The notes below the pieces were generated by a model. It saw nothing but the letters and a program-made list of their open reading frames with translations. It was not told where the DNA came from and ran no database searches. 61,976 nucleotides of DNA from Eubacteriales bacterium (GTDB lineage Bacteria > Bacillota > Clostridia > Oscillospirales > CAG-272), in contig JAZRFR010000031.1 of the NCBI GenBank assembly GCA_045643785.1, forward strand, positions 1 to 61,976, read 5' to 3'. Of the stretch, positions 1-61,976 are shown one piece after another. Positions within the stretch are counted from its first letter, which is position 1. Each line of letters starts with the position of its first letter. A program made the translations under genes and the position numbers.

Positions 1-476
1 AGGCAGTTGGTGGTGCAGGAAGCAGCGGAGATGATCTTGTCATCAGCGGTCAGGGTGTTCTCGTTAACGGAGAAAACGATGGTCTTCAGATCCTTGCCTG
101 CGGGAGCAGAGATAACGACCTTCTTAGCGCCGGCGTTGATGTGAGCCATGGACTTCTCGGTGGAGCAGTAGAAACCGGTGCACTCCAGAACGACGTCAAC
201 GCCAAGCTCGCCCCAAGGGCAGTTAGCAGCGTCCTTCTCGGCGTAGATCTTCAGAACCTTACCGTCAACGGTGATGGTGCCGGCCTCGTCGTCGGAAGTA
301 ACGGTGTGACCGTCGTAGCGACCCTGAGCGGTGTCGTACTTCAGCAGGTGAGCCAGCATGGAAGCCTTGGTCAGGTCGTTGATGGCAACGATCTCATAAC
401 CCTCAGCGCCAAACATCTGACGGAAAGCCAGACGGCCGATGCGGCCAAAGCCATTGATAGCAACTTTTACGGACAT
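1..476 (-). CDS. gap: Glyceraldehyde-3-phosphate dehydrogenase, N-terminal part (3' end lies beyond the left window edge)
   Basis: Reverse-strand translation from ATG at 476 gives [20 protein letters not shown]...[10 protein letters not shown]. This has the NAD-binding GxGxxG motif and the catalytic SCTTNC motif. GGAGG RBS at 485-489 (rc). Confidence 0.95.
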
Positions 477-724
477 GGTAGTGATCCTCCATTTTATATA
501 ATTTTTTCTTTACGAAACGATCGGTCGGGGAGTTTCCATCCCTTTCCAATATATATTTTATACCAAAACTGTCAAATATGCAAGGGGTTTGTGAAAAAAT
601 TTTCAAAATCGTTGTTTTGCATCCCATGGCCAAAATGACATGGACATTTTCGTGCAATTTGCCATGGTTTTCCCTGCGGCACGAGACTTTTTCGGCTTCC
701 AAGACGTCTTTTTACGCCCCACGG

Positions 725-753
725 TTGACAAACCGCCGTGAATATGGTAGAAT
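725..753 (+). promoter_or_regulatory. Sigma-70-type promoter for the HAD hydrolase gene
   Basis: TTGACA (725-730), 17-nt spacer, TGgTAGAAT (-10 at 748-753). It sits 30 nt upstream of RBS GGGAGGG and ATG 784. Confidence 0.6.
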
Positions 754-783
754 AAGCATACACAAACGAAAGGGAGGGCGCAC

Positions 784-1449
784 ATGAAAGCAACACAGTT
801 GCGGGCAACACAGCTGCAGGCAGCACCGCTGCAGGCAGCCTGGCTGTTTTTCGATATGGGTTCCACCATCATGGACGAGACCCCTGCCATGGAGAAGCGA
901 ATCCGAGATTCCATCGCAGGAACAAACATTACCTTTGAGGCCTTCGCCGCTAAAATGGCCGAATTCCGCGCCATGAATCTGCGAGAGGATCTGGCAGCCT
1001 TTGACTATTTCGAGATACACAATCGAACCCCTTGGCCAAGAGATACCGAGGTTCCCTACCCTGATGCCGATACCGTCCTTCGCACCCTGAAAGAGCGAGG
1101 CTACCGCATGGGCATCATCGCCAGCCAGCCTCTCGGTTCCGAGCAACGCCTGGCGCGATTTGGCCTGCGTGACTACTTTGATGTGATCTGCGCCTCTGCC
1201 GAGGAGGGAGTGGACAAGCCCGATCCCGAGCTCTTCCGCCGCGCCCTGACCCGCGCAGGCTGTGCTCCCGCCGATGCCGTCATGATCGGAGATCGCACCG
1301 ATAACGACGTAGCCCCTGCTAAATCATTGGGAATGCAGACCGTCCTCATCCGCCAGGGTTATGGAGGACACGATATCATCCACCACGAGGGAGAGATCCC
1401 CGACGTCACGGTGGATGGGCTCTTGGAGCTTTTGGAGATCTTCGAGTAG
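784..1449 (+). CDS. HAD-superfamily hydrolase
   Basis: HAD-like motif I variant LFFDMGSTIMDE. C-terminal motif VMIGDRTDNDVAPAKSLGMQTVLI (motif IV DxxxD). Good RBS. Confidence 0.8.
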   Translation: MKATQLRATQLQAAPLQAAWLFFDMGSTIMDETPAMEKRIRDSIAGTNITFEAFAAKMAEFRAMNLREDLAAFDYFEIHNRTPWPRDTEVPYPDADTVLRTLKERGYRMGIIASQPLGSEQRLARFGLRDYFDVICASAEEGVDKPDPELFRRALTRAGCAPADAVMIGDRTDNDVAPAKSLGMQTVLIRQGYGGHDIIHHEGEIPDVTVDGLLELLEIFE

Positions 1450-1450
1450 A

Positions 1451-1570
1451 TGGATCGCAGCCGTAGGGACAGGCCTCCGGACTGTCCGCAAATCACATAG
1501 CTCCTGCAAAAAACTTTGATGGGTAGGCATGGGACAGTCGAGGACGCCTGTCCCTACGATCGAGATCCAT
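1451..1570. repeat. ~120-bp intergenic palindromic element (about 24-40 bp imperfect inverted arms)
   Basis: Left arm TGGATCGCAGCCGTAGGGACAGGC (1451-1474). Right arm reverse-complement TGGATCTCGATCGTAGGGACAGGC (1547-1570). Each arm also carries its own GGGACAG...CTGTCC hairpin. Confidence 0.6.
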
Positions 1571-1615
1571 GCTCCCCGTCAAACCCGAATTTGAACACGA
1601 TAAACGGAGAACCTT

Positions 1616-2641
1616 ATGTCACAAGTAACCTTCGGAAGCATTACCTTGCCCCACGGCCTTGCCCTTGCCCCCTTGGCGGGCGTCAGCGACCGTGCTTTTC
1701 GCCGTGTCTGCCGCGCCTGCGGGGCAGATTTCACCGTCAGCGAGATGGTGTCGGCCAAGGCTCTGTGTTACGAGCAGAAAAAGGGCAAAAAAGCCGAGGC
1801 AACCCGCTCGGTGTCGGGACAGCTCGCGTCAGTCATGCGAGACGAGCTTCCCATGGCGGTGCAGATCTTCGGCAGTGAACCCGACTTCATGGCTGAGGCC
1901 GCCCGCATGATTGAGGCCAACGAGTATATCGGATGCATGAGCGAGGTCCCCCCCTCGGCCATCGACATCAACATGGGCTGTCCCGTCAAAAAAGTCACGG
2001 GCAACGGTGAGGGGAGCGCCCTTTTGAAAAATCCCACGTTGATCGGGGAGATCGTATCCGCAGTCGTCAAGGCCGTATCCCTGCCCGTCACCGTCAAGAT
2101 CCGCGCGGGCTGGGACTCCAACTCCATCAACGCCCCCGAGGTAGCTAAGATCATCGAGGCCTCGGGCGCATCCATGCTCACCGTCCACGCCCGCACCAGA
2201 GAGCAGATGTACGAGCCCGGCGTGGATCGTTCGGTGATCAAGGCCGTCAAGGAGGCCGTCTCCATCCCCGTTCTGGGCAACGGCGACGTCTATACCGCCG
2301 CCGACGCCCTTTCCATGATGGATGAGACGGGCTGTGACGGCGTCATGATCGCCCGCGGCGCCATGGGCAACCCCTGGGTATTTTCCGAGATCTGCGCCGC
2401 CCTGGACGGCAAAGAGTACACCCCGCCCCCCGCCGCCGAGCGCTTCGAGGTCGCCCTCGCCCAGGTGCAGGAGATGATCGCCGAGAAGGGCGAGCGGATC
2501 GGCGTGGCCGAAGCAAAGAAGCACCTGGCCTGGTACTGCCACGGCATGGAGGGCGCCGCCGCCGCCCGCGGACGACTCATGCAGGCCGCCTCCTACGACG
2601 AAATGGCCGCCATTCTCCGGGAGATGGGAGGCCGTGCATGA
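1616..2641 (+). CDS. dusB: tRNA-dihydrouridine synthase
   Basis: Dus family signatures: LAPLAGVSDRAFR, DINMGCPVKKV, VTVKIRAGWD, TVHARTREQ, GNGDV. Confidence 0.9.
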   Translation: MSQVTFGSITLPHGLALAPLAGVSDRAFRRVCRACGADFTVSEMVSAKALCYEQKKGKKAEATRSVSGQLASVMRDELPMAVQIFGSEPDFMAEAARMIEANEYIGCMSEVPPSAIDINMGCPVKKVTGNGEGSALLKNPTLIGEIVSAVVKAVSLPVTVKIRAGWDSNSINAPEVAKIIEASGASMLTVHARTREQMYEPGVDRSVIKAVKEAVSIPVLGNGDVYTAADALSMMDETGCDGVMIARGAMGNPWVFSEICAALDGKEYTPPPAAERFEVALAQVQEMIAEKGERIGVAEAKKHLAWYCHGMEGAAAARGRLMQAASYDEMAAILREMGGRA

Positions 2642-3279
2642 TCGAAACACGCATCGGCTCTGTCGTCTGCGGGGACGAACGCCTCTGCCGCCTGCTGGAA
2701 AACGAGCTGGCCAATCTGGGGATCCATGCCGTTTCCCGCCACCATGCGCCCACCGTTGCCGACGGGATCCGTATGCTGCTGTGGGACTGCGACAGCGCCC
2801 CCGCCGAGGACGGTGTCGCCACGGCCAAGGCCTGTGACTGTCCCCTGCTCCTGTTCGGCCGCACCGCGCCGAATCCCGATCCCACCGCCGAAAACACCCT
2901 GTTTTTGCGCCGTCCCTTTGCCCTGACGGATCTGGAAAAGGCTCTGCGTAAGCTCTCCGGCGAAGCATTACCCGCCCCCTATACGCCTCCCTCGCCTCCC
3001 AAGGCAAGCACCCCCGCCGAGCTCCTCCTGGCCGCCTGCGACGGCACGGTTCAGATCGGAGACAGAACCGTTCCCCTGACCCCCGCCGAATGGGCCATCT
3101 TCAAGCACCTCTACGACCGCCGCGGAGAACCCATCCCCCGCGATACCCTTGCTTCCCTGCTGGGCGGCGGCGGCAACAGCGTGGACGTGTATATCTGCCA
3201 CCTGCGCACCAAGATCGAAAAGCCCCTGGGCCGCCGTATGATCCATACGGTGCGGGGCGTGGGATATCGGATGGATTGA
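2638..3279 (+). CDS. OmpR/PhoB-type winged-helix DNA-binding protein with a degenerate receiver-like N-terminus
   Basis: C-terminus LTPAEWAIFKHLYDRRGEPIPRDTL...VDVYICHLRTKIEKPLG...IHTVRGVGYRMD is a typical trans_reg_C domain. The N-terminal ~110 aa lacks the canonical acidic pocket (GD instead of DD). ATGA start/stop overlap with dusB. Confidence 0.75.
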   Translation: MIETRIGSVVCGDERLCRLLENELANLGIHAVSRHHAPTVADGIRMLLWDCDSAPAEDGVATAKACDCPLLLFGRTAPNPDPTAENTLFLRRPFALTDLEKALRKLSGEALPAPYTPPSPPKASTPAELLLAACDGTVQIGDRTVPLTPAEWAIFKHLYDRRGEPIPRDTLASLLGGGGNSVDVYICHLRTKIEKPLGRRMIHTVRGVGYRMD

Positions 3280-3286
3280 ATCATAG

Positions 3287-3316
3287 AAAAAAGCACCCCG
3301 CAGGGTGCTTTTTTCT
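3287..3316. terminator. Bidirectional rho-independent terminator between convergent genes
   Basis: Stem AGCACCC / GGGTGCT with loop CGCA, flanked by an A-run upstream and a T-run downstream. Confidence 0.7.
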
Positions 3317-3326
3317 ATGCCGTATT

Positions 3327-4697
3327 TCAATCCTTCTTCTTCCACACGAATGCGGCGCCAAACAAGGTGATCAGCAGAGCCGAGGAAGTCAGCACGGCGC
3401 CGCAGCCCGATTTGGGCGCAGGCTCTGTACCGGTTTCGGCAACCGTGGTAGCTGCCTCGGTGGGGGCTTCGGTGGGAGCCTCCGTGGGCGCCTCGGTCAC
3501 CCGCTCGGTGACGGTCACGGTGTACTCGCGGAGAACCTCGGTCAGCTCCCCATTCAGACGGACGCAGAACGTAACGCTGTTCTCGCCCAGCTGCAACAGA
3601 GAGGTATCCAGCGTACCCATAAAGCGGGATGCCTTGGGCGCGCCCAGATTGGCGGCGGCGTCCAGGACGGGCTGCTCGGCCTCCACCGTGAAGGCGTCGT
3701 CAAAGACCTCGGTGTCGTTGATGATGTATCCGAACTGCAGGGTCTCGCCGCGGTAGCCGATCCAACCCCAGTCCACCAGCGTGTGTACGCTTCCCTCTTC
3801 GATCTCAAGGGTATTGCTCCAGCCTTCGAACTGACCGGGGGCAAAGGCCTGCCCGATCTGCGCGCCCGACTCGTCCAGGTAGCGAAGCTCGTCGTTGGAA
3901 GCGTGGATCAGCTCCATCTCGGGAATGGGCTCCAGCGCATAGTAGGCGGCCAGACCGTCCGCGATGGCATATCCCATGGCCTTCAGCTTATCCTCGTCGG
4001 AGAAATGGTTGATGTAGTCCTCCTCGCAAGACAGGAATGCACATTCCACGATCATGACCACGGGGGTCGCGTTGATCTTGCCATGACGGATCACCTTGAA
4101 GTGGTCGGCCACGGAGTTGTCGTCGTATTTGGCGGAGGTGCTGTCCTTGGTGTAGATGCGGCGGCGGGTCACACCCGTCTGCTCCACCATGGTGTCCAGG
4201 ATCTTTGTCGCGCAAGCCTCGGAATCCTCACCGATTTTGGCGTTCAGGTTCTTGTTGGGAATGATGATCTCGGCGCCCTTGGCCGAGGCGTTGGAGGCGG
4301 CGTTGTTGTGGATGGAGATCAGGGCATCGGAGCCGTGCTCCTTGGCCATGTCTGCGCGCTCCACCAGACCGGGGCAGTCCTCGTTGTTGTCGCGGGTCAG
4401 GTAGACCTCCACGTTTTGGTACTGCTCCAGGCGCTCCTTGCAGTACTCGGAGATGGACAGGGTGTAGAACAGTTCGTTAACGCCGCCGAACTTTTCGGCC
4501 GCGGCAGTACCCGTGCCCGTGGAGCCGTCGGCGGATTTCTTACCGCCGTGACCGGGATCGAGGGTAATGACAACGGGCTTTTTGTCCTCGGCCTCCTCGG
4601 CGCCCACCGACAGAGCGAACACGGTGGCAAAAGAGAGCAACATCGCAAGCAGCACCGTCGCCGTAAGCAAACGGAATAAACAGGAGTTTTTACGCAT
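3327..4697 (-). CDS. Secreted N-acetylmuramoyl-L-alanine amidase (Amidase_3 type) with a C-terminal GC-motif/TM/KKKD tail
   Basis: Signal peptide MRKNSCLFRLLTATVLLAMLLSFATVFA. Amidase_3 motifs ITLDPGHGG and ISIHNNA. (TEAP)n linker, then tail SGCGAVLTSSALLITLFGAAFVWKKKD. Confidence 0.85.
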   Translation of the reverse strand: MRKNSCLFRLLTATVLLAMLLSFATVFALSVGAEEAEDKKPVVITLDPGHGGKKSADGSTGTGTAAAEKFGGVNELFYTLSISEYCKERLEQYQNVEVYLTRDNNEDCPGLVERADMAKEHGSDALISIHNNAASNASAKGAEIIIPNKNLNAKIGEDSEACATKILDTMVEQTGVTRRRIYTKDSTSAKYDDNSVADHFKVIRHGKINATPVVMIVECAFLSCEEDYINHFSDEDKLKAMGYAIADGLAAYYALEPIPEMELIHASNDELRYLDESGAQIGQAFAPGQFEGWSNTLEIEEGSVHTLVDWGWIGYRGETLQFGYIINDTEVFDDAFTVEAEQPVLDAAANLGAPKASRFMGTLDTSLLQLGENSVTFCVRLNGELTEVLREYTVTVTERVTEAPTEAPTEAPTEAATTVAETGTEPAPKSGCGAVLTSSALLITLFGAAFVWKKKD

Positions 4698-4865
4698 CGT
4701 AACAGAGTCCTTTCTTCAACGAAAAATACAATATACCGTACCACATTATACCACACGAGGAGAGAAAAGTCAAGCCGCTCCCGCGTCATCTTGCGCGCCA
4801 TGCGAAAAAATCGCCCCAAAATGTAAAAAAATATCATCGGCGGGTAAATTTTTTTGTGGATTCTA

Positions 4866-4894
4866 TTGCAAAATTTGAAAAAATATGGTAGAAT
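4866..4894 (+). promoter_or_regulatory. Sigma-70-type promoter
   Basis: TTGCAA (4866-4871), 17-nt spacer, TGgTAGAAT (-10 at 4889-4894). Same ATATGGTAGAAT form as the promoter at 725-753. Confidence 0.55.
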
Positions 4895-4949
4895 AATTCC
4901 AGAGACAATCTCGCGACAGCACAGCGTGGCACCGTGACCTGTGTCCCGC

Positions 4950-5035
4950 AAGCGTCACGTGTGACCGGCCACGGCGTGACAGGTCATGTGTGACCGGCCA
5001 CCGTGTGACAGGACATGTATGACCGGACACCGCGA
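4950..5035 (+). repeat. Three tandem 29-bp repeats, each containing a GGTCA-N4-TGACC-like dyad, in the leader of the 5067 gene
   Basis: The TGACCGG cores at 4962, 4991 and 5020 are exactly 29 bp apart. Units: gcgtcacgtgtgaccggccac / aggtcatgtgtgaccggccac / aggacatgtatgaccggacac. Confidence 0.8.
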
Positions 5036-5066
5036 CAGTTTCAAATATATGAAAAGGAGAGCAGCT

Positions 5067-5855
5067 ATGCTTAATTTTACCGGTTCCGCACTCGACATCG
5101 TATCCGGCATTTGCTTCATCGTATCCATCGTGTTCGCCATCCTGGACATTGCTCAGGGAATTTCCATTCTGCTCCTTCGTTCCAAAGCAAAGAAGGACGA
5201 GGAGGCGCGAAAGAACAAGGCAGATAAGCTCATGTCCTTTGCCGGCTTCTTCCTCTTGGCCGCAGGGTTTTCCACGGCTACATCGGTCATCTGGATCATC
5301 CTGTGCCCCATCCTGGTCATCACCTACATCATCCTTTCCTGCTATAACGTCCCCCAGATGGAAGAGCTGATCACCACGGGCCAGATCACCCCTCCCGGCG
5401 CCAGAAAGACCGTCAAAAAGGTCGCCAAGCCCGCCCCTCAGCCTGAACCCGAAACCGAGGAAGCCCCCGAGGTTCACGTCATGAACGAGGAGGAGGAGCA
5501 AGAGCTGGTGGCATCCCTGGTCCGCGATGAGATCTCCATTGAGGAAGCCCACGATGCCCTCACCGATGAGATCGCCGTGCATTTCGTGGAGGTGGAAGAC
5601 TCCCACTCCGACAAGCGTTACCAGAACAAGGCCATCATCAACATCGATACCCTGTCCCTTCACTTCGAAACCGGCGATACCGTCACCCTCGATGCGCTGA
5701 AGGAAAAGAAGCTCGTTCCCGCCAAGACCGATTACATCAAGGTTCTCGCCCACGGAAAGCTGGATAAGCACCTGACGGTAGAGGCCCAGGACTACTCCAT
5801 GGATGCCGTTAAGATGATCATCCTCACCGGCGGCAAGGCCATCAAGAAGATCTGA
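5067..5855 (+). CDS. Membrane protein with a C-terminal ribosomal-protein-uL15-like domain
   Basis: Start chosen at ATG 5067 (RBS AGGAGA 7 nt upstream). The N-terminus has 2-3 TM helices, followed by an acidic linker. C-terminus TVTLDALKEKKLVPAKTDYIKVLAHGKLDKHLTVEAQDYSMDAVKMIILTGGKAIKKI parallels the L15 C-terminus (..VILAGEV..VTV.G..VTKGA..AIEAAGGKIE). Confidence 0.7.
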   Translation: MLNFTGSALDIVSGICFIVSIVFAILDIAQGISILLLRSKAKKDEEARKNKADKLMSFAGFFLLAAGFSTATSVIWIILCPILVITYIILSCYNVPQMEELITTGQITPPGARKTVKKVAKPAPQPEPETEEAPEVHVMNEEEEQELVASLVRDEISIEEAHDALTDEIAVHFVEVEDSHSDKRYQNKAIINIDTLSLHFETGDTVTLDALKEKKLVPAKTDYIKVLAHGKLDKHLTVEAQDYSMDAVKMIILTGGKAIKKI

Positions 5856-5867
5856 TTCCCCGCAATA

Positions 5868-5906
5868 AACAGAAAATCCACATCGCAAGATGTGGATTTT
5901 CTGTTT
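5868..5906. terminator. Bidirectional rho-independent terminator (3' end of unit B and of the 5067 gene)
   Basis: Stem AACAGAAAATCCACA / TGTGGATTTTCTGTT with loop TCGCAAGA, followed by TTTTCT. Confidence 0.75.
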
Positions 5907-5923
5907 TTCTGTGTCCTTTCGGG

Positions 5924-7123
5924 TCAGGCGCCCGCAGGACGGAAGTTCTCGTAGGTCTTGATATCCGACTCCGAAATGCTGGGCGGAGTCTTCTTGAAGG
6001 CCCGCTCAAACATATCCCGTCGCAGGGGGATGGGGGTACGGCTGTTCTTCTCCTCGATCTCCTCCAGCGCGAAGCGGCAAGCCTCCTCAATGACACCGCA
6101 GAGGTTTGCGGCAGAGTAGTAGCCCTTCTCGGTGAACTCGCCCAACTCGGTGTAGTGGGTAATGTCCCGCTCGGACATCTGCAGAATATCGTCGATGGTC
6201 AGACCGGCCTCCAGCTGGATGCCCTTCAGCTTGCCCTCGATAATGGCGCGCTTGGCAGGCATATCCGGCGGGGGAACGTGTACCAGATGGGAGAAACGCT
6301 TGTAGCGGAGATAGGCCGCGTCAATGATATCGGGACGGTTGGTGGCCGCGATCATGATGCGGTTGTTGCTCTTACCGCCGAAGCCGTTGATGCGCTGCAG
6401 AAGCTCGGTGGTAACGGCGGACTTGTAATCCTTGGTGTCCGAGCTTCTCTTACTGAAGATGGACTCACACTCATCCACGAAAAGCACGGCTCCGTCGGGG
6501 CAGGACTCCAGCTCGTCGAAGATCTGCTTGACGGCCTGCTCGGATTCACCCACGTAGGACTTGAAAATATCCGCAGGGGTGACGATGAACAGGGGCAGAT
6601 TCATGGCGTTGGCGATGGCCTCGGCGAACATGGTCTTACCCGTACCGGGAGCGCCGTAGAGCATCATGCCCAGACCGCCCTGCAGGTGGTAGTACTCCAG
6701 AATATCGGGATTCTGGGCCATGAACATGAAGCTCTTGACCAGCTTCTTGACGCCCTCCAGACCCTTTACGTCATCAAAGGTGGTGGTGGGGATCTTACTG
6801 CTCATAACCGAGCCGTACTCCTTGGCGCGGGCGGCCAGCTTGCGGCTCTCGTCGGCGTAGCGATCGATCTCCTCCTGGCTGACGCACCGCTGGCTCAACG
6901 TAAAGGCGATCTGCGCGGCGTGGGAGTAGTGGGTACGCAGCTCCCGCTTTTCCTCGTCGCGGATATCCTTCTTGTCGTTGCGGCCGTTGAGGATCTTGCG
7001 GATCTTGTTCTTGACTTCCTCGTATTTTACCTTGAGACCGTCAATGGAATCGGCCTCGGGCGCGACGGCGGCATTGGCTGCCTTGGCGGCCTCATCGGTT
7101 GCGTTGGGTTTCGTAATTTTCAT
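5924..7123 (-). CDS. Classic-clade AAA+ ATPase, Vps4/spastin-like, with a helical MIT-like N-terminal domain
   Basis: Walker A GAPGTGKT. Walker B LFVDECESIF. Second region of homology IMIAATNRPDIIDAAYLRYKRF. C-terminal PPSISESDIKTYENF resembles the Vps4/katanin P-S/T-V-S..DL..Y..F tail. N-terminus ..HYSHAAQIAFTLSQRC..EEIDRYADESRKLAARAKEY is MIT-helix-like. Start set at ATG 7123 (RBS GGAAGGAG); the ORF track gives 7147. Confidence 0.88.
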   Translation of the reverse strand: MKITKPNATDEAAKAANAAVAPEADSIDGLKVKYEEVKNKIRKILNGRNDKKDIRDEEKRELRTHYSHAAQIAFTLSQRCVSQEEIDRYADESRKLAARAKEYGSVMSSKIPTTTFDDVKGLEGVKKLVKSFMFMAQNPDILEYYHLQGGLGMMLYGAPGTGKTMFAEAIANAMNLPLFIVTPADIFKSYVGESEQAVKQIFDELESCPDGAVLFVDECESIFSKRSSDTKDYKSAVTTELLQRINGFGGKSNNRIMIAATNRPDIIDAAYLRYKRFSHLVHVPPPDMPAKRAIIEGKLKGIQLEAGLTIDDILQMSERDITHYTELGEFTEKGYYSAANLCGVIEEACRFALEEIEEKNSRTPIPLRRDMFERAFKKTPPSISESDIKTYENFRPAGA

Positions 7124-7150
7124 GTCAGGCTCCTTCCTTGATCCCAAGGA

Positions 7151-7897
7151 TTACAGCAGACCGTCCAGACCGCTGTCGCCGCCTGTGGGTGCGGACTTGG
7201 GAGCTGCGGGAGGCGTGTAGGAGCCGCGGCCGGCATTGCCGCCGCCCTGGCCACCCTGGCCACCCTGGCCATCCAGGATACCTCTGACCATATCCATACC
7301 GCGGCCGGCAGCCGAGGTGGAGGAGGTCTGGGACTTCTTGTTCTTGGCGCGGCTCTTCTCGCGCTTCATGTTCATCTTGTCCATGATGCCCGAAATGCTG
7401 CCGCTCATCTTCTCGTACATGCCCGCGGTCTCGGCGGCCATCTCGATGCTCAGCTTCATCTGATCCAGCATGGTCTTGACCGTCTTGCGGTTCTGGGCCA
7501 TGGCCTTCTTCATCATGAGGCGCTGCTTGAAGGGACTGGTCTGGCGGTTGGCCATTTCCATCATCATGCCGCTACTCATTTCCAGCGAGGTATTCATCAG
7601 ATTCATGGAGTGGAAAATAATCTCGTTGGCCACGTTGAAGGCGGTGATCACCTCGATGATATCCTGCATCTGCAGGGAGAGATCCAGGAAGTTGACGAGC
7701 AGGCTGGTACGCCAGTCGTCCTCACCGTATCTCTGGTAGAAATCGGCGGCCTTGGTGGCCAGCTCCTGCAGCTTGGCGTCGAACTCGCGCTTCTGACGCT
7801 CAAACTTCAGCTTCTGCATGCTCTTATCTGCGGCCTGTTGCATTTCCGACACGGCGGAATCGTTGCTCTCAAATTGCTTGAATGCTTGCTTTGACAT
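7151..7897 (-). CDS. Helical protein, candidate ESCRT-III (CHMP2/Vps2-Vps24-like) subunit with a Gly-rich linker and an acidic Leu-rich C-terminal tail
   Basis: AADKSMQKLKFERQKREFDAKL parallels CHMP2A ALNRAMRELDRERQKLETQEKK. MEMANRQTSPFKQRLMMKKA parallels MGTMNRQLKLPQIQKIMMEFE. Met-rich helices, then a GQGGQGGQGGG linker. Terminal GGDSGLDGLL is MIM-like. Confidence 0.6.
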   Translation of the reverse strand: MSKQAFKQFESNDSAVSEMQQAADKSMQKLKFERQKREFDAKLQELATKAADFYQRYGEDDWRTSLLVNFLDLSLQMQDIIEVITAFNVANEIIFHSMNLMNTSLEMSSGMMMEMANRQTSPFKQRLMMKKAMAQNRKTVKTMLDQMKLSIEMAAETAGMYEKMSGSISGIMDKMNMKREKSRAKNKKSQTSSTSAAGRGMDMVRGILDGQGGQGGQGGGNAGRGSYTPPAAPKSAPTGGDSGLDGLL

Positions 7898-7938
7898 AAC
7901 AGTTACCCCTTTTTTTCAATATAGTGGAATATCCAAAA

Positions 7939-9372
7939 TCAAAGGATATCCGAGAGGAGCGTGTGCTCGCTCTCCTGCTTTTCCTCGGCCCCGGTGTCCA
8001 TAGACAGAAGGGCATCCAGAAGGCTTCCCTCCTCCTTCTCCTCCATGGCGGGAAGATTGGCCTCACGCAGCTCCTCGTTCATCTGGTCGACCTCGGCCAG
8101 ACGCTCCTCGATCTTGCGGATGTTCAGATCACCGTTGGTGTTCATGATGCCGCTCTTGACCATGGTCTCCTGGAGCTGGGCGATACCCTCGGCCACCTCA
8201 TTCGAAGAAGCGTTGTTGTTGATGATGCTGACCAGCTTGGAGCAATCCACGTCTGCAAAGATCGCGTAGATGTGCAGACGGTTGTTCTTCACCATGTTGT
8301 ACAGACGGCGGATGGGCTTCTCAATCTTACGAATGAGCTCGCGGCGTCTGGTAACCTCCTCGCGGGAGACCACGTCGGCCTTGAGGCGCTCCATGTCGTA
8401 CTTGATGTAGTCCTCCTGATCCTTCAGATCCTGCAGGTCGAATTCCGCATCCTCGCGGCTCAACGCGCCGCTCTTGAAGCGGGAAACGATGTCCTGCTTT
8501 CTCCGCTCAATGTCACCCAGACGGGCGCGGCACTCACGGAGCTTTTCGGTGGAGCCGTTGTCACGCATATTCGCGGTTTCCTGGGCGTAGATCTCGCAAC
8601 GGTTCAGGAACATTTCTACGTTCTGGCGGATGCTGACACTCTGAATGGTCTGGGCCAGATCGTCCACGGGAATCTCGTAGCAATCCTGGGGCTTGGCATG
8701 ACGGAGAGAGGGCGTACAGAGCTTCGACCACTGACGGACGGTGCGCTGAATGCCTCGCAGCATATCCACCGAGCTTGCGTCGTACAGGCCGTTGGATCTG
8801 GCCAGCTTGATACGCCAGGAGCGGATTCCCGCAACCACCTCGTTGTAATGCTCGGCCGCCTGCATACTGCTCACGTCGATGACGGATTCCAAGGAATCAA
8901 TGATCTCGTCGATGATCTTGCGGCAGGTCTTCATGTTGGTGGCTTCCATGCCGGTCTGGGCATCGCCTGCGCTCTGCATGATCCGCATGCCTTCCTTGGC
9001 GGACTCCAGATAATCCCGCACGTTTTCACACATGTCGAAGGAGGGACGGTGCTCGCGGCCGGTCTTCATGTTGGCCAGGCACTCCCGCTTCTCCACGCGC
9101 AAGCGCTCGTAAGTCAGGGAGCGGCGATTCTCCTCACCCAGCTTGACGGCGATATCCGTCAAATGCTCCAGGGTCTTCTTCATGTCCTTATTGAAATCGC
9201 TGTTGACACCGCGACGGATCAGGGTATCCATATCCCCCGTGATCTCCTCAAACAGCGCGGCTCTGGCCTCATCCGGGAAGCCTCTTTGCAGGGCCGTTGC
9301 AAATTCCTTGTTATACTTGATCTTGTTCGCGTCCATCGCGGCCGTCAAACGAGCTACGGTTTCACGACTCAT
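7939..9372 (-). CDS. Coiled-coil protein whose C-terminal half is Snf7-like (ESCRT-III), with an acidic Leu-rich tail
   Basis: GDLNIRKIEERLAEVDQMNEELREANLP aligns by eye with yeast Snf7 [31 protein letters not shown]. Tail EEGSLLDALLSMD...HTLLSDIL. ATGA overlap with the upstream gene. Confidence 0.55.
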   Translation of the reverse strand: MSRETVARLTAAMDANKIKYNKEFATALQRGFPDEARAALFEEITGDMDTLIRRGVNSDFNKDMKKTLEHLTDIAVKLGEENRRSLTYERLRVEKRECLANMKTGREHRPSFDMCENVRDYLESAKEGMRIMQSAGDAQTGMEATNMKTCRKIIDEIIDSLESVIDVSSMQAAEHYNEVVAGIRSWRIKLARSNGLYDASSVDMLRGIQRTVRQWSKLCTPSLRHAKPQDCYEIPVDDLAQTIQSVSIRQNVEMFLNRCEIYAQETANMRDNGSTEKLRECRARLGDIERRKQDIVSRFKSGALSREDAEFDLQDLKDQEDYIKYDMERLKADVVSREEVTRRRELIRKIEKPIRRLYNMVKNNRLHIYAIFADVDCSKLVSIINNNASSNEVAEGIAQLQETMVKSGIMNTNGDLNIRKIEERLAEVDQMNEELREANLPAMEEKEEGSLLDALLSMDTGAEEKQESEHTLLSDIL

Positions 9373-10508
9373 ACTTCTTCTCCTCCGCTACATATTTTTC
9401 TTACCAAAGCCTTGGTCGCTTCGGCGATATTCTTTTGCTTCATGCAAAAATAGATGTCGTCGTCATAGAACGTGTAAAAATCGTGAGCTCCGTTCTGCAA
9501 CATCATCTTCAAAAGGTCGGTGCCCGTTCGGTCGTATATGGTACGCTTGACCTTGTCGCGCTTGCCCTGACTGTTCAGGTACTTATGTCCGCCGTTGTTG
9601 TTGAAAAAGAAGATGTAGATCTCCTCGTCATCACTCAACTCGTCCACCATGGTCTCCACCGAATTCTGGGTGGACAAGCGGGTAAACATGGTCTCTCCGT
9701 CGCTGATATGCTTGCTTCGGATGTAGGACAGCAAAACCTTTTTGCCTGTCGTCAGCCAGTACAGCGCGTGGGGGATCTTCAGCTCCTTGCCCGGGAACGG
9801 CTTTTTGTAGATCTTGATCAGATCCCCGACGGTGAGCTTGTAGACACCGAACAGCGGCGCCCGTTGCTTATCCATGCAGGAGCAGAACACGTTGAATACG
9901 CGATCCGCAAAGCTGATGCGCTCGTCCGCTCCCGACGAGGCGGGCATATCCACGTCAATACCCAGGGCGTTCTGTACCCGATCAAAGTTACTCCGCAGAT
10001 CGTACAGCTCGTTGTCCCGCAGCTCCGAGGGAGTGGCGCAGAGCATCCGCAGCATGGAGTAGGCCGTCAGCTTGCGCAGCTCGTCCCATTGAACCGGCGG
10101 AAGTCCCGGCTCGGTCTCCACGCTGGTGATACTGCTGTAGCACAGCGTGCTGTAGTAATTGTACGCGATCTTGAAACGGGTGCTTTCGCTGCACTTCGTA
10201 CCCACGTAGTCCTTATCGAAGAAGTACGCCAGTCGGGCCAGTGCCTTGGGGTTACCCAGCTGTGCCGATTGACGGCACAGCCGAGTCGCTTTGTCGATCA
10301 GCTCCGCATCCGCGGTGCCGTCGTGATTGAACAGCCAGTTTCCGTACAGGATCTCGGATTGACGGAACAGCTCCTCGTTATCGTGGGTCACCACGAAGCG
10401 ATCCACCCGAGTCACGAGGGAGTGGCGGCACGCAGGACAGGACCAGGAGCCGTCGTACAGCTCCAACGGTGTGACTTCCTTGCCACACTTTGTGCATTTC
10501 ATTTCCAT
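9369..10508 (-). CDS. Zn-ribbon protein with Sel1-like repeat(s), unknown function
   Basis: N-terminus MEMKCTKCGKEV...WSCPACRHSL (CxxC...CxxC). CRQSAQLGNPKALARLAYFFDKDYVG is Sel1/TPR-like. AGGAGG RBS. Confidence 0.6.
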   Translation of the reverse strand: MEMKCTKCGKEVTPLELYDGSWSCPACRHSLVTRVDRFVVTHDNEELFRQSEILYGNWLFNHDGTADAELIDKATRLCRQSAQLGNPKALARLAYFFDKDYVGTKCSESTRFKIAYNYYSTLCYSSITSVETEPGLPPVQWDELRKLTAYSMLRMLCATPSELRDNELYDLRSNFDRVQNALGIDVDMPASSGADERISFADRVFNVFCSCMDKQRAPLFGVYKLTVGDLIKIYKKPFPGKELKIPHALYWLTTGKKVLLSYIRSKHISDGETMFTRLSTQNSVETMVDELSDDEEIYIFFFNNNGGHKYLNSQGKRDKVKRTIYDRTGTDLLKMMLQNGAHDFYTFYDDDIYFCMKQKNIAEATKALVRKICSGGEEV

Positions 10509-10526
10509 AGCGTTCCTCCTTCCTGC

Positions 10527-13500
10527 TTAGCCTTGGGTTTCGGGCGGGGTCGTAATATCGGTTCCGACCTCGGTTTCGGGCCCGGTTTCCACCTCGCGGA
10601 TCACAAAATCGTTGCTCACGTAATCAAACTCGTAGTTCCGAGCCTTGGCAGAGTCTTTGATCGTAACCGTCAGGGTATACGTGCCGGGATCCTTGGCGGT
10701 CATAGCAGATCCCCCAAAGGTCGCCTCAAAGTCGTTTTTGCTGTCACCTGCGGCAAGACCAAGCATGTTAAATTTGAAGTCACCGCCTGTGGTTCCGTCG
10801 TAGTCACGGTCGGGGGCGATGGCCGAAACCGTCACGGGGCGCTTGGTGATCTCGCAGGTCACTCCGCTCACGTTGAAGTTATAATTGGTATGAGCGGCAA
10901 ACGACACGTTCACGGAATACTCGCCCGCGTTGATGGCCTGCGCCACGGGACGGCCGTTTGCGGTCCAGGTGGGCGTACCCAGCTGAGCCACGGTTTCGCC
11001 GTCGACCAGCCCCTCAACCGAGAAGCTCAAGCCCGTCAAGGCTTCGCCGTCATAGGTTTTGTCCGGGATGGGATCAACGGTAACCGTCAGCGTTTTCTTC
11101 GTGATCCTGCAGGTCGTCCCGTTCACGCTGATTTCATAGTTGGGATGGACGGCAAACTTAGGTTGCACGGAATACGTGCCCGCATCTTTCGCCTCAGACA
11201 CGGGGCGATCGTTTGCATTCCAAACGAACCACTGGGGCTCGCCAAGCTGATCCATCGTTTCGCCCGCTACCAATCCTTTGACGGAGAAGGTAAAGTCTGC
11301 CAGAGGCTTGCCGTCGTATTCCTTTTCGATGGGATCAACGGCAACCTGCACCTTTGCCTTCTTGATCGTAAGCTTAGCCGCGCGGCCGTTGTTGATGTTC
11401 AAGGTATAGTTATCCGGATTGGTGTTGGTGAAGCTCAAATACAGCTCATAGCCATTGCCGGCATCCTTGGCCGTCGTCGCAGGGCCCGTAAAGATGGGCT
11501 CGCCCAGAACGTCCACCTCGGCATCGCTTCCCTGCAGACCGTTCACCGTATAGCTGAACTCTCCGCCTTCCGTACCGTCATAGATACGCTCCAGATTGTT
11601 TACGCTTACGGTAAGCGTGTGTTTGCTGATTGTAAAGTGTACGGATTCGATCAACTGAATGCTGTAATTCGGATTACCCGGCAACTCCAGCGTCAGGTCA
11701 TATGTGCCGGCGTTCACCGCACCAACCGCATCTCCGCCGTATATGGGATCTCCGAGATCCGTCTTCTTATCTCCGCCAACCAGACCGTTCACGGAATACT
11801 CGAAGTCGCTCGCACCGGCGGGCTTGGCATTATACGTCTTACCGAGGTTTTTCGACAGGGTAACCGTGATGAGCTTGGGGATCACCGTCAGCTTGCCGTC
11901 CTCGTACGTAATGTCGTAGTTCTCGGTTTTTTCAAGGGTAGGCAGTTGAACCGCCAATGTGTACTCGCCCACATTTCTGATGACGTTTTCATCGGTTACA
12001 TCCACATAGTAATGAGGAGAGCCGATTCTGCCGCGGTCAGCGTCAATGACACCTTCTACTGCAAAATCAACGCAGGTGCGATATGCCGTCGTGCCGTCGT
12101 AAACCTTGGTGCCGTCCAGCGCCGTTACGGTAGCGGCCTTGCGGAGAATGACTACTTCATCGGTTACATATGTAAAATCATAGTTTTTGGTTACGTCGTT
12201 GTCGTCCAGTCTCACCGACAGCGTATGCGTACCGGCGTTGGGATTGTTCGTCGCAGAGCCGCTATACATAGGATCGCCCAGATCCGGCTTCTGATCTCCG
12301 CCCACCAGACCGACCACGTTAAAGTCAAAGTTGGACCGATCATAGCAGGTGCCGTCGTAGATCTTTTCGTTGTTGAGGATGATGGCCGTCACGGTAGCAG
12401 GCGCCTTTTTGATGGTCAGCTTGCCCTTCGTAACGCGCACATCGTAGTTGCCGAATTTCTCTGCGTCCCGGGGCACCACCGTGGCATCGATCATCCACTC
12501 GCCCGCGTCGGTATTCTCCAACGCCTCACCCTTGTACTGCAGGTCAAGAATGTTCTTAATGTCATTTGCGTCAGCCGACACGAGTCCGCTCGGCTTAAAC
12601 GTAAACTCATACTCGGGGAACGTATATCCGTCGTACGTCTTGCTCTTGGCATCGATCACAACCGTCAGGGGCTTCTTGGTGATGGTCAGGGTTCCTTCGG
12701 TGATCTCCAGGGTGTAGTTCCCCGCCTTTGCACCCGTATGGTCAACGGTAGCTTCGAACGCATACGGTTGGGATCCTACGTTCACGACGCCCACGGCATC
12801 GCCCACGTATTGAACGTTGGTGAATATTTCGTTTTCCCGATCCGCGCCCTGAAGGCCGATCACCGTGTAGGAAAAGCCCGTATAGGCCTTGCCGTCGTAC
12901 TCCTTCTTGGCATTGTCCATTTTGATCGTCAGCTTTCTCGGCTTGATCGTGAAGGTGCTTTGGGTATTACAATTATCCGCGAAGTAGTAGTTCCCGTCCT
13001 CGGGAAGGGATACCGATACGGTGTAACCATCTCCCACGTTCACTTGTCCACCGGAGTAGATCACGCTACGGAGCAACGCTTCCCGATCTGCCTCGATACA
13101 GTTCTCCAAGCGATTGATTCGACGGACCTGCTCGCCGGCGTTATAGACAAACTCAGCGGTACTGTTCCAACTAATGGAGGAAATGGGTCTCGGGGTGATC
13201 TCAAAGGTGGTTTCACTCTTTGTCAACGTGTAGTTGGGATCATTCGTTGTGACAGTTACGCGGTAGTCTGTACCCGCATTCTTACGTCCACCTTCATATC
13301 GAAGGGGAACTTCGTCACTGCCAAGGGGCTGCACCGTCGCCTCGGGGTACTGCTCCTTGCCGTCGTAAACGAAGGAGCGTTCATCACTCCAGCTCACACT
13401 CAACGGATATGGAGTTACCACCACCGTCTGCGAAGCATCGCTCTCCGCGATCTTATACTTGGTCGCGGTATCGCCGAGCAGCTCAATGGTAATGACGTAC

Positions 13501-15392
13501 TCGCCCGCGTCCCTTACGCTGTCCTGCGAGAGGCGAGCCTGGACGGTGTCACCGTTGATGGCATCCGTGCCCGTCGCCGACACAGGCTTGTTGCTTGCGG
13601 AATATACCGCGTCCTCATCCTTGGGATATGCCCAATCGAAGTGCAGCTCACGCTTTTCAAATCCCACGTCGATGGTCTTCTCCACCGTCGCGGTCAGGGA
13701 GGTGGTGTCGGCGTAAGCCGTCACCCGCAGGGTGTAGGTCGTGGCATCCTGGGGATGGAGATTGTTGATGGTATAATTCTTTTCCTCACCCAGAACCTCG
13801 TTCAGGATCCACTCGTATTTCAGAGAAATGCTCTCATGAGGAGAGGTGGCCTGTGCAGCCAGAGATACGGTTTCACCGTAAACCGCGCTGTGACCCTCGC
13901 TCACGCCGTCAGCCGTCAGACTGTCGATAGTGGGCATTTCCAGCTTCCACTCGGGATACACGTTCAGGGATTCTCCGCGAGACAGGCTTTGAAGCTCTGC
14001 AGGCAGATCCGTCAGGTTGTGCCGATCGGGGCCCGCAAGCCAGGTCAGCGTAAAGCCGTTTCGTGTGGGAATACGCGCGATCACGTCAGCCGCGCGGTCG
14101 GCCGTAGCCAGCTTATATCCAATGTATTCTCCGTCGGCGTTGAAGCCCGTATAGGATGCGTCCAACGTATGGAGCGTGTCGTTGCCCGTGCCGAAGTTAA
14201 TGGAATACACCCGATCAAAGGTCACGTAAACCTCGGTGGATTCGTGAATGGCGGCGTTCGAGAGATCCTTTCCCTCGCTGTCCCGCAGCCAACGGAAGAC
14301 CTGCGCCTGCTGATTGACGTAGCACCAGTACAGCTGGGACTCGTCGGTCACGTCAGAGTTGAGAACGTAATCGCAGGTGGCGAAACGCACGTCCTCCCAA
14401 ACGTTCAGAACGTCGTCAGCCGAGCCGAACCAGGTAGGCAGGATCTGGCCATTCGCCAGCTCCAGCGCATCCTTATCGTAGCGGGGGATCACGTAAACGT
14501 CGCCCTCCTTGAGGCCGATGGGCTTGATGTGATTCGCTACGTAGAGCATTTGCAGGTTCTCCTGCGCCAGGGCGTAGAACTCGCCGCGGAACTCGTCCAC
14601 GTTGGCCTTATCCACTTCCAGGCTCAGGTTCTCGTTTACGTGAGCCAGAGAAGCGGTATTCAGAAATTCCAGATCAGCCGTTCCGGCGAAGACCATGTAG
14701 CTGATCTCGTCGTTGCCGAAGAGGGTGCAGTCCACGCCTTTGACGGGCAGGCCGTTGAACTCGGCGGGAATGGTCACGGTGTTGCCATTACCGTCCAGAA
14801 CGTCCACGGCAATATAGTAGCTCCCGCTAGCATCCAGCATGTACACAACGGTACGCTCGGTGCGCTCGGCGCCCTGGCCGAAGAAGCCGTTGACGTGCAG
14901 GAAATTGACGTAAAGGCCGATGCCCACCATCAGCAGCGCCGACATGACCAGCGCTACGATGCGGCGAATCGGCTTGCTACGGCGGATCGCCTGCCATGCG
15001 TTGCACAGGGCGGCAATACACTGGAGCAAATGCACGGCGGGCAGAGCGATGAGGGCGATGGTCTCAAAGACCACCCGCTCGCCCAACACGCCGGAGGCCA
15101 GGAAAGCGCCGCCACAGGCGAGAACGATACACGCCACGTGGATCAGCACGCCTCCGATGGCGTACATGAATCGGTAGTTCGAGAGCAATACCTTCACGAT
15201 GAAGACCAGATCCAGCGCAAGGAGGAGGATCGGGCACACGATGTATTTGATCTCGGTAGTATTCACAAACAGCACCAGCAGTACGACCACGTCCAAGGCC
15301 AGCGTCAGGATCGCGCAGAGCAACTGAAGCCACTTGGAGGAGGCAATTCTGCTTTTCGTAATGGTGGATTGTGCGGTTTTCTTATTTGACAT
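10527..15392 (-). CDS. 1621-aa polytopic membrane protein with a large extracellular region of Listeria-Bacteroides-type and MBG (YDGT/YGX) repeats
   Basis: Five predicted N-terminal TM helices (residues ~20-165), which would place the C-terminus outside. About 10 repeats follow the pattern K.YDG......F.Y.V.GLVGGD......P.Y.G....N.AG.Y. Confidence 0.8.
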   Translation of the reverse strand: MSNKKTAQSTITKSRIASSKWLQLLCAILTLALDVVVLLVLFVNTTEIKYIVCPILLLALDLVFIVKVLLSNYRFMYAIGGVLIHVACIVLACGGAFLASGVLGERVVFETIALIALPAVHLLQCIAALCNAWQAIRRSKPIRRIVALVMSALLMVGIGLYVNFLHVNGFFGQGAERTERTVVYMLDASGSYYIAVDVLDGNGNTVTIPAEFNGLPVKGVDCTLFGNDEISYMVFAGTADLEFLNTASLAHVNENLSLEVDKANVDEFRGEFYALAQENLQMLYVANHIKPIGLKEGDVYVIPRYDKDALELANGQILPTWFGSADDVLNVWEDVRFATCDYVLNSDVTDESQLYWCYVNQQAQVFRWLRDSEGKDLSNAAIHESTEVYVTFDRVYSINFGTGNDTLHTLDASYTGFNADGEYIGYKLATADRAADVIARIPTRNGFTLTWLAGPDRHNLTDLPAELQSLSRGESLNVYPEWKLEMPTIDSLTADGVSEGHSAVYGETVSLAAQATSPHESISLKYEWILNEVLGEEKNYTINNLHPQDATTYTLRVTAYADTTSLTATVEKTIDVGFEKRELHFDWAYPKDEDAVYSASNKPVSATGTDAINGDTVQARLSQDSVRDAGEYVITIELLGDTATKYKIAESDASQTVVVTPYPLSVSWSDERSFVYDGKEQYPEATVQPLGSDEVPLRYEGGRKNAGTDYRVTVTTNDPNYTLTKSETTFEITPRPISSISWNSTAEFVYNAGEQVRRINRLENCIEADREALLRSVIYSGGQVNVGDGYTVSVSLPEDGNYYFADNCNTQSTFTIKPRKLTIKMDNAKKEYDGKAYTGFSYTVIGLQGADRENEIFTNVQYVGDAVGVVNVGSQPYAFEATVDHTGAKAGNYTLEITEGTLTITKKPLTVVIDAKSKTYDGYTFPEYEFTFKPSGLVSADANDIKNILDLQYKGEALENTDAGEWMIDATVVPRDAEKFGNYDVRVTKGKLTIKKAPATVTAIILNNEKIYDGTCYDRSNFDFNVVGLVGGDQKPDLGDPMYSGSATNNPNAGTHTLSVRLDDNDVTKNYDFTYVTDEVVILRKAATVTALDGTKVYDGTTAYRTCVDFAVEGVIDADRGRIGSPHYYVDVTDENVIRNVGEYTLAVQLPTLEKTENYDITYEDGKLTVIPKLITVTLSKNLGKTYNAKPAGASDFEYSVNGLVGGDKKTDLGDPIYGGDAVGAVNAGTYDLTLELPGNPNYSIQLIESVHFTISKHTLTVSVNNLERIYDGTEGGEFSYTVNGLQGSDAEVDVLGEPIFTGPATTAKDAGNGYELYLSFTNTNPDNYTLNINNGRAAKLTIKKAKVQVAVDPIEKEYDGKPLADFTFSVKGLVAGETMDQLGEPQWFVWNANDRPVSEAKDAGTYSVQPKFAVHPNYEISVNGTTCRITKKTLTVTVDPIPDKTYDGEALTGLSFSVEGLVDGETVAQLGTPTWTANGRPVAQAINAGEYSVNVSFAAHTNYNFNVSGVTCEITKRPVTVSAIAPDRDYDGTTGGDFKFNMLGLAAGDSKNDFEATFGGSAMTAKDPGTYTLTVTIKDSAKARNYEFDYVSNDFVIREVETGPETEVGTDITTPPETQG

Positions 15393-15417
15393 TTCGAATC
15401 AGTCCGTCCTTCCCGCT

Positions 15418-17106
15418 TTAATGACGCTTCTCAGGCTTCGGGATCACGCCCGAATCGTTCAGCGTCAGCTTGTCGAAGAAGTACTTCTTATCTCCGACGA
15501 AAAAGATGAGTCTGTCTGCGTTTTCAAAGCAGTATTTCTTTTGGAACACCGACATCACGCGCAGAGACAGCGGCAACATCTGAGCGTACCGTCTGTAGTT
15601 CTGCGTATGGGTCGCGCTCGTCTCTCCCATCTGCACCGCATCCATGGCAGAGGCGCAGAATTTGCAGTAGAACTGGGAATTCAGGTTGTCCGCCGTGTAG
15701 CTTCTTCCGCAAAGACGGCAGTTCGTGGTATCTTCGGCCACGACTCGCAGCGTCTGTGTATCGAAATTCAGGAGAGGCGTATAGGCCACCTCGCCGTCCT
15801 CGCAGTGGTGCAGCACCTCGGGATAGGGGCAATCCGCGCACTTGTAGCGCGTACGGCCGTGATCCTCGAAGGCAACCGTATTGCATCTGCAACGGTAGCG
15901 GACGCACTCGATGTTGCGGCGAGTCAGCTCAGAGCAGCTGATGGGGAAGAAATGCTCGGCGAAGGGGCTTTCCCTCTGAATCATCTCCAGCTGCTCGGCC
16001 GTAAGTCCCAGATCGGACTTGGCGGTATTGATACGGATCTGCTTGGTCGCGCCTGTTTCGGGCGATACGCAGGTAATGACGTTACGCTCGATCAGACGGT
16101 CGCGCGCTCCGCCGCAACGGCAGGTCATGGTGATGACGCCATCCTGGGTGATCTTGGCGAAAAACGCCTTGTGGCCGTCCACGTACACGTCGAAAACGGG
16201 ATCGACCCATTGGATGTGGCTGATGCCCAGCACCTTGATCTTCTTGCACGCCAGCTGAACCTCGTCCTGGGGCTCACCGGACATCAGATCATCCAAAGTT
16301 GCCAGGTCGGTGGCATTCGTAACCAGAATGCCTTCGGAGAAATCGCGATCCATCTCACCCTTGAGCAGTTTGTCCAGGGAGTTGAGCACGTTATCCACGA
16401 TCTCGGTCTCGGTGTCGGCGTCCGCGCCCTTATCGGCGGCGCCTCGCTGGCTGACGATACTGCTCACGTAGGAGTCGATCTCGGCGGCCTCGGACGTCAG
16501 CACCGTGCGGAATTCCTTCCCTGTCTTGCGGAAATAGACCTTGCACAGAAGGGGGCGAGGCTCACCCACACCGCTGAAGACCTCCATACGCAGAGACACG
16601 GCGTAGATATCCTCCACGCTGTCCTTCTGCCCGGCGGTGGCTACGCGGGTGACCCGCAGTTTTAGGCCGTCGGCCACCCGCTGGATGACCTTCTGCTGTT
16701 CCTTGATCTCGGCGTCGTCGCGGGACATCTCGTTCTGTATGAACTCGACCAGCGAGAACTGCTTGTGGTAGTTCGTGGAGACGAGCTCAAGCAGGTTGTG
16801 CCAGATACCCATAACGCTGTCGTTTTCAGCGCCGCGGAAGCCTCTGAACCAGCTGGCTCCGCTGGGCAGCATACCCTCCACGGCACCGCTGTCGATGGTC
16901 GACACGTCACCCACGTACTCGAAAATATACTGCTCGGTCTCGATGACACGGTTGTCGCGACAAGCCTGAATAATGGAACGGTCAATACACCCGCTGTTTA
17001 CCAGCGCGCAAATGCTTCGGAAAGCATCCCGGTACTGTCGACCGATCTTCACATATACTTTATCGTTGTTCATCACAGCAACCTCATTCATTTCTGTCCG
17101 CATCAA
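15418..17106 (-). CDS. Cys-rich (multiple Zn-ribbon-like CxxC pairs) protein, unknown function
   Basis: C-terminal half has TCRCGG, CVRYRCRCN, YKCADCPYP, NCRLCGRS and YCKFCAS. Start uncertain (ATG 17106, 17091 or 17073). It overlaps the SNF2 stop at 17084, suggesting translational coupling. Confidence 0.65.
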   Translation of the reverse strand: MMRTEMNEVAVMNNDKVYVKIGRQYRDAFRSICALVNSGCIDRSIIQACRDNRVIETEQYIFEYVGDVSTIDSGAVEGMLPSGASWFRGFRGAENDSVMGIWHNLLELVSTNYHKQFSLVEFIQNEMSRDDAEIKEQQKVIQRVADGLKLRVTRVATAGQKDSVEDIYAVSLRMEVFSGVGEPRPLLCKVYFRKTGKEFRTVLTSEAAEIDSYVSSIVSQRGAADKGADADTETEIVDNVLNSLDKLLKGEMDRDFSEGILVTNATDLATLDDLMSGEPQDEVQLACKKIKVLGISHIQWVDPVFDVYVDGHKAFFAKITQDGVITMTCRCGGARDRLIERNVITCVSPETGATKQIRINTAKSDLGLTAEQLEMIQRESPFAEHFFPISCSELTRRNIECVRYRCRCNTVAFEDHGRTRYKCADCPYPEVLHHCEDGEVAYTPLLNFDTQTLRVVAEDTTNCRLCGRSYTADNLNSQFYCKFCASAMDAVQMGETSATHTQNYRRYAQMLPLSLRVMSVFQKKYCFENADRLIFFVGDKKYFFDKLTLNDSGVIPKPEKRH

Positions 17107-19918
17107 GCACCAGCTTGATGTCGGTCACCTTTTTGGCTTCCTTCAGAAGATTGATACAGAAGCCCTTGCCGTCGTCGTGGTTGAAGTCCCACGAGGCGCG
17201 CAGATACGCCGCGAAGGTTCGCGCGACGATGGGGCGAAGCTTTCCGCGCTTGCGGGAGGACATACCGCGGCAAACGGGGCAATCCGCCTCCCAGCGGTCG
17301 TTGAACTCAATGACGTGGGGCTTGGGACTGCACAGCGCCATGTCGCAGGTGGAGCAGGCGGAGATTCCGTTGGTGCCGATATAGGGACGGCACTTTTCGG
17401 GGCAGATATCCTGACGGGAGCAACGACTGCACAGGGTGTACAGATCCTGATCCCCGATGTTCTTGTTTTTGAGGAACGCATCCACGGCGGGACAGGTTCC
17501 GGGGCGGAAGCGGCCGCAATGGGCCATGGCGCAGATCTTGCGGCAGTACAGGCGGCGGTCGCCCTTGTCGCCGGTATTACACATGATGCTACGACCCGTG
17601 TTGGTGTTCGCAATACACATGTAACCCGATACGTCGGACACCGAGCGAGCGAACACGCTGGCGCACTGATCGCACTTGAAATCGTATACGCTGATCTCCG
17701 CCATTTCGGTGCCTTGAGGCCGATCGGGGCCCACGCACTCCGACGTAGCGGTACAGAAGAGGTTCCCGTTCTTTTTGTGCGCCTCGTAGTCCTCCTGGGA
17801 GTACAGCTTGACCTGACCGCAACGGTCGCAACGAACCGCCACCATGCGGTCGTTGTTACTACCCGCGATGATGGTCGCATCGCCGCTGTTACTGGACATC
17901 AGACCGATACGGGAGAAGTACAACAGAGCAAAGCCCTCCAGGCGGTTCATATCCGCCAGGGAGTAAATGGTCACGTCGTTCTTCTGACCCAGACGGAAGA
18001 TTCGACCGATACGCTGATCCATGGCCAGGGGGTCGGGGGTGACCTGGAAGTTGATGATCACGCTACCCGACTGCAGGTTGACACCCTCGGTAAAGGAGGG
18101 ATCCTTGACCACCAGCACGGCGTTGGAGCGCGCCTCAAATTCTGCCAGAGTCTTCTCTTTATTGTTGGCGGTACCCACCACCAGACGGTTCGCATACGCG
18201 GGATCCTTCTGCATATCCGCCAGAAACGCGTCGTGAACCAGATCCTTCTTTTTCAGCTCGTAGTCGAAGAAGATCAGCACGCGCTCGTTTTCGTGGCGCT
18301 TGAGGATGCGCTTGGTCTCCTGCAGCTTGTCGTCATAGGAGGTCTCCGCCTCGAACAGCGGCCGCAGCTCGCAACGCATTTTTCCGTCGGGAGCGAGGGT
18401 CATCTGATCGCGGTAATACAGGATGAAATCCTTCTTGGGGAACTGACTCTCGTCCACGGTCTCCGCGAAAATGCTACAGATGATATCCGAGTAGAAGCGG
18501 TGAACCGGCAGGTCGCGGTGATGCTCCTTGGCGTATTCGTCCAGGGTAACCGTCTCGCCGCAGGCCTCTCCGCGGTGATCCACGGGCGTCACGTACAGGG
18601 GCGGCTCCTGCATACGGGTGCAATCCACCCGCAACAGATTACCGTACCAGTCGCCCACCGTGATCTTCTCTTTCCGCAGGGCGGGATAGAACAGGGAGTG
18701 AACCAGCTTCTTCTCCTTGGTGACCAGCACCGTGGAGGGCTGGCGGATCATGATGGAGCGCAGCACACCGTTGTGGTAGGCGGCGGCCACCTGCCGCATG
18801 ATCTTCTGGTTGATCTCGTCGTTCTGGGGCAGAGCCAAAAATTCATCCACCCGAAGCTGCTGTTCACCCTCGGTGAGCTTCTCGAAATTCGTCAGGGACA
18901 GATTCTCCCCCGCGATGTACTCCTTAAAAGGCTTGGAGTAGTTGAGCATCAGCTCGGCCTTCTTGACCCGCTTGATGAACTCCATGACCGTGGTAGCGCC
19001 GCGGCACACACGCTCCTTGTAGTACGCCTTTTCCTGGTTGTACTCATCCGAGTGGTGCATATCCTCCTTCTCCTCGAAGTCCTCGGGATGGCCGCCCTTG
19101 CAACGGATGAAATACCAGAGGCGGAACATATGGTCCAGGTTACCCGAGTGGGGGGTTGCAGACAAAAGCAGGCAGTAGGTCACGTTGGCGCGCTTCTTGG
19201 TCTCCATCATCATGGAGAGGAGCTTCATGGCCTTGGCGTACTCGCCCTCCTCCTTACACAGATGGTGGGCCTCGTCCACCACGATGACGTCGAACAGAAG
19301 CTTGGACAGGCTGTTATCCCAGTGGATAAAGTCCTCGGTCTTGACGATAATGGGACGGCTGGGACGGTTTTGCGCGTCAAAGGTAACGCCTGCGTCCGAG
19401 AAATCCAGCGAAGAACGGACGTCGCCGCCTGCCTCCAGCAGAACTCCCTTACCGAGACCAAAGCGCTGCTCCATAACCTCGATCCAGTTATCGTACACCT
19501 GCCCGGGAACCACCAGGAGCATGGACTTGATCTTACCGCGCACGGCCAGCTCGCTGAGGATCACGGCCGCCTCAAAGGTCTTACCGCTACCCACCACGTC
19601 GGCCAGCAGACCGAAGCCTCGCAGATCCTTCAGAAAAGCGATAGCCGCGGCGCTCTGGTGCTTGAAAATAACCGAGCGATCCACGTGCTTGGTGCGGTCG
19701 TAGGGGATGCCGTAGGCGCCGCTCATATCGGTCTGCACGTACTGGCCCAGATCGATCTTCAGAGAGTCAAAATCGTCGTAGCGATCCAGCTCCTCTACGG
19801 CCTTATTCATTTCGTAGATGGTCTTGTTGTACTGCTTCTTGGTGCGCGCAATATCACTGCGCTGGTTGTCACGGTCAAAGCAATGGTCGTCGAACATGAA
19901 ATAGTAGGTCTTCGACAT
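17084..19918 (-). CDS. SNF2-family helicase/translocase with a ~250-aa Cys-rich C-terminal extension
   Basis: Motif I LADVVGSGKT. Motif II VIVVDEAHHL. Motif III LLLSATPHSGN. Motifs V and VI TEGVNLQSG / QRIGRIFRLGQ. The C-terminus has more than 25 Cys in CxxC-type pairs (RCDRCG, KCDQCA, CSRCS, CSTCD, CPVCRG). Confidence 0.9.
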   Translation of the reverse strand: MSKTYYFMFDDHCFDRDNQRSDIARTKKQYNKTIYEMNKAVEELDRYDDFDSLKIDLGQYVQTDMSGAYGIPYDRTKHVDRSVIFKHQSAAAIAFLKDLRGFGLLADVVGSGKTFEAAVILSELAVRGKIKSMLLVVPGQVYDNWIEVMEQRFGLGKGVLLEAGGDVRSSLDFSDAGVTFDAQNRPSRPIIVKTEDFIHWDNSLSKLLFDVIVVDEAHHLCKEEGEYAKAMKLLSMMMETKKRANVTYCLLLSATPHSGNLDHMFRLWYFIRCKGGHPEDFEEKEDMHHSDEYNQEKAYYKERVCRGATTVMEFIKRVKKAELMLNYSKPFKEYIAGENLSLTNFEKLTEGEQQLRVDEFLALPQNDEINQKIMRQVAAAYHNGVLRSIMIRQPSTVLVTKEKKLVHSLFYPALRKEKITVGDWYGNLLRVDCTRMQEPPLYVTPVDHRGEACGETVTLDEYAKEHHRDLPVHRFYSDIICSIFAETVDESQFPKKDFILYYRDQMTLAPDGKMRCELRPLFEAETSYDDKLQETKRILKRHENERVLIFFDYELKKKDLVHDAFLADMQKDPAYANRLVVGTANNKEKTLAEFEARSNAVLVVKDPSFTEGVNLQSGSVIINFQVTPDPLAMDQRIGRIFRLGQKNDVTIYSLADMNRLEGFALLYFSRIGLMSSNSGDATIIAGSNNDRMVAVRCDRCGQVKLYSQEDYEAHKKNGNLFCTATSECVGPDRPQGTEMAEISVYDFKCDQCASVFARSVSDVSGYMCIANTNTGRSIMCNTGDKGDRRLYCRKICAMAHCGRFRPGTCPAVDAFLKNKNIGDQDLYTLCSRCSRQDICPEKCRPYIGTNGISACSTCDMALCSPKPHVIEFNDRWEADCPVCRGMSSRKRGKLRPIVARTFAAYLRASWDFNHDDGKGFCINLLKEAKKVTDIKLVLDADRNE

Positions 19919-19956
19919 ATCTATCTTCCTTTCGGTTTCCGATCAAACGGCGGATC

Positions 19957-21942
19957 TTACTGATTCGTCGTAACGCTCATGGCCTTCATGGAGATGCGGA
20001 ATTCGATATCCGCCGCGCTGACGCGCTCCACCTGAGCGTTGGAATGATACTTGGCGTATATGGGGAAACGGTTTTTGACGGTCACGTTGCTGAAGAAGGG
20101 GGTTGCGGAGCCGTCCTTCTTGTTGACCAGGAAGCCCTCTTCAAAATACAAGGCACAGGTCTTGGCGCTGAAAAGAGATACCCGCTCGTTTTTATAGTAG
20201 AAATGGATCTCGGACTCCCGTCCGCCGGCCACCACCCGCAGGTCAATGACCTCCACGGCGGGGCGGCGGTCGTCGTCGCCCGCGTCAGCTACGATGAGCC
20301 AATCCTCCTCATAGGTCAGCTTGCTCGCATAGCGATGAGCCGCGATCTCGTCGGTGCTGATGATGGTGGAGAACAGCTCGTCGCCCTCCAGTTTAGCCAG
20401 TTCCTCGTAGGTCAGGCTGATGGCGCCCTCCATGGAGAAGCGGTTCTCCTCGTTCTCCAGAATGTCGCCGCGATCCGCAAACAGCTTCAGATGCTTGCGG
20501 TAATTGCCATGATACAGCCACGTGCCGTAGGAGTAGGACAGAACGGCGTCCACCGAGTAATCCTTCATGGCCACCACCGCGCCGCCCACCGAGGCCGCGT
20601 AGGTGGAGGCCTCGTGGTTCTGGATGTGGTAGGGATCCAGGTCCTGTGTCTCGGTGTCAAAGGTCAGAAGCTGTACGAGACCGTGCTCGGCCTGAAGAGC
20701 CTCCCGCAAATAGGGGACAAGACCTCTCGTCTCCACCAAGCCGCCCGCGATCACCGCCTTGCGGATGTCCCGGTTACCGGGACGGGACAGCTCCTCCAGG
20801 AGGTATTCCCGCAGCTGGTGAGCCACACCTCGGTCATCGTCGGTACCCACGCAGTGAGCGAAGGTGGATTCGCTGATGATACGCTGTACCAGGGTATCTC
20901 GGTGAATGCACACGGGCACGCCGTCCTTAAAGATGCCGCGTCCCGCCAGGGGCATCACCATCTTGGCCTTTTTAATGTCCTTCATCAAGAGGTAGCGGTC
21001 CTCGTGCAGACCCTCCTCGTAAATGTGTCCCGAAGCGCCTGCTGAGGGAGTTCCCACGGTCTCGCGGTCGTAGATGCCTCGCTCCAGATAATCCAGAAGC
21101 ACCTCGTCGATATGGCTACCGCCCACCTCCAGGAGGGGCATATGTCCGTCGGCGCTGTCCACCAGCAAGCCCATCTTGCCGACTTGCTTGTTGGCGCCTA
21201 TGTTGCTGAACCAGGCCTTACAGACCGAAACCGTCTCGTCACCCATGTCGAAGACCAGCACCCGCTCGTCCTTTTCCACCCATCCACGGTGGAAGGCGTA
21301 GATACCCAGGGCCTGGGTCGAGGTCAGAACCTTAGTGGGGGCGACGCCGAAGGCCACCTCCACCAGACGGCTGACCTCCGCCACGAATTCCGATCCCTGC
21401 TTGGGGGGGTGTACGATGGCGATATGGGTCAGGGGCGCGAACTCAATGCCCGTCCGCTCCGAAAGCTTCCCCACCAGCTCGCCGATCCGCTTGCGGATAT
21501 GTAGGAAGTAGCCCTCGCACACGCTCTGCGGCGTGTGACGGGGATCCGTAAACACCAGCTTCCGATTCACGAAATACTGGAAATCCGCCTCGTGTCTCAT
21601 GCGCTCGGGGAAAGTGAACACAGGGAAATAGTGACCGCCACGGTAGTACTCCAGGTTGCGCTTCTCCACCGCCGCGTCCTCGTTTCGGGTGACCATGGAC
21701 AGCGCGGTCTTGATCTTGATAACCGTGGAGAAATTATGACTCGAGCCGTATTCCAGCTCGTCGGCATACAGCCAGCTGTCGGTCTCGGTATTGTAGAACG
21801 CCGCCGCGGGAAAAGCGATTTGGTTGATCAAATCGGGAACCATCAGCTTTCCGCTGAAGTCGCACCCCTCGTGGTTATACGCGAAAGACACCTTCATGGT
21901 GTCGTTACCCAGATCCAGACCTATATAAATATCCGTAGCCAT
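19957..21942 (-). CDS. Hsp70/actin-fold (ASKHA) ATPase with a ~200-aa C-terminal extension
   Basis: Phosphate-1 IYIGLDLGNDTMKV. Phosphate-2 VLVFDMGDETVSV. Adenosine motif AVIAGGLVETRGLVP. RBS AAGGAGAG. Confidence 0.8.
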   Translation of the reverse strand: MATDIYIGLDLGNDTMKVSFAYNHEGCDFSGKLMVPDLINQIAFPAAAFYNTETDSWLYADELEYGSSHNFSTVIKIKTALSMVTRNEDAAVEKRNLEYYRGGHYFPVFTFPERMRHEADFQYFVNRKLVFTDPRHTPQSVCEGYFLHIRKRIGELVGKLSERTGIEFAPLTHIAIVHPPKQGSEFVAEVSRLVEVAFGVAPTKVLTSTQALGIYAFHRGWVEKDERVLVFDMGDETVSVCKAWFSNIGANKQVGKMGLLVDSADGHMPLLEVGGSHIDEVLLDYLERGIYDRETVGTPSAGASGHIYEEGLHEDRYLLMKDIKKAKMVMPLAGRGIFKDGVPVCIHRDTLVQRIISESTFAHCVGTDDDRGVAHQLREYLLEELSRPGNRDIRKAVIAGGLVETRGLVPYLREALQAEHGLVQLLTFDTETQDLDPYHIQNHEASTYAASVGGAVVAMKDYSVDAVLSYSYGTWLYHGNYRKHLKLFADRGDILENEENRFSMEGAISLTYEELAKLEGDELFSTIISTDEIAAHRYASKLTYEEDWLIVADAGDDDRRPAVEVIDLRVVAGGRESEIHFYYKNERVSLFSAKTCALYFEEGFLVNKKDGSATPFFSNVTVKNRFPIYAKYHSNAQVERVSAADIEFRISMKAMSVTTNQ

Positions 21943-22007
21943 GCCGCTCTCCTTCTTTTGTGCAGTAACAATTATTATATCTGCAATTATATTTATATAT
22001 AAATATT

Positions 22008-22036
22008 ATTATACCACCTCGGCACTTTTTTGTCAA
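22008..22036 (-). promoter_or_regulatory. Consensus sigma-70 promoter of unit B
   Basis: Minus strand reads TTGACA (22036-22031), 17-nt spacer ending in TGg, then TATAAT (22013-22008). It lies in a strikingly AT-rich 330-bp gap, ~65 nt upstream of ATG 21942. Confidence 0.65.
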
Positions 22037-22230
22037 TATCCGTGGCATTTTATTTATAGATAGAAATTCGCGTCACATTTTGTTCATTTTGTTAAAAAAG
22101 CAAGGAACATCAAGGCGTTCCCTGCTACCGCGGCGGAAAAATGCGAACCCAACACCACAACGCTTCGAAACGCCGATGCCCCGTCAGCCGTTTTGGGTAA
22201 CGTACCAAATTCCTTTTTAATACGGACATC

Positions 22231-22265
22231 GTAAAATAAGCGGCGGGCATTTCTGCCCACCGCTT
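22231..22265 (-). terminator. Rho-independent terminator of unit A
   Basis: Minus strand has AAGCGGTGGGCA GAAA TGCCCGCCGCTT followed by ATTTTAC, immediately after the stop at 22274. Confidence 0.7.
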
Positions 22266-22273
22266 AAGGTGAA

Positions 22274-25200
22274 TTATTTATGGAACAGGTCGCTCCATTT
22301 TCTCTTTTTGATCACAAACCAGAAGATCGCAAATCCGCCGCAAGCCGTGATAAGGACTGCGCCCACCGCAATTCCCGCGACAGCGCCGACGGGGAGTCCG
22401 CCTTCATCATCGGTTCGGGTCGTATCCTCGGGCTCTGTCGGAGCAGACGTGGTCTCGCCTTCGTCATCGGGTTGAGTCGTATCCTCGGAATCCGTGGGAT
22501 CAGACGTGGTCTCGTCTTCTTCCTGAGTGGCCACCGTTACGGTATACACGGCTGTATTCCCCGCCTTGTCGGCGATCTCGACCGTATGGCTCCGGTCGTC
22601 AGCCTTGACGGTAAATTTACCGTCGGTCAGATCAATGGTTACGCCGTCCACCTTAACGTAATCAAGGTGCGGATCGTCGACCGTTACGGTCAGGTCACCC
22701 TCGTACGTCTTGCCGTCCTCGATTCCCGATACCGAAATACGGTCTTTCAGCACGATACCGTCGGAGGAGCCATAGGCAACGGTGCCGTTGTTATCCGTAG
22801 CCATCACGTAGATCACGCACTCCATAGAGGGAGCAATCTCGAAGGCTTCCGTATAAGCGGTCCAGTCCTCGGGGGACAGGGCACGGAGCTGCTCAAGCGT
22901 CAGGGGGGTAGGAGAAACCAAGTAATATACCTCGCGGATACCGATCTCTCCGCTGCTTGCGGATATCGTCACGCTTTGCTTCTCGTTGAAATACGTATCA
23001 AAGTCGGGAAGACTTATAAAGGTATTCCAGCTCGATCCGCCAACCGATATCTCGATCTCGGGAGGCACAACGGGATCCGGGTTGTTTCCGCCCAGAACTG
23101 CCGCTACGTCATGACCCTCGAAGCTTGCCTTCAGGATTCCGGTCACTTCGCTGTCGGTCGTCAGCCGATTGCCCGAAATCTCGGCGCTTCCGTCTACGAC
23201 CTCCACCGACCATTCAGCCTGGCTTCCCAGAACACTGCTTGCGGGAACCACGATGCTCTTTTCGCCCGAAACGATCTTAAGCTCAAGCGTTCCGCTTGCC
23301 CCTGCGGGAATGACGGAGTTGGTATAATCGATTCCGTTCAGGAAAATAGAAACGTCATTGTCGGGAGCTGTGACGATGGCGTTTGTCAGCTTAAAGTCGT
23401 ACTGACGGCTGACGTTTCCGATCGCATCCTCTGCGTAAACCGATACAGTCTGCTCAAACACATTCGTATCCATGGGAACGGACACCGAGAACTCGCCCGT
23501 GGCGTCCACGCGCAAGGAGGAAACCTCTTTTCCGTCAAGAAGAACGTGGATCTTTGCTCCGGGCTCGCTGAGTCCCGTAACGCTGACGGTTTCGTCAAAG
23601 AAGGAGCCTGCGTTGGGGGTGGCAATCTGCAATCTGGGCGCGGTTGCCTTGACGCAGAATACGTAATCCACGGCAAAGGCATCGCCGTTTGCGTTGGTGC
23701 CTGTCAGAGTCAGGGTGTGCTGACCCTCGGAAAGACCGTCCTCCGCAGGAAGATCGTCGGTTTCGGGTCTGCCGCCGATGGTCAGAGACGTCCGGGTATC
23801 CGCCTCAAAGGTTCCTTCCTGCGCGCCGCCGTCCAGCTTCCAGGTGCCGCTGACGGCCATGTCCGCGTTGATGTTGATGATCGCCTCGGTGACGTTGATA
23901 TAATTCACGCCGTCCGTAACGATTGCGCCCTCAGCGGATACGCTTACGGTGGGTCTTGCAGGCGCGACCATGGTGATCTCCTCGCTATAGGTCGCCTCGG
24001 AGTACAGCTCGCCGCCGTCCTCATGATAAGCGACGATCTTCAATCGGTAGGTCTTACCCGCCTCAAGTCCCTTGATCTGCGTCGCGGCAGTGACGTCGTC
24101 TCTGCCTTGCGCGTCCGCGTAGGATACGGTATTGCCTTCCGAATCGACGTAGACCGTGGTTTCGTACTGACCGCCAACCGTAATCGTGGAGCCGTCAGCC
24201 GTTTCGATCCGCTGGGATCCGAGAGAGGTGCTTTCCCAACGAGTCTCGCCGTCCTCCGTGATCTTTTCTTCTACGGTGATCACGTATCCGTCCGTGTTCT
24301 GTCCCGCGGTCAGATCCACGTCAATGCTGTAATCTCCGCCGAGCGCCACTCGGTCTACCGTAGGAGCGGAGGGTTGAGAGGGATTGACGTAATGGAAGCC
24401 GGTATCCGCAGACACGGCACAGCTGATATTGTTTTCCTCACTCGATGCGACCAGCTGAATGGTGTACGTACCGCCGGGGAGGGATGCGGGAAGGTCAAAG
24501 GTAACCTCTCCTGCCGCAACGTTGGTAGTCTGATGCAGGTGATGGCTGGTTCCGTCCTCTGCCACGGCATAGACGGTAAGCTCATCGATATCAGACAGCG
24601 CGTAACCCTCCCAATGGACCGACATCGAGTCGGTAGCCTGATCGTACGCATAGCTTGCGCTGTCAATGCTTGCCATACGGTCCATTTCGTAGAGAGCCAG
24701 CTCGGAGCTTGCGCCCGTGGTTATTTTCCAATCGTGAGCGTATGCCGCTTCGTCCGTGAACGACACGGTGATCATCGCCTCACCCGACGATTCGTCGTAA
24801 GAGAGGATGGCATTCGCATCATCCTGCTCGTCTGCGTACTTGTCGGGATCCAGCCAATTCAGCTCGTATGCAACACTCTCGTCGTCAGCCGCTACGATCT
24901 TGACGGTTTGCTTTGCAATTTCTTCAGCCTCGGCTCGGGTTGCCGCCTGATAGGTCATGGTCAGCATGGTATCCCAGGCAGAATTATAACCGCCCAAGGA
25001 AATCGTATGCGTCATGCGGTCGATGCTGCTGTCCACAGAATATTCTGCGCTTACCGTTGTTCTCTGGGTATTTGCGCGCAGCGTTGCGTTCGTTCCCATG
25101 GACATATACAGCGTGCGGCCCGTTTGCGCGTTATAAGCTACGGGGACCGATCGGCGCAGGGGATAGGTGGGCTCGGGCGTGTCATACTTGCCAAGTCCGA

Positions 25201-28200
25201 AATCCACGTCGCCGCCCCAATAATAGGTTATGCCGAAGTCGATACCGATCACGGCCATCGCGCCCCAGATCTTATTGCAGTTGACACCAAGGGACGCTCT
25301 GCCGATCTCATATCCGCCTATCAGGGGAACGTAATCGGGTATCATCAGTCCTGCCGTCGCGAAGGCCTCCCAGAAGATGGAGCCGTCCTCCAGGCTTTCC
25401 TCAAGAACGATATATCCACCGCCGTCGATAATGCCGAGGATGTTGATCGCGATATCTCCGCGCAAAAAGAGCGCGGGATACCATCTGACCTCAAGGCCGA
25501 GATTGTCGATGAGGGTGATGTCCTTGATGCCAAGCTCCGATATATCGACCTCAAAGCCTCGCAAGCTCAGCTCGAGATCCGCTCTTGCCGAAAGCACCGA
25601 GAAAAGCGCGAATTTTCCTGACATCAGAAGGCTGATGGGGGGAAGGTCGGACACCATACAAATGGTATCGTACAGATTGTCGATGCCTCCGCCAAGACCC
25701 TGTATCCAGAAGATACCCATACCGTCCACGTTGATGCCGGGAACGTCTCCCTCAACGTAGAAATACAGCTTATCAAGACCGGGGATCTCGCCGTGGGCCT
25801 TTTTGAGCGTGAGCGCCGCCTCAAACTTGAGCAGCTCGAAGTCCGCCTCACCGGCAACGCCTATCTTCCAATAATCCAAAGCGGGCATAATATGAAGGTC
25901 CAGCGTACCGCCGATACCGGGCAAGCCCTCTGCGTAGGAGGGTAGCTCTACGTCGATGGTGGCAACAAAGCCCAGGAAACCTCCGCCGAACAGGATGTTG
26001 TCCACGTACAGATTCAGGCTTCCCTTCTGAGACTCGCGCCAGTTGCGCTGGTCTCTCGCGTATCTTGCTTCCACGTCGCGAAGCTGATCCGCCGTGTAAT
26101 TGGTCTTGGCCATCTTGAGCTGGACCGCTTCCATGGCCGAGGTCTCGCGGGAGCCCCAGTCAAAGTTTCTGGGAAGCAGGAAGCCCGGGGAGAGCTGAGC
26201 GCCGAAGGAGATCACTCTCCGCTTTTCGGTAGCAGAGGTGACGGTTCCGGGCTCGGTAGCGATCATGCCAAAGTAGCAGTATCTGAGCTCAAAGATCATG
26301 CCTGCCAGGGTCTGGGCTTCGCTTGCCGCGCCGGGCCAGAGGAGCATGATGGCGTTGGTGTTAGCCGTAACACTGTCAATGTTGTCGGCCTCGGTACCGT
26401 CCTGCTTGTATTGCACAAGTGTGTTGAGGTTGCCGTTTTCGAAGGAGGTGATGGCGCACACGCCGTCCCAGACCTTCGAGCGCGCGTTGGTGGTATATAC
26501 CTTGCCGTCAATGTCAATATTGATGCACTGGTCATCCTTGCCCGAGTTCTCGATATTGATGGAAACGAATCCGTCCTCCACGTCAAGGCAGTTGCTGATA
26601 TTGATGGTATTGGTGATCTTGCCGCGGACATCCGCCATAGAAGCCGCCTTGAGCTCTATGAGATTGCCGTCCGTGTCGTAATTTGCGCCAAAGTTACCTC
26701 TGAACTCAAGATATACGGTGATTTTAGGATCGGAAACCGCAGCCTTATAATCTGCCTCGCTCTCATACATACCCACCGTGTATTTCGCGTTGTTATCGGT
26801 AAAGTCCTTGGCCTTCTCGATGGTCACGATACCGTAGGTGGGAGCCACAAACTCAGGTCTGTCCGACACCATGAACGAAAGCGCGGTGGCAGTCGAATCC
26901 TCCTTGCCCGCCTCGTTCCAGTCAAATACCACCTGATAGGAGCCCGTGACCATCTCGGTATCTACGGTAACGTACATGGAATTGTTCGTTGTATCTACCA
27001 CTACGTTCTGCGAGGGGATCACCACGTCTGTGCCGCCCGTTGTAGAGCGAAGGACGGTCGTATATGCCGTGGCATCCTGCAAGAGACCAATGTTCTGACC
27101 CGAAATGAAGAGTCGGCGCGTTCCCTCGTAGTGGATGATCTGGGGAGAGATGGTGTTGAAGGTGACGACCTCGCCAAGCACTCCGGGGCAGAAGAGATAA
27201 AACTCTCGGCTGCCAAGGAGGTTTGCCTCAGTAAGCTCTTCGCCGCCGCTGGTATCGTAGCAAAGGATCTCGAATCTTCGGTATTCGCTTGCGGGAAGGG
27301 GGGTGACGTTGAAGTAAATATCATACGCCAGCTCCTCGTCCGAAACGAAGTCGTATCGGGTTTCCTGATAGTCCGAGTCTGCCTCGTACATTTCGTTGAA
27401 CTGCCAATCCACGTACGGAGTGACGTTGTTCATGGTTTTGACCACCAGCGTCATGGAATCGAGATCCTCAGAAGCAAGATTCTCAACCAAAAGCTGAAGT
27501 CGGATATCTCCGTTCTTGCCGCCGTCGACCTGCGGGATATACCCACTCTGGTCCTCGGTCATGGTCATAGACGCGGGAATCGAGGACAGATTGATGGCCA
27601 CCGATTCCTCGCCGCTTACGGTGGAATTGGAGAAAACACCGTAACGTGTGCTTACGCGCGACTCCTTCTCGGGGGTCAACGCGCCCAGATCGTAGTACAA
27701 CGCATAGGCACTGTCTGCCGTTCTGTATTTCTCGTTGTAGGAATTTGTAAAGTTGACAGCGTCATCGGGGGTAAAATCGAACACCGTGGACGCAAGACTG
27801 TTCCAATGTCCGAACGCCACCTGATACGGCTTTACGATCCGGCCGTCCACCGCCACGTCAAGCGTGTAAGCATTTATCTTGGGGGAGGAGGGATCGTCAA
27901 CCGCGAAGAAAGCGCCGTTGTACGCGGTGTAAGAGTCGGTGTTGTCCAACATGTATTCGTTGGTAAGGGATGCGTATTCGTTCACGACGTTGGGAACCTG
28001 ATAGTATCCGCTGTCATTGTTTCCAAGAGCCGTATCCAGCATAATACGGACCTTCACGTTTGCCACGTCGTCAGAGGTGGTGCTGACCGCATAGTCGATC
28101 GACACCATGCCGTGCTGGGACGACGCCTCGTCAAGCAGACCCAGCGTCTGCTTAACGGTAATGTCCTTGACGCTCCATACCGCTTCCAGCGTGTTTCCCG

Positions 28201-28561
28201 CTCTCGTAATGGCCACGTCCGAGCTGTCCAGCCCGAGGAAGCCGTATTCACGACCGAATATGTAATCCTCAACGCTTCCGTCCGTGCGCGTTACACGGAT
28301 GGACGTGTAGGAGGTATCGTAATCGGCGGAGGGATAGAGCAGATTCTGGTTGTTATCCTCTTTTTCAAGACGGTTTCCTTCCACCGTGTTGATCAAGAAT
28401 CCGCCGTTTTCAGCCGAAACGGTCACGCTGATATAATCGTCTGCAAGCTCGTACGGTTCGGGAGTCTTCAGCTCCTCGGCAAACACCGAAATCGGAAGAC
28501 TGCCCACGAGCATCACCGCGCAAAGCACGGACGCCAATATTTTTTTCGCGATATTCTTCAT
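22274..28561 (-). CDS. 2095-aa cell-surface protein with signal peptide and C-terminal TM anchor
   Basis: Start set at ATG 28561: MKNIAKKILASVLCAVMLVGSLPISVFA is a signal peptide. The ORF track start at 28639 adds 26 non-signal residues. Many Ig-like beta-rich segments. Acidic S/T-rich duplicated 18-aa linker. Tail GLPVGAVAGIAVGAVLITACGGFAIFWFVIKKRK. Confidence 0.8.
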   Translation of the reverse strand: MKNIAKKILASVLCAVMLVGSLPISVFAEELKTPEPYELADDYISVTVSAENGGFLINTVEGNRLEKEDNNQNLLYPSADYDTSYTSIRVTRTDGSVEDYIFGREYGFLGLDSSDVAITRAGNTLEAVWSVKDITVKQTLGLLDEASSQHGMVSIDYAVSTTSDDVANVKVRIMLDTALGNNDSGYYQVPNVVNEYASLTNEYMLDNTDSYTAYNGAFFAVDDPSSPKINAYTLDVAVDGRIVKPYQVAFGHWNSLASTVFDFTPDDAVNFTNSYNEKYRTADSAYALYYDLGALTPEKESRVSTRYGVFSNSTVSGEESVAINLSSIPASMTMTEDQSGYIPQVDGGKNGDIRLQLLVENLASEDLDSMTLVVKTMNNVTPYVDWQFNEMYEADSDYQETRYDFVSDEELAYDIYFNVTPLPASEYRRFEILCYDTSGGEELTEANLLGSREFYLFCPGVLGEVVTFNTISPQIIHYEGTRRLFISGQNIGLLQDATAYTTVLRSTTGGTDVVIPSQNVVVDTTNNSMYVTVDTEMVTGSYQVVFDWNEAGKEDSTATALSFMVSDRPEFVAPTYGIVTIEKAKDFTDNNAKYTVGMYESEADYKAAVSDPKITVYLEFRGNFGANYDTDGNLIELKAASMADVRGKITNTINISNCLDVEDGFVSINIENSGKDDQCINIDIDGKVYTTNARSKVWDGVCAITSFENGNLNTLVQYKQDGTEADNIDSVTANTNAIMLLWPGAASEAQTLAGMIFELRYCYFGMIATEPGTVTSATEKRRVISFGAQLSPGFLLPRNFDWGSRETSAMEAVQLKMAKTNYTADQLRDVEARYARDQRNWRESQKGSLNLYVDNILFGGGFLGFVATIDVELPSYAEGLPGIGGTLDLHIMPALDYWKIGVAGEADFELLKFEAALTLKKAHGEIPGLDKLYFYVEGDVPGINVDGMGIFWIQGLGGGIDNLYDTICMVSDLPPISLLMSGKFALFSVLSARADLELSLRGFEVDISELGIKDITLIDNLGLEVRWYPALFLRGDIAINILGIIDGGGYIVLEESLEDGSIFWEAFATAGLMIPDYVPLIGGYEIGRASLGVNCNKIWGAMAVIGIDFGITYYWGGDVDFGLGKYDTPEPTYPLRRSVPVAYNAQTGRTLYMSMGTNATLRANTQRTTVSAEYSVDSSIDRMTHTISLGGYNSAWDTMLTMTYQAATRAEAEEIAKQTVKIVAADDESVAYELNWLDPDKYADEQDDANAILSYDESSGEAMITVSFTDEAAYAHDWKITTGASSELALYEMDRMASIDSASYAYDQATDSMSVHWEGYALSDIDELTVYAVAEDGTSHHLHQTTNVAAGEVTFDLPASLPGGTYTIQLVASSEENNISCAVSADTGFHYVNPSQPSAPTVDRVALGGDYSIDVDLTAGQNTDGYVITVEEKITEDGETRWESTSLGSQRIETADGSTITVGGQYETTVYVDSEGNTVSYADAQGRDDVTAATQIKGLEAGKTYRLKIVAYHEDGGELYSEATYSEEITMVAPARPTVSVSAEGAIVTDGVNYINVTEAIININADMAVSGTWKLDGGAQEGTFEADTRTSLTIGGRPETDDLPAEDGLSEGQHTLTLTGTNANGDAFAVDYVFCVKATAPRLQIATPNAGSFFDETVSVTGLSEPGAKIHVLLDGKEVSSLRVDATGEFSVSVPMDTNVFEQTVSVYAEDAIGNVSRQYDFKLTNAIVTAPDNDVSIFLNGIDYTNSVIPAGASGTLELKIVSGEKSIVVPASSVLGSQAEWSVEVVDGSAEISGNRLTTDSEVTGILKASFEGHDVAAVLGGNNPDPVVPPEIEISVGGSSWNTFISLPDFDTYFNEKQSVTISASSGEIGIREVYYLVSPTPLTLEQLRALSPEDWTAYTEAFEIAPSMECVIYVMATDNNGTVAYGSSDGIVLKDRISVSGIEDGKTYEGDLTVTVDDPHLDYVKVDGVTIDLTDGKFTVKADDRSHTVEIADKAGNTAVYTVTVATQEEDETTSDPTDSEDTTQPDDEGETTSAPTEPEDTTRTDDEGGLPVGAVAGIAVGAVLITACGGFAIFWFVIKKRKWSDLFHK

Positions 28562-28654
28562 AGTAATAACCATCCTTTGATTATTGAGCGTTTTGCGCCA
28601 AAGACGCAAAAGGCGTGTTTGAGAACGTGCCGCAAACACGCCTCCATGATGCGC

Positions 28655-31600
28655 TTAACCCGTAACGTAAATTACGAATCGGTACATATCTCTGCCTTGT
28701 GTGGTCACAAGGAACGTATGATAATCTTGGGTAAGCTCAAGTGTCATTTCATTTTCTGCTGCGTCGGTGTAACCGTCCGTAAGAGAAATCGAGTGATTCT
28801 TCATCTGACCGACGGACTTATTTCCCTCTCTCATATCGAGCTTATAAGGCTCTCGATTGTGGGAAAGCGTGATGGTGATCTCACCGGAATCAACGATCAC
28901 GCATTGATCCTTCTCGACGATCTCACCGTTCACCTTGACCGCGATCTGCTCTCCGCTGTAGAAGCGTATCCGCCCCTCAGCCGAGCTCTTGTTTCCGTCT
29001 TCGTCCTCCACGAGGTAGGTCACAGCGTACGTACCTGCCGCTGTCGCGTTGGGAATATCGAAGCTGAATATCAGCGCGTCTTTCGACGTGGAGTTATCGG
29101 TTGCCGTGATGTTTTCGCGAAGTGCTGTCCGAATCTCTTGCTCGGACGCGTCAAGGGAGAGCGAGATCAGCGACTTGTTGATCATAAGGGTGGGAGCCGT
29201 TCTGTCCGGCATGGGAATGCGGAGCATCTGCACGATGGCAGAATTTCCGTATGCGTCCACCGCGTAAACAGAGGGATACAGGCCTTCGGAATCCTCCGCG
29301 ATCGTGATCGCCGTCCATGTGTTCGCGCTGACGTTTATGCCGTCTGCGTTTCCGTTAAGCGTCACGTAAGCGTCACGGTTGACGCTCACGTAAACCGTAT
29401 CGCCGACATTTACGTTGTAGGTCTCGGGATCTATGATGTTGCGGCCGTCAGCATCGGAGGAAAGCGTTATCGTAAGCTTTTCGGTAACGATATCGCTCAC
29501 CCTTACGCTGATCTCGCCGACGTTCCCTGCTCGGTCGGTCACTCGGTACGTGTACGTACCGTTCTGGCGAACCGTCTGCGTCAGCTTTGCATCCTTCAAG
29601 CCGTTCTGCCAGGTGACCGTCTCGTTTGCCGCAACCGTTACGGTTGCCTGCATGTGATGATCGCTCATATCGACAGTCGACTCAAGCACGGGAGCGATCT
29701 TGTCGATGGTGGAGATTTCGGGGAGAGAAATGATGTTTGTGAGAGATTTATTGAGCGAGGAGACCACCTTGATGTACATGGCGGGAGTATTGTCCTCGTA
29801 TATAACGGTGACTCTGTCATGCATAAACACGACCGTTACGCCCGCGGGATCCATCATGCGGTTTCCGTCCTTATCACAAACGTATACCTCCGCGAGCGTC
29901 TTGGAGAATGTCATCTGTACGGAAACATCCTGATTGGTGTATCTGACGCCCGTGCCGTCGTAATTCGCTGACCATAGGGTGTTGTTTACCTGCGGCGTGG
30001 TCATATCGATGCAGGAAACCGCTGTGTTGACGGATCCCGTGAACACCTGACCGTCATACTCATAGGAGTAATGCACCGTAACCGCTTTGTTTTCGGTGAC
30101 CGAGAGGTACTGTTTTCCGAAGAAGGAGGACAGCGTATCGGTTTCCACCATCGGTGTGATGTCGACGTTTGTGATCCGAAGATTCGTAACGCCCTGAAGC
30201 GGGGGATCCGCAAGGTAGATACGCACCTCGGTTCCGTTCTTGATCAGCGCCTGAACAAGAGTGGGTGCCGGAGGCTCCTCTCCCAGCACGTCTACCGAAA
30301 AGACGATCGTCGCGCTGTTGTTCTTGCTGTCCACGACGTGAAGCGCGAACTCGCAATTCTGATTGATCTGCAGCGTTCGTCCCACGATGCTGACGCCCGC
30401 TACGCCGTCGCTCGTTCCCGTACTGTAATCGGGAGCGTCGGCGGAAACGTCAGACGAAATAAACAGCTTTGTTTGGTTCTCGTCCATGATATCCAGCGTA
30501 AGGATAAGCGTTTCTGCCCAAACCACCTGAGAGATCAGGTCGCTGATATGGGGGTGCAGATTCTCCGCGCCGTACATGGCCGTATAGTTGTTCAGTGCGA
30601 CCTGAGCTTCTGTCGGGCGGGAGGTGTCGGTGAGAACGTACGCGCCGTTCAGCTCTACCGCGCCGCTCTGATGCTTCACGTAGCCCGTAACGCCCACGTC
30701 GGGAGCGTAAGTGTCGTTTACACTTTCCTCTGTCTGCGGAATCTTGATCGTTACGGGAAGAGTTGCTGTAATGTCCTCGCCCGTCATACCAACGTGGTTT
30801 TTATAGTTCGTGAAGACGTAAGAGGTCTCGCCGCCCGGAACAAACGTAAAGGTAGGTACCATGCCGTTTTCATCGGTAAGGTAGGAGCCGTTCTCGTCCA
30901 TCAGCGTTGCCGTTATTTCTCCCTCGTAGGAGTTATCGGCCTTGTTTACCTTATACGGATTGTAATTCCAAACCACCACAGGGACAATCGGCTTGTTGTA
31001 AATATTGGTTATGCTGATCGGGATATCGTAGCTTGATCCCGAATACGTACAGCTGATATGGAAGCTTGCGTTATCCGAGAGAACGATCTGCAAGGAGGAG
31101 GTTCCGTTACCCGTCACCACCGTTCCTTCGGGAAGCGCATCGGCATCGACTGTAAAGACTCCGCCGGTGGAGCTGTTCACCGTAACGGTTACGGGATCCT
31201 TGGTGACCTTGGTTTCGGAAACAGAGATCACGGGATCCTTCGGAAGCCCCGTAACGGCGATGGAAAGCTCGTAATACTCGCCGTACTTATCGAAGAAGCC
31301 GTAGGTATACCCACCGTCCTTGAATATCGGGAGCGCAAATTCCGCGCTGTAGCTGTCGGTATACAGAACGACTGGCAGGTTTTCACCCATCTCCTCGTCG
31401 TATACGGTGTTGTACGGGTCGTATATTTCACGCTGGGTAATTCCCTGCGCGTACAGATACGTGTTCGCGGTTACACCTACAGCTCCGATGGCGGGGTTCT
31501 CGCCAATGGTGAGCGCCGGCTTTACGTTGGGCGCGCTGACTGTAAAGGTCCGCTCGGCTCTGTTGCCGTCAATATCCACCGCGATCTCGCCGCCTACGTA

Positions 31601-34600
31601 TCCGCGCACCGTCACGGTATGCTCGATCATCTCGCCCTCTGCCTTGGTGGGATCATAGGGGAATACGTACTTGAGCCACCCATCTACGAAGGAAACCAGA
31701 CCTGCATCGTTGGCGTTCGCAAAAATATCGTAATTGCCGCTCTGCGTGTCAAGCTTTACCTCTTCACGGTCATCGATCTGTACCGAGAACTCGTCAAGTG
31801 CCTTTTCGATGGAATAATGGTAGATTCCGAGGATCTGCGTGATGCCGTCGTGCGTATACACTTCAACATACTCGTCGGGATCGATCACCTCCACGTCCAG
31901 CTTGCCGACCTCGGGATTCTTTTCGAAGTAATACATATTCGATGCGGATTCGCTGTAAGCGTTGCTGACGATGGGATAAAAGGCCGTCGCATTGCCCACC
32001 TCGTCAACCACGAGAATCAGCTCGTTTACGGGTTCAGTATATACGGTGAAGTTTGAAGCGGTTCCGTTCAGTCCCATATAGCCGTTTGTACGATCGCTCA
32101 TCATGGGGATCGGCTGACTGCCGTCAACCGTCTTGAGCGTCCACTCGTCCGTTTCGGGATCGACGTATGCGTGGTAGACGGTCAACGCTCCGTTGGGAGA
32201 GTGGGCGTAATCGATGTTGAAGTATACCGACTGGGCCACGATTCTTTCGTATTCGGTTCCCTCAATGGGGTACGTGTAAACGTCACGCAGAGTATCCACC
32301 ATGGTGATCGAGGAACCGAATTCCATGCTCATCTCCACCGTGGGGGCTTCATCAAACAGGTTGATCTCGAAGCGGCTCTCGGGGGAAACCTTGCCGTTTT
32401 CCATAATGAACTGATAGCAGATCACGTTTCTTCCGATCGCCAGCTTGAAGTTGCTGACGTCCAGCGCCGCAAGCTCCTCGGAGGAAACGATCATCTTGTC
32501 GTCCACGTTCGCATACCAGCCGAGATCTACCCACAGCGAATACTGAGTGAGTTCATCTCCGGCATACAGTGAGCTCCATTCGAGGGTGGAAGGATCGCCG
32601 CTGCTTGCCGCATTCCATATGCGTATACCGCTGACCTTGCCGATGGTCTGTCCGAGATAGGTCGTACCCGACGTTGGGATGTCTATGTTGATATACGACC
32701 TGGAAGGCTCCCAGCCCGCTGTTTGGCCCAACGCGTTTGTCTCGCTTCGCATAAATGCGGGCTTACCGTCCTTGTAAATGACGGTATTGGACATCTCGTC
32801 GATTTCGTTGTGATGCTCGGTAGGATGAACAACACCGATGTTAACAGACGTGAGATACTTGCCGTCGGTCGCTTTTTCGCTCATGTCGATGGTGGAATCG
32901 TACGTATATTCCACATACCGCTCATATTCGGAAACGCCATAGGATTCGGGAACGGGATCATTGTCGAACAGAAGCTTCTCTTCAAGGAAGAATTCCTGCG
33001 CTCCTCCGCTCTTTTGGGCGACGTATATCACGATCCCGTACGCGCCGCTGACAGAGTCATACTCGGACTGAGGAACCGCGATGCTTTGCGCCGAGCCAAC
33101 CACAAGCGGTATGCGCTCTCCCAGGAGATCTCCCGTGCGGTTGCCTTCGGCATCCAGCACGACGAACTGCGCGTAGGAGTTGGCGAAGTCTATATCGCTG
33201 GCACCAAGGGAGGGCATCAGCAGATTCGTGAGTGTGAAATGATACTTCACACCAAGGATGGATTTGTATATCCTATAGAATTCATATCCGTTGCTCTGTT
33301 CCAACGCAACCTCTACGCCCGAGCCATCCGTAACACCTGCGAGAATCACCTCGTGGACGTCGTTACGCAGACAGGTGTATATCATCTCGAAGCTGTTTCC
33401 CTGCTGGAAGGAGGTATCTCCCTCGTCTACGACAGGGCCGTTCACCACGGGCGTCAGATCGGTGCCCGATGCCGCAAGATGGATGTTCATTATACCGTAA
33501 TAGCTGTTCCAATCGGGAACCTCGACCGTAACGCTCTCATATACGCCCGCGTTGATCTCTACGAGATACCAATCGGTGGCCGTCGGGTCCAACAAAGAGA
33601 TTTCTTGGTTTTTGTCGGTCATATTGAACACCCGAACGTAGGTCTTGCCGTCGATCTCAACGGTAACTCTCGTATATCCTCCGTATACCGCGTTCGAGGA
33701 TACGGGAGCCTGAATGTTCACGTCCGAGATGCCGCCGGGCTTATTCTCATCGTAAACGATCTTGTAGCGCGAGTTGATTCTTTGGAGATTTGCCGTGAAC
33801 ACGCTCTCGTCCGACGTATAAGAAGAACAATTTCCGACCTTATCAAATGCCCTGACGTGTAATATTTTGGTTACAATATCCACAGAGGACTCGGGAGTAA
33901 ACTCGATTTGGTCGCCGGACTGTATGATCGTCCAGCCGTTGTCCGTGGGAGCTGCTCCGACGTCGGTCCACTGATATTCGATACGCTCGACGCCGTTCAG
34001 ATCGGTCGCCGATACGTCTGCGCGGAAGGTCGCGGTGTTGGTCGTGTCATCCGCGCGCTCGATCACCACCGCGTGAGGCGCTACCAGAAGCGTGGGCGCC
34101 TTGCGGTCGATCCCGAGATCGGTCAGCAGCGCGGAAACGGTGGACGTGTTGCCCTTGGCGTCCTCGAGAGAAAAATCAAGCTGAATTCCGATCGAATCCA
34201 AAAGCTCGGTCGCTTCCGTCGTATTCAAATGCAAATGTAAGAAATATTCACCCGGTACAGGGATCCGGAAGTCCGAATACTGCTGTACCGTATTGACCGC
34301 AGTACCGTTGCCGCTAAAGGTAACGGGATCAGCCGAGTCGGTTACGGCGTACCGCCACGTCAAGCCCTCAACGCTTGCCGCCGAGGATACTGAAAGCTTC
34401 TGGTTGATATCCGCCGTGATCCCTGATTCGGAATCCGCCACGTTCAGCTTTATGATAAAGTACTTTTCATCATGCTCGTCGATATGCTTGATCACGTCGC
34501 CGACCATCTCAAGCGTCGGTCCCTCGTTATCGAAGGTGAATTGCTTATCGACACTCACGCCGGAGAGGCTACCGTTCATAATGTTGTGGCTGGCATCCTC

Positions 34601-36088
34601 AAACTTCCCCGCGCCGATCAGCTCAATCGGACGAATCTCGCCGTCCATGCCTTCCGCAAGGGTGATCCTGTCAAACACCAGCTTCGTAACGTTGCCTGTG
34701 TTCTGCGACGGCTTTATCGTCCGGATCTCCTTGAGCGGGGTGATGATGTAATTTCCGTTTTGATCCGTCAGGTTCCATTTGAGCTTAACGTCCTTCATCT
34801 GCGCGCCTTGGATCAAAAATACCTGCTCGCTGAGTATCAGACTAAGCTCCACCCAATCTCCGTGCGCCAGGAACAGATCCGCTTGACTCAGATCCCCCGC
34901 CTTGACGGCGTTGCTGTCAAGCTCTATCGATGCAACGGTTGTTGCCATGGCGTCAAGATATATGGGCTTTGTTTTAAGCGATACCGTTCTGTCAAGGGCA
35001 AAGGGATTACCTGCCATATCCGTAACGGGAGACTTTACGGTAGTACCCGTATCGCCCCTGGTCGTATAAAGAGGATACTCACCGTATTCCGACACGTCCT
35101 CAAGCTCGACGATGCGCCATTCGTCTCCGATCAACGCTTCGGCATCGGTGGCGGTAAATCCTATTTTACAGTAATCGCCGCTAAACCGCGTTGCCTCAAA
35201 GAGCACCTCTGTATACTCACTTGACTGAGCAAGCTTTGGAACAAGGTAAGCCTTGAACTTCAGGGTTGCAAGCATCTCATAAGTGATCTGATTGGGAGCG
35301 GAGGGGCGCACGGTCTCGCCGCAATCCAGCCAGATGATCGGAGTTCCGTCGGCCGTGACCTCGCCCGTAACCGTAACTTCATTCGAAGGCGCCTCGAAAT
35401 CGGCGGTCAAGACTATAACGTCCTTGACCGTATAAAAGGTATTTCCCTCAAAGGAGGTCACACCCCATGGGGTCGTGATCGTCTGGGTCTTGAAGTTGCG
35501 GTCGTGGTCGCCCGCGTACGATGCAACACGGGCTTGTGTATCATAGACATCGACTTCGTTTAGGTATACAAGCCTGGATTTGAACTGATGCTTGTTATCC
35601 TTCATGTACGTTGCAAAGTACGTTTCTCCGTGCTCCACGCCCGGATATACCTTCACCTCATATTTGCCGATGTTGCCAATAAGAACGTCGCTGTAGGAGG
35701 TCTGGATCCTGGCTCCGCGCCCCGTAAACGTCTTGCTCTTCATAGTCGGGCCCCAAACTCCCGTTGACCTCACCAAGCACTTGTTCTGATCTGTCACGTA
35801 GTAGAAATCATCTGACTGGTCGTGAGCGGCGTAAAGCTCCGTATTTTCGGCAAGGTGCGCGGGCAAGATTCCATAGTTATAACTAAACTCACTCGGCATC
35901 CTGAGGTATTCAACGGTATTGCTCCGCGTGTTTGCGCTGTTACCCGTCTGTTGCTCGACGGGCACTGACTCTGAGGTCACTATAATCGGGAGAGACAGCA
36001 GAAGTGCCATGGTCAGCAAAATACAAACCGCGGATTTGCCAACTCTTTGCAGCCTTCTGACTGTTCTGAGCCTAAAAATTTTCTTCAT
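28655..36088 (-). CDS. 2477-aa secreted giant protein with repetitive beta-rich/Ig-like architecture and no C-terminal anchor
   Basis: N-terminal signal/anchor KSAVCILLTMALLLSLPIIVTSES. No recognisable catalytic motifs. Its ATG is embedded in an ATGA overlap with the stop of the upstream small gene. Confidence 0.8.
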   Translation of the reverse strand: MKKIFRLRTVRRLQRVGKSAVCILLTMALLLSLPIIVTSESVPVEQQTGNSANTRSNTVEYLRMPSEFSYNYGILPAHLAENTELYAAHDQSDDFYYVTDQNKCLVRSTGVWGPTMKSKTFTGRGARIQTSYSDVLIGNIGKYEVKVYPGVEHGETYFATYMKDNKHQFKSRLVYLNEVDVYDTQARVASYAGDHDRNFKTQTITTPWGVTSFEGNTFYTVKDVIVLTADFEAPSNEVTVTGEVTADGTPIIWLDCGETVRPSAPNQITYEMLATLKFKAYLVPKLAQSSEYTEVLFEATRFSGDYCKIGFTATDAEALIGDEWRIVELEDVSEYGEYPLYTTRGDTGTTVKSPVTDMAGNPFALDRTVSLKTKPIYLDAMATTVASIELDSNAVKAGDLSQADLFLAHGDWVELSLILSEQVFLIQGAQMKDVKLKWNLTDQNGNYIITPLKEIRTIKPSQNTGNVTKLVFDRITLAEGMDGEIRPIELIGAGKFEDASHNIMNGSLSGVSVDKQFTFDNEGPTLEMVGDVIKHIDEHDEKYFIIKLNVADSESGITADINQKLSVSSAASVEGLTWRYAVTDSADPVTFSGNGTAVNTVQQYSDFRIPVPGEYFLHLHLNTTEATELLDSIGIQLDFSLEDAKGNTSTVSALLTDLGIDRKAPTLLVAPHAVVIERADDTTNTATFRADVSATDLNGVERIEYQWTDVGAAPTDNGWTIIQSGDQIEFTPESSVDIVTKILHVRAFDKVGNCSSYTSDESVFTANLQRINSRYKIVYDENKPGGISDVNIQAPVSSNAVYGGYTRVTVEIDGKTYVRVFNMTDKNQEISLLDPTATDWYLVEINAGVYESVTVEVPDWNSYYGIMNIHLAASGTDLTPVVNGPVVDEGDTSFQQGNSFEMIYTCLRNDVHEVILAGVTDGSGVEVALEQSNGYEFYRIYKSILGVKYHFTLTNLLMPSLGASDIDFANSYAQFVVLDAEGNRTGDLLGERIPLVVGSAQSIAVPQSEYDSVSGAYGIVIYVAQKSGGAQEFFLEEKLLFDNDPVPESYGVSEYERYVEYTYDSTIDMSEKATDGKYLTSVNIGVVHPTEHHNEIDEMSNTVIYKDGKPAFMRSETNALGQTAGWEPSRSYINIDIPTSGTTYLGQTIGKVSGIRIWNAASSGDPSTLEWSSLYAGDELTQYSLWVDLGWYANVDDKMIVSSEELAALDVSNFKLAIGRNVICYQFIMENGKVSPESRFEINLFDEAPTVEMSMEFGSSITMVDTLRDVYTYPIEGTEYERIVAQSVYFNIDYAHSPNGALTVYHAYVDPETDEWTLKTVDGSQPIPMMSDRTNGYMGLNGTASNFTVYTEPVNELILVVDEVGNATAFYPIVSNAYSESASNMYYFEKNPEVGKLDVEVIDPDEYVEVYTHDGITQILGIYHYSIEKALDEFSVQIDDREEVKLDTQSGNYDIFANANDAGLVSFVDGWLKYVFPYDPTKAEGEMIEHTVTVRGYVGGEIAVDIDGNRAERTFTVSAPNVKPALTIGENPAIGAVGVTANTYLYAQGITQREIYDPYNTVYDEEMGENLPVVLYTDSYSAEFALPIFKDGGYTYGFFDKYGEYYELSIAVTGLPKDPVISVSETKVTKDPVTVTVNSSTGGVFTVDADALPEGTVVTGNGTSSLQIVLSDNASFHISCTYSGSSYDIPISITNIYNKPIVPVVVWNYNPYKVNKADNSYEGEITATLMDENGSYLTDENGMVPTFTFVPGGETSYVFTNYKNHVGMTGEDITATLPVTIKIPQTEESVNDTYAPDVGVTGYVKHQSGAVELNGAYVLTDTSRPTEAQVALNNYTAMYGAENLHPHISDLISQVVWAETLILTLDIMDENQTKLFISSDVSADAPDYSTGTSDGVAGVSIVGRTLQINQNCEFALHVVDSKNNSATIVFSVDVLGEEPPAPTLVQALIKNGTEVRIYLADPPLQGVTNLRITNVDITPMVETDTLSSFFGKQYLSVTENKAVTVHYSYEYDGQVFTGSVNTAVSCIDMTTPQVNNTLWSANYDGTGVRYTNQDVSVQMTFSKTLAEVYVCDKDGNRMMDPAGVTVVFMHDRVTVIYEDNTPAMYIKVVSSLNKSLTNIISLPEISTIDKIAPVLESTVDMSDHHMQATVTVAANETVTWQNGLKDAKLTQTVRQNGTYTYRVTDRAGNVGEISVRVSDIVTEKLTITLSSDADGRNIIDPETYNVNVGDTVYVSVNRDAYVTLNGNADGINVSANTWTAITIAEDSEGLYPSVYAVDAYGNSAIVQMLRIPMPDRTAPTLMINKSLISLSLDASEQEIRTALRENITATDNSTSKDALIFSFDIPNATAAGTYAVTYLVEDEDGNKSSAEGRIRFYSGEQIAVKVNGEIVEKDQCVIVDSGEITITLSHNREPYKLDMREGNKSVGQMKNHSISLTDGYTDAAENEMTLELTQDYHTFLVTTQGRDMYRFVIYVTG

Positions 36089-36486
36089 ATCGTGTATGTG
36101 CTCCTTTCTCGCGCGTTACCATCCTTGTGATCGGCAGGCTTTTTGTTTTCTGAGCAAGTGCAGATTCCGAGCAGTTCCTCGCACTTTTGATAATAAAAAC
36201 AATCCTCACAGGTGCTGTTCTCGTCCTTCCTGCCTCTGAATCGTTCGCAGGGATGTTGCATCGCCGTGACAAACGGAATACCGTCATCGGTATACTGAGG
36301 GATTTTTGTAAAGTCGGGGTAGATCGCCATCGGCTCGGCAAACCTGGCGTACCTGTCACCTTCCTCATAGTATCCATACCGGATTTCAAAGGTTACTCCG
36401 TGACACGTAATGACCTTGAACAGATCGCCTTCCTTGGGTGCGGGGGGCTGTGGTTCTGTGTTGACTTCAAACAGCTTCGTAAACAT
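36085..36486 (-). CDS. Small (133 aa) cytoplasmic Cys-rich protein, unknown function, first gene of unit A
   Basis: Start set at ATG 36486 (RBS AGGAGG 6 nt upstream). Cys cluster HPCERF...STCEDCFYYQKCEELLGICTC. No signal peptide. Confidence 0.6.
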   Translation of the reverse strand: MFTKLFEVNTEPQPPAPKEGDLFKVITCHGVTFEIRYGYYEEGDRYARFAEPMAIYPDFTKIPQYTDDGIPFVTAMQHPCERFRGRKDENSTCEDCFYYQKCEELLGICTCSENKKPADHKDGNARERSTYTI

Positions 36487-36517
36487 ATTTTCCTCCTTTC
36501 GGCGTTTCGTCAAAAAG

Positions 36518-36565
36518 AAAGATCTGCCATACTTTATCGGTCTGATAACAGTATAGCAGATCTTT
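36518..36565. promoter_or_regulatory. 15-bp inverted repeat (14/15 match) separated by 18 bp, just upstream of unit A
   Basis: AAAGATCTGCCATAC (36518-36532) pairs with GTATAGCAGATCTTT (36551-36565). It lies 32-80 nt upstream of ATG 36486. Confidence 0.5.
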
Positions 36566-36664
36566 CCAATTTTTTGTACTACCTCAAATACGAAAAAAAG
36601 TATTGACTTTTTTTCAAAATTTGAAATTCATATAACTTTTCGGGGGTGTTTTGGATATATAAAA

Positions 36665-37900
36665 TCACAGAATCGCGGCGAATTCGCTCCTTTCAAGTCC
36701 GCTTTTTTCCTTGATTATTTTGATTGCCTGCTTCACACCCGATATCGACATGTTGGTTCTTTCGGCAATTTCCGCATCGGAGAGCTTAAAGGCGGCAAGA
36801 CGCGCGACCTCACGGTTCTGCTCGGAAAGCTTGGCGATGATCTGACGGCCGGTGATCTTGCTTCCCAGCTTTGCCCATCCTTCCGCGTAGATCTTGAACA
36901 GGCGATTGACCTCGTTCCACGCCGCTTCGTCCACGGGTCTTAACCGCATTTCAATCAGATTTCCGATGGTGCGGCAATACTCGGCAATCAGTCCGTAAAG
37001 CTTGTCGGGCAAGGCAAGCTCCAGCGCGCGGTCAATGTGGCGAACGGCTTGCTTATCGTTTTTGCTGTAATGGTAAATCACGGCGCAGGTAAAACGCAAA
37101 TAGATCTCTGCAATAACGGTTCCGTCAGCCTTTGCCTGCGAGATCATAGGCTCAATGGTAGCGGGAAGCAGCTTCATAAGGCTAAGACCCGATATGCCTT
37201 CCAAATCAACCTCTCCCGAAGCCACACCGCTTCCTACGGCGTATAAATATTTTGCGTAATACACCTTGGCCGCGGGCAAGGCGTCCTTGGGAAGAGGCTC
37301 AAAGCAGCCGAATTTGAACCACTCGGGAAAATTTTTTACGTCGTAGAGCATACTGTCAACGGCACAAATGGCAAGGGAAATACTGTCACGGTCGTAATCG
37401 TTTTTCGCCTTTGCCTCGGAGATATGCACCTTGGCTTTTCGCCACATTTCAAGGTCGCCCTGCCATATCGCGCAGAGGGCTAAAAGCATACCTGCGGAGA
37501 GGACCGCATAGAAGCCGGAGTGCTTATTCAATAAGTAGTTTGCGCTCTCATAGACCTTATCGATCTCGCCGCGCGAGTATGCCACCTCGGCATCGAAAAG
37601 TATGCGCGCTTCGGGATTATAGGCAAGACTTTCGCCCATCTCGTCGGCGGTTCCGGGCGTATGGTAAAGGTCACTCATATAGAGGAACGGCGTCTTGCGC
37701 GGCAGCGGCATATCCGCGTCTGCCAGTTTCTTTGCCGCCTTGGTTCTTCCGTCAACAGGCTTCTTGGCGTTCTTCGGGATCATCCAGACACGCGACAGTC
37801 GAACCGCGCCTTCGACTCTTCCGTTAGAACACAGAATCTGAACGCTTCTTGTGGAAATCCCCCACGATTTCGCTGCTTCATCTATACTCATATAATCCAT
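36665..37900 (-). CDS. Transcriptional regulator with MerR/excisionase-like N-terminal HTH, helical repeat middle and LuxR-type C-terminal HTH
   Basis: N-terminus MSIDEAAKSWGISTRSVQILCSNGRVEGAVRL. C-terminus REVARLAAFKLSDAEIAERTNMSISGVKQAIKIIKEKSG (LuxR/GerE type). Confidence 0.8.
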   Translation of the reverse strand: MDYMSIDEAAKSWGISTRSVQILCSNGRVEGAVRLSRVWMIPKNAKKPVDGRTKAAKKLADADMPLPRKTPFLYMSDLYHTPGTADEMGESLAYNPEARILFDAEVAYSRGEIDKVYESANYLLNKHSGFYAVLSAGMLLALCAIWQGDLEMWRKAKVHISEAKAKNDYDRDSISLAICAVDSMLYDVKNFPEWFKFGCFEPLPKDALPAAKVYYAKYLYAVGSGVASGEVDLEGISGLSLMKLLPATIEPMISQAKADGTVIAEIYLRFTCAVIYHYSKNDKQAVRHIDRALELALPDKLYGLIAEYCRTIGNLIEMRLRPVDEAAWNEVNRLFKIYAEGWAKLGSKITGRQIIAKLSEQNREVARLAAFKLSDAEIAERTNMSISGVKQAIKIIKEKSGLERSEFAAIL

Positions 37901-37998
37901 GGTTTCACCTCATACATGTGTTTGCCGCCATTCCCTCGGGAGAAAAACGGCACCTTTCGCCCAAGCGAAAGATACTATCATTCGTTCGAGCGAAATAT

Positions 37999-38027
37999 AT
38001 TATACACCCATTTTTACTTTTTGTCAA
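37999..38027 (-). promoter_or_regulatory. Consensus sigma-70 promoter of the regulator gene
   Basis: Minus strand reads TTGACA (38027-38022), 17-nt spacer, TATAAT (38004-37999). Confidence 0.6.
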
Positions 38028-38300
38028 TCCGCTTGGGAAAGGTTGGACGTTTTTCATCAAAAAGCACAAAAAAGCACAGATTCTTTTCGAATTGTTGCCC
38101 CCGTCAACTCCCATTCTGCCATGGGCTTGTCGCTGTGGATATTCTTTTTTGGAAATTTTCCGCGAGGGTATTGCAACTTCATTTTGTCATGCGCCACGCA
38201 CAATCTATGCTTTTTCAAATGAAATATTCGGCGTCGCCGAATGCGAAATCATTCACTTCGTGAATTGTGAAATAGCTTGCTTCGCCCCTCGGTCAAACCA

Positions 38301-38330
38301 AACAAAAAACCACCCGATTGGGTGGCTTTC
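38301..38330 (-). terminator. Rho-independent terminator following the structured element
   Basis: Minus strand has GCCACCC AATC GGGTGG followed by TTTTTTGTT. Confidence 0.65.
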
Positions 38331-38334
38331 TGTT

Positions 38335-38490
38335 TGGCTGGGGCACAGGGATTCGATTCTCGTCGCGACGACGCAAAGCCGAGTTTTGATTTCGGCTTTG
38401 CTTCGCTCCTCGGTCAGTCGCGGCTCTGACAGCCCACCGGGCTGTCATTCACTTCCGCTCCCCTTCGAATCCCTGTATTTTAATCCAGCC
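38335..38490 (-). other. ~155-nt hairpin-rich element that ends in an exact copy of the last 22 nt of tRNA-Gln (T-loop to CCA)
   Basis: Positions 38335-38356 are identical to 38529-38550 (tggctggggcacagggattcga). An inverted 12-mer (38345-38356 vs 38465-38476) and GGCTGG/CCAGCC (38336-41 / 38485-90) close the element. Internal hairpins: GCAAAGCCGA..TCGGCTTTGC and GACAGCCC..GGGCTGTC. Confidence 0.5.
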
Positions 38491-38528
38491 AAAAAGAGAA
38501 GGTAGCACGATGTGCTTCCTTCTCTTTT
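38491..38528 (-). terminator. Rho-independent terminator of tRNA-Gln
   Basis: Minus strand has AAAAGAGAAGG AAGCACATCGTGCTA CCTTCTCTTTT(T), directly after the CCA. Confidence 0.7.
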
Positions 38529-38604
38529 TGGCTGGGGCACAGGGATTCGAACCCCGGAAATGTCAGAGTCAGAGTCTGATGCCTTACCGCTTGGCGATGC
38601 CCCA
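38529..38604 (-). tRNA. tRNA-Gln (anticodon CTG), CCA encoded
   Basis: Reverse complement is TGGGGCATCGCCAAGCGGTAAGGCATCAGACTCTGACTCTGACATTTCCGGGGTTCGAATCCCTGTGCCCCAGCCA. It is near-collinear with E. coli tRNA-Gln: anticodon stem TCAGA/TCTGA, loop CTCTGAC. Confidence 0.93.
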
Positions 38605-38622
38605 CTATTTTCAACAGACGAT

Positions 38623-38651
38623 ATTATAGCAGATAACTTGGAATTTGTCAA
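38623..38651 (-). promoter_or_regulatory. Consensus sigma-70 promoter of tRNA-Gln
   Basis: Minus strand reads TTGACA (38651-38646), 17-nt spacer, TATAAT (38628-38623). The -10 ends ~19 nt before the tRNA 5' end. Confidence 0.65.
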
Positions 38652-38755
38652 GGGATTTTTTGAAAAAAGTTGAAATATTTTTCATCTTTTTTCGTTTTTT
38701 TCAATCATACGGCGCCCCCGACGCGTCCGATGGCCGACTTCGGGGGCGTATGTGA

Positions 38756-40018
38756 TCAGTTTTCCCGCTTTTGCCGCTCTTTAATCAAGGCAATCAACGA
38801 TTCATAGGTATTTTTTTCGGGGGCCTCCCACACGACGGTCAGCAGCTCCCACAGGATCTCCTGCAGAATCTTTCCCGGCTTGAAGCCCAGAGCAATGAGG
38901 TCGTTGCCGCTCACAGCCAAGTCCGAGATGCGAACGGGCTCCTTTTGTTCGATGGAAATTCCCACCAACTCAACCAACGCGCCGATCTCGGCGGTGTCGG
39001 CCTCCGCGCAAGCGAGTCGGACAGTCAGAGCAGACTGCGCCAGATCCCCCAGGTCATGCCGCCAACGGCGGGCAAAAGACGGTGTGGCCTCTATCTCCGC
39101 AGACGCGGACCGTGTGATCGTCAGTATATCCTTCCGCACCGCGTTGGAGAGGCGCAGACCCGCCAGATTTTTCTCCACCGCATCGCCGTCCATCCCCCAC
39201 GAAAGGGCGGCCATACGCAGAGTAAACTCCGCAGGCAGGACGGACAACCCGTTCACGCCGCGCGGAGATATCCCGCAGGGCAGAACGCAGGGCAGAAGCC
39301 CCGTTTGAGTCAAAAGCGAAATGCCGCGCTCGGGCTCGGGGCTGGTCAAAATCTTTTGGAATTCCTCGCTGACGCGCTCGCGGGAAATGCGCGCCAGACC
39401 GTCGGCGCACCGCCCCATGGCGGCGAAGGTATTCTCCTCCACCGAAAAGCCCAGCTTAACCGCGAAGCGCACCGCCCGCATGAGGCGCAGGGCATCCTCG
39501 GTAAAGCGGGTATCGGGGTCGCCCACGGCACGGATGATGCCGCTTTGCAGATCCTCGCGCCCACCGAAAAGGTCAAGCACCGCAAGACCTTCACCGTCCC
39601 CGTCAAAGGCCATGGCATTGACCGTAAAATCTCTGCGGGACAGGTCGTCCTCGATGCGCCCCGTGAAGGAGACCGCATCGGGATGCCGCCCGTCGGAGTA
39701 GCCTCCCTCGGTGCGGCAGGTGGTACATTCGATGAGATCGTAGGAGGACTCACGGTCGGCGGGATCTCCGCTGTGGGGAACGATCACGGTCACCGTTCCA
39801 TGCTTGAGTCCCGTGGGAATGGTGCGGTACCCCGCGGCATGGCAGATCTCCACCGTTCGTTCGGGGGCGGTGGTCACCGCCACGTCCCAATCGTGGGGCT
39901 TGAGTCCCATAAGGGTATCCCGCACGCAACCGCCGACGGGATAAGCGCGCTCACCGTGGGACGAAAACAGCACCAGCAGCGGACGCAAATAGGGGGGACA
40001 CGTGAACCTGCGCGGCAT
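38756..40018 (-). CDS. cca: CCA-adding tRNA nucleotidyltransferase (PolyA_pol family)
   Basis: AYPVGGCVRDTLMGLKPHDWDVAVT (GG.VRD...D.D motif) and RDFTVNAMA. Start set at ATG 40018 with GGAGG RBS; the ORF track gives 40081. Confidence 0.85.
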   Translation of the reverse strand: MPRRFTCPPYLRPLLVLFSSHGERAYPVGGCVRDTLMGLKPHDWDVAVTTAPERTVEICHAAGYRTIPTGLKHGTVTVIVPHSGDPADRESSYDLIECTTCRTEGGYSDGRHPDAVSFTGRIEDDLSRRDFTVNAMAFDGDGEGLAVLDLFGGREDLQSGIIRAVGDPDTRFTEDALRLMRAVRFAVKLGFSVEENTFAAMGRCADGLARISRERVSEEFQKILTSPEPERGISLLTQTGLLPCVLPCGISPRGVNGLSVLPAEFTLRMAALSWGMDGDAVEKNLAGLRLSNAVRKDILTITRSASAEIEATPSFARRWRHDLGDLAQSALTVRLACAEADTAEIGALVELVGISIEQKEPVRISDLAVSGNDLIALGFKPGKILQEILWELLTVVWEAPEKNTYESLIALIKERQKREN

Positions 40019-40056
40019 GAGATCGCCTCCTTTCCCACGGAATACGCGCATGTAAA

Positions 40057-40602
40057 TCAGGCGCGGCGGGCTTTTCGCCACGTCCGCAGATAGTAGATAC
40101 CAATGGACACCAGATTAAAGGACTCGGTCAAAAGTCCCGCAAAGGACAGGGTGACCACGTTATAGATCAGCCAGCAGGGAGATATGACCGCCAGCTGTGT
40201 GAGACGGATGGTATCCGTCTTTCCCGTCCACATACAGCCGATGCAGGCGAAATTGCCCAGAGTCGGCAAGAGGGCAATGAGCTTACCGGGGTAGGTCAGC
40301 ACCGCGACCACACCCACCGCCGCGCACAAGCCCGACATCACCAAGGGAGAGAGCAGATATTTCCGCTTTTCGGACAGGAACAGCACCACACGGAATAGGA
40401 GTCCCACCGCGTTCTGCGCCATGCCCGCGTACGCGGTCCCGTCGCCGCCCAGACCCAGAAACAGGTAATGCAGGGTGAACAGGGTACAGGAGCCGATCTG
40501 CAAAACAAACAGCCGCTTGGCATCCTTGAATTGAAAGGACAGTACGATGAGCGCCATAGCTACAAAGCCCAGAACCTGCCCTATGATGGTCAAATGATTC
40601 AT
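40057..40602 (-). CDS. YgjV-family inner membrane protein
   Basis: Five or six TM helices. MNHLTIIGQVLGFVAMALIVLSFQFKDAKRLFVLQ resembles the YgjV N-terminus. Start at ATG 40602 (GGAG 6 nt upstream). Confidence 0.65.
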   Translation of the reverse strand: MNHLTIIGQVLGFVAMALIVLSFQFKDAKRLFVLQIGSCTLFTLHYLFLGLGGDGTAYAGMAQNAVGLLFRVVLFLSEKRKYLLSPLVMSGLCAAVGVVAVLTYPGKLIALLPTLGNFACIGCMWTGKTDTIRLTQLAVISPCWLIYNVVTLSFAGLLTESFNLVSIGIYYLRTWRKARRA

Positions 40603-40818
40603 AAACATCTCCGTTCTGCCGTGTATTGACGGCACAAACAGTATACTTGCCCTTCATTATAGCACACAAACCAAAATTTGTAAAGGGCAAATTGCCGAAA
40701 ATCTGCGGAGCGCATTGACAGGTGGCGTTTGATATGGTAAAATGAAGCAAGACCCACACGGGCATTCACCTTTGCCCACGCTTTGTCATAACTGCCATAC
40801 ATAGAAAAGGATATTCCC

Positions 40819-41694
40819 ATGAACGCTACCCTGCTTGACCCCACCCGTACCGTCTACGAGCGCCTGACTCTGGACGAGGAACGCGCCCTGTACGGCATCA
40901 CCCACGCCACCGTGAAAAACTGCCTGTTCGACGGCCCCGCCGACGGCGAATCCGCCCTCAAGGAGGCCTCCGACGTCACCGTAGAAAACTGCGATTTCCG
41001 TCTCCGCTATCCTCTGTGGCACGTCCACGGCGGGCGCATGACGGGCTGTACCCTCACCGACACCTGCCGCGCCGCCCTGTGGTACGCCGCCGATATGACC
41101 ATTGAAAGCTCCACCCTCGGCGGCATCAAAGCCCTCCGCGAGTGTGACAACATGGCTCTTGTCGGCTGTACCGTGGACTCCGCCGAGTTCGGCTGGCTCT
41201 GCCGCGGCGTGGAGTTCACCGACTGCACGATGGCAGGGGAATACCCCTTCTTCATGACCCGCGGCCTGCATCTGCGCGGGGTGAAGCTGAAGGGCAAATA
41301 CTCCTTCCAGTACGTGGAAAATTGCACCATTGCCGACTCCTACTTGGACACCAAGGACGCCTTCTGGCACGCCAAGAACATCACCGTCACCGACAGCACC
41401 GTGAAGGGAGAGTACCTGGGCTGGTACTCCGAGGGGCTGACCCTCGTCCGTTGCCGCATCGAGGGCACCCAGCCCCTGTGCTACTGCAAGGATCTCACCC
41501 TCATCGACTGCGAGATGGTGGGCTGTGACCTGTCCTTTGAGAACAGCACCGTCACCGCCACCGTAAACGGTCACGTAGACAGCATCAAGAGCCCCGCATC
41601 GGGACGCATCGAGGTGGACTCGGTGGGCGAGATCGTCTACGAAAGAGCGCCCGTGGACGGGCAGGGGTGCGAGATCGTGATCCGAAATCCATAA
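40819..41694 (+). CDS. DUF3737-like beta-helix repeat protein
   Basis: EERALYG...GESALKEASDV...FRLRYPLWH...AALWY matches my recollection of the DUF3737 N-terminal signature. Periodic C/T-x-hydrophobic repeats. Confidence 0.65.
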   Translation: MNATLLDPTRTVYERLTLDEERALYGITHATVKNCLFDGPADGESALKEASDVTVENCDFRLRYPLWHVHGGRMTGCTLTDTCRAALWYAADMTIESSTLGGIKALRECDNMALVGCTVDSAEFGWLCRGVEFTDCTMAGEYPFFMTRGLHLRGVKLKGKYSFQYVENCTIADSYLDTKDAFWHAKNITVTDSTVKGEYLGWYSEGLTLVRCRIEGTQPLCYCKDLTLIDCEMVGCDLSFENSTVTATVNGHVDSIKSPASGRIEVDSVGEIVYERAPVDGQGCEIVIRNP

Positions 41695-41930
41695 TCCATA
41701 ATACAAAAGGGACTTAACCGCTTGGTTGAGTCCCTTTCGTCAGCCATTCCCGCAACCGTGTCTCGAGGGGAAATCAGAAACCGAACGATTCTTTTGTACT
41801 CGTGCTACCTTTTTTTAACCGCGAGTTAACCGGAGGTTTCCTAACAATACCTTTACGAAATCTGTTTTTATGTTATAATATAAGCAGAAGCAGACGTCGG
41901 CTTACTTTTTATCTCAATGGAGGTATGATT

Positions 41931-43001
41931 ATGAAAATGACTATCGGCGCAAACATCAAGCGTTTGCGCACGGCTAAAAACATCACGCAAGAACAGCTCT
42001 CGGTGGCCATGAACGTTACCTGCGCCGCCGTCAGTAAATGGGAGCGAGGCGAGACCTATCCCGACATTACGCTCCTGCAACCGTTGGCTTATTTCTTTGG
42101 GGTAACGCTCGACGAACTTATGGGTTACAATCAAGAAAAGATTCAAGCCGAGATTGACGAAGTAATTGCTCTGTACAGGAAGCATTGGAACGACGAGAAG
42201 GGACGCGAGACGATCGTCAAAGCATACCGCGATTATCCGAATGATTATTGGATCATGCACTACTATATGTGGAATGTTGGGGGTGATCTGGCTGATAACG
42301 ACCCTGCCGTTCTGATCGCGCACAAGGATGAGTTTCTTTCCATCTGCGAAAAGATTCTTGAAGGCTGTACCGAAGAAAGGTTGCGACTCGGCGCATGGAA
42401 TATGCGCGCCAAGATTCTGCACGCAGAAGGCAAGACGGATGAGGCTCTTGAAATATACAAAACAAAATTTATGGATTGGTTCACTACAGGACAACAGAAA
42501 ACCGAGCAGCTGTTTGCCAAAGACACAAGCGAATATTACTTCCACGTCCGGAAGAACATGTTTGAGCTTGTGGATTTCGCGGCAGATAAGCTTGGCAGAA
42601 GCGTGTTTTTCGATCCTGCACTTTCCCCGACAGAAAAAGCGGAGCGTGCATTACAGTATGGTGACCTGATGCTGTCCGCATTTGAGAAAACCGGCGAGGC
42701 ATTTTTCCTTATGCTCGCAAGATCTTTCCTTGAAAGAACGGAAAATGATCTGTCGTACCGCGGCGGAACAGATGAGCAGGTAATCGCGGTTATGGATAAA
42801 AATTTGTACGCGATGAAAAAGACTGAAGAATTGCGAGTAGAAAACGAGGCATTGAATCGCGCCTTTGACCGTTATGGAGAAGCGAAAAGAGGTAACATCT
42901 TCAAATCCAATCTTGAATATCGCGCCAACGCTACGAGCGGCAGACGCGCCGAACTTCTTAAAAATCCTGATTACAAAGCCGTTTTAGATAAGTATATATA
43001 A
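41931..43001 (+). CDS. XRE-family HTH regulator with a TPR-like helical C-terminal domain
   Basis: IGANIKRLRTAKNITQEQLSVAMNVTCAAVSKWERGETYPDITLLQPLAYFFGVTLDELMG. Start at ATG 41931 (GGAGG 7 nt upstream). Confidence 0.8.
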   Translation: MKMTIGANIKRLRTAKNITQEQLSVAMNVTCAAVSKWERGETYPDITLLQPLAYFFGVTLDELMGYNQEKIQAEIDEVIALYRKHWNDEKGRETIVKAYRDYPNDYWIMHYYMWNVGGDLADNDPAVLIAHKDEFLSICEKILEGCTEERLRLGAWNMRAKILHAEGKTDEALEIYKTKFMDWFTTGQQKTEQLFAKDTSEYYFHVRKNMFELVDFAADKLGRSVFFDPALSPTEKAERALQYGDLMLSAFEKTGEAFFLMLARSFLERTENDLSYRGGTDEQVIAVMDKNLYAMKKTEELRVENEALNRAFDRYGEAKRGNIFKSNLEYRANATSGRRAELLKNPDYKAVLDKYI

Positions 43002-43011
43002 TATTTCTCTT

Positions 43012-43036
43012 GCCCCGCCTCGCGCGGGGCTTTTGC
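43012..43036 (+). terminator. Rho-independent terminator
   Basis: GCCCCGC CTCGC GCGGGGC followed by TTTTGCTT. Confidence 0.7.
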
Positions 43037-43050
43037 TTGTTGGCTGTGTT

Positions 43051-44157
43051 TTAATTCACCAACTCCCCCCTCAACCACGCCCGCCATTCCTCGGGGTATA
43101 GCGTATCGTACACCGCCAAGAGATCCGCGGGGGTCACCTCTCCGTCGCCGTCCATATCTCCCGCTTGACCGACACGCATACCTTCCCTCTCCACCGCCAC
43201 CGCCTTGGGCGCACCGCCCTCATCCGCCCCCCCCCAGCTCTCACCAAAGGGGAGCAAAGCGTCATGGAATCCCGCCAACGCCGCCTCCCCCTCGGACTCA
43301 AAGCGGGTATCGGTACAGGTATGCCCCGCCGCGCAGGAGTAGCCGTGGTAGCCCAGCGCTTCCATGCCCGCATCGGATCGAAGCAAGCGCAGATGATTGA
43401 CCTCCTCACTCCCCTCGGCGGAGGGAATGGGATCGTCACGGGTCACGTCCACGTGGTACCAGACCCCATCCACCTTCACGTGATTCCAAGCGTGATCCAT
43501 GGCATCCGAGGAGACGAAATCCGCCTCCAGCCCCGCCCCCCGCGCCAAGGCGAGAAAGGCCAGGGCATAGGCCTGGCAGATGCCCACGCCGTCACGGAAA
43601 AAAGAGTGCGCATCGGCATTCGCCCCGGTAGAACGGGTATCGTAGGCATAGCGGTCAGCCAAATAGTCGTGGAGGTACAGCACGGTCTCGGCTTCACCCC
43701 GAGACCGACCCCCAAAGGCCGCCTCCATCTCGTTCAGAATCCCCGAAATGCTGTCCCGATACAGGGAACGGGCAGTGGCCAGCTCATTCCCTGACAGCGT
43801 ATAGGACGGGTAGACCTCGGTCACGAGACGAACCGTCCCCCCGTTTCCGACGACCTCCCGCGAGGTATAGGACAGCCGTAGGGCTACGTGAAACAGCTCG
43901 GGGTATCCGTACAGCAGATTAGCATACACCCGCCCCAGCTCCGCCACGGGCAAGGCGTATTCCGTCAGATCGATCACCTCCTCGCAGGCTAGAAGCCCCG
44001 TCAAAAGCGCCTCGGGCACCGTTTCGGGCGGTGTCCCCTCCGCCGCAGAAGCGGGCAGAGAACAACGCCCCCACCACCCAAACAGAAACGCAACCGTCAG
44101 AAGCAGTACGGTTGCGTTTTTTGCATATCCTGTTTTTTGGTTGAGACTTCCCCTCAC
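43051..44157 (-). CDS. Secreted transglutaminase-like cysteine protease-fold protein with a C-terminal dockerin/EF-hand-like segment
   Basis: GICQAYALAFLALARGAGLEA...DHAWNHVKVDGVWYHVDVT (Cys-His-Asp core). C-terminus GDMDGDGEVTPADLLAVYD (dockerin-type Ca-binding loop). Signal peptide. Confidence 0.75.
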   Translation of the reverse strand: MRGSLNQKTGYAKNATVLLLTVAFLFGWWGRCSLPASAAEGTPPETVPEALLTGLLACEEVIDLTEYALPVAELGRVYANLLYGYPELFHVALRLSYTSREVVGNGGTVRLVTEVYPSYTLSGNELATARSLYRDSISGILNEMEAAFGGRSRGEAETVLYLHDYLADRYAYDTRSTGANADAHSFFRDGVGICQAYALAFLALARGAGLEADFVSSDAMDHAWNHVKVDGVWYHVDVTRDDPIPSAEGSEEVNHLRLLRSDAGMEALGYHGYSCAAGHTCTDTRFESEGEAALAGFHDALLPFGESWGGADEGGAPKAVAVEREGMRVGQAGDMDGDGEVTPADLLAVYDTLYPEEWRAWLRGELVN

Positions 44158-45275
44158 CGTCCCCCCGCGTGCGCGCGGGCGCGGGTCAGAGCCTCGGGAA
44201 GGAATTCGTTCAAGGCGCGGACGGTGACGGAGTCCTTGCCGTTGAAGCCCGTCACGGTATCGGCGGCGATCATGGAGTTATAGATCGCCTCCTCCACGCA
44301 CTCGGCTACGGCGGTAAAGGCGGTCTCCAGCTTGCCGTCGTTCAGAACCTCCACGGTGCGGGTAATTCCATCATCCCCACAGCGGCCGTTACCACGGCGG
44401 TTAGCCGTAGTAAAACCGATGACCACGTCACCGCTACCGTGGCCGACGTAGGAGCCCGTACGGGCCAGCCCCACGGCGGCGCGACGGAGAATACGGGTGA
44501 GCTGCAGCTCGGACACGGGGAGATCGGTGCCCACGATGATCATGATGGAGCCGATATCGTCCTGCCCCGTGATGGCCTCGGCGCGGCGAGCGTCTTCTTC
44601 ATGGATCAGATCCACCACGGCGCGCCCCACGGGCAGGCCGTCCAGCCGCAGATGCTCCACGCACCCGAAGTTGGTCTGCACCAGCACACCCAGCGTAAAG
44701 GTTCTGTCCCCCATTTCCAGGAGGCGGGAGGCCGAGCCGATTCCGCCCTTGAGGCCGAAGCACACGGTTCCCTTCCCCGCGCCCACGTCACCCTCGGAAA
44801 AATCCTTGCAGGCGGTTGCGATGGCCGCATCCAGGTGCGTCTTATCGGCGGGGCGGTCGTTGTTGGCGCACAGCGTCCCGTCGTTGGTCTCTCCCACCAC
44901 GGGATTGACCGAGCGGCAGGTCTTGCCCTCCGCATCGCATTGCTCAATGGTGTAGCTCACCAGGGCGTCGTGGATCTTGCCCACGTTCAAAGTTCCCGTC
45001 AGGGCGATGGGGGTCTCCAGAGTCCCCAGCTCCTGCACCTGCATGAGACCCGCGGACTTGCCGTAGCCGTTGATGACGTGGCAGGAGGCAGTAAGGGGTT
45101 GGGTATACAGGTTGCCCTCGGCGGGGAGGATCACCGTCATGCCGGTCTTTTGGCGGTCGGTGTCAATGGTACAGTGTCCAACGCGAACGCCTGGGACGTC
45201 GGTGATCTTATTGAGCGTACCCGTGGGCAGAGAGCCGACGGTAATGCCGAAATCGCGGATGCGGGTGGGGTTCAT
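44154..45275 (-). CDS. DmpA/P1 (S58) family aminopeptidase
   Basis: N-terminus RIRDFGITVGSLPTGTLNKITDVPGVRVGHCT. The GxS/T autoprocessing region GGIGSAS and overall length are typical of S58. Confidence 0.75.
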   Translation of the reverse strand: MNPTRIRDFGITVGSLPTGTLNKITDVPGVRVGHCTIDTDRQKTGMTVILPAEGNLYTQPLTASCHVINGYGKSAGLMQVQELGTLETPIALTGTLNVGKIHDALVSYTIEQCDAEGKTCRSVNPVVGETNDGTLCANNDRPADKTHLDAAIATACKDFSEGDVGAGKGTVCFGLKGGIGSASRLLEMGDRTFTLGVLVQTNFGCVEHLRLDGLPVGRAVVDLIHEEDARRAEAITGQDDIGSIMIIVGTDLPVSELQLTRILRRAAVGLARTGSYVGHGSGDVVIGFTTANRRGNGRCGDDGITRTVEVLNDGKLETAFTAVAECVEEAIYNSMIAADTVTGFNGKDSVTVRALNEFLPEALTRARAHAGGR

Positions 45276-45487
45276 AGAAAGCCTCCGAGGTTATTTTTCT
45301 TAATGATAGCATACGCGGGAGAAAAAGTCAATATTCACGCAGAAATATGGGGAAAGGATTCGTAAAAAAAGCAAAAAATCCCAAAATCATCTTGCAAAAA
45401 TCCGTACAACATGGTATAATAGAACTACTTGTGGGATACCCCCACCTCAAACGTAAAAAATTTTTGATTCAGATAGGAGAACCTACC

Positions 45488-47182
45488 ATGAAGATCAACG
45501 AAAAGATCCCCGCTCTGAACGGGACCATCACCGACCCCCGTACCCGTCGCTACCTCGCCCCCAAGCGCGTGGTGCTGACCGAGGGTAACGTGAACAACCC
45601 CGAGTCCCTCCTGCAGGAGAGAAGCAACCAGATCACTCTGGTCCCCGGCGAGTGCTGCACCCTGGTCAACAAGCCCGGCCAGCCCCACGCCAAGGTGGTT
45701 CTGGACTACGGCTGTGAGTTCCCCGGCTCCATCCGCCTCATGATCTGGAGCGCAGGCTCCAAGGGCGCCGGTGACGATGCCCGCTGCAACATCCTCGTCC
45801 GTACCGGTGAGTCTGTGATGGAAGCCATCACGCCCATCAAGGAGAAGAACACCACCAACGACCACGCCATCCGCGACCGTGTCATGAACGTTGGCTTCTA
45901 CTCCGCCAACGAGACCAACGAGTCGGGTCAGCGTTTCGTCTGCGTGGAGCTGATCGACGACGACGCCGTGGTGTCCTTCAAGGCCATTCAGGGTGTGTTC
46001 CACTATCTGGATCTGGACTACAAGGGCTCCTTCGAGTGCTCCGACGAGAAGCTGACCCGCATCTGGAACACCGCCGCCTACACCGCTCACGTCAATATGC
46101 AGGAGTACCTGTGGGACGGCATCAAGCGCGACCGTCTGGTCTGGATCGGTGATATGCACACCGAGGTCAACACCATTCTGGCTACCTTCGGCTACAACGA
46201 CATCGTGCCTCGCTCTCTGGACGTGGTCCGCGACGAGACCCCTGTGGGCGCATGGATGAACGGCATCTCCGCCTACTCCATCTGGTGGCTCCTGATCCAC
46301 TGCGACTGGTACCGCGCCTTCGGTAACAAGGCATACCTGGAGGAGCAGAGAGACTACCTCCGCGGCCTGCTGACCCTCCTTGCCTCCTTCGTGGACGAGG
46401 ACGGCGGCGAGACCCTGCCCGAGGGCCGTCTCCTGGACTGGCCCACCAATGACGATCCCGTGGCCAAGCACGTGGGCTTCCAGGGTCTTCTGAAGCTGGC
46501 TCTGGACAACGGCGCTTACCTGCTCCGCGAGCTGGGCGAGGACGAGACCGCCGCTCTCTGCGAGGCTTCCGCTGAAAAGATGAAGCAGCACAAGCCCGAG
46601 CCCACCGCCGCCAAGCAGGCCAACTCCTTCATGGTGCTGGCAGGTCTGGCCGATGCCAAGGAAGTCAATGAGAAGGTTCTGATCCCCGGTGGCGGTCATG
46701 GCTACTCCACCTTCATGGGCTACTACATTCTGGCTGCCAAGTCCGCCGCAGGCGACCTGGGCGGCGCGCTCCGCGATATGAAGGAGTACTGGGGCGGTAT
46801 GCTGGATATGGGCGCTACCACCTTCTGGGAGGACTTCGATCTCGACTGGATGGAGAACGCCGGCCGCATCGACGAGGTGGTTCCCGAGGGCATGGTGGAC
46901 ATCCACGGCGACTACGGCAACTACTGCTACATCAAGTTCCGTCACTCCCTCTGCCACGGCTGGGCATCCGGTCCCTGTCCTTACCTCTCCAACTACGTGC
47001 TGGGTGTCAAGAACATCGCTCCCGGCAAGTACGAGGTCAAGCCCGAGCTGGCATGGCTGGATTGGGCCAAGGGCACCTACCCCACCCCCAAGGGCGAGAT
47101 CAAGGTCTGGGCCTTCAAGGACACCGAGGGCAAGACCGTGGTGAACATCGAGGCTCCCGCAGGCATCGAGATTGTTCGCTGA
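45488..47182 (+). CDS. (alpha/alpha)6-barrel glycosidase related to GH78 alpha-L-rhamnosidases
   Basis: WDGIKRDRLVWIGDMH motif (fungal/bacterial rhamnosidase-like DGAKRDR..W.GD) and SLCHGWASGP. Start at ATG 45488 (RBS AGGAGA). Confidence 0.65.
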   Translation: MKINEKIPALNGTITDPRTRRYLAPKRVVLTEGNVNNPESLLQERSNQITLVPGECCTLVNKPGQPHAKVVLDYGCEFPGSIRLMIWSAGSKGAGDDARCNILVRTGESVMEAITPIKEKNTTNDHAIRDRVMNVGFYSANETNESGQRFVCVELIDDDAVVSFKAIQGVFHYLDLDYKGSFECSDEKLTRIWNTAAYTAHVNMQEYLWDGIKRDRLVWIGDMHTEVNTILATFGYNDIVPRSLDVVRDETPVGAWMNGISAYSIWWLLIHCDWYRAFGNKAYLEEQRDYLRGLLTLLASFVDEDGGETLPEGRLLDWPTNDDPVAKHVGFQGLLKLALDNGAYLLRELGEDETAALCEASAEKMKQHKPEPTAAKQANSFMVLAGLADAKEVNEKVLIPGGGHGYSTFMGYYILAAKSAAGDLGGALRDMKEYWGGMLDMGATTFWEDFDLDWMENAGRIDEVVPEGMVDIHGDYGNYCYIKFRHSLCHGWASGPCPYLSNYVLGVKNIAPGKYEVKPELAWLDWAKGTYPTPKGEIKVWAFKDTEGKTVVNIEAPAGIEIVR

Positions 47183-47196
47183 TCGCTGATCCGTAT

Positions 47197-47226
47197 GAAA
47201 AATCCCCGTTTTTACGGGGATTTTTC
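47197..47226. terminator. Rho-independent terminator
   Basis: GAAAAATCCCCG TTTTTA CGGGGATTTTTC. Confidence 0.75.
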
Positions 47227-47454
47227 TGTTTGATACCAATGAATGGGTCCGAACCGCTCCCCCTCGTCCCGAACGGGACGTGGCCGGGACGCAGGAAGCC
47301 CCGCGGTCCAGAGCAGGACTGTCACCGCCGCCGCCAAAGCCGCGACCCGCCGCAGGGAGATCCCCTGCCGGCTCTTCCGGCTCTGCCGCCTCCCCCATGC
47401 TCGCATCCATGCCGTCTCCATAACCACCCGTAACCGCCCCATACCCGCCTCCAT

Positions 47455-47491
47455 AAAAAATCACCCCACCGCCAACGAATGACGGTGGGGT
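47455..47491 (-). terminator. Rho-independent terminator of the 51526->47524 unit
   Basis: Minus strand has ACCCCACCG TCATTCGTTGG CGGTGGGGT followed by GATTTTTT. Confidence 0.6.
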
Positions 47492-47523
47492 TCTGTATGA
47501 AAGGTATGCGGAAACCGAACGAA

Positions 47524-49701
47524 TTAGTCCTTCTTGCGGATCACTGCGACGGCGGCGGCCATAAGAATCCCCGTCAGGCCAAAGGCCACGGCAGACGCGC
47601 AACCGCCCTCGGCAGGTGCCTGGGTCTCGGGAGCGGCGGTGGGAGCCTCGGTGGGTACTTCGGGAGCCGCGGTTTCGGGAGCCGCGGTGGGTGCTTCGGT
47701 CTCGGGGGCGGCAGTGGGAGCCTCGGTAACGGGCTCGGTCACAGGCTCGGTCTCGGGTTCGGTCTCGGGCTTCATAGCCTCCAGATAGGCCAGATAGTCG
47801 GTGATGGAGCCCTCGGGTGCCCAGCCCTCGGCCACCTTGGCGGCCTCCTCGGCGGTCTTACACAGAACGATGGCACCGAAGTACATGGACACGTCGGCGG
47901 GGGTGTTGGAGCCGTCGAAAATATCCAGACGAATGTTGTTGATGTTGCCCGTCCAGTTGGATACCTTGCTCATGTCGGCCACCACGTACTGCCAGCCGTC
48001 CATGCCCGACTTCACCGACACGGTCTTGGTACGGCCTGCGGCGGCGCCGTTATCCTTGCCTGCGGCGTAGTAGAGGGAGAGGGAGGTGTTAGCGGAGGAG
48101 TGATTGTTCTTGACCTTGAACACGATGTACTTATAGGTATCGGCCGAGGCGGGAGCCAGAGGGCCGAAGTCCAGAGAGGCGTAAGGGTCAACGGTCTGGG
48201 AGGAGGTGGTCATCTTGAAGGCCTTTTCGGTCTCGTCATAACCGGTATTCACGGCGTTCTGGCCGCCGATCAGGTCGTTGATCAGCGCGCCGTCCAGATA
48301 GGTAGCGGGGATGGTGGACATGTCCACGGAGGTCTTGATGTAGGACAGGCTTCCCTGCTTCTCGCAAACGGGAGTGTCATTCCAGACCACGCCGATACCG
48401 TTGATGACGGAGCGGACGCTGCCGTCGGAGCACTTATTACGGACGGTGTAGCTTCCCTCTTCCAGGGTGACGAAGGTGGCGGATCCGCCGCCGTCCAGGT
48501 AGAACACGCTGTTAAAGCCCATTTCGGTGCAGAACTTGAAGCCGTCCGAGAAGCGCAGACCGAGATACTTCCCATCCTGGGTGGAGGTCACGGTGCAGAG
48601 GACCACGGTGCCGTCATCGCGGTAGCCCACGAAGGAGGTGGGGTAGTTGGAGGTATCCCCGTTGGCAACGGCCAGCTTGCCGTCCACGATAGGTTGCATA
48701 TGGCCGCCGATGGCGTCCTCAACGTCCTGCCACATCTCGGAGCGGCCCATGCGGTCGGTCATGGTGGTCTGGAAGGTGACGGTATCGCCCACCTTGAAGT
48801 TGTTCTGGAGGTCGCCCACGCGGTTGCCGCGGGCGGTGAGGATGATGGACTTCTCACCGATGGCGGGGCGAGTAGCGGCACCGGCCTTGTAGATGGCCAC
48901 CACCTTGGCGGAGATCTCACCGCCGGCCTTGAAGGCGGTGGAATCATCCACCTTCAGCTCCACCTCGTAGGCATCGTTCAGGGCGTAGTTGGTGTCGTTG
49001 ACGCGGTGGTTGTAGACGATGAGAGAGTTGAGGGCGGGGAGGCGGTTGATGCCATCGGCCTTCAAAGTCTTACCGTTGACCGAAATGGACACGGTAATGT
49101 CGGGGGAGCCCACCAGAGGCTGGTTCTGGGAGGTCACGCCGAAGGCGGCCTTGTTGCCGCAGGGCAGTCCCTTTTCGTTGTTGGTCGCGCCCAGATTCTC
49201 CTGGTCGATCTGCTGGGATGCCCAGATCTCACCGTCGATGATGAGCACGCCGCGGACGACCGACAAAACCTTCTTGGAAACGGCAGAACCGCTGTGGACG
49301 GAGTTCATAAAGAGGTCACCGTTGATGGCGGCCAAAACCGTCTGTCCCTTATGGGCGGTGTTATAGTCTGCCGCGCCCTTGTCCATGGTCTTCTTGCTCA
49401 CCATATACGTGCCGTTGTTGATGACCTCCATGGACAGGTGGGTGTTGGACAGGTCGATCTCCACCATGTTGACCTGACGGTCTGTGCCGTAGGTGGAGCC
49501 GCTGATGGCAATGTCCGTCCACATGACACCGGTCTTGGTGCCGTCGGGCAGGAGGATCTCTTGAGTCTTGCGGCTCTGCTCGTCGCTGAGCTTTTCGGCG
49601 GGCGCGGCGGCCATGGCGGGGGTGATCCACGCCGATACCGACAGGCTGAGAGCCAGGATCAAAGACAACAGGGCCATAGCAAAACGGGTATTACGTTTCA
49701 T
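47524..49701 (-). CDS. Secreted phosphodiester glycosidase (NAGPA/DUF2233) family protein with a GC-motif/TM/RKKD tail
   Basis: Signal peptide. VFYLDGGGSATFV (LDGGGS motif). PETEPETEPVTEPVTEAPTAAPETEAPTAAPE linker. Tail GGCASAVAFGLTGILMAAAVAVIRKKD. Confidence 0.7.
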   Translation of the reverse strand: MKRNTRFAMALLSLILALSLSVSAWITPAMAAAPAEKLSDEQSRKTQEILLPDGTKTGVMWTDIAISGSTYGTDRQVNMVEIDLSNTHLSMEVINNGTYMVSKKTMDKGAADYNTAHKGQTVLAAINGDLFMNSVHSGSAVSKKVLSVVRGVLIIDGEIWASQQIDQENLGATNNEKGLPCGNKAAFGVTSQNQPLVGSPDITVSISVNGKTLKADGINRLPALNSLIVYNHRVNDTNYALNDAYEVELKVDDSTAFKAGGEISAKVVAIYKAGAATRPAIGEKSIILTARGNRVGDLQNNFKVGDTVTFQTTMTDRMGRSEMWQDVEDAIGGHMQPIVDGKLAVANGDTSNYPTSFVGYRDDGTVVLCTVTSTQDGKYLGLRFSDGFKFCTEMGFNSVFYLDGGGSATFVTLEEGSYTVRNKCSDGSVRSVINGIGVVWNDTPVCEKQGSLSYIKTSVDMSTIPATYLDGALINDLIGGQNAVNTGYDETEKAFKMTTSSQTVDPYASLDFGPLAPASADTYKYIVFKVKNNHSSANTSLSLYYAAGKDNGAAAGRTKTVSVKSGMDGWQYVVADMSKVSNWTGNINNIRLDIFDGSNTPADVSMYFGAIVLCKTAEEAAKVAEGWAPEGSITDYLAYLEAMKPETEPETEPVTEPVTEAPTAAPETEAPTAAPETAAPEVPTEAPTAAPETQAPAEGGCASAVAFGLTGILMAAAVAVIRKKD

Positions 49702-51526
49702 GATGTTTCTCCTTTACATTCTTTTTCGTAACGAGGGGAATGGGCGCCACGACCGCAAGGATCGCGACGAGGGGCGCCACCGCCGAGGCACAGCCCTTGC
49801 CCTTGGTTGGGGCTTGCGAGGTCTCGGAAGGGGCTGCCGTTGTATCGGCAGGGGAATCGGAGTCATCAAACCCGGTTGTCGGAGTGGTTTCGGGGGATGC
49901 GGGGGGCGCGGTTTCGGGTTCGGTCTCAATATAGCTATCCTCGTCGGGAATCACGTAGATTTCCTTCTCGGTATTGCTCTCCTCGCTCATGTCCCGGAAG
50001 ATCACGGGATCACCGCTCTTATAGGGAGTCTGCTTGGCAGGATCCTGCGAGGCGGCCTTTCGCGCGGCTTCCGCGGTGCGGAAGAACTGCACCGAGGCGA
50101 ATTCCACGCCGTCGCCCGCGTCACTATCGGCGCTGATGTAATCGAAGCGCCAGCCGTTGATGATGCCGCCCCAATTTTCCTTTTGGGAGAGATCCACCAA
50201 AAGGTAGTGCCACTTTCCGTCCTTTTGCAGGGTCACTCCTTGGTTACAGGCCTCGGTCGCGCCCGTGATGGGACCCGAGCAGAGGTAGAGGTTCATGCGG
50301 TCGGAGTTGTTGTTCTTGTCGGCGCGATACAGGAAGACCATGTACTTGTACTCGTCCGCGTCCAGCTTGATGCCGTTCTCCGCCAGTAGCGCGCCCGCGT
50401 TAAAGTGCGCGAAAGGATCGTTGGTCTCTTCCTTCACCTCCATGCGAAGAACGTCGCCCAACGCCGCATCGCTGATGCCTGCGGCGGTCGAATGGTTGTA
50501 GCCGACAAAATAGTTCAGAACATCCCCCGACAGGTAGATTTTGGCGGCCACGCGGTCTGTCACGTAACCGTGATAGACGAACTCGATACCCGTCACCGTC
50601 ACCTCGCCGCCGAGGTAGCCCGTAAGCCACACGTCGCCGTAGTGATTCATCTCGGTCAGATCGATCTCCATCACCCCCGCCCCCGTCGCGGGATCCAGAG
50701 GGGCATAAACCAGATTATCCGTGAGATTGTAGGACTGCCCTGCGGTGCCGTAGCCATGCTTCCCCGCAGATTTCAGACCCAAAATGGGCTTTCGCCCCTC
50801 TCCCACGCCTGCGTCCGCATTTTCAGCGGTGTAGGTGATCCGCATGCAGGCAAAGGCCGTCAGATTGAGCTCACCCAAGCGAACGCGGCCTTCCTCGGCC
50901 AGCGTAATCCCCTCGGGCGCCACGGTAGCGTTCCCCGCCAGAGAACCACCGCCCTCCCGCAGAATGCGAGAAAAGCTGATCCCGTGCTTCTTGCCGTCGT
51001 CGGGATCGGGGTCGCCGTAGCGAAGATTCAGAAGCGCTACCAGATCGCAGGGAAGCCCCATGCCGTCCAGCGCGCGGATGTATACGTCATACGTTCCTTC
51101 GGAAAGATCAACGGGGGGATCGATCGTCAGGGAAAAGCCCGCGCTCCCGTGACCCGAGGCGTGGGGGATACCCGCGGCGGCCAGATCGCCGCGAGGGGTC
51201 ATGCTGACCTTCTCCACCGTCCTCCACTCGGCGTGACCGCCGCCCGAAGGAACCCACAGGTATTGGTAGACAGACACACCCTCCGGCGTAGCCAGCCAGC
51301 CGCCGGCGGTAATGGATTCACCCAAGGGAAGATGCAGGTCGCGGATGACACCGATCATGGTGCCGCCGACACCGTGTCCGTTCAGATTGTCCACGCTGAA
51401 TTGGTAGGGGACACGCCCGCCCTCGTCGGGGGCGGCGGCCACCGAAAGGGCGGAAATAACCGGCACAAAGACCAGTATCAGTATGAGTAGGGCCGCAAGG
51501 CCGCGTTTGGGATCTATGCGATGCAA
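49691..51526 (-). CDS. Secreted protein of unknown function with a GC-motif/TM/basic tail
   Basis: Signal/anchor GLAALLILILVFVPVISALSVAAA. P/T/E-rich linker. Tail KGKGCASAVAPLVAILAVVAPIPLVTKKN. 11-nt overlap with the downstream gene. Confidence 0.65.
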   Translation of the reverse strand: MHRIDPKRGLAALLILILVFVPVISALSVAAAPDEGGRVPYQFSVDNLNGHGVGGTMIGVIRDLHLPLGESITAGGWLATPEGVSVYQYLWVPSGGGHAEWRTVEKVSMTPRGDLAAAGIPHASGHGSAGFSLTIDPPVDLSEGTYDVYIRALDGMGLPCDLVALLNLRYGDPDPDDGKKHGISFSRILREGGGSLAGNATVAPEGITLAEEGRVRLGELNLTAFACMRITYTAENADAGVGEGRKPILGLKSAGKHGYGTAGQSYNLTDNLVYAPLDPATGAGVMEIDLTEMNHYGDVWLTGYLGGEVTVTGIEFVYHGYVTDRVAAKIYLSGDVLNYFVGYNHSTAAGISDAALGDVLRMEVKEETNDPFAHFNAGALLAENGIKLDADEYKYMVFLYRADKNNNSDRMNLYLCSGPITGATEACNQGVTLQKDGKWHYLLVDLSQKENWGGIINGWRFDYISADSDAGDGVEFASVQFFRTAEAARKAASQDPAKQTPYKSGDPVIFRDMSEESNTEKEIYVIPDEDSYIETEPETAPPASPETTPTTGFDDSDSPADTTAAPSETSQAPTKGKGCASAVAPLVAILAVVAPIPLVTKKNVKEKHHET

Positions 51527-51611
51527 AGGGGTTACCTCCTTTGGTGTATTCTGCCTCTATTATACACTATTTTCCCGCGTTTGTGAAGGGGGTTTTCCGA
51601 AAATTTTTAAA

Positions 51612-51640
51612 GAAAAACCCCACCTGCAGGTGGGGTTTTA
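51612..51640. terminator. Bidirectional terminator (perfect 18-nt palindrome)
   Basis: AAAAA CCCCACCTGCAGGTGGGG TTTTA. Confidence 0.75.
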
Positions 51641-51649
51641 AAGTCAAGG

Positions 51650-52885
51650 TCAATCCTTCTTTTTGCAGACCAGCGCCCATGCCGCCATGAGCAGCAGCGC
51701 CGAAAGAGCGCCCGTGCCGATGGCACCGGAGCAGCCGTACTTGTCGAGAAGCATTTCCAGCTCCTCGTCCATGGGAAGCGGGTCGCTTTCCGCGGGAGTG
51801 GCAGGTCGGGGCTTGGTTACCACTTCAGGGGGCTTCGTATCGGCAGGCTTCTGGGTTTCGGGTCTTTGGGGCTCGGGAGCCGGCTCGGTCTCGGGTGCGG
51901 GATCGGTCTCGGGAGACGGAGGCACCGTCTCATATCCGCGGCCCATGTCTACGATCCCGTCGCACAAAAGCCCCATATTCTCCTCGTAAGGCAGGTACAG
52001 GCCGATGCCGTTGTCGTAGACCGTCCAGGAAACCTGGGGAACGCCGTTGTCGTCAGCAATACCTTTGGTGGTACCGGCTGCCCACGTATATGCTCGGGTC
52101 GTCTTATCATCCATGTTCAGGTAGTACAGACAGCAGCCGATCTCCAAAGGAAATTCAGAGATTCCGCCGATATAGAGTTTCTTGTCGTCCCAAGACTTCC
52201 AACTGTAGTCGTCGTACAGCTGCTGCCAGGACAGAGCGAACTCGGCGGACCAACCGTCCTCGGTCTTCATAGCGGCGCCCTTCACGCCGTCGCCGTTCGC
52301 CTCGGAGATCCATCTGTCGTCATCGGACTCCTGACGCATGATCTCGATGGGAGCGCCGTCAGCCGCACAACCGAAGGAGTAGAAAATGTTCTTGGGGACA
52401 CCACCAACGTCCTCGGGGTTCTCCTCGAGTATCTTGCCCATACGGCCGCCGAATTCAAGGCAAAGCTGGATGGAGTCTCCCGAGTGGTAGTCACCGGCAT
52501 TGATGTAATTGAATGTGGGATCGGTTACGAAGAAACCGAAATACAGCCACTCCCGGTCCGCCACGAAATAGGCGGAAATGCTCCAGCCCTCAAGAACGGT
52601 ACCGAGAGGCTCCCAGTACACCATATTCGTTGTGTCGATCACGTACATGTCATAGCCGGCATCCACCCAATCGTTCATATCACCGTCGGACAGATCCAGC
52701 TTGGAAGCGGCCTCGGGATCCCAGGTAATACGAATGTCACCCACGGGGCAGAACGTGTCGGCGCTGTATCCGCCGGGAGACCAGTAAACACCGACCTCAG
52801 ACCCGGGCAGCTCGGCAGAAGCCGCCACCGTCCCGAAGGAGATCAGAGTAGCCATAGCAAGCAAAAGCGCAAAGATCTTTTTCAT
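51650..52885 (-). CDS. Secreted CBM9/DOMON-like sugar-binding protein, paralog 1, with a GC-motif/TM/KKKD tail
   Basis: Start at ATG 52885 (MKKIFALLLAMATLISFGTVAASA, GGAGG RBS). LSDGDMNDWVDAGYDMYVID and SWQQLYDDYSWKSWD are shared with paralog 2. Tail YGCSGAIGTGALSALLLMAAWALVCKKKD. Confidence 0.65.
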   Translation of the reverse strand: MKKIFALLLAMATLISFGTVAASAELPGSEVGVYWSPGGYSADTFCPVGDIRITWDPEAASKLDLSDGDMNDWVDAGYDMYVIDTTNMVYWEPLGTVLEGWSISAYFVADREWLYFGFFVTDPTFNYINAGDYHSGDSIQLCLEFGGRMGKILEENPEDVGGVPKNIFYSFGCAADGAPIEIMRQESDDDRWISEANGDGVKGAAMKTEDGWSAEFALSWQQLYDDYSWKSWDDKKLYIGGISEFPLEIGCCLYYLNMDDKTTRAYTWAAGTTKGIADDNGVPQVSWTVYDNGIGLYLPYEENMGLLCDGIVDMGRGYETVPPSPETDPAPETEPAPEPQRPETQKPADTKPPEVVTKPRPATPAESDPLPMDEELEMLLDKYGCSGAIGTGALSALLLMAAWALVCKKKD

Positions 52886-52919
52886 GATGAAAACCTCCCA
52901 TACAAGAGTATCTGACCTC

Positions 52920-52948
52920 ATTATAGCACACTTTTCCCCCATTGTCAA
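52920..52948 (-). promoter_or_regulatory. Consensus sigma-70 promoter of paralog 1
   Basis: Minus strand reads TTGACA (52948-52943), 17-nt spacer, TATAAT (52925-52920). Confidence 0.6.
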
Positions 52949-52979
52949 GAAAAACCCCACCTGCAAGGGGCAGGTGGGG
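52949..52979 (-). terminator. Rho-independent terminator of paralog 2
   Basis: Minus strand has CCCCACCTGCC CCTT GCAGGTGGGG followed by TTTTTCTT. The stem sequence is the same as in the 51612-51640 terminator. Confidence 0.7.
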
Positions 52980-53022
52980 AAATTTCTTTTCCTATGTGCG
53001 ATTCAAGCCTTGGAAAAAGGAA

Positions 53023-54207
53023 TTAGTCCTTCTTCTTCAGAGCAACGAAAGCAGCGGCAGCAGCCAGAACGGCAACAGCACCAAAGCCAACGACGGAAGC
53101 GCAACCCTCTTCGGTGGTAGCAGCAGCGGTGGTCTCGGTAGCGTTGGAGTCGGCGGGAGCCTGAGTAGCAGCCTCGGTCTCGGGAGCCTGAGTAGCGGCC
53201 TCGGTCTTAGCCTCGGTCTCGGGAGCCTCAGTCTCGGGAGCGTCGGTCACCTCGGGAATGGTCTCGGTGATGGGCAGAGCAATGATCTGCTCGCAGTTGA
53301 AGGACATGCCATCCTCGTAGGGCAGCTTCAGGTTGATACCGTTGTCGTAAGCAGTCCAGGAAACCTGGGGAGTGCCTGCGTCGTCAGCGATACCGTTGGT
53401 GGTACCGGCAGCCCAGTTGATGGTGCCACCGGTCTCGGTACGATCCAGGTAGTACAGGCAGCAGCCGACCTTGAGGGGCAGAGCCTGGTCACCACCGAAG
53501 TAGATCTCCTTCTCGTCCCAAGACTTCCAGCTGTAGTCATCGTACAGCTGCTGCCAGGACAGAGCGAACTCTGCGGACCAACCGTTCTCGGTCTTCTTAG
53601 CGGAGCCCTTGACACCCTCGGTCTCGGGATCCATGACGCCGTCAGCGTCAGACTCCTGACGCGTGATCTGGAGGGGTGCACCGTCCTCAGCGCAAGAGAA
53701 GGAGTAGAAAATGTTCTTGGGGTTGGATACTGCATAGGGATCCTCTGCAATCAGATCGCCCAGCTTGCCGCCGAAGTCAATGCAGACCTGGAAAGCATCA
53801 CCGTCGTATCCATTGCCGGAGCCGTAAGCGAAAGCGGGATCGGTTACGTAGAAACCAATGTAGAACCACTCGGAGTCAGCCACGAAGTAGGTGGAAATGT
53901 TCCAGCCCTCGGGGATACCGGTACCGTTGGTGGTATCATTGACCCAGTACACCATGTTCGAGGTGTCAACCGTGATCATGTCGTAATCGGCAGCAGCCCA
54001 GTCCTCCATGTCACCGTCGGTTACATCCAGCTTGGAACCAGCCTCGGGGTCCCAGGTGATGGTAACGTCACCGATGGTGCTGAACGTGTCAGCACTGTAT
54101 CCGCCGGGAGTAAAGGAGATACCCTCGGGCAGAGCGGCAGATGCCAGAACAGCGCTCAGAGAAAGAAGCATAGCTACAGTCATAAGAATAGCAAAAATCT
54201 TCTTCAT
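53023..54207 (-). CDS. Secreted CBM9/DOMON-like sugar-binding protein, paralog 2, with a GC-motif/TM/KKKD tail
   Basis: Start at ATG 54207 (MKKIFAILMTVAMLLSLSAVLASA, GGAGG RBS). Collinear with paralog 1. Tail EEGCASVVGFGAVAVLAAAAAFVALKKKD. Confidence 0.65.
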   Translation of the reverse strand: MKKIFAILMTVAMLLSLSAVLASAALPEGISFTPGGYSADTFSTIGDVTITWDPEAGSKLDVTDGDMEDWAAADYDMITVDTSNMVYWVNDTTNGTGIPEGWNISTYFVADSEWFYIGFYVTDPAFAYGSGNGYDGDAFQVCIDFGGKLGDLIAEDPYAVSNPKNIFYSFSCAEDGAPLQITRQESDADGVMDPETEGVKGSAKKTENGWSAEFALSWQQLYDDYSWKSWDEKEIYFGGDQALPLKVGCCLYYLDRTETGGTINWAAGTTNGIADDAGTPQVSWTAYDNGINLKLPYEDGMSFNCEQIIALPITETIPEVTDAPETEAPETEAKTEAATQAPETEAATQAPADSNATETTAAATTEEGCASVVGFGAVAVLAAAAAFVALKKKD

Positions 54208-54433
54208 GATAAAAATCCTCCATAAAAATTTTTTGTGCAACCGCTCATAGCGGTTCTGCACACAGACCACGCCCCCCTTGAGCGCGGTTTTGGTGATATT
54301 ATGATACACCATAACTGTGAACCGCAAAAGACGAGATTGTTAACAATCGTTAACAATTTGCGTAGAAAAAATCCACATCCCGTCAAATGCGCCCCTCGTC
54401 GCCCGATTCTGCGAAGAATATTGCTCCCCCCCC

Positions 54434-54462
54434 TTGACAAACGGAATAAAATGGAGTACAAT
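54434..54462 (+). promoter_or_regulatory. Sigma-70 promoter of the lipoprotein gene
   Basis: TTGACA (54434-39), 17-nt spacer, TACAAT (54457-62). Confidence 0.6.
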
Positions 54463-54503
54463 AATAATGATTCAAAATTTCTTCGAAAGGAAGACCGAAC
54501 ACC

Positions 54504-55625
54504 ATGAAAAAGCTTATCACTCTGCTTCTCTGCGCGGTTCTGTGTCTGACCGTACTCGTCGCCTGCGACAAGGGTAACGATCAGCCCACCGAGACCAAGG
54601 GCGAGAACAACGCCACCACCACCGCTCCCGCCGAGGATGCCACCGAGGCTCCCACCGAGGAAGCCGCTACCGAGGCCGACGAGACCAATGCTCCCGAGGA
54701 GACCGCCGCCTCCGACGAGACTCAGGATTCCGCCAACCAGGAGTACGATCCCGAGCTCTACGTCGTCATCAAGACCCCCGAGGATCTCATGGCCTTCAAC
54801 AAGGCTGTCAACGAGGATTTCGAGTACTTCGATGACAAGACCGTTGTGTTCCTGGCCGATATCGACATGACCGGCTACGAGTGGATCCCCCTGGACGGTG
54901 AATACCTCTTCGGCGTCACCTTCGAGGGTAACGGCCACACCATCTCCAACCTGCAGTTCGCTCTCCACGATCCCGAGCAGGGCACCGATGCCTCCCGCAT
55001 GGGCTCCGGCTTCGTCGGCGTTGCTACCCAGGATATGACCTTCAAAAATCTCACCATTGACACCGCATCCGTGGTTGCTTACGAGCGCGCCGTCGGTTGC
55101 TTCATCGGCGTACAAACCAACGGTTTCGTCGAGTTTGAAAACTGCACCGTCAAGAACTTCACCGCCGAGGGTTGGATGGATTACAACAACCAGAATCGTG
55201 ACGAAGGCGGTCACCCCATCTCCTTCCGTCTCGCCGGCTTCGTCGGTCACAACATGGCCGGCCAGCTGTACTTCAACAAGTGCCACGTAGAGAACGTCAA
55301 GCTCTCCGGCTTCCACAACATGGCCGCTTTCGTTGGCTACGGCTCTGTTACTCTGGACGAATACGCCTTTGAGGAGTGCTCCGTCAAGAATCTGGAGTGC
55401 ACCTTCTCTTACTGCCTGGCCGATGCCTACACCGTAGACATGCCCCGTAAGTTCGTCTCCGTCTTCTTCAACCATGCTCAGTGGATCGATAAGGTTGAGG
55501 CTTGCGTGGAGATGGGTAACACCTTCGAGGGCGTGAGCTACTACGACTACTCCGACGGCAACGCCGAGTACACTCCCTCCGACTTCATCTCCTGGAGCGA
55601 GGAAGAAGCCAACACTCCCGCGTAA
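54504..55625 (+). CDS. Lipoprotein of unknown function (possibly beta-helix)
   Basis: Lipobox LTVLVAC-DKG, then an acidic T/E/A-rich linker. Repeats of the type F.N.T......A...G.FVG suggest a parallel beta-helix. Confidence 0.65.
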   Translation: MKKLITLLLCAVLCLTVLVACDKGNDQPTETKGENNATTTAPAEDATEAPTEEAATEADETNAPEETAASDETQDSANQEYDPELYVVIKTPEDLMAFNKAVNEDFEYFDDKTVVFLADIDMTGYEWIPLDGEYLFGVTFEGNGHTISNLQFALHDPEQGTDASRMGSGFVGVATQDMTFKNLTIDTASVVAYERAVGCFIGVQTNGFVEFENCTVKNFTAEGWMDYNNQNRDEGGHPISFRLAGFVGHNMAGQLYFNKCHVENVKLSGFHNMAAFVGYGSVTLDEYAFEECSVKNLECTFSYCLADAYTVDMPRKFVSVFFNHAQWIDKVEACVEMGNTFEGVSYYDYSDGNAEYTPSDFISWSEEEANTPA

Positions 55626-55651
55626 TTCCCTGCATCTCTTTCATCTTCCAT

Positions 55652-55680
55652 CCCCGCCGCACAAGCGGCGGGGATTCTTT
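55652..55680 (+). terminator. Rho-independent terminator
   Basis: CCCCGCCGC ACAA GCGGCGGGG followed by ATTCTTT. Confidence 0.6.
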
Positions 55681-55691
55681 AAGGAGACATC

Positions 55692-56366
55692 ATGCCTTAT
55701 CAAACCGCAATCTTTGACCTGGACGGTACCCTTCTGGATACCCTGGAGGACCTGTACCGCGCCGTCAATGCCGCCCTGGCGCGCCATTCCCTTCCCCGCC
55801 GTACCCGCGACGAGGTCAGGATGTTCGTGGGCAACGGGGTGGAGATGCTCATCCGCCGCGCCGTGCCTGCCAATACCGACGAAGAAACGACCCTGGCGAC
55901 CCTGGCGGATTTCAAAACCACCTACGCCGCTATCTGCGAGGATCACACCAAGCCCTACGATGGAATCCTTGCCGTCCTTTCCGCTCTGCGGGATCAGGGT
56001 GTCCGCGTAGCCGTGGTCTCCAATAAGTTCGACGCCGCTACCAAGCAGCTCTGTGAGAAATACTTCGGAGCCCTGGTGGAGGTCGCCATCGGAGAGAGGG
56101 CCGGCGTTCGGAAAAAGCCCGCGCCGGATACGGTAATCGAGGCTCTGCGGGAGCTGGGCGGAACCGCCGAAGGATGCGCCGCAGGATGCGCCGTAGGCGC
56201 GGTGTATATCGGAGACTCCGACGTGGACATCCAGACCGCGAGGAATAGCGGCATGCCCTGTATCTCCGTTACGTGGGGTCTGCGGGATGAGGATTTTCTG
56301 GTGGAAAACGGAGCGACGACCCTTGTCCGCGCCCCCGAAGAACTCCTTCCCCTCATCATAGCCTAA
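55692..56366 (+). CDS. HAD-family phosphatase (phosphoglycolate phosphatase-like)
   Basis: AIFDLDGTLLDT (motif I), VVSNK (motif II), YIGDSDVDIQTARNSGM (motif IV). Confidence 0.8.
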   Translation: MPYQTAIFDLDGTLLDTLEDLYRAVNAALARHSLPRRTRDEVRMFVGNGVEMLIRRAVPANTDEETTLATLADFKTTYAAICEDHTKPYDGILAVLSALRDQGVRVAVVSNKFDAATKQLCEKYFGALVEVAIGERAGVRKKPAPDTVIEALRELGGTAEGCAAGCAVGAVYIGDSDVDIQTARNSGMPCISVTWGLRDEDFLVENGATTLVRAPEELLPLIIA

Positions 56367-56368
56367 TA

Positions 56369-56408
56369 AAAAGAAGTCACTCTCCGAAGAAAGTGACTTC
56401 TTTTCTAT
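56369..56408 (+). terminator. Rho-independent terminator
   Basis: AGAAGTCACT CTCCGAAGAA AGTGACTTCT followed by TTTCTATTTTTTT. Confidence 0.7.
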
Positions 56409-56502
56409 TTTTTTATTTTATTCCCTATTGAAGGTTTTTGGGGATTCTTAAGGGACTTTTTTCAAAAAGTCCCTTAAGCCGCCGGAGGCCGCTCCCCCGC
56501 TC

Positions 56503-57231
56503 TTACTCCTGTGCCTTCAAGAAGTCGATGCAGCGCTTGACTTCCTCGAGGCCGGTGGGATCCAGACCCTCGGACTCGACCACCATGCGGATGCCGTTCT
56601 TGATGGCGTACTCACGTACCTTCAGTACAGGAGCCTCGCCCTGACCCAGGGACTTGCCGGCTCCGCCCTTGAAGCCGTCCTTGAGGTGGATGACCTTGAC
56701 GCGGCCGGACAGACGCTTCAGGGTCTCAATGGGATCAATACCGGCATTGAAAGCCCAGAAGGTGTCGATCTCGAAATCAAAGGTGCCGCGCTTCTCCAGT
56801 TCGGAGTGGATGGTGGAGCCCCAAGGCATGACCACGAACTCGTGGCTGTGGTTGTGATAACCCAGAGAAATGCCCTCCTCGGCCAGACGAAGCTGAGCCT
56901 TGTTCATGACGGCGCAGAAGTCGATGATCTTGTCCAGAGTGGACAGATCCGCGCCGGGGATGATGTAGTTGGGGTTGCCGATGGTCTTGTGGTAGGCGAT
57001 GGTGGCCTCAATATTCTCGGGAAGCAGCTCTACCCAGCCCGAGTGAGTGCCGCTGCACTTGAGACCGTACTTGTCCTGCCACTCCTTCACCTGCTCGGCG
57101 GAATGGCCGAAAAAGCCTGCGTACTCCACGTACTTGTAGCCCATCTCGGCCACAGCCTTGAGCGCGCCCTCCAGATCGTTCCCCGTAATGTCGCGTACGC
57201 TGAAAAGTTGAAGTCCGTATTCGATTGCCAT
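56503..57231 (-). CDS. Sugar phosphate isomerase/epimerase (xylose isomerase-like TIM barrel)
   Basis: Typical AP_endonuc_2 layout: GYKYVEYAGFFG, LGYHNHSHEF, VIHLKD. Confidence 0.78.
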   Translation of the reverse strand: MAIEYGLQLFSVRDITGNDLEGALKAVAEMGYKYVEYAGFFGHSAEQVKEWQDKYGLKCSGTHSGWVELLPENIEATIAYHKTIGNPNYIIPGADLSTLDKIIDFCAVMNKAQLRLAEEGISLGYHNHSHEFVVMPWGSTIHSELEKRGTFDFEIDTFWAFNAGIDPIETLKRLSGRVKVIHLKDGFKGGAGKSLGQGEAPVLKVREYAIKNGIRMVVESEGLDPTGLEEVKRCIDFLKAQE

Positions 57232-57269
57232 GATCTATTCTCCTTTATTGTAAGGGCTATGCCCCTTAG

Positions 57270-59267
57270 TTACTTGTATTCCACGCTCACCGCAGCAGAA
57301 GTAGCGTCGTAGGAATTCACCTTGTTTTTGTTGATGATAAACGCGATCTCGTCGCCTTCGGCCACCGTCAGGGTGATCTCGCCGTCGACGGGAGAGCTGT
57401 GGGTGATGAGAAGGCCGCCGTCTCGTTCCTCGCCTATGGCTATTTCATTGCCGTTGTGACGAATGTACAGGATCACACCGTCACTCTGCTCCGAGGCTAC
57501 CGCAAAGCTGTAGGAGCATACCACCTCACCCGCCTTGGGGGCTTTGAAAACCAGCGCGGCATCCGTCGTGTCGGGATGCATGGAGCCCGCCGAAATGAGG
57601 CAGTACTCCGCCGCTCCCTTCCAGCGGTTGTTGGCGGCGTCAAAGGTCATGTCGGTCATACCCTTGCGGGCAGAGGAACGGTAATACCAGTTCTTGTGCC
57701 CCTGCTCGGAGGAAAAGTCACCGGGGAAGGCGTAGAGCGCGATCGGCTCGGTGGGAGTGGTGTGAGTCAGATCGTCCACCACCTTGACGTAGACGAACTC
57801 GCCGTTTTGGGCGGCATTGCGGTATTCCGTGATGTAACGATCCGCATTTCTCTTGCGGAACAGATCCAGCAAAGAAACCTCTATGACGGGGCTATCGGCC
57901 GTCGGCTGTACGATCGAGGGAGGATTCTCACCCAGCCACGTGGAGGAAATCTCCTGCCATACGGGGCGGTAGGTCTGGTAGTTTGCGTCCATGTTCCAGT
58001 TGGCCGCGCTGACGTAGGTACAGCCTCGCTCAAAGCAGGTAAGTCCCTGCTCCAGGTACCGTTCAGGCGTTGCGCCGTTCTGATGAGGGCCGTCAATCTC
58101 CTGAGCCAGCTCCACCGTAGCGGGCAGAACAGAGCGAATATAGTCCATGGAGAAGTGGTGGTTCATGAGAGGACCGTCGTCGATCCAGAGGACGTCTACG
58201 TTCTCGCAGAGATCCACGACACCGTAAGTTCCGCGCAAAGCCGAGGCGGTGTCGTACACGCAACCCAGCTGGATGGAGAACTTGGTGTCCCCCGCCACCT
58301 CGTCCTGGGCGGCGGCCAGCCGGTCAATAACGGTTTTCAGGCTATTGTGGCGGAAAGCGTACCAAAGCTGACCCAGATTGTCACTTGCTCCTGCGGTGGG
58401 AGGCTCGACCTTGTCAAAAGAGGCGGGACTCGTTCCCAGCGCGGTGTTCAGGGCTTCAACCGTTCCGTACGTTTCCTTCAGGAAGGAACGGAAGGCGGCC
58501 TTGGCGTGGTCGGAATAGTCGTATTCCCCCGCGCACCAGTATTCGGTCTCGGCGTACTGGGAGAAGGCGGGGAGATAGAACAGGACGGCGTCACCGTACC
58601 TTTCGTCGTAGTGCTTCACGGCGTCCTTGTAGAAGGCCACGCATTTCTCCACGGCGTTCTCGGAATTGAAGGAGATCTGGAGGCGGTTGCCCGCTCCCGA
58701 GCCGCCCATGCAAAGGTTACCCGCAGGATCCCGCATGATATCGTTTTCGGTGAGTACCTTATCCCCCTTGGTGCGGGTCATGTCCAGGGAAATGGCTACC
58801 TTCATGCCCTTTTCCTTCACCACGTAGTCAATCATGGCGTCAAAGGCGGCGTAATCATAGACCCCGTCCGTCTTTTCAGCATGATGCCACGGGATATGCA
58901 CCTTGATGGCGTTGAAGCCGTCGGCGGCCACGGTGTCCACGGTGCTCTTGAAGGCGGCGAGGGAGTGGATATCGAAATTCCAGATGCGGAAGATGAAGTA
59001 ACGTTCCTGAATCTCCAGAGGCTCGACAGGCATGGTAGGCTCCTCCTCGGTGGGAATTTCGGGGGCGTCGGTAGTCGGATCAACAGGCACATCGGTGTGC
59101 GCTCCGGTGACCGTGTCTGTGACCGCGTTTGTGACACTGTCGGTGGGTGCGGCACTTTCGGCAGAGCCCTCGGTGGTATCAGCGGGCGGTGCAGCTTCAT
59201 TCGTGCAGGCCGGCAGAGCCGTAATCAGTAACAAAAGGCACAGGAAACAAAGCCAAATCCGTTTCAT
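57270..59267 (-). CDS. Lipoprotein glycoside hydrolase (GH42/GH35-like TIM barrel N-domain)
   Basis: Start at ATG 59267 (MKRIWLCFLCLLLLITALPAC, lipobox, GGAGG RBS). GFNAIKVHIPWHHAEKTDGVYDYAAFDAMIDYVVKEKGMKVAISL resembles the GH42 N-terminal signature. Confidence 0.6.
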   Translation of the reverse strand: MKRIWLCFLCLLLLITALPACTNEAAPPADTTEGSAESAAPTDSVTNAVTDTVTGAHTDVPVDPTTDAPEIPTEEEPTMPVEPLEIQERYFIFRIWNFDIHSLAAFKSTVDTVAADGFNAIKVHIPWHHAEKTDGVYDYAAFDAMIDYVVKEKGMKVAISLDMTRTKGDKVLTENDIMRDPAGNLCMGGSGAGNRLQISFNSENAVEKCVAFYKDAVKHYDERYGDAVLFYLPAFSQYAETEYWCAGEYDYSDHAKAAFRSFLKETYGTVEALNTALGTSPASFDKVEPPTAGASDNLGQLWYAFRHNSLKTVIDRLAAAQDEVAGDTKFSIQLGCVYDTASALRGTYGVVDLCENVDVLWIDDGPLMNHHFSMDYIRSVLPATVELAQEIDGPHQNGATPERYLEQGLTCFERGCTYVSAANWNMDANYQTYRPVWQEISSTWLGENPPSIVQPTADSPVIEVSLLDLFRKRNADRYITEYRNAAQNGEFVYVKVVDDLTHTTPTEPIALYAFPGDFSSEQGHKNWYYRSSARKGMTDMTFDAANNRWKGAAEYCLISAGSMHPDTTDAALVFKAPKAGEVVCSYSFAVASEQSDGVILYIRHNGNEIAIGEERDGGLLITHSSPVDGEITLTVAEGDEIAFIINKNKVNSYDATSAAVSVEYK

Positions 59268-59277
59268 GCTACCCTCC

Positions 59278-60030
59278 TTACGCCTCAAAAGGCATTTTGA
59301 TGCCCAGCTCGGTGAGTCTCTTGCAGTAGCCCGCCACGCGGTCGGGCAGGTAGTCCTCTACGCGGTGGCCGTCAAAGCCCACGCTGACCCGCACGCCCGA
59401 CTTGCGGACGATCTCCTGCTTTTCCTCGTCAGCGAAGAAATCCAGGAAATACTTGTGCTCGCGGTAGCCGTGGATGGAGTCGTAGCTGACGTTCATCTCC
59501 CAAAAGATGTTCTCGTCGGCCATGCGCTTGAAGTAGTCCAGAGGATCTGCGCCCAGACGAGCGATATGGGCAAACAGATCCGTGTGGGCGATGCCCACCA
59601 CAGGGGTACCGCAACGCTTGGCGTAGGCGAAGAGGTCGCCCCCCGTCACGGATGTGGAGGCATCCAGATTCTCGAGGAGGCAGTAGTCAAAGAAAGAAAT
59701 ATCCGCCCCATCGGGGAGGGAGAAGTTGGGGTGCTGCTCGCTTTTCAGCGTGCAGATCTCAATGCCCCGCAGGACGTTGATCTGCCCGGCGTACTTCTCT
59801 TTGATGAGATTGATGTGGTCGTAGTAGCGGCGCAGGGTGCGCTCGTAGTTTTCCAGCCCCATGTTGGCGGTGGCGCAGAACACACCGTGGCGGGCGTAGC
59901 CGATGCCGTAGTTGTGGTCGGTGATACCGAAGGTATCCAGGCCTCCCGCAATGGCGGCCTCCACGATGGCCTCGGGGGTATCCTTGCCGCAGAAGGAATA
60001 GTAGGTGTGAGAATGAAGATCCTGAAGCAT
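59278..60030 (-). CDS. PHP-domain metal-dependent phosphoesterase (HisJ-like)
   Basis: Start at ATG 60030: MLQDLHSHTYYSFCGKD...FGITDHNYG (PHP motifs I and II). RBS AGGAG. Confidence 0.8.
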   Translation of the reverse strand: MLQDLHSHTYYSFCGKDTPEAIVEAAIAGGLDTFGITDHNYGIGYARHGVFCATANMGLENYERTLRRYYDHINLIKEKYAGQINVLRGIEICTLKSEQHPNFSLPDGADISFFDYCLLENLDASTSVTGGDLFAYAKRCGTPVVGIAHTDLFAHIARLGADPLDYFKRMADENIFWEMNVSYDSIHGYREHKYFLDFFADEEKQEIVRKSGVRVSVGFDGHRVEDYLPDRVAGYCKRLTELGIKMPFEA

Positions 60031-60069
60031 GGTAACTCTCCTTGCATTGTGATTCTCTTTCCGCTTCCT

Positions 60070-60098
60070 ATTATATATTATTTTACCAAACTTGTCAA
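60070..60098 (-). promoter_or_regulatory. Consensus sigma-70 promoter of the PHP / GH42-like / isomerase operon
   Basis: Minus strand reads TTGACA (60098-60093), 17-nt spacer, TATAAT (60075-60070). Confidence 0.6.
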
Positions 60099-60188
60099 CA
60101 GGATTTGGGGCAAAAAGCAAAAAAATGACCAAAGGGCGGGTGTGGCATGCGGAGATTGATGTATTGCGAGTCAGACGGTATTTTAAAT

Positions 60189-60812
60189 AAATTGGGGTTT
60201 ATCGGTGAGTTTCTTTTCTGTACTTTTCTGTCAACAGTGACATGAAAAGAGAAGTGCAAGCACTTCACAAAAGAACACCGCCAAAGGGCTGGACGCCCTC
60301 TGGACACCCGTATTACCGTTATGGGTCTGTTTGACAGAGGAGATACACGGCGGGGGATTCGAAAAGCGCTCCGCAAAAACCTGCGGAGACGCTTTTCTCA
60401 CTCCCCGCCAAACTCAACCCAGAGTGGGCGCGGCTAAGGATTACGATAACCACAGTTTCTGCCGCGCGGGAGGGGGAGCGTGTTACCCCTTGTCGGTGGG
60501 AAGGCAGCCGCCGCTCCCGTGTCAACGGGCAAGAAGCGGAGGCGAACCGCTCGGAGAAGCAATCCACTTTCCCGTCGAGTTGGGCGGCCAACCGCGATGG
60601 CGGCGCTCCGCCGACATTGCGGCTCCACGGCAAACTGCGACTTGACGGCGTGTTAGCCCATTTGCCCGTTGGCAAATGGGCACGCAGATAAGGGGATAGG
60701 ATCCTTAAGGAAAGTACCGTGGGTACTTTCCTTAAGTGGCGTTCTTTTGGTACTTTTCTGCCGTCATGGGCAGAAAAGTACATAAGCATAACTCACCGAC
60801 AAACCCAAATTT
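60189..60812. other. ~620-bp non-coding element with ~42-bp imperfect terminal inverted repeats, a nested second long-range helix and many internal perfect hairpins (large structured RNA or MITE)
   Basis: Outer arms: AAATTGGGGTTTATCGGTGAGTTTCTTTTCTGTACTTTTCTG (60189-60230) vs the reverse complement of 60771-60812, AAATTTGGGTTTGTCGGTGAGTTATGCTTATGTACTTTTCTG. Inner pairing: 60261-60283 with 60733-60752. Perfect hairpins at 60707-60733, 60750-60781, 60361-60397 and 60656-60681. Confidence 0.55.
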
Positions 60813-60824
60813 GAAATCTACCAT

Positions 60825-60865
60825 AAAACAAAACCCCTTGGTTGAAGCGAACCTCAACCAAGGGG
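60825..60865 (-). terminator. Rho-independent terminator of ppdK
   Basis: Minus strand has CCCCTTGGTTGA GGTTCGCT TCAACCAAGGGG followed by TTTTGTTTT. Confidence 0.7.
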
Positions 60866-60901
60866 AAAATGTTGTTATGCTTTTACGCTACGCGGCAAGA
60901 A

Positions 60902-61976
60902 TTACTTGCTCTTGATAGCAGCCTGAGCAGCAGCCAGACGAGCGATCGGCACACGGAAGGGAGAGCAGGAAACGTAGTCCAGACCCAGCTCGTGGCAGAA
61001 CTCAACGGAAGTGGGATCGCCACCGTGCTCACCGCAGATACCGATGTGCAGGTTAGCGTTGTTGGCACGACCGTCCTTGCAAGCCATGTTCATCAGCTTA
61101 CCAACACCGGTCTGATCCAGACGAGCGAAGGGATCGTTCTCGAAAATCTTGGTGTCGTAGTAAGCGGTCAGGAACTTACCGGCATCGTCACGGGAGAAGC
61201 CGAAGGTCATCTGGGTCAGGTCGTTGGTACCGAAGCAGAAGAAGTCAGCGTTCTGAGCGATCTCGTCAGCGGTCAGGCATGCGCGAGGAATCTCGATCAT
61301 GGTACCAACCTCGTACTCCAGCTCTACGCCGGCAGCAGCGATCTCAGCGTCAGCGGTCTCAACAACCACCTTCTTAACGAACTTCAGCTCCTTGACCTCG
61401 CCTACCAGAGGAATCATGATCTCGGGAACCATCTTCCAATCGGGATGAGCCTTCTGGACATTGATGGCGGCGCGGATCACGGCCTTGGTCTGCATAGCGG
61501 CGATCTCGGGATAGGTGACAGCCAGACGGCAGCCACGGTGACCCATCATGGGGTTGAACTCGTGCAGACCCTGAATGATGGTCTTGATCTGCTCAACGGT
61601 CTTACCCTGAGCGGCAGCCAGAGCGGCGATGTCCTCCTCAGTGGTAGGAACGAACTCGTGCAGGGGGGGATCCAGGAAACGGATGCAAACGCGGGTACCC
61701 TCGAGAGCCTCGTAGATCTTCTCGAAGTCGCCCTGCTGGTAAGGCAGGATCTTCTCCAGAGCAATCTCACGCTCCTCAGCGGTGTCAGAGCAGATCATCT
61801 CACGGAAAGCGGCGATTCTGTCTGCCTCGAAGAACATGTGCTCGGTACGGCACAGACCGATACCCTCGGCGCCCAGCTCGCGAGCCTTCTTAGCGTCGGC
61901 GGGGGTGTCAGCGTTGGTGCGAACCTTCAGAGTACGGAACTCATCAGCCCAAGCCATGATGCGGCCGAACTCGCCG
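60902..61976 (-). CDS. ppdK: Pyruvate, phosphate dikinase, C-terminal PEP/pyruvate-binding TIM-barrel part (5' end lies beyond the right window edge)
   Basis: WADEFRTLKVRTNADTP..GAEGIGLCRTEHMFF, GTNDLTQMTFGFSRDD, ICGEHGGDP, SCSPFRVPIARLAAAQA. Confidence 0.93.
   Translation of the reverse strand, partial: GEFGRIMAWADEFRTLKVRTNADTPADAKKARELGAEGIGLCRTEHMFFEADRIAAFREMICSDTAEEREIALEKILPYQQGDFEKIYEALEGTRVCIRFLDPPLHEFVPTTEEDIAALAAAQGKTVEQIKTIIQGLHEFNPMMGHRGCRLAVTYPEIAAMQTKAVIRAAINVQKAHPDWKMVPEIMIPLVGEVKELKFVKKVVVETADAEIAAAGVELEYEVGTMIEIPRACLTADEIAQNADFFCFGTNDLTQMTFGFSRDDAGKFLTAYYDTKIFENDPFARLDQTGVGKLMNMACKDGRANNANLHIGICGEHGGDPTSVEFCHELGLDYVSCSPFRVPIARLAAAQAAIKSK

Follow-up and report, generated by a model that had tools for sequence, protein, structure and literature searches.

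The window analysed here is the whole of contig JAZRFR010000031.1 (61,976 nt; Eubacteriales bacterium, assembly GCA_045643785.1). Eight open reading frames (g1-g8), all on the minus strand, are packed as one unit at 5924-21942 (Table 1). The junctions from g1 to g8 are +38, -23, +25, +18, -4, +41 and +27 nt, as originally described, and the second becomes +10 with the ATG at 17073 as the start of g3, probably the true one according to homologue alignments. Such alignments also point to the ATG at 7123 as the probable start of g8, giving a protein of 399 aa. The promoter claimed upstream of g1 matches the sigma-70 consensus at 12 of 12 positions and carries a TGn extension (extended -10); over the 18 kb covered (5000-23000) it scores best and is the only site of its kind, and it is strong and constitutive-looking. 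The g1 ATG is preceded by a AGAAGGAG ribosome-binding site. At the other end of the unit, the hairpin described as a strong terminator is present and is a probable bidirectional terminator, but on the minus strand it has only a moderate U-tract. The tight packing and conservation as a unit agree with the proposed single transcription unit. GC content is 0.55-0.58, the same as in the remainder of the window, as expected from the host-like composition first noted; there is likewise no sign of a recent insertion in the window, and in other species the operon is flanked by housekeeping genes.

Table 1. Positions of the eight genes and of the signals at the borders of the operon.
Feature	Position	Strand	Description
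g1	19957..21942	-	661-aa divergent Hsp70-type (ASKHA-fold) ATPase, predicted
g2	17084..19918	-	944-aa SNF2-family ATPase
g3	15418..17106	-	562-aa ORF; new family
g4	10527..15392	-	1621-aa membrane protein; Pfam MBG_2 x9 + YDG
g5	9369..10508	-	379-aa protein, N-terminal Zn-ribbon
g6	7939..9372	-	477 aa; putative N-terminal adaptor domain + C-terminal helical module
g7	7151..7897	-	248-aa protein; new family
g8	5924..7147	-	classical-clade AAA+ unfoldase, Vps4_C-type C-terminal helix
Promoter, sigma-70-type	22008..22036	-	TTGACA, 17 nt, TGgTATAAT
Terminator-like hairpin + T-run	22099..22126	-	divides operon from upstream 2121-aa gene
Second terminator-like hairpin	~22232-22262		also between operon and upstream 2121-aa gene
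Hairpin, 18 pairs	5867..5906	.	between convergent g8 and ORF at 4986-5855

An Hsp70/actin fold for g1, as first proposed, is supported by sequence comparison: the protein aligns with the DnaK profile in hhalign (E 1e-5, 233 columns, probability 82%), Pfam HSP70 is weakly matched by 9 of 28 family members, and a PDB profile search returned Hsp70 nucleotide-binding domains alone (E 0.035). It carries the motifs IGLDLGNDT, FDMGDETVSV and IAGGLVET, followed by a C-terminal domain of ~200 aa that matches no recognised fold. The SNF2 label of g2 is confirmed by Pfam matches to SNF2-rel_dom (PF00176), ResIII and Helicase_C, with the motifs GSGKT, DEAH and QRIGR intact; the C-terminal ~270 aa are Cys-rich with several Zn-binding motifs. 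This is the best-conserved core protein (42-83% identity between loci). The homologues of g3 fall into 49 clusters, none of them named, and g3 has no match in Pfam, NCBIfam, PADLOC or PHROG. It consists of an N-terminal domain of no recognised type and C-terminal Zn-ribbons, including an invariant CxDCPYPE, and the Cys-rich label holds, with 12 Cys invariant in the alignment and an eL43-type Zn-ribbon as the sole PDB profile signal.

The sole membrane protein of the unit is g4, which has a basic N-terminal tail, ~5 TM helices (residues ~22-165) and ~1450 aa of MBG_2/YDG repeats that are predicted to be extracellular. The MBG-repeat and five-TM description is borne out by the Pfam matches and by the N-terminal hydropathy pattern, which is kept in all 31 homologues (918-1795 aa). 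A giant extracellular protein of adhesin type is atypical for a defence system. For g5, described as a Zn-ribbon/Sel1 protein, the first half of the label stands on a weak Zn_ribbon_8 match (E 0.003), the ribbon being missing in one subclade, but the second does not: no family member matches Pfam Sel1, and the Sel1/TPR-like stretch falls short of significance, Sel1 proteins coming out best in the PDB profile search at E 0.16 only. The C-terminal domain of g5 has conserved RAPLFG, YFFN..GGH and F.DDDI motifs.

The alignment of g6 shows ~105 N-terminal residues common to the whole family, followed in the window by a helical module with an acidic tail (LLSDIL); a PDB profile search gave coiled coils and nothing else. 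In two relatives a Zn-ribbon and a TIR domain stand in place of this module, the TIR (TIR_2) calls being based on precomputed Pfam matches, one of them marked weak, and on motif reading. One of these TIR proteins (locus L056) aligns with g6 residues 6-107 at 39% identity (E 5e-21) and shows no relation past that point. On these alignments g6 is best described as a putative adaptor with a swappable C-terminal module.

The g7 family comprises 162 representative clusters, all of 230-260 aa, and a distant member was found in the same operon context. The protein opens with a long helical hairpin (residues ~2-57 and 62-116) and closes with a conserved C-terminal tail, GDSGLDGLL in the window and ..DI(D/S)DIL in relatives; between the two lie a linker rich in Lys, a short helix that is conserved (199-214) and a disordered stretch rich in Pro and Ala. 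The AF2 model from a 119-sequence alignment has a pLDDT of 74.9, with the hairpin above 90. The AAA+ label of g8 is secured by the Pfam domains AAA (1.6e-32) and Vps4_C (2.6e-6), and Walker A (GAPGTGKT), Walker B (DECE) and the pore loop (YVG) are present behind a conserved, helical N-domain of ~100 aa. In the PDB it matches the D2 domain of VAT/p97 best, its nearest PADLOC relative is IetA, and against NCBIfam CDC48, PAN and CdvC it scores under the cut-off in every case.

All 31 species-level genomes recovered, every one a Clostridia MAG, share the g1-g6 order, as do more than 15 metagenome contigs, with protein identities as low as 21-30%. The distribution is sparse, at 31 matches among 185,579 species genomes as estimated from one peptide pattern and incomplete MAGs. 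The carriers are uncultured gut Clostridia and point to Christensenellales-type lineages, and two loci (L055 and L027) hold decayed copies. A fortuitous juxtaposition of unrelated genes, a concern of the original prediction, is for all practical purposes ruled out by the conserved order in 31 species and many metagenome contigs; in addition, the g1, g3 and g7 families were found in no context but this operon.

The operon neighbours include UvrAB, GlnA-III, carbamoyl-phosphate synthase, the dnaK operon and SpoIIR, and no defence-island or mobile-element context was seen around the loci examined. In three Christensenella loci the operon follows dnaJ at a shared position, a pattern suggestive of vertical inheritance, and g3 was absent from IMG/VR, PLSDB and INPHARED. 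These housekeeping flanks, the post-dnaJ synteny and the lack of g3 in phage and plasmid sets run against a role in defence. Compared with the closest relative of the window, identity rises from 49% in g4 (repeats 43-55%), the fastest-evolving member, through g1 (65%), g3 (72%), g5 (78%), g2 (83%), g6 (87%) and g7 (88%) to g8 (93%), a gradient of rates such as an arms race would give.

The core of the operon comprises g1-g5 and the ~105 N-terminal residues of g6: the Hsp70-type and SNF2 ATPases, the Zn-ribbon proteins g3 and g5, the g4 stalk and the adaptor domain. The 3' end is modular, and the eight-gene set initially taken as the unit is one of six-, eight-, nine- and ten-gene forms. The modules are the helical C-terminus of g6, TIR, an HExxH protein with an Hhe-like helicase-nuclease, and g7 with the AAA+ unfoldase. 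Most relatives have ten genes, the additional ones encoding the HExxH protein and a 1,500-aa DUF4011 helicase-nuclease (C7; DUF4011, AAA_11/12 and REase_MTES_1575 domains) that matches PDC-S37 (1e-119), Hhe (4e-54) and MkoA in PADLOC. The effector-type modules differ even among loci that share at least 50% g3 identity with the window: L057 has ten genes, L002 has eight like the window, L053 and L058 have six, and L054 and L056 have six with TIR. In an NJ tree of g2, the eight-gene forms appear at two separate positions among ten-gene forms, implying repeated loss of the nuclease module. The window has a reduced variant from which both the nuclease and the HExxH gene have been lost. Pfam, PADLOC and a scan of the window revealed nothing recognisable as a nuclease, NADase or toxin, which tells against a role in defence; the earlier remark that no nuclease lies nearby holds here, but only since this lineage lost the module.

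No match in PADLOC, NCBIfam, Pfam or the literature names the operon as a system, in agreement with the original failure to assign it to a named defence, secretion or division system, and five of the eight families are without a significant Pfam or NCBIfam match. Because relatives swap a TIR domain and a helicase-nuclease into its end, the likeliest reading of the operon is a new defence system against phages or plasmids rather than a membrane machine of ESCRT type. Among the three roles first proposed, defence is the one to which the TIR and Hhe-like proteins of relatives lend strong support. In our judgement, the balance of the evidence slightly favours a new, chromosomally encoded immune or conflict system that has several ATPases, is anchored in the envelope and can exchange its effectors. 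In such a system, g4 would set the complex at the envelope and sense or mark where phage or foreign DNA meets the cell; the SNF2 motor g2 and the Zn-ribbon proteins g3 and g5 would engage incoming DNA, and g1 would gate assembly or activation through ATP-dependent conformational work. The g6 adaptor would join the core to the effector that a given locus carries. In the window variant, the output may come from the helical part of g6 with g7 and the g8 unfoldase, the conserved tail of g7 being a likely handle for the g8 N-domain.

It is unlikely that the operon serves ESCRT-like membrane remodelling, vesiculation or repair, with g7 (and g6) polymerising, the AAA+ protein disassembling the polymer and g4 acting as trigger. 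The confident hairpin of 2 x 55 aa in g7, with its further helices, disordered linker and conserved tail, would suit such a role, as would the adjoining classical AAA+ protein with a Vps4_C helix and conserved helical N-domain, the persistence of this pair in distant variants and the presence of a membrane protein in the unit. However, the description of g6 and g7 as ESCRT-III-like finds no support in Pfam, PDB profiles or Foldseek. PspA_IM30 and Snf7 are matched by 0 of 119 g7 family members, PDB profile searches with g7 returned no ESCRT-III, PspA or Vipp1, and Foldseek gave no significant match for either predicted structure model; an hhalign test of g7 was without power, since its PspA-versus-Snf7 control likewise gave no match. 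We regard g7 as a probable new helical-hairpin family without detectable ESCRT-III or PspA homology. No MIT signal was found in the g8 N-domain alignment, so the membrane scission and repair roles first suggested are analogies of layout. In addition, g8 is nearer to Cdc48/VAT (D2 domain) than to Vps4, the C-terminus of the adaptor g6 is replaceable by TIR, and the g7-g8 module is accessory, as both genes are missing from six-gene forms and g8 from L034. Two DNA helicases and a nuclease of the same operon would also be left unexplained.

A similarly low probability is given to a lineage-specific machine for the giant surface protein, acting in adhesin biogenesis, anchoring or turnover or in DNA uptake or transfer coupled to the surface; the ATPases would then serve as chaperones of assembly and as DNA motors. 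The flanks and syntenic position within Christensenella, an order stable across deep divergence, the constitutive-looking promoter, a g4 that is always present and large, and the absence from phages and plasmids are all consistent with such a machine. Against it, the carriage and exchange of TIR and Hhe-like nuclease modules mark out a conflict system rather than a biogenesis pathway; Pfam shows no secretion ATPase, sortase, signal peptidase or channel component; and few species have the operon, some copies of which are decayed. Cargo of an integrative or conjugative element, serving that element in, for example, entry exclusion or establishment, is very unlikely. A tRNA-Gln and an HTH_17/sigma-r4 protein do lie 15 kb upstream of the operon in the window, a T4SS coupling protein lies 10 kb upstream in the most divergent variant (L051), and flanks vary between species, but no integrase, relaxase or repeat boundaries adjoin the operon in the window or at most loci, GC is uniform, and the plasmid, phage and viral collections gave 0 matches to g3.

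Compared with known systems, g7 and g8 resemble ESCRT-III/Vps4 in an apparent polymer/unfoldase logic, homology not being detected. A regulatory role for Hsp70-family NTPases in conflict systems whose effectors vary has precedent in the literature (PMC7159879; PMC11090510). As a point against defence, large DUF4011 proteins can also be core genes, for example in P. aeruginosa (PMC10250203). The helicase-nuclease of the ten-gene forms has the defence protein Hhe and the candidate PDC-S37 among its relatives, and the closest relatives of g2 are the defence helicases DrmD, BrxH (BrxHI/II models), DpdE and ZorD, with scores far under all family cut-offs.

Eight head-to-tail ORFs on the minus strand, here numbered g1 to g8 from the promoter-proximal end, form the operon as originally predicted. 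At its head is a perfect TTGACA-17-TATAAT promoter with a TGn extension, the sole 12/12 site in a scan of 18 kb, with a AGAAGGAG ribosome-binding site downstream; at its end, an 18-bp hairpin, a probable terminator, lies between g8 and a convergent gene. Both signals had been called correctly. The junction lengths also matched the earlier figures, except that homologue alignments move the start of g3 from the TTG at 17106 to the ATG at 17073, so that the -23 overlap becomes a spacing of +10. Homologue alignments also back a g8 start at 7123. Two terminator-like hairpins follow the end of the 2121-aa gene upstream, and thus the eight genes are read as a separate unit. GC content is uniform, in line with the host-like composition first noted, and Rfam found no RNA elements other than tRNA. 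Long antisense ORFs were rejected as shadow ORFs of the coding strand. Such ORFs outscore the real genes in longest-ORF calling at several loci, and are a trap for naive annotation.

Coordinates of features in the window and in related loci (L numbers), with the variant forms of the operon
Feature	Location	Strand	Remark
Promoter	22036-22008		head of unit
Terminator hairpin	5867-5906		end of unit
Giant predicted surface proteins, 2121 and 2477 aa	22274-28639, 28655-36088	minus	directly upstream
411-aa protein, N-terminal HTH_17 (excisionase-like), C-terminal sigma-70 region 4	36665-37900	minus	
tRNA-Gln(CTG)	38529-38604	minus	adjoins 411-aa HTH_17 protein
Membrane protein, C-terminal ribosomal uL15 (L27A)-like domain	4986-5855	plus	right after AAA+ gene
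uL15-domain protein, related locus	L035 18528-19769		
Antisense shadow ORF, 1984 aa	9435-15389	plus	opposite g4
Antisense shadow ORF	16973-19963	plus	opposite g2
Antisense shadow ORF	7924-9453	plus	opposite g6
Ten-gene form	L057		
Eight-gene form	window, L002		
Six-gene forms	L053, L058		end after g6
Six-gene forms	L054, L056		TIR_2 in g6-position protein
Truncated copy	L055		stops after g4
Small-gene trio	L054 19678-21346; L056 381-2044		
Operon adjoining hrcA-grpE-dnaK-dnaJ	L023, L026, L030 (~1-4900), L027 (17766-21598)		Christensenella-type loci
T4SS coupling protein (TraG/VirD4 type)	L051 1-532		
Unrelated conserved cluster	L041-L047 (e.g. L042 3581-10715)		

Among the neighbours, the two giant surface proteins carry N-terminal signal or TM segments with Big_6 and weak Ig-like matches, a C-terminal TM anchor being present in one of them. 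Neither is conserved beside the operon in other species, and both were rejected as parts of the system. The HTH_17 protein and the tRNA could mark an island boundary, and no integrase was seen. The uL15-domain gene is convergent with the operon in the window and co-directional in L035, the two proteins being 43% identical over the C-terminal 130 aa. Outside the window it was seen in L035 only, and it too was rejected as a component.

The gene neighbourhood is conserved. A search with g3 gave 49 homologue clusters, all unnamed, and a pattern scan, in which prevalence is estimated from one peptide pattern and one genome per species, gave 31 loci, all of them in Clostridia MAGs (including Borkfalkia, Christensenella, Christensenellaceae, Alloclostridium and Protoclostridium). 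With the eight proteins as queries, tblastn recovered g1 to g6 in that order wherever the locus was long enough to contain them. Families g1 and g7 were found solely in this operon context: even the g1 relative at 21% identity, the most distant one, precedes a SNF2 gene, a gene of 580 aa and an MBG giant, and a g7 relative at E 1.8e-5 is located in the same type of operon. Chance juxtaposition of the eight genes is ruled out by this conserved order and by the context-bound g1 and g7 families. The distribution of the system is sparse, and decayed copies occur. Compared with its closest relative, the window has identities of 49% for g4, 65% for g1, 72% for g3, 78% for g5, 83% for g2, 87% for g6, 88% for g7 and 93% for g8; the surface protein and candidate sensors are the fastest-evolving, and the motors the slowest. 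A mobile-element origin was rejected, as no relatives of g3 were found in the viral, plasmid and phage collections IMG/VR, PLSDB and INPHARED. A T4SS coupling protein is encoded ~10 kb upstream of the most divergent variant (L051, g1 21%), which hints that at least one variant may lie in or beside a conjugative element.

For five of the eight protein families Pfam and NCBIfam gave no significant match, and no internal paralogy was found (g1 with C6, one of the extra genes of ten-gene relatives, g6 with g7, g3 with g2, and others). As a single sequence g1 has no Pfam or PDB match. The g1 family profile, however, aligns with DnaK (hhalign E 1e-5, 233 columns, including the phosphate-2 and adenosine motifs), pairing the DxGGG/FDMGEE, GG.D.D and GG motifs; in a search of PDB it retrieves Hsp70 nucleotide-binding domains only, and nine of 28 family members have a weak Pfam HSP70 match. 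Residues D10, G12, K17, D232, G234, G400 and G401 are invariant or near-invariant in the family, and g1 has the phosphate-1, phosphate-2 and adenosine motifs of an Hsp70 nucleotide-binding domain. On the strength of the DnaK alignment and the PDB profile and Pfam HSP70 matches, which bear out its first description as an Hsp70/actin-fold protein, g1 is assigned as a divergent Hsp70-type ASKHA ATPase. Chaperones of the DnaK/HscA type also have a beta-sandwich substrate-binding domain with a helical lid, and work with J-domain and GrpE partners. In g1 the alignment with DnaK ends at the nucleotide-binding domain, the C-terminal 200 aa have no match by Pfam or PDB profile, and there is no J-domain or GrpE gene within the operon. 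In Christensenella-type loci the operon adjoins hrcA-grpE-dnaK-dnaJ (downstream of dnaJ in three Christensenella loci); this adjacency may be coincidence, or may be relevant to a g1 without its own J-domain or GrpE partner.

The second protein, g2, is a SNF2 ATPase by clear Pfam match. Its best models are the defence helicases DrmD, BrxH, DpdE and ZorD, and it ends in a Zn-ribbon region instead of a nuclease. The Cys-rich g3 has 12 invariant cysteines in the family alignment and is a new family, with only a Zn-ribbon signal from PDB. The description of g4 as a polytopic MBG-repeat protein is borne out by clear Pfam MBG_2/YDG matches and ~5 N-terminal TM helices, which are present in 31/31 homologues examined; g4 is the sole membrane protein of the unit. 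For g5 the proposed N-terminal Zn-ribbon is weakly detected, but the Sel1-like stretch falls below significance and was discarded.

The eight genes had been taken to be the whole unit, but most loci carry two more genes after g6. C6 (~650 aa) has an invariant C-terminal HExxH motif (VCHECYHAFQH), and C7 (~1,500 aa) combines DUF4011, AAA_11/AAA_12 and a C-terminal REase_MTES_1575, with matches to the PADLOC models PDC-S37 (1e-119) and Hhe (4e-54) and also MkoA. C6-anchored loci have ten genes, g1-g6, C6, C7 and homologues of g7 (24-30% identity) and g8 (55-68%). In the NJ tree of g2, which carries no support values, eight-gene forms are interspersed with ten-gene forms at two separate positions, one taken by the window and L002, the other by L010. 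Because eight-gene forms are split across this tree, the C6-C7 pair has probably been lost more than once; the eight-gene form is a reduced variant. The window has no trace of C6 or C7, with a gap of 41 nt between g6 and g7, so that the absence of a nuclease holds for this copy.

Further forms of the 3' end are seen among operons with a g3 at least 50% identical to that of the window (see the table). Two loci end in a g6-position protein that shares only the first ~105 g6 residues (39% identity, E 5e-21); past that point it has a Zn-ribbon, then a helical region, and at the C-terminus a TIR domain assigned from precomputed annotations and a reading of the typical motifs VFVAYSSKD and IELPYV; no TIR domain was found by Pfam in the g6 of the window. 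Since the TIR proteins keep only the g6 N-terminus, g6 is interpreted as an adaptor domain joined to an output module that can be exchanged. From these comparisons of gene content, C6-C7 and g7-g8 are likewise assigned as accessory modules; at L034, g7 is present and the AAA+ gene absent. Only the TIR-bearing variants come with a conserved set of three small genes (of 241-242, 107 and 175-189 aa), which follows the operon in one locus and precedes it in the other. The 175-189-aa member has a CxxC Zn-ribbon, and the trio has no similarity to g7.

Loci L041-L047 hold an unrelated conserved cluster in the order 266-aa gene, 637-aa gene (weak HSP70, LeoBC), HerA/DUF87-type ATPase of ~900 aa, WHH/colicin-DNase toxin and 92-aa gene, with a Sel1-repeat protein and a MoxR ATPase nearby. 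A DUF3920-like region at the C-terminus of the toxin resembles the HExxH domain of C6. The cluster looks like a separate toxin or conflict system.

Both g6 and g7 had been described as ESCRT-III-like, and this was not borne out: no link to ESCRT-III was found for either by Pfam or by PDB profile searches, and none of 119 g7 relatives matched PspA_IM30 or Snf7 in Pfam. (Comparison of g7 with single PspA and Snf7 sequences by hhalign had no power, as the positive control failed too.) The g7 family has 162 representative clusters, all of 230-260 aa. A first AF2 model of g7 from 26 sequences was poor (pLDDT 55), and an AlphaFold model with a 119-sequence alignment reached pLDDT 74.9. In the latter, confidence is high for a hairpin made of two helices of 55 residues each and for a short helix at 199-214; the middle region is less certain and the tail disordered. 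Foldseek, proposed earlier as a check, returned nothing for either model. Eight- to ten-gene forms share a conserved sequence at the very C-terminus of g7, ..DI(D/S)DIL / DSGLDGLL. As modelled, the hairpin would be compatible with an ESCRT-III fold.

The label of g8 as a Vps4-like AAA+ stands in part. Pfam finds AAA and Vps4_C, but MIT was detected neither by Pfam nor when a profile of the N-domain alignment was run against PDB, and g8 scores higher against Cdc48 and PAN models than against CdvC (NCBIfam CdvC 122 against a cut-off of 650). In PDB it matches the D2 domain of Cdc48/VAT best; the Walker motifs, YVG pore loop, Vps4_C helix and a conserved helical N-domain are intact or present. 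ESCRT-III/Vps4 systems have a Snf7/PspA-fold polymer and an ATPase of MIT, single AAA and Vps4_C, whose N-domain is bound by a C-terminal MIM-type tail on the polymer subunit. The g7-g8 pair resembles ESCRT-III/Vps4 (Cdv) and PspA in that a ~240-aa hairpin protein with a flexible linker and a conserved C-terminal tail adjoins, as in ESCRT-III/Vps4, a single-ring classical AAA+ with a Vps4_C helix and helical N-domain. It differs in that neither sequence, profile nor Foldseek comparison links g7 to Snf7, PspA or Vipp1, and in that the pair is accessory, in an operon with DNA helicases, with no MIT detected in g8. The pair appears to be a polymer-or-substrate plus unfoldase module, and that it is a true ESCRT-III/Vps4 analogue seems improbable.

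The system appears to be categorically new, and the function proposed here is drawn purely from comparative genomics. That it is an immune or conflict system is judged to have slightly better than an even chance. Prokaryotic immune and conflict systems are organised in this way, as a conserved core to which TIR, helicase-nuclease, metallopeptidase-like and AAA+ modules are interchangeably attached, and the defence-helicase models of g2, the IetA-like g8, the sparse spread, the decay and the rate gradient point the same way. Such a system could use g4 as an envelope sensor or anchor, with foreign DNA engaged by the SNF2 and Zn-ribbon proteins and activation gated by the Hsp70-type ATPase. Against defence are the housekeeping flanks, with no island or element signature, the syntenic position of the operon within Christensenella, the absence of g3 from the viral, plasmid and phage collections, and a window variant without a recognisable toxic effector. 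In a more specific version, the system would be a new immune class with a giant surface sensor, gating by Hsp70 and SNF2 proteins and an ESCRT-III/Vps4-type membrane output from g7-g8, in which a g7 polymer would be remodelled by g8 via the conserved g7 tail, acting on the membrane at the infection site. This version is considered a long shot; if true, g7-g8 would be without precedent in bacteria as an ESCRT-III partner with its own Vps4-like ATPase, recruited for immunity.

If immune, the operon would represent an architecture without a named relative, joining an extracellular giant, an Hsp70-type ATPase, a SNF2 motor and at least three interchangeable outputs. The five new protein families (g1, g3, g5, g6 and g7) are in a testable context, and the six-, eight- and ten-gene forms and the TIR forms are a natural deletion and swap series for telling sensor, adaptor and effector apart. 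The g7-g8 pair is relevant to whether bacteria pair an ESCRT-III-like polymer with a Vps4-like unfoldase, and a positive answer would matter because Vps4-like partners of ESCRT-III are apparently absent in bacteria according to a recent review (PMC7619361). If not immune, a conserved ten-gene machine joining a surface adhesin with DNA motors is equally unexplained. The Christensenellales-type gut bacteria from which the system comes are linked to host health, and to our knowledge their phage biology is almost unknown.

The original prediction that the operon belongs to no named system was upheld: PADLOC, NCBIfam, Pfam and PHROGs gave only generic sub-cut-off SNF2 and AAA matches for the eight proteins, and the gene set was not found in literature on Hsp70 with SNF2, AAA+, TIR or DUF4011, or on bacterial ESCRT-III with Vps4. 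DISARM, BREX and Dpd are similarly large multi-gene systems with several NTPases, and their DrmD, BrxHI/II and DpdE are the best sequence models of g2 (1e-27 to 1e-32), although all scores are far under equivalog cut-offs (DrmD 112 bits against 610). DISARM consists of the DrmA helicase, DrmB (DUF1998) and DrmC (PLD), with DrmD and a methylase added in class 1, and BREX of the PglZ phosphatase, BrxC ATPase and PglX methylase. Unlike these systems, the operon has no methyltransferase, PglZ, BrxC, DrmA, DrmB, PLD or deazaguanine genes. Membership of DISARM was rejected with only a sub-cut-off DrmD-like g2 and no DUF1998, PLD or methylase, and that of BREX with PglZ, BrxC and PglX absent and only the BrxHI/II-like helicase similarity of g2. 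Hhe and the PADLOC candidate PDC-S37 are single-gene DUF4011 helicase-nuclease defence proteins. The C7 of relatives has the same layout of DUF4011, SF1 helicase and C-terminal endonuclease, but sits between g6 and g7 of a larger operon and not alone; the window has no such gene and was not assigned there. Nor does the window belong with TIR-effector (Thoeris-like) systems, as it has no TIR, and TIR_2 is found on the g6 adaptor in two relatives only.

Hsp70-family ATPases occur in other multi-gene conflict systems with variable effectors including TIR. Kaur et al. (2020) described MoxR-vWA ternary systems and GTPase systems with HSP70 and tubulin (PMC7159879), and CoCoNuT type III, with a McrB-type GTPase bearing an NxD motif and McrC (DUF2357), carries the Hsp70-like CnuD (PMC11090510); NTP-dependent gating has been proposed for such Hsp70-bearing systems (PMC7159879, PMC11090510). 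These published systems (CoCoNuT III, GTPase-tubulin-HSP70) centre on GTPases, whereas the present operon has no GTPase, tubulin, MoxR, vWA or McrB/McrC, and its g1 family is distinct and found in this operon only. With no GTPase and no DUF2357 among the eight proteins, CoCoNuT type III was rejected; the systems of Kaur et al. were excluded too. IetAS consists of the AAA+ IetA and the protease IetS. Here g8 matches IetA models (E 4e-30), but there is no IetS protease, NCBIfam IteA scores 93 against a cut-off of 510, and the similarity is generic among classical AAA proteins.

Zorya combines the ZorAB membrane complex (MotA/ExbB-like plus OmpA-like), ZorC and the SNF2 helicase-nuclease ZorD, and structural work of 2024-25 reportedly points to envelope-localised surveillance of incoming DNA. 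Membership was rejected, as every defining feature fails: there is no ZorA/ZorB motor, with no MotA_ExbB or OmpA match among the eight proteins, and g2 is not ZorD, matching its models over the helicase core only (E 3e-13; NCBIfam 19 bits against 1500). The operon also differs in its five-TM g4 with a giant extracellular repeat stalk, in having no ZorC, and in the additional Hsp70-type ATPase, AAA+ and Zn-ribbon proteins. As an analogy for how the system might work, Zorya is nevertheless the closest, in that both encode an envelope-embedded component and a cytoplasmic SNF2-family motor in a single operon.

Follow-up and report, generated by a model that had tools for sequence, protein, structure and literature searches.

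The link between Cys-containing C-terminal sorting signals and CPBP family proteases, the 'myxosortases', dates only from 2023-2025. The closest described system is MYXO-CTERM with its protease MrtX in Myxococcota (Haft 2023 preprint; Guo, Haft & Wall 2025). The MYXO-CTERM signal comprises a Gly-Cys signature whose Cys is invariant, a single transmembrane (TM) helix, and a basic cluster, and each genome carries it on dozens of unrelated secreted proteins. Its cognate enzyme is of the CPBP/Rce1 type, and a two-step process was proposed in which the Cys is lipidated and the protein is then cleaved. Cys-dependent cleavage of MYXO-CTERM by MrtX was demonstrated experimentally (PMC11980579). For the modification of the Cys, Guo, Haft & Wall (2025) could offer only a conjecture, predicting an 'Lgt-like acyl-transferase' as the missing first step (PMC11980579). 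Here we describe a C-terminal tail from a lineage of gut and rumen Clostridia, for which the best explanation is a sorting/anchoring signal of the Cys-containing tripartite class that includes MYXO-CTERM.

The tail occurs on five proteins encoded in the window, which is the whole stretch of 61,976 nucleotides that was analysed. The genes and their tails are as follows.

3327..4697, minus strand: amidase gene, encoding a secreted N-acetylmuramoyl-L-alanine amidase of 456 aa (ORF translation; Pfam Amidase_3, 105.5 bits)
3327-3407, minus strand: amidase tail, GCGAVLTSSALLITLFGAAFVWKKKD plus stop (DNA-pattern match)
47524..49701, minus strand: NAGPA gene, encoding a secreted phosphodiester glycosidase protein of 725 aa (Pfam NAGPA, 63.8 bits)
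47524-47604, minus strand: Cys tail of the NAGPA protein, GCASAVAFGLTGILMAAAVAVIRKKD plus stop (DNA-pattern match)
49691..51526, minus strand: gene for a secreted protein without assigned function, 611 aa from a TTG start (ORF translation)
about 49691-49792, minus strand: Cys tail of the 611-aa protein, GCASAVAPLVAILAVVAPIPLVTKKN, then eight extra residues, VKEKHHET
51650..52885 (longer ORF to 52966), minus strand: gene for a secreted CBM9-like paralog, about 411 aa from MKKIFALLL (grouped with the 53023-54207 protein in passenger clustering)
51650-51736, minus strand: Cys tail of the 51650-52885 protein, GCSGAIGTGALSALLLMAAWALVCKKKD plus stop
53023..54207 (longer ORF to 54327), minus strand: gene for a secreted CBM9-like protein, 394 aa from MKKIFAIL (homologs and fold match)
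53023-53106, minus strand: Cys tail of the 53023-54207 protein, GCASVVGFGAVAVLAAAAAFVALKKKD plus stop

The original prediction had named these five genes and quoted their C-termini; all five ORFs and end sequences were confirmed exactly, and the passengers it had called an amidase and a phosphodiester glycosidase matched Pfam Amidase_3 and NAGPA. All five proteins had a signal-peptide-like N-terminus. The amidase combined a signal peptide, a PT/E linker, and the Cys tail, and an exact sequence lookup with this protein returned no record. In the AF2 model of the 53023-54207 protein, the globular domain had a pLDDT above 90, the linker (residues 323-376) was disordered, and residues 377-392 formed a terminal helix. 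This model matched the CBM9 structure 1I82 (prob 1.00, E=2.5e-8) and also 7NWN, upholding the earlier label 'CBM9-like'. Orthologs of the 51650-52885 protein (P0001 and P0101) retained the KYGC... tail. A TM tail without Cys was seen in the paralog P0102 and in a 2099-aa protein of the window. The 611-aa protein had no match in a Pfam search, and its gene extended 11 nt into the start of the next gene downstream. Its tail carried KKN in place of the KK(K)D end, with VKEKHHET after it, and this extended form was also present in the locus L068, where an ortholog of the NAGPA gene was found at about 94% DNA identity. The 611-aa and NAGPA proteins shared a C-terminal domain (same cluster in passenger clustering). 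A six-frame scan of every ORF end in the window revealed no further real tail. A degenerate DNA pattern of the tail matched the first two tails in the window, with 0.00 matches expected (100 shuffles).

A word-index search with the tail profile returned only 4 fragments, and a DNA-pattern genome scan and an exhaustive HMM search were used instead. The DNA pattern gave 97 matches in 596 Gb of genomes, about 92 of which were true tails, all from one lineage; these genes were distributed over 43 species-level MAGs, all from uncultured Clostridia of the gut or rumen. Elsewhere among the 185,579 species scanned, only 4-5 chance sites were found. The original prediction had proposed an HMM search with the tail, and this yielded 313 protein clusters at E<=1e-3, indicating a large family not confined to a few paralogs; of these 313, 150 were listed, and among the 147 newly returned representatives listed, 133 matched at the exact C-terminus. 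The passengers fell into at least 22 unrelated clusters, all with extracellular-type domains, so that the earlier view of the tail as a portable module holds across the lineage. The tail is thus a large lineage-restricted family, and chance similarity is ruled out by the breadth of this distribution. The resemblance among the window tails could also be attributed to recent duplication or gene conversion of a functionless linker-plus-tail among a few paralogs, given that 4 of the 5 window genes are adjacent and that two pairs have similar passengers (passenger clustering). However, the five tails differ from one another in most residues, and also in their DNA, with the motif retained, and 22 or more passenger clusters in 43 species and 313 protein clusters refute this explanation, leaving it a negligible probability.

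The tail consists of a PT/E linker, the signature Gly-Cys-[AGS]-[SGA], about 21 hydrophobic residues, and a KK(K)D/N end. The spacing from the Cys to the basic cluster was 21 residues in 211 of 249 tails. The Cys is preceded by [EKD]-[GSEK]-G-C, with no lipobox, and followed by small-small-aliphatic-aliphatic residues that resemble CaaX; the basic cluster is rich in Lys, not Arg, and closes with an Asp. A hydrophobic signal-like segment was found at the N-terminus of 165 of 174 full-length tail proteins, and a lipobox-like match in 2 of the 174. Invariance of G, C, and KKD among tails selected with the pattern was discarded as evidence because it is circular, and conservation was therefore assessed in an unbiased survey of all ORFs with a 'TM + basic' end (n=124) and in an ortholog family. 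The survey revealed two tail classes, the Cys class and a sortase-like PxTGD class, besides isolated ordinary TM tails. The Cys class took in variants beyond the reach of the search pattern, and its Cys was invariant, as the original prediction had stated for the signature. Among the top 120 of the 326 homologs of the 53023-54207 protein, about 117 conserved the tail, and Gly-Cys was kept in about 117 of 120 while the adjoining linker varied freely.

The tails were then compared with curated signal models, and none of the NCBIfam CTERM models (MYXO- and Synerg-CTERM) was matched at its cutoff. For MYXO-CTERM TIGR03382 (GC_trans_RRR), the best window tail scored 10 bits, below the cutoff of 15.85, and 5 of 78 tails matched at all (best E=0.95). 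Synerg-CTERM TIGR04564 was the best-scoring curated model of the Cys type: window tail 5 scored 17.4 bits, and the best of the 78 tails had E=1.7e-4, corresponding to about 21-22 bits as extrapolated from E-values, both below the cutoff of 22.5. This model is defined for Synergistales, and the hosts of the tail are Clostridia MAGs. The original prediction had also raised a possible match to a Firmicu-CTERM model. No model of that name appeared at E<=10 for the five window proteins or tails, a search in which HMMER filters can hide very weak matches, or among the 25 families listed of the 39 for the 78 tails, and this suggestion was not borne out. Its placement of the tail with MYXO-CTERM and Synergist-CTERM rather than LPXTG was supported, as no LPXTG-type motif preceded the TM helix in the Cys tails. 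A sortase-like signal leading to a covalent link with the cell wall would suit the Gram-positive-type Clostridia hosts, and the tails did match the NPXTG and LPXTG anchor models weakly (for LPXTG TIGR01167, 4 of 78 tails, E>=0.096). However, these weak matches spanned the TM and basic part only, and no sortase gene lay beside tail genes in the annotated loci. The separate PxTGD tails, found in the same genomes and at the same loci, attained the LPXTG_anchor cutoff, indicating that sortase substrates look different in these genomes. We therefore regard a sortase-like role of the Cys tail as very unlikely.

No sorting enzyme was found in the window, in agreement with the original prediction. A pair of genes encoding an Lgt-family protein and a CPBP/Rce1-type protein was present in the MAG JAZRIF01, whose sequence shares about 94-95% identity with the window. 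The LGT (PF01790, 108 bits; cutoff 24.9) and Rce1-like (PF02517, 59.7 bits; cutoff 22.4) genes occurred together in 17 of 17 loci, and the end of the Lgt-family gene overlapped the start of the CPBP gene by 4-8 nt (stop/start overlaps). A Cys-tail gene was located immediately upstream of the pair on the same strand in about 16 of 33 informative paired loci, in the order Cys-tail gene, Lgt gene, CPBP gene, against a background of about 1% tail genes among all genes. The tail genes are thus linked to the CPBP protease by neighbourhood. Those adjoining the pair belonged to three mutually unrelated families, of about 489 aa, 700-914 aa, and 360 and 556 aa (the last at L072). Roughly half of the paired loci had no adjacent tail gene, and most adjacency cases represented one synteny block, FtsK / 489-aa protein / LGT / CPBP. 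Both of these observations would fit a tail that is a plain, unprocessed C-terminal TM anchor of a type I membrane protein, with the Lgt/CPBP pair as an unrelated neighbour and the Gly-Cys kept for helix packing, reversible S-acylation, or disulfide pairing. A TM helix with a basic end suffices for anchoring, and the Cys-free TM tails of P0102 and the 2099-aa protein are consistent with such a role. In contrast, it is unusual for simple anchors of over 20 unrelated families to preserve a Gly-Cys without variation and at a fixed position, the pair is directly preceded, in different lineages, by tail genes of three unrelated families, and the nearest curated relatives of the CPBP protein act on exactly such signals (PMC11980579). 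A plain anchor is therefore considered unlikely.

The partner CPBP protein retained the EExxxR, FxxxH, and HxxxD motifs (as FEExAFRG, FGxxHL, and LLHAxYD). Its best NCBIfam matches were MrtJ and Mrt_core, both myxosortase models: MrtJ NF033192 was the top match for 3 of 4 CPBPs scanned at 17-26 bits, below the cutoff of 75, and Mrt_core NF040914 scored 18-22 bits, far below its cutoff of 100. The partner protease is thus predicted from its sequence to work like a myxosortase, yet it is not a member of a curated family. The AF2 model of the CPBP protein was weak (pLDDT 65) and did not suffice to establish its fold, and Foldseek gave no significant PDB match, the highest-probability one being APH-1 (prob 0.51); single-sequence phmmer and a profile search against the PDB were both without a match.

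The partner Lgt scored 63-69 bits with the TIGR00544 equivalog, below the cutoff of 118.9; its profile matched 5AZB (E=9e-12), and a single-sequence phmmer search against the PDB gave no match. Equivalents of E. coli Lgt Y26, D129, R143, G154, R239, and E243 were kept, whereas H103, N146, and E151 were replaced by Y, C, and C, respectively. The GRxGCLxAGCC motif of the paired Lgt was also found in many unpaired Lgts from unrelated metagenomes. GRLGCLMAGCC was rejected as a mark of a specialised Lgt paralog because it is itself a scan pattern and is carried by many distant unpaired Lgts. Two contigs of the same WGS project, L106 (paired) and L116 (unpaired), differed in GC content (0.60 versus 0.49) and so are probably from different organisms. 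No second, canonical lgt was detected within 744 kb of fetched sequence, a sample far too small to decide the matter, and the paired Lgt may be the housekeeping lgt of the lineage.

This last result would also agree with a role of the pair in N-terminal lipoprotein maturation, the CPBP protein being LnsB-like or accessory and the tail being either cut without lipidation (shedding or release) or no substrate at all. Lgt is the canonical enzyme of that pathway, the unpaired Lgts with the same motif resemble housekeeping genes of other bacteria, and the CPBP-like LnsB of S. aureus acts in lipoprotein N-acylation (PMC7387801). The window itself encodes classical lipobox proteins at 54504-55625 (LVAC) and 57270-59267 (LPAC). 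However, LnsB lacks the CPBP catalytic motifs (PMC7387801), all of which are present in the partner protease, and no LnsA-like NlpC/P60 partner was seen among the annotations of the loci. The proteins encoded beside the pair carry the Cys tail and an N-terminus of the SPase-I type and are not lipoproteins, and tail processing by the pair would accord even with a housekeeping Lgt, provided that it acts on the tail. We consider the lipoprotein role improbable, more so than a plain anchor.

These results suggest that the tail serves, with reasonable probability, a sorting pathway equivalent to MYXO-CTERM in Firmicutes: Lgt would lipidate the Cys, and the CPBP protease would remove the helix. Such a route agrees with the original prediction, which had named the Cys as a possible site of cleavage or of lipid attachment. 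The proteins, whose N-terminal signal is evident in the sequence, would be exported by Sec and cleaved by signal peptidase I. The C-terminal helix would then hold the protein in the membrane with KK(K)D in the cytoplasm and Gly-Cys at the outer face, a topology suggested by the positive-inside rule and by the constant spacing of 21 residues. The Lgt-family transferase would place a diacylglyceryl lipid on the Cys thiol, and the translationally coupled CPBP/Rce1-type glutamic intramembrane protease would cut just after the lipidated Cys, removing the helix and the KKKD stub. Enzymes and binding modules would end up on a long PT/E stalk, with a C-terminal lipid fastening them to the outer leaflet; this route would mirror the one by which Lgt and LspA mature N-terminal lipoproteins. 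The wider proposal, that this is jointly the first Cys-type C-terminal sorting in Firmicutes, the first genomic link between Lgt and a myxosortase-like CPBP, a case of 'C-terminal lipoproteins' with S-diacylglyceryl-Cys at the new C-terminus, and an Lgt-type first step for the MYXO-CTERM class, is put forward tentatively, with somewhat less than an even chance of holding in all its parts.

An Lgt gene coupled to a myxosortase-like protease gene, right behind a candidate substrate gene, forms a compact three-gene cassette that bears on which enzyme modifies the Cys. If the model is true, Lgt-type enzymes would be the long-sought first step for signals of the MYXO-CTERM class, and Gram-positive-type bacteria would have a new surface-anchoring route besides sortase, N-terminal lipoproteins, and TM anchors. 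Glycoside hydrolases, esterases, CBMs, and cell-wall amidases would then be displayed in this way by abundant, uncultured Clostridia of the gut and rumen, which is relevant to the annotation of these MAGs, in which most tail proteins are 'hypothetical', and to their degradation of fibre and glycans.

Among known systems, the tail shares with MYXO-CTERM the signature, single helix, and basic cluster, the spread over unrelated secreted proteins, and, presumably, a CPBP/Rce1-type enzyme acting after Cys lipidation. It differs in its hosts, which are Clostridia with a presumed single membrane, so that no T2SS or outer-membrane step is expected, in its Lys-rich KKKD cluster rather than an Arg-rich one, and in its single Cys rather than GCGC. 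The protease gene in Clostridia shows translational coupling with a gene of the Lgt family, whereas for MYXO-CTERM the enzyme that would lipidate the Cys is a prediction. In JDVT-CTERM/MrtJ, the gene for a CPBP sorting enzyme likewise lies beside a Cys-tail target gene; however, that is a dedicated one-target system of Proteobacteria, whereas the Clostridia tail system has many targets scattered over each genome, is associated with an Lgt, and differs in signature. Synerg-CTERM/MrtS of Synergistota also has a small Gly/Ser-rich signature with one invariant Cys directly before the TM helix, but it is Synergistales-restricted and T2SS-linked, and its basic cluster and lineage are not those of the Clostridia tail. 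The Lgt-then-LspA pathway resembles the proposed one in its Lgt-family enzyme, in a Cys at the outer end of a single membrane helix, and in the removal of that helix by an intramembrane protease, which in Clostridia too would leave a lipid-anchored protein. The polarity of the Clostridia tail is reversed, with the helix C-terminal to the Cys and in the opposite orientation and without a lipobox, and its protease is a CPBP glutamic enzyme whereas LspA is aspartic. In eukaryotic and archaeal CaaX processing (prenyltransferase and Rce1), the Cys is lipidated first and a CPBP-family protease cuts after it, as proposed for the tail; in contrast, three residues are removed there rather than about 25 including the TM helix, and the tail event would be extracytoplasmic, its lipid presumably diacylglycerol in place of a prenyl group. 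PGF-CTERM/archaeosortase A and LPXTG/sortase A similarly swap a tripartite C-terminal signal for a covalent anchor. Their enzymes are unrelated Cys proteases or transpeptidases that use other motifs, and a separate sortase-type PxTGD signal coexists with the Cys tails in the same genomes; in PGF-CTERM, as in the model proposed here, the new anchor is a lipid.

The five open reading frames and C-termini quoted in the original prediction matched the translation of the window exactly, and all five lie on the minus strand.

Genes in the window encoding Cys-tail proteins
3327-4697, minus strand: Amidase_3 protein (Pfam) with Cys tail
47524-49701, minus strand: NAGPA protein (Pfam) with Cys tail
49691-51526, minus strand: Cys-tail protein without a Pfam domain (Pfam search)
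51650-52885, minus strand: Cys-tail paralog of the 53023-54207 protein (ORF, translation)
53023-54207, minus strand: CBM9-like Cys-tail protein, paralog of the 51650-52885 protein (ORF, AlphaFold model)

All five begin with a segment resembling a signal peptide and finish with a linker rich in PT/E, then G-C-[AGS]-[SGA], a hydrophobic stretch of about 21 residues and KK(K)D, except that the tail of the 49691-51526 protein (49691-49792, minus strand) has KKN followed by eight extra residues, VKEKHHET, instead of the KK(K)D stop. This extension was conserved in L068, a related locus, and there is an 11-nt overlap between the gene and the start codon region of the NAGPA gene downstream. A six-frame scan covering the ends of all ORFs detected no further real Cys tail in the window, and a degenerate DNA pattern built on the tail matched window tails 1 and 2 (chance expectation 0.00). 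Structure modelling of the 53023-54207 protein with AlphaFold (pLDDT 80) supported the label "CBM9-like": the model has a confident globular domain resembling the CBM9 structures 1I82 and 7NWN (probability 1.00, E=2.5e-8), together with a disordered linker and a helix at the end of the chain. The TM tail of P0102, which is paralogous to the CBM9-like proteins, lacks the Cys; a plain anchor can thus take the place of the tail. The NAGPA protein and its neighbor 49691-51526 clustered together and have a C-terminal domain in common, located just before the linker.

Other genes in the window were also recorded. The first two entries below may represent a defence or mobile island, and the third is an odd combination.

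Other genes in the window
5924-9372, minus strand: AAA ATPase with a Vps4_C-like end, adjoining two unknown genes
15418-21942, minus strand: trio of an unknown protein (561 aa), an SNF2/ResIII helicase (944 aa) and a protein whose N-terminus is actin/Hsp70-like (661 aa)
4986-5855, plus strand: membrane protein matching the ribosomal L15/L27A domain (PF00828, 47 bits) over ~70 residues at its C-terminus

Searching with the 394-aa protein (53023-54207) returned 326 homologs, whose sources were without exception uncultured Clostridia MAGs or metagenomes, and about 117 of the 120 top homologs ended in GC[AGS][SGA]..G[FM][GS]..LAAAAA..LKK(K)D. The Gly-Cys pair was unchanging across these orthologs, and the linker just upstream varied freely. 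When 185,579 species (one genome each) were scanned with the tail DNA pattern, 97 matches at 87 loci were obtained, including about 92 genuine tail-bearing ORFs from 43 species-level MAGs labeled Clostridia, Eubacteriales, Oscillospiraceae or Mageeibacillus; these MAGs came from the guts and faeces of ruminants and other animals. Several genomes contained five to six matches, even though the pattern recovers just two of the five window tails. Another four matches fell in other phyla (Maribacter, two Bryobacterales and Oceanospirillum) and a doubtful one in a Ruminococcus MAG, roughly the number expected by chance. Because the search pattern itself forces the G, C and KKD columns, these were left out as evidence in pattern-selected tails. 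As an unbiased check on the Cys, all ORFs that end in a hydrophobic helix and a basic end were collected from the loci as well as the window (n=124). Besides isolated ordinary TM tails, these ends formed two classes, Cys tails and Cys-free P-x-T-G-D tails, and the Cys class included variants beyond the pattern's reach (GCKS...RKRD, YGCT...RKKK, GCES...KRKE, SCGS... and DCSS...).

An HMM built from 17 tails was then searched against 1.84 billion representative proteins and returned 313 clusters at E<=1e-3. Among the 150 representatives listed, 147 were newly returned; 133 of these matched right at the C-terminus, 132 of them having Gly at -1, and the other 14 were partial matches, mostly to large repeat proteins. 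Spacing between the Cys and the basic cluster was 21 residues in 211 of 249 tails. An N-terminal signal-like segment was present in 165 of 174 full-length members, and a lipobox-like match in only 2 of the 174. P0002, a 73-aa protein on an ENA contig, combines an N-terminal lipoprotein-type signal (…LFGC) with a Cys tail at its C-terminus; were both ends processed, each would carry a lipid anchor. The passengers fell into at least 22 clusters with varied domains (Amidase_3, NAGPA, GDSL esterase, GH32, Laminin_G_3, Big_2/3, LTD, GLUG and CBM9-like; many without a Pfam domain). Together with the lineage-wide spread, this agrees with the proposal of a portable module, and the Cys tail is therefore such a module for extracellular proteins.

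The tails were compared with the models of NCBIfam release 20 (June 2026). No Cys tail reached any model cutoff; the best scores of the window tails were 17.4 against 22.5 bits for Synerg-CTERM, 10 against 15.85 bits for MYXO-CTERM, 16 against 29 bits for GVDTG and 10.8 against 23.5 bits for Rumino_NPXTG. Weak matches of 78 diverse tails were spread over a dozen sorting-domain models, the best being estimated just under the cutoffs by extrapolating bit scores from E-values. Firmicu-CTERM was absent among the matches listed for the window tails and the 78 tails. The absence of LPXTG noted in the original prediction was borne out. NPXTG-type matches were confined to the TM and basic part, and a separate tail class coexists with the Cys tail. 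This Cys-free class, P-x-T-G-D-[ST]...IISL.GVA.V[AS]KR[RK]EN, occurs on proteins of ~360-385 aa whose genes adjoin those of ~610-aa GDSL-type Cys-tail proteins.

Loci with PxTGD tails
L003 (e.g., ORFs of 370-384 aa), L034, L036, L047, L059, L062, L064, L071, L078, L079

Two of four PxTGD tails reached the LPXTG_anchor cutoff (18.0 and 16.4 against 15.9 bits); this tail is therefore probably a separate, sortase-type signal with a PxTGD motif in Cys-tail genomes. The window also encodes giant surface-type proteins.

Giant surface-type proteins in the window (Big_6, MBG/YDG domains)
22274-28573, minus strand: 2099 aa
28655-36088, minus strand: 2477 aa
10527-15392, minus strand: 1621 aa

The 2099-aa protein ends in a different TM tail, …ITACGGFAIFWFVIKKRKWSDLFHK, with no Gly-Cys at the helix start.

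As the original prediction had stated, no sorting enzyme was visible: the window contains no CPBP, sortase, rhomboid, exosortase or Lgt gene. Clustering of multi-TM neighbors of tail genes in related loci revealed a recurrent pair, an LGT-family gene (PF01790, 108 bits) followed by an Rce1-like CPBP gene (PF02517, 59.7 bits). The two occurred together in 17 of 17 loci, with a stop/start overlap of 4-8 nt in independent gene calls. The CPBP subfamily comprised at least 120 clusters at >=65% identity, all unnamed except for one JGI label, "CAAX protease family". In an independent metagenome scan with an Lgt-like profile, homologs ranged from 74% down to 28% identity; CPBP pairing held across one large Lgt-like clade, distant Lgt homologs were unpaired, and there is also a nested subclade of unpaired Lgts. 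A Cys-tail gene lay directly upstream on the same strand in about 16 of 33 informative paired loci. These neighbors represent three families among which no similarity is detectable: proteins of ~489 aa; proteins of 700-914 aa, in a lineage whose Lgt-like protein is only 38-45% identical to the query; and 360-aa and 556-aa proteins at locus L072. Tail genes account for about 1% of the other genes in these loci, and we infer that three independent adjacencies are very unlikely to have arisen by chance. The MAG JAZRIF01, the closest relative of the window (~94-95% identical over the tail-gene cluster), has the gene order FtsK, 485-aa Cys-tail protein, LGT and Rce1-like; the latter two genes occupy positions 16360-18073 of contig JAZRIF010000111.1 (L178, 7148-8861).

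The CPBP keeps the three catalytic motifs EExxxR, FxxxH and HxxxD. The myxosortase models MrtJ and Mrt_core were within its top three matches among 18,950 NCBIfam models, and MrtJ was the best match for three of four CPBPs scanned. All scores were far under cutoff, placing the CPBP outside curated family membership; it is predicted to act like a myxosortase. The pair might instead serve ordinary lipoprotein maturation, by analogy with LnsB, which we regard as improbable; LnsB lacks the CPBP catalytic motifs.

The entire Lgt-like protein aligned with the Lgt of E. coli (5AZB, E=9e-12), keeping the equivalents of Y26, D129, R143, G154, R239 and E243 with the substitutions H103Y, N146C and E151C, and scored under the Lgt equivalog cutoffs. 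The canonical Lgt motif is GRxGNFxNxExxG. Homologs with GRxGCLxAGCCxG are widespread at 28-36% identity without a CPBP partner (L149-L177, metagenome contigs, many with JGI-style identifiers), and these seem to form a large, apparently uncharacterised clade in which Cys occupies the E. coli N146 and E151 positions. The Cys-rich motif was rejected as a system-specific mark, being common in unpaired Lgts of many other metagenome sources.

MrtX cleaves MYXO-CTERM in a Cys-dependent manner, and its authors propose an earlier lipidation step by an unidentified "Lgt-like acyl-transferase" (PMC11980579). We consider it fairly probable that the Cys tail follows a comparable pathway as a whole: the protein would be exported by Sec and retained by its C-terminal helix, the Lgt-family enzyme would transfer diacylglyceryl to the Cys, and the CPBP would cut after it, leaving the protein on its PT/E stalk, anchored by a C-terminal lipid. 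The analysis shows the anatomy and distribution of the tail, the linkage of the genes and the conservation of the motifs, from which the topology, lipidation, site of cleavage and final anchor are inferred. That the tail is instead an unprocessed TM anchor seems unlikely to us.

Neither a Cys tail of this kind nor an Lgt/CPBP cassette was described in the Haft preprint, which makes no mention of Firmicutes or Clostridia, or found in full-text literature searches. The proposed Lgt/CPBP-dependent system has its signal class and protease class in common with MYXO-CTERM systems. Unlike those systems, however, its host belongs to the Firmicutes, with a presumed single membrane, its tail ends in Lys-Asp, and its genetic link to an Lgt-family enzyme is explicit.
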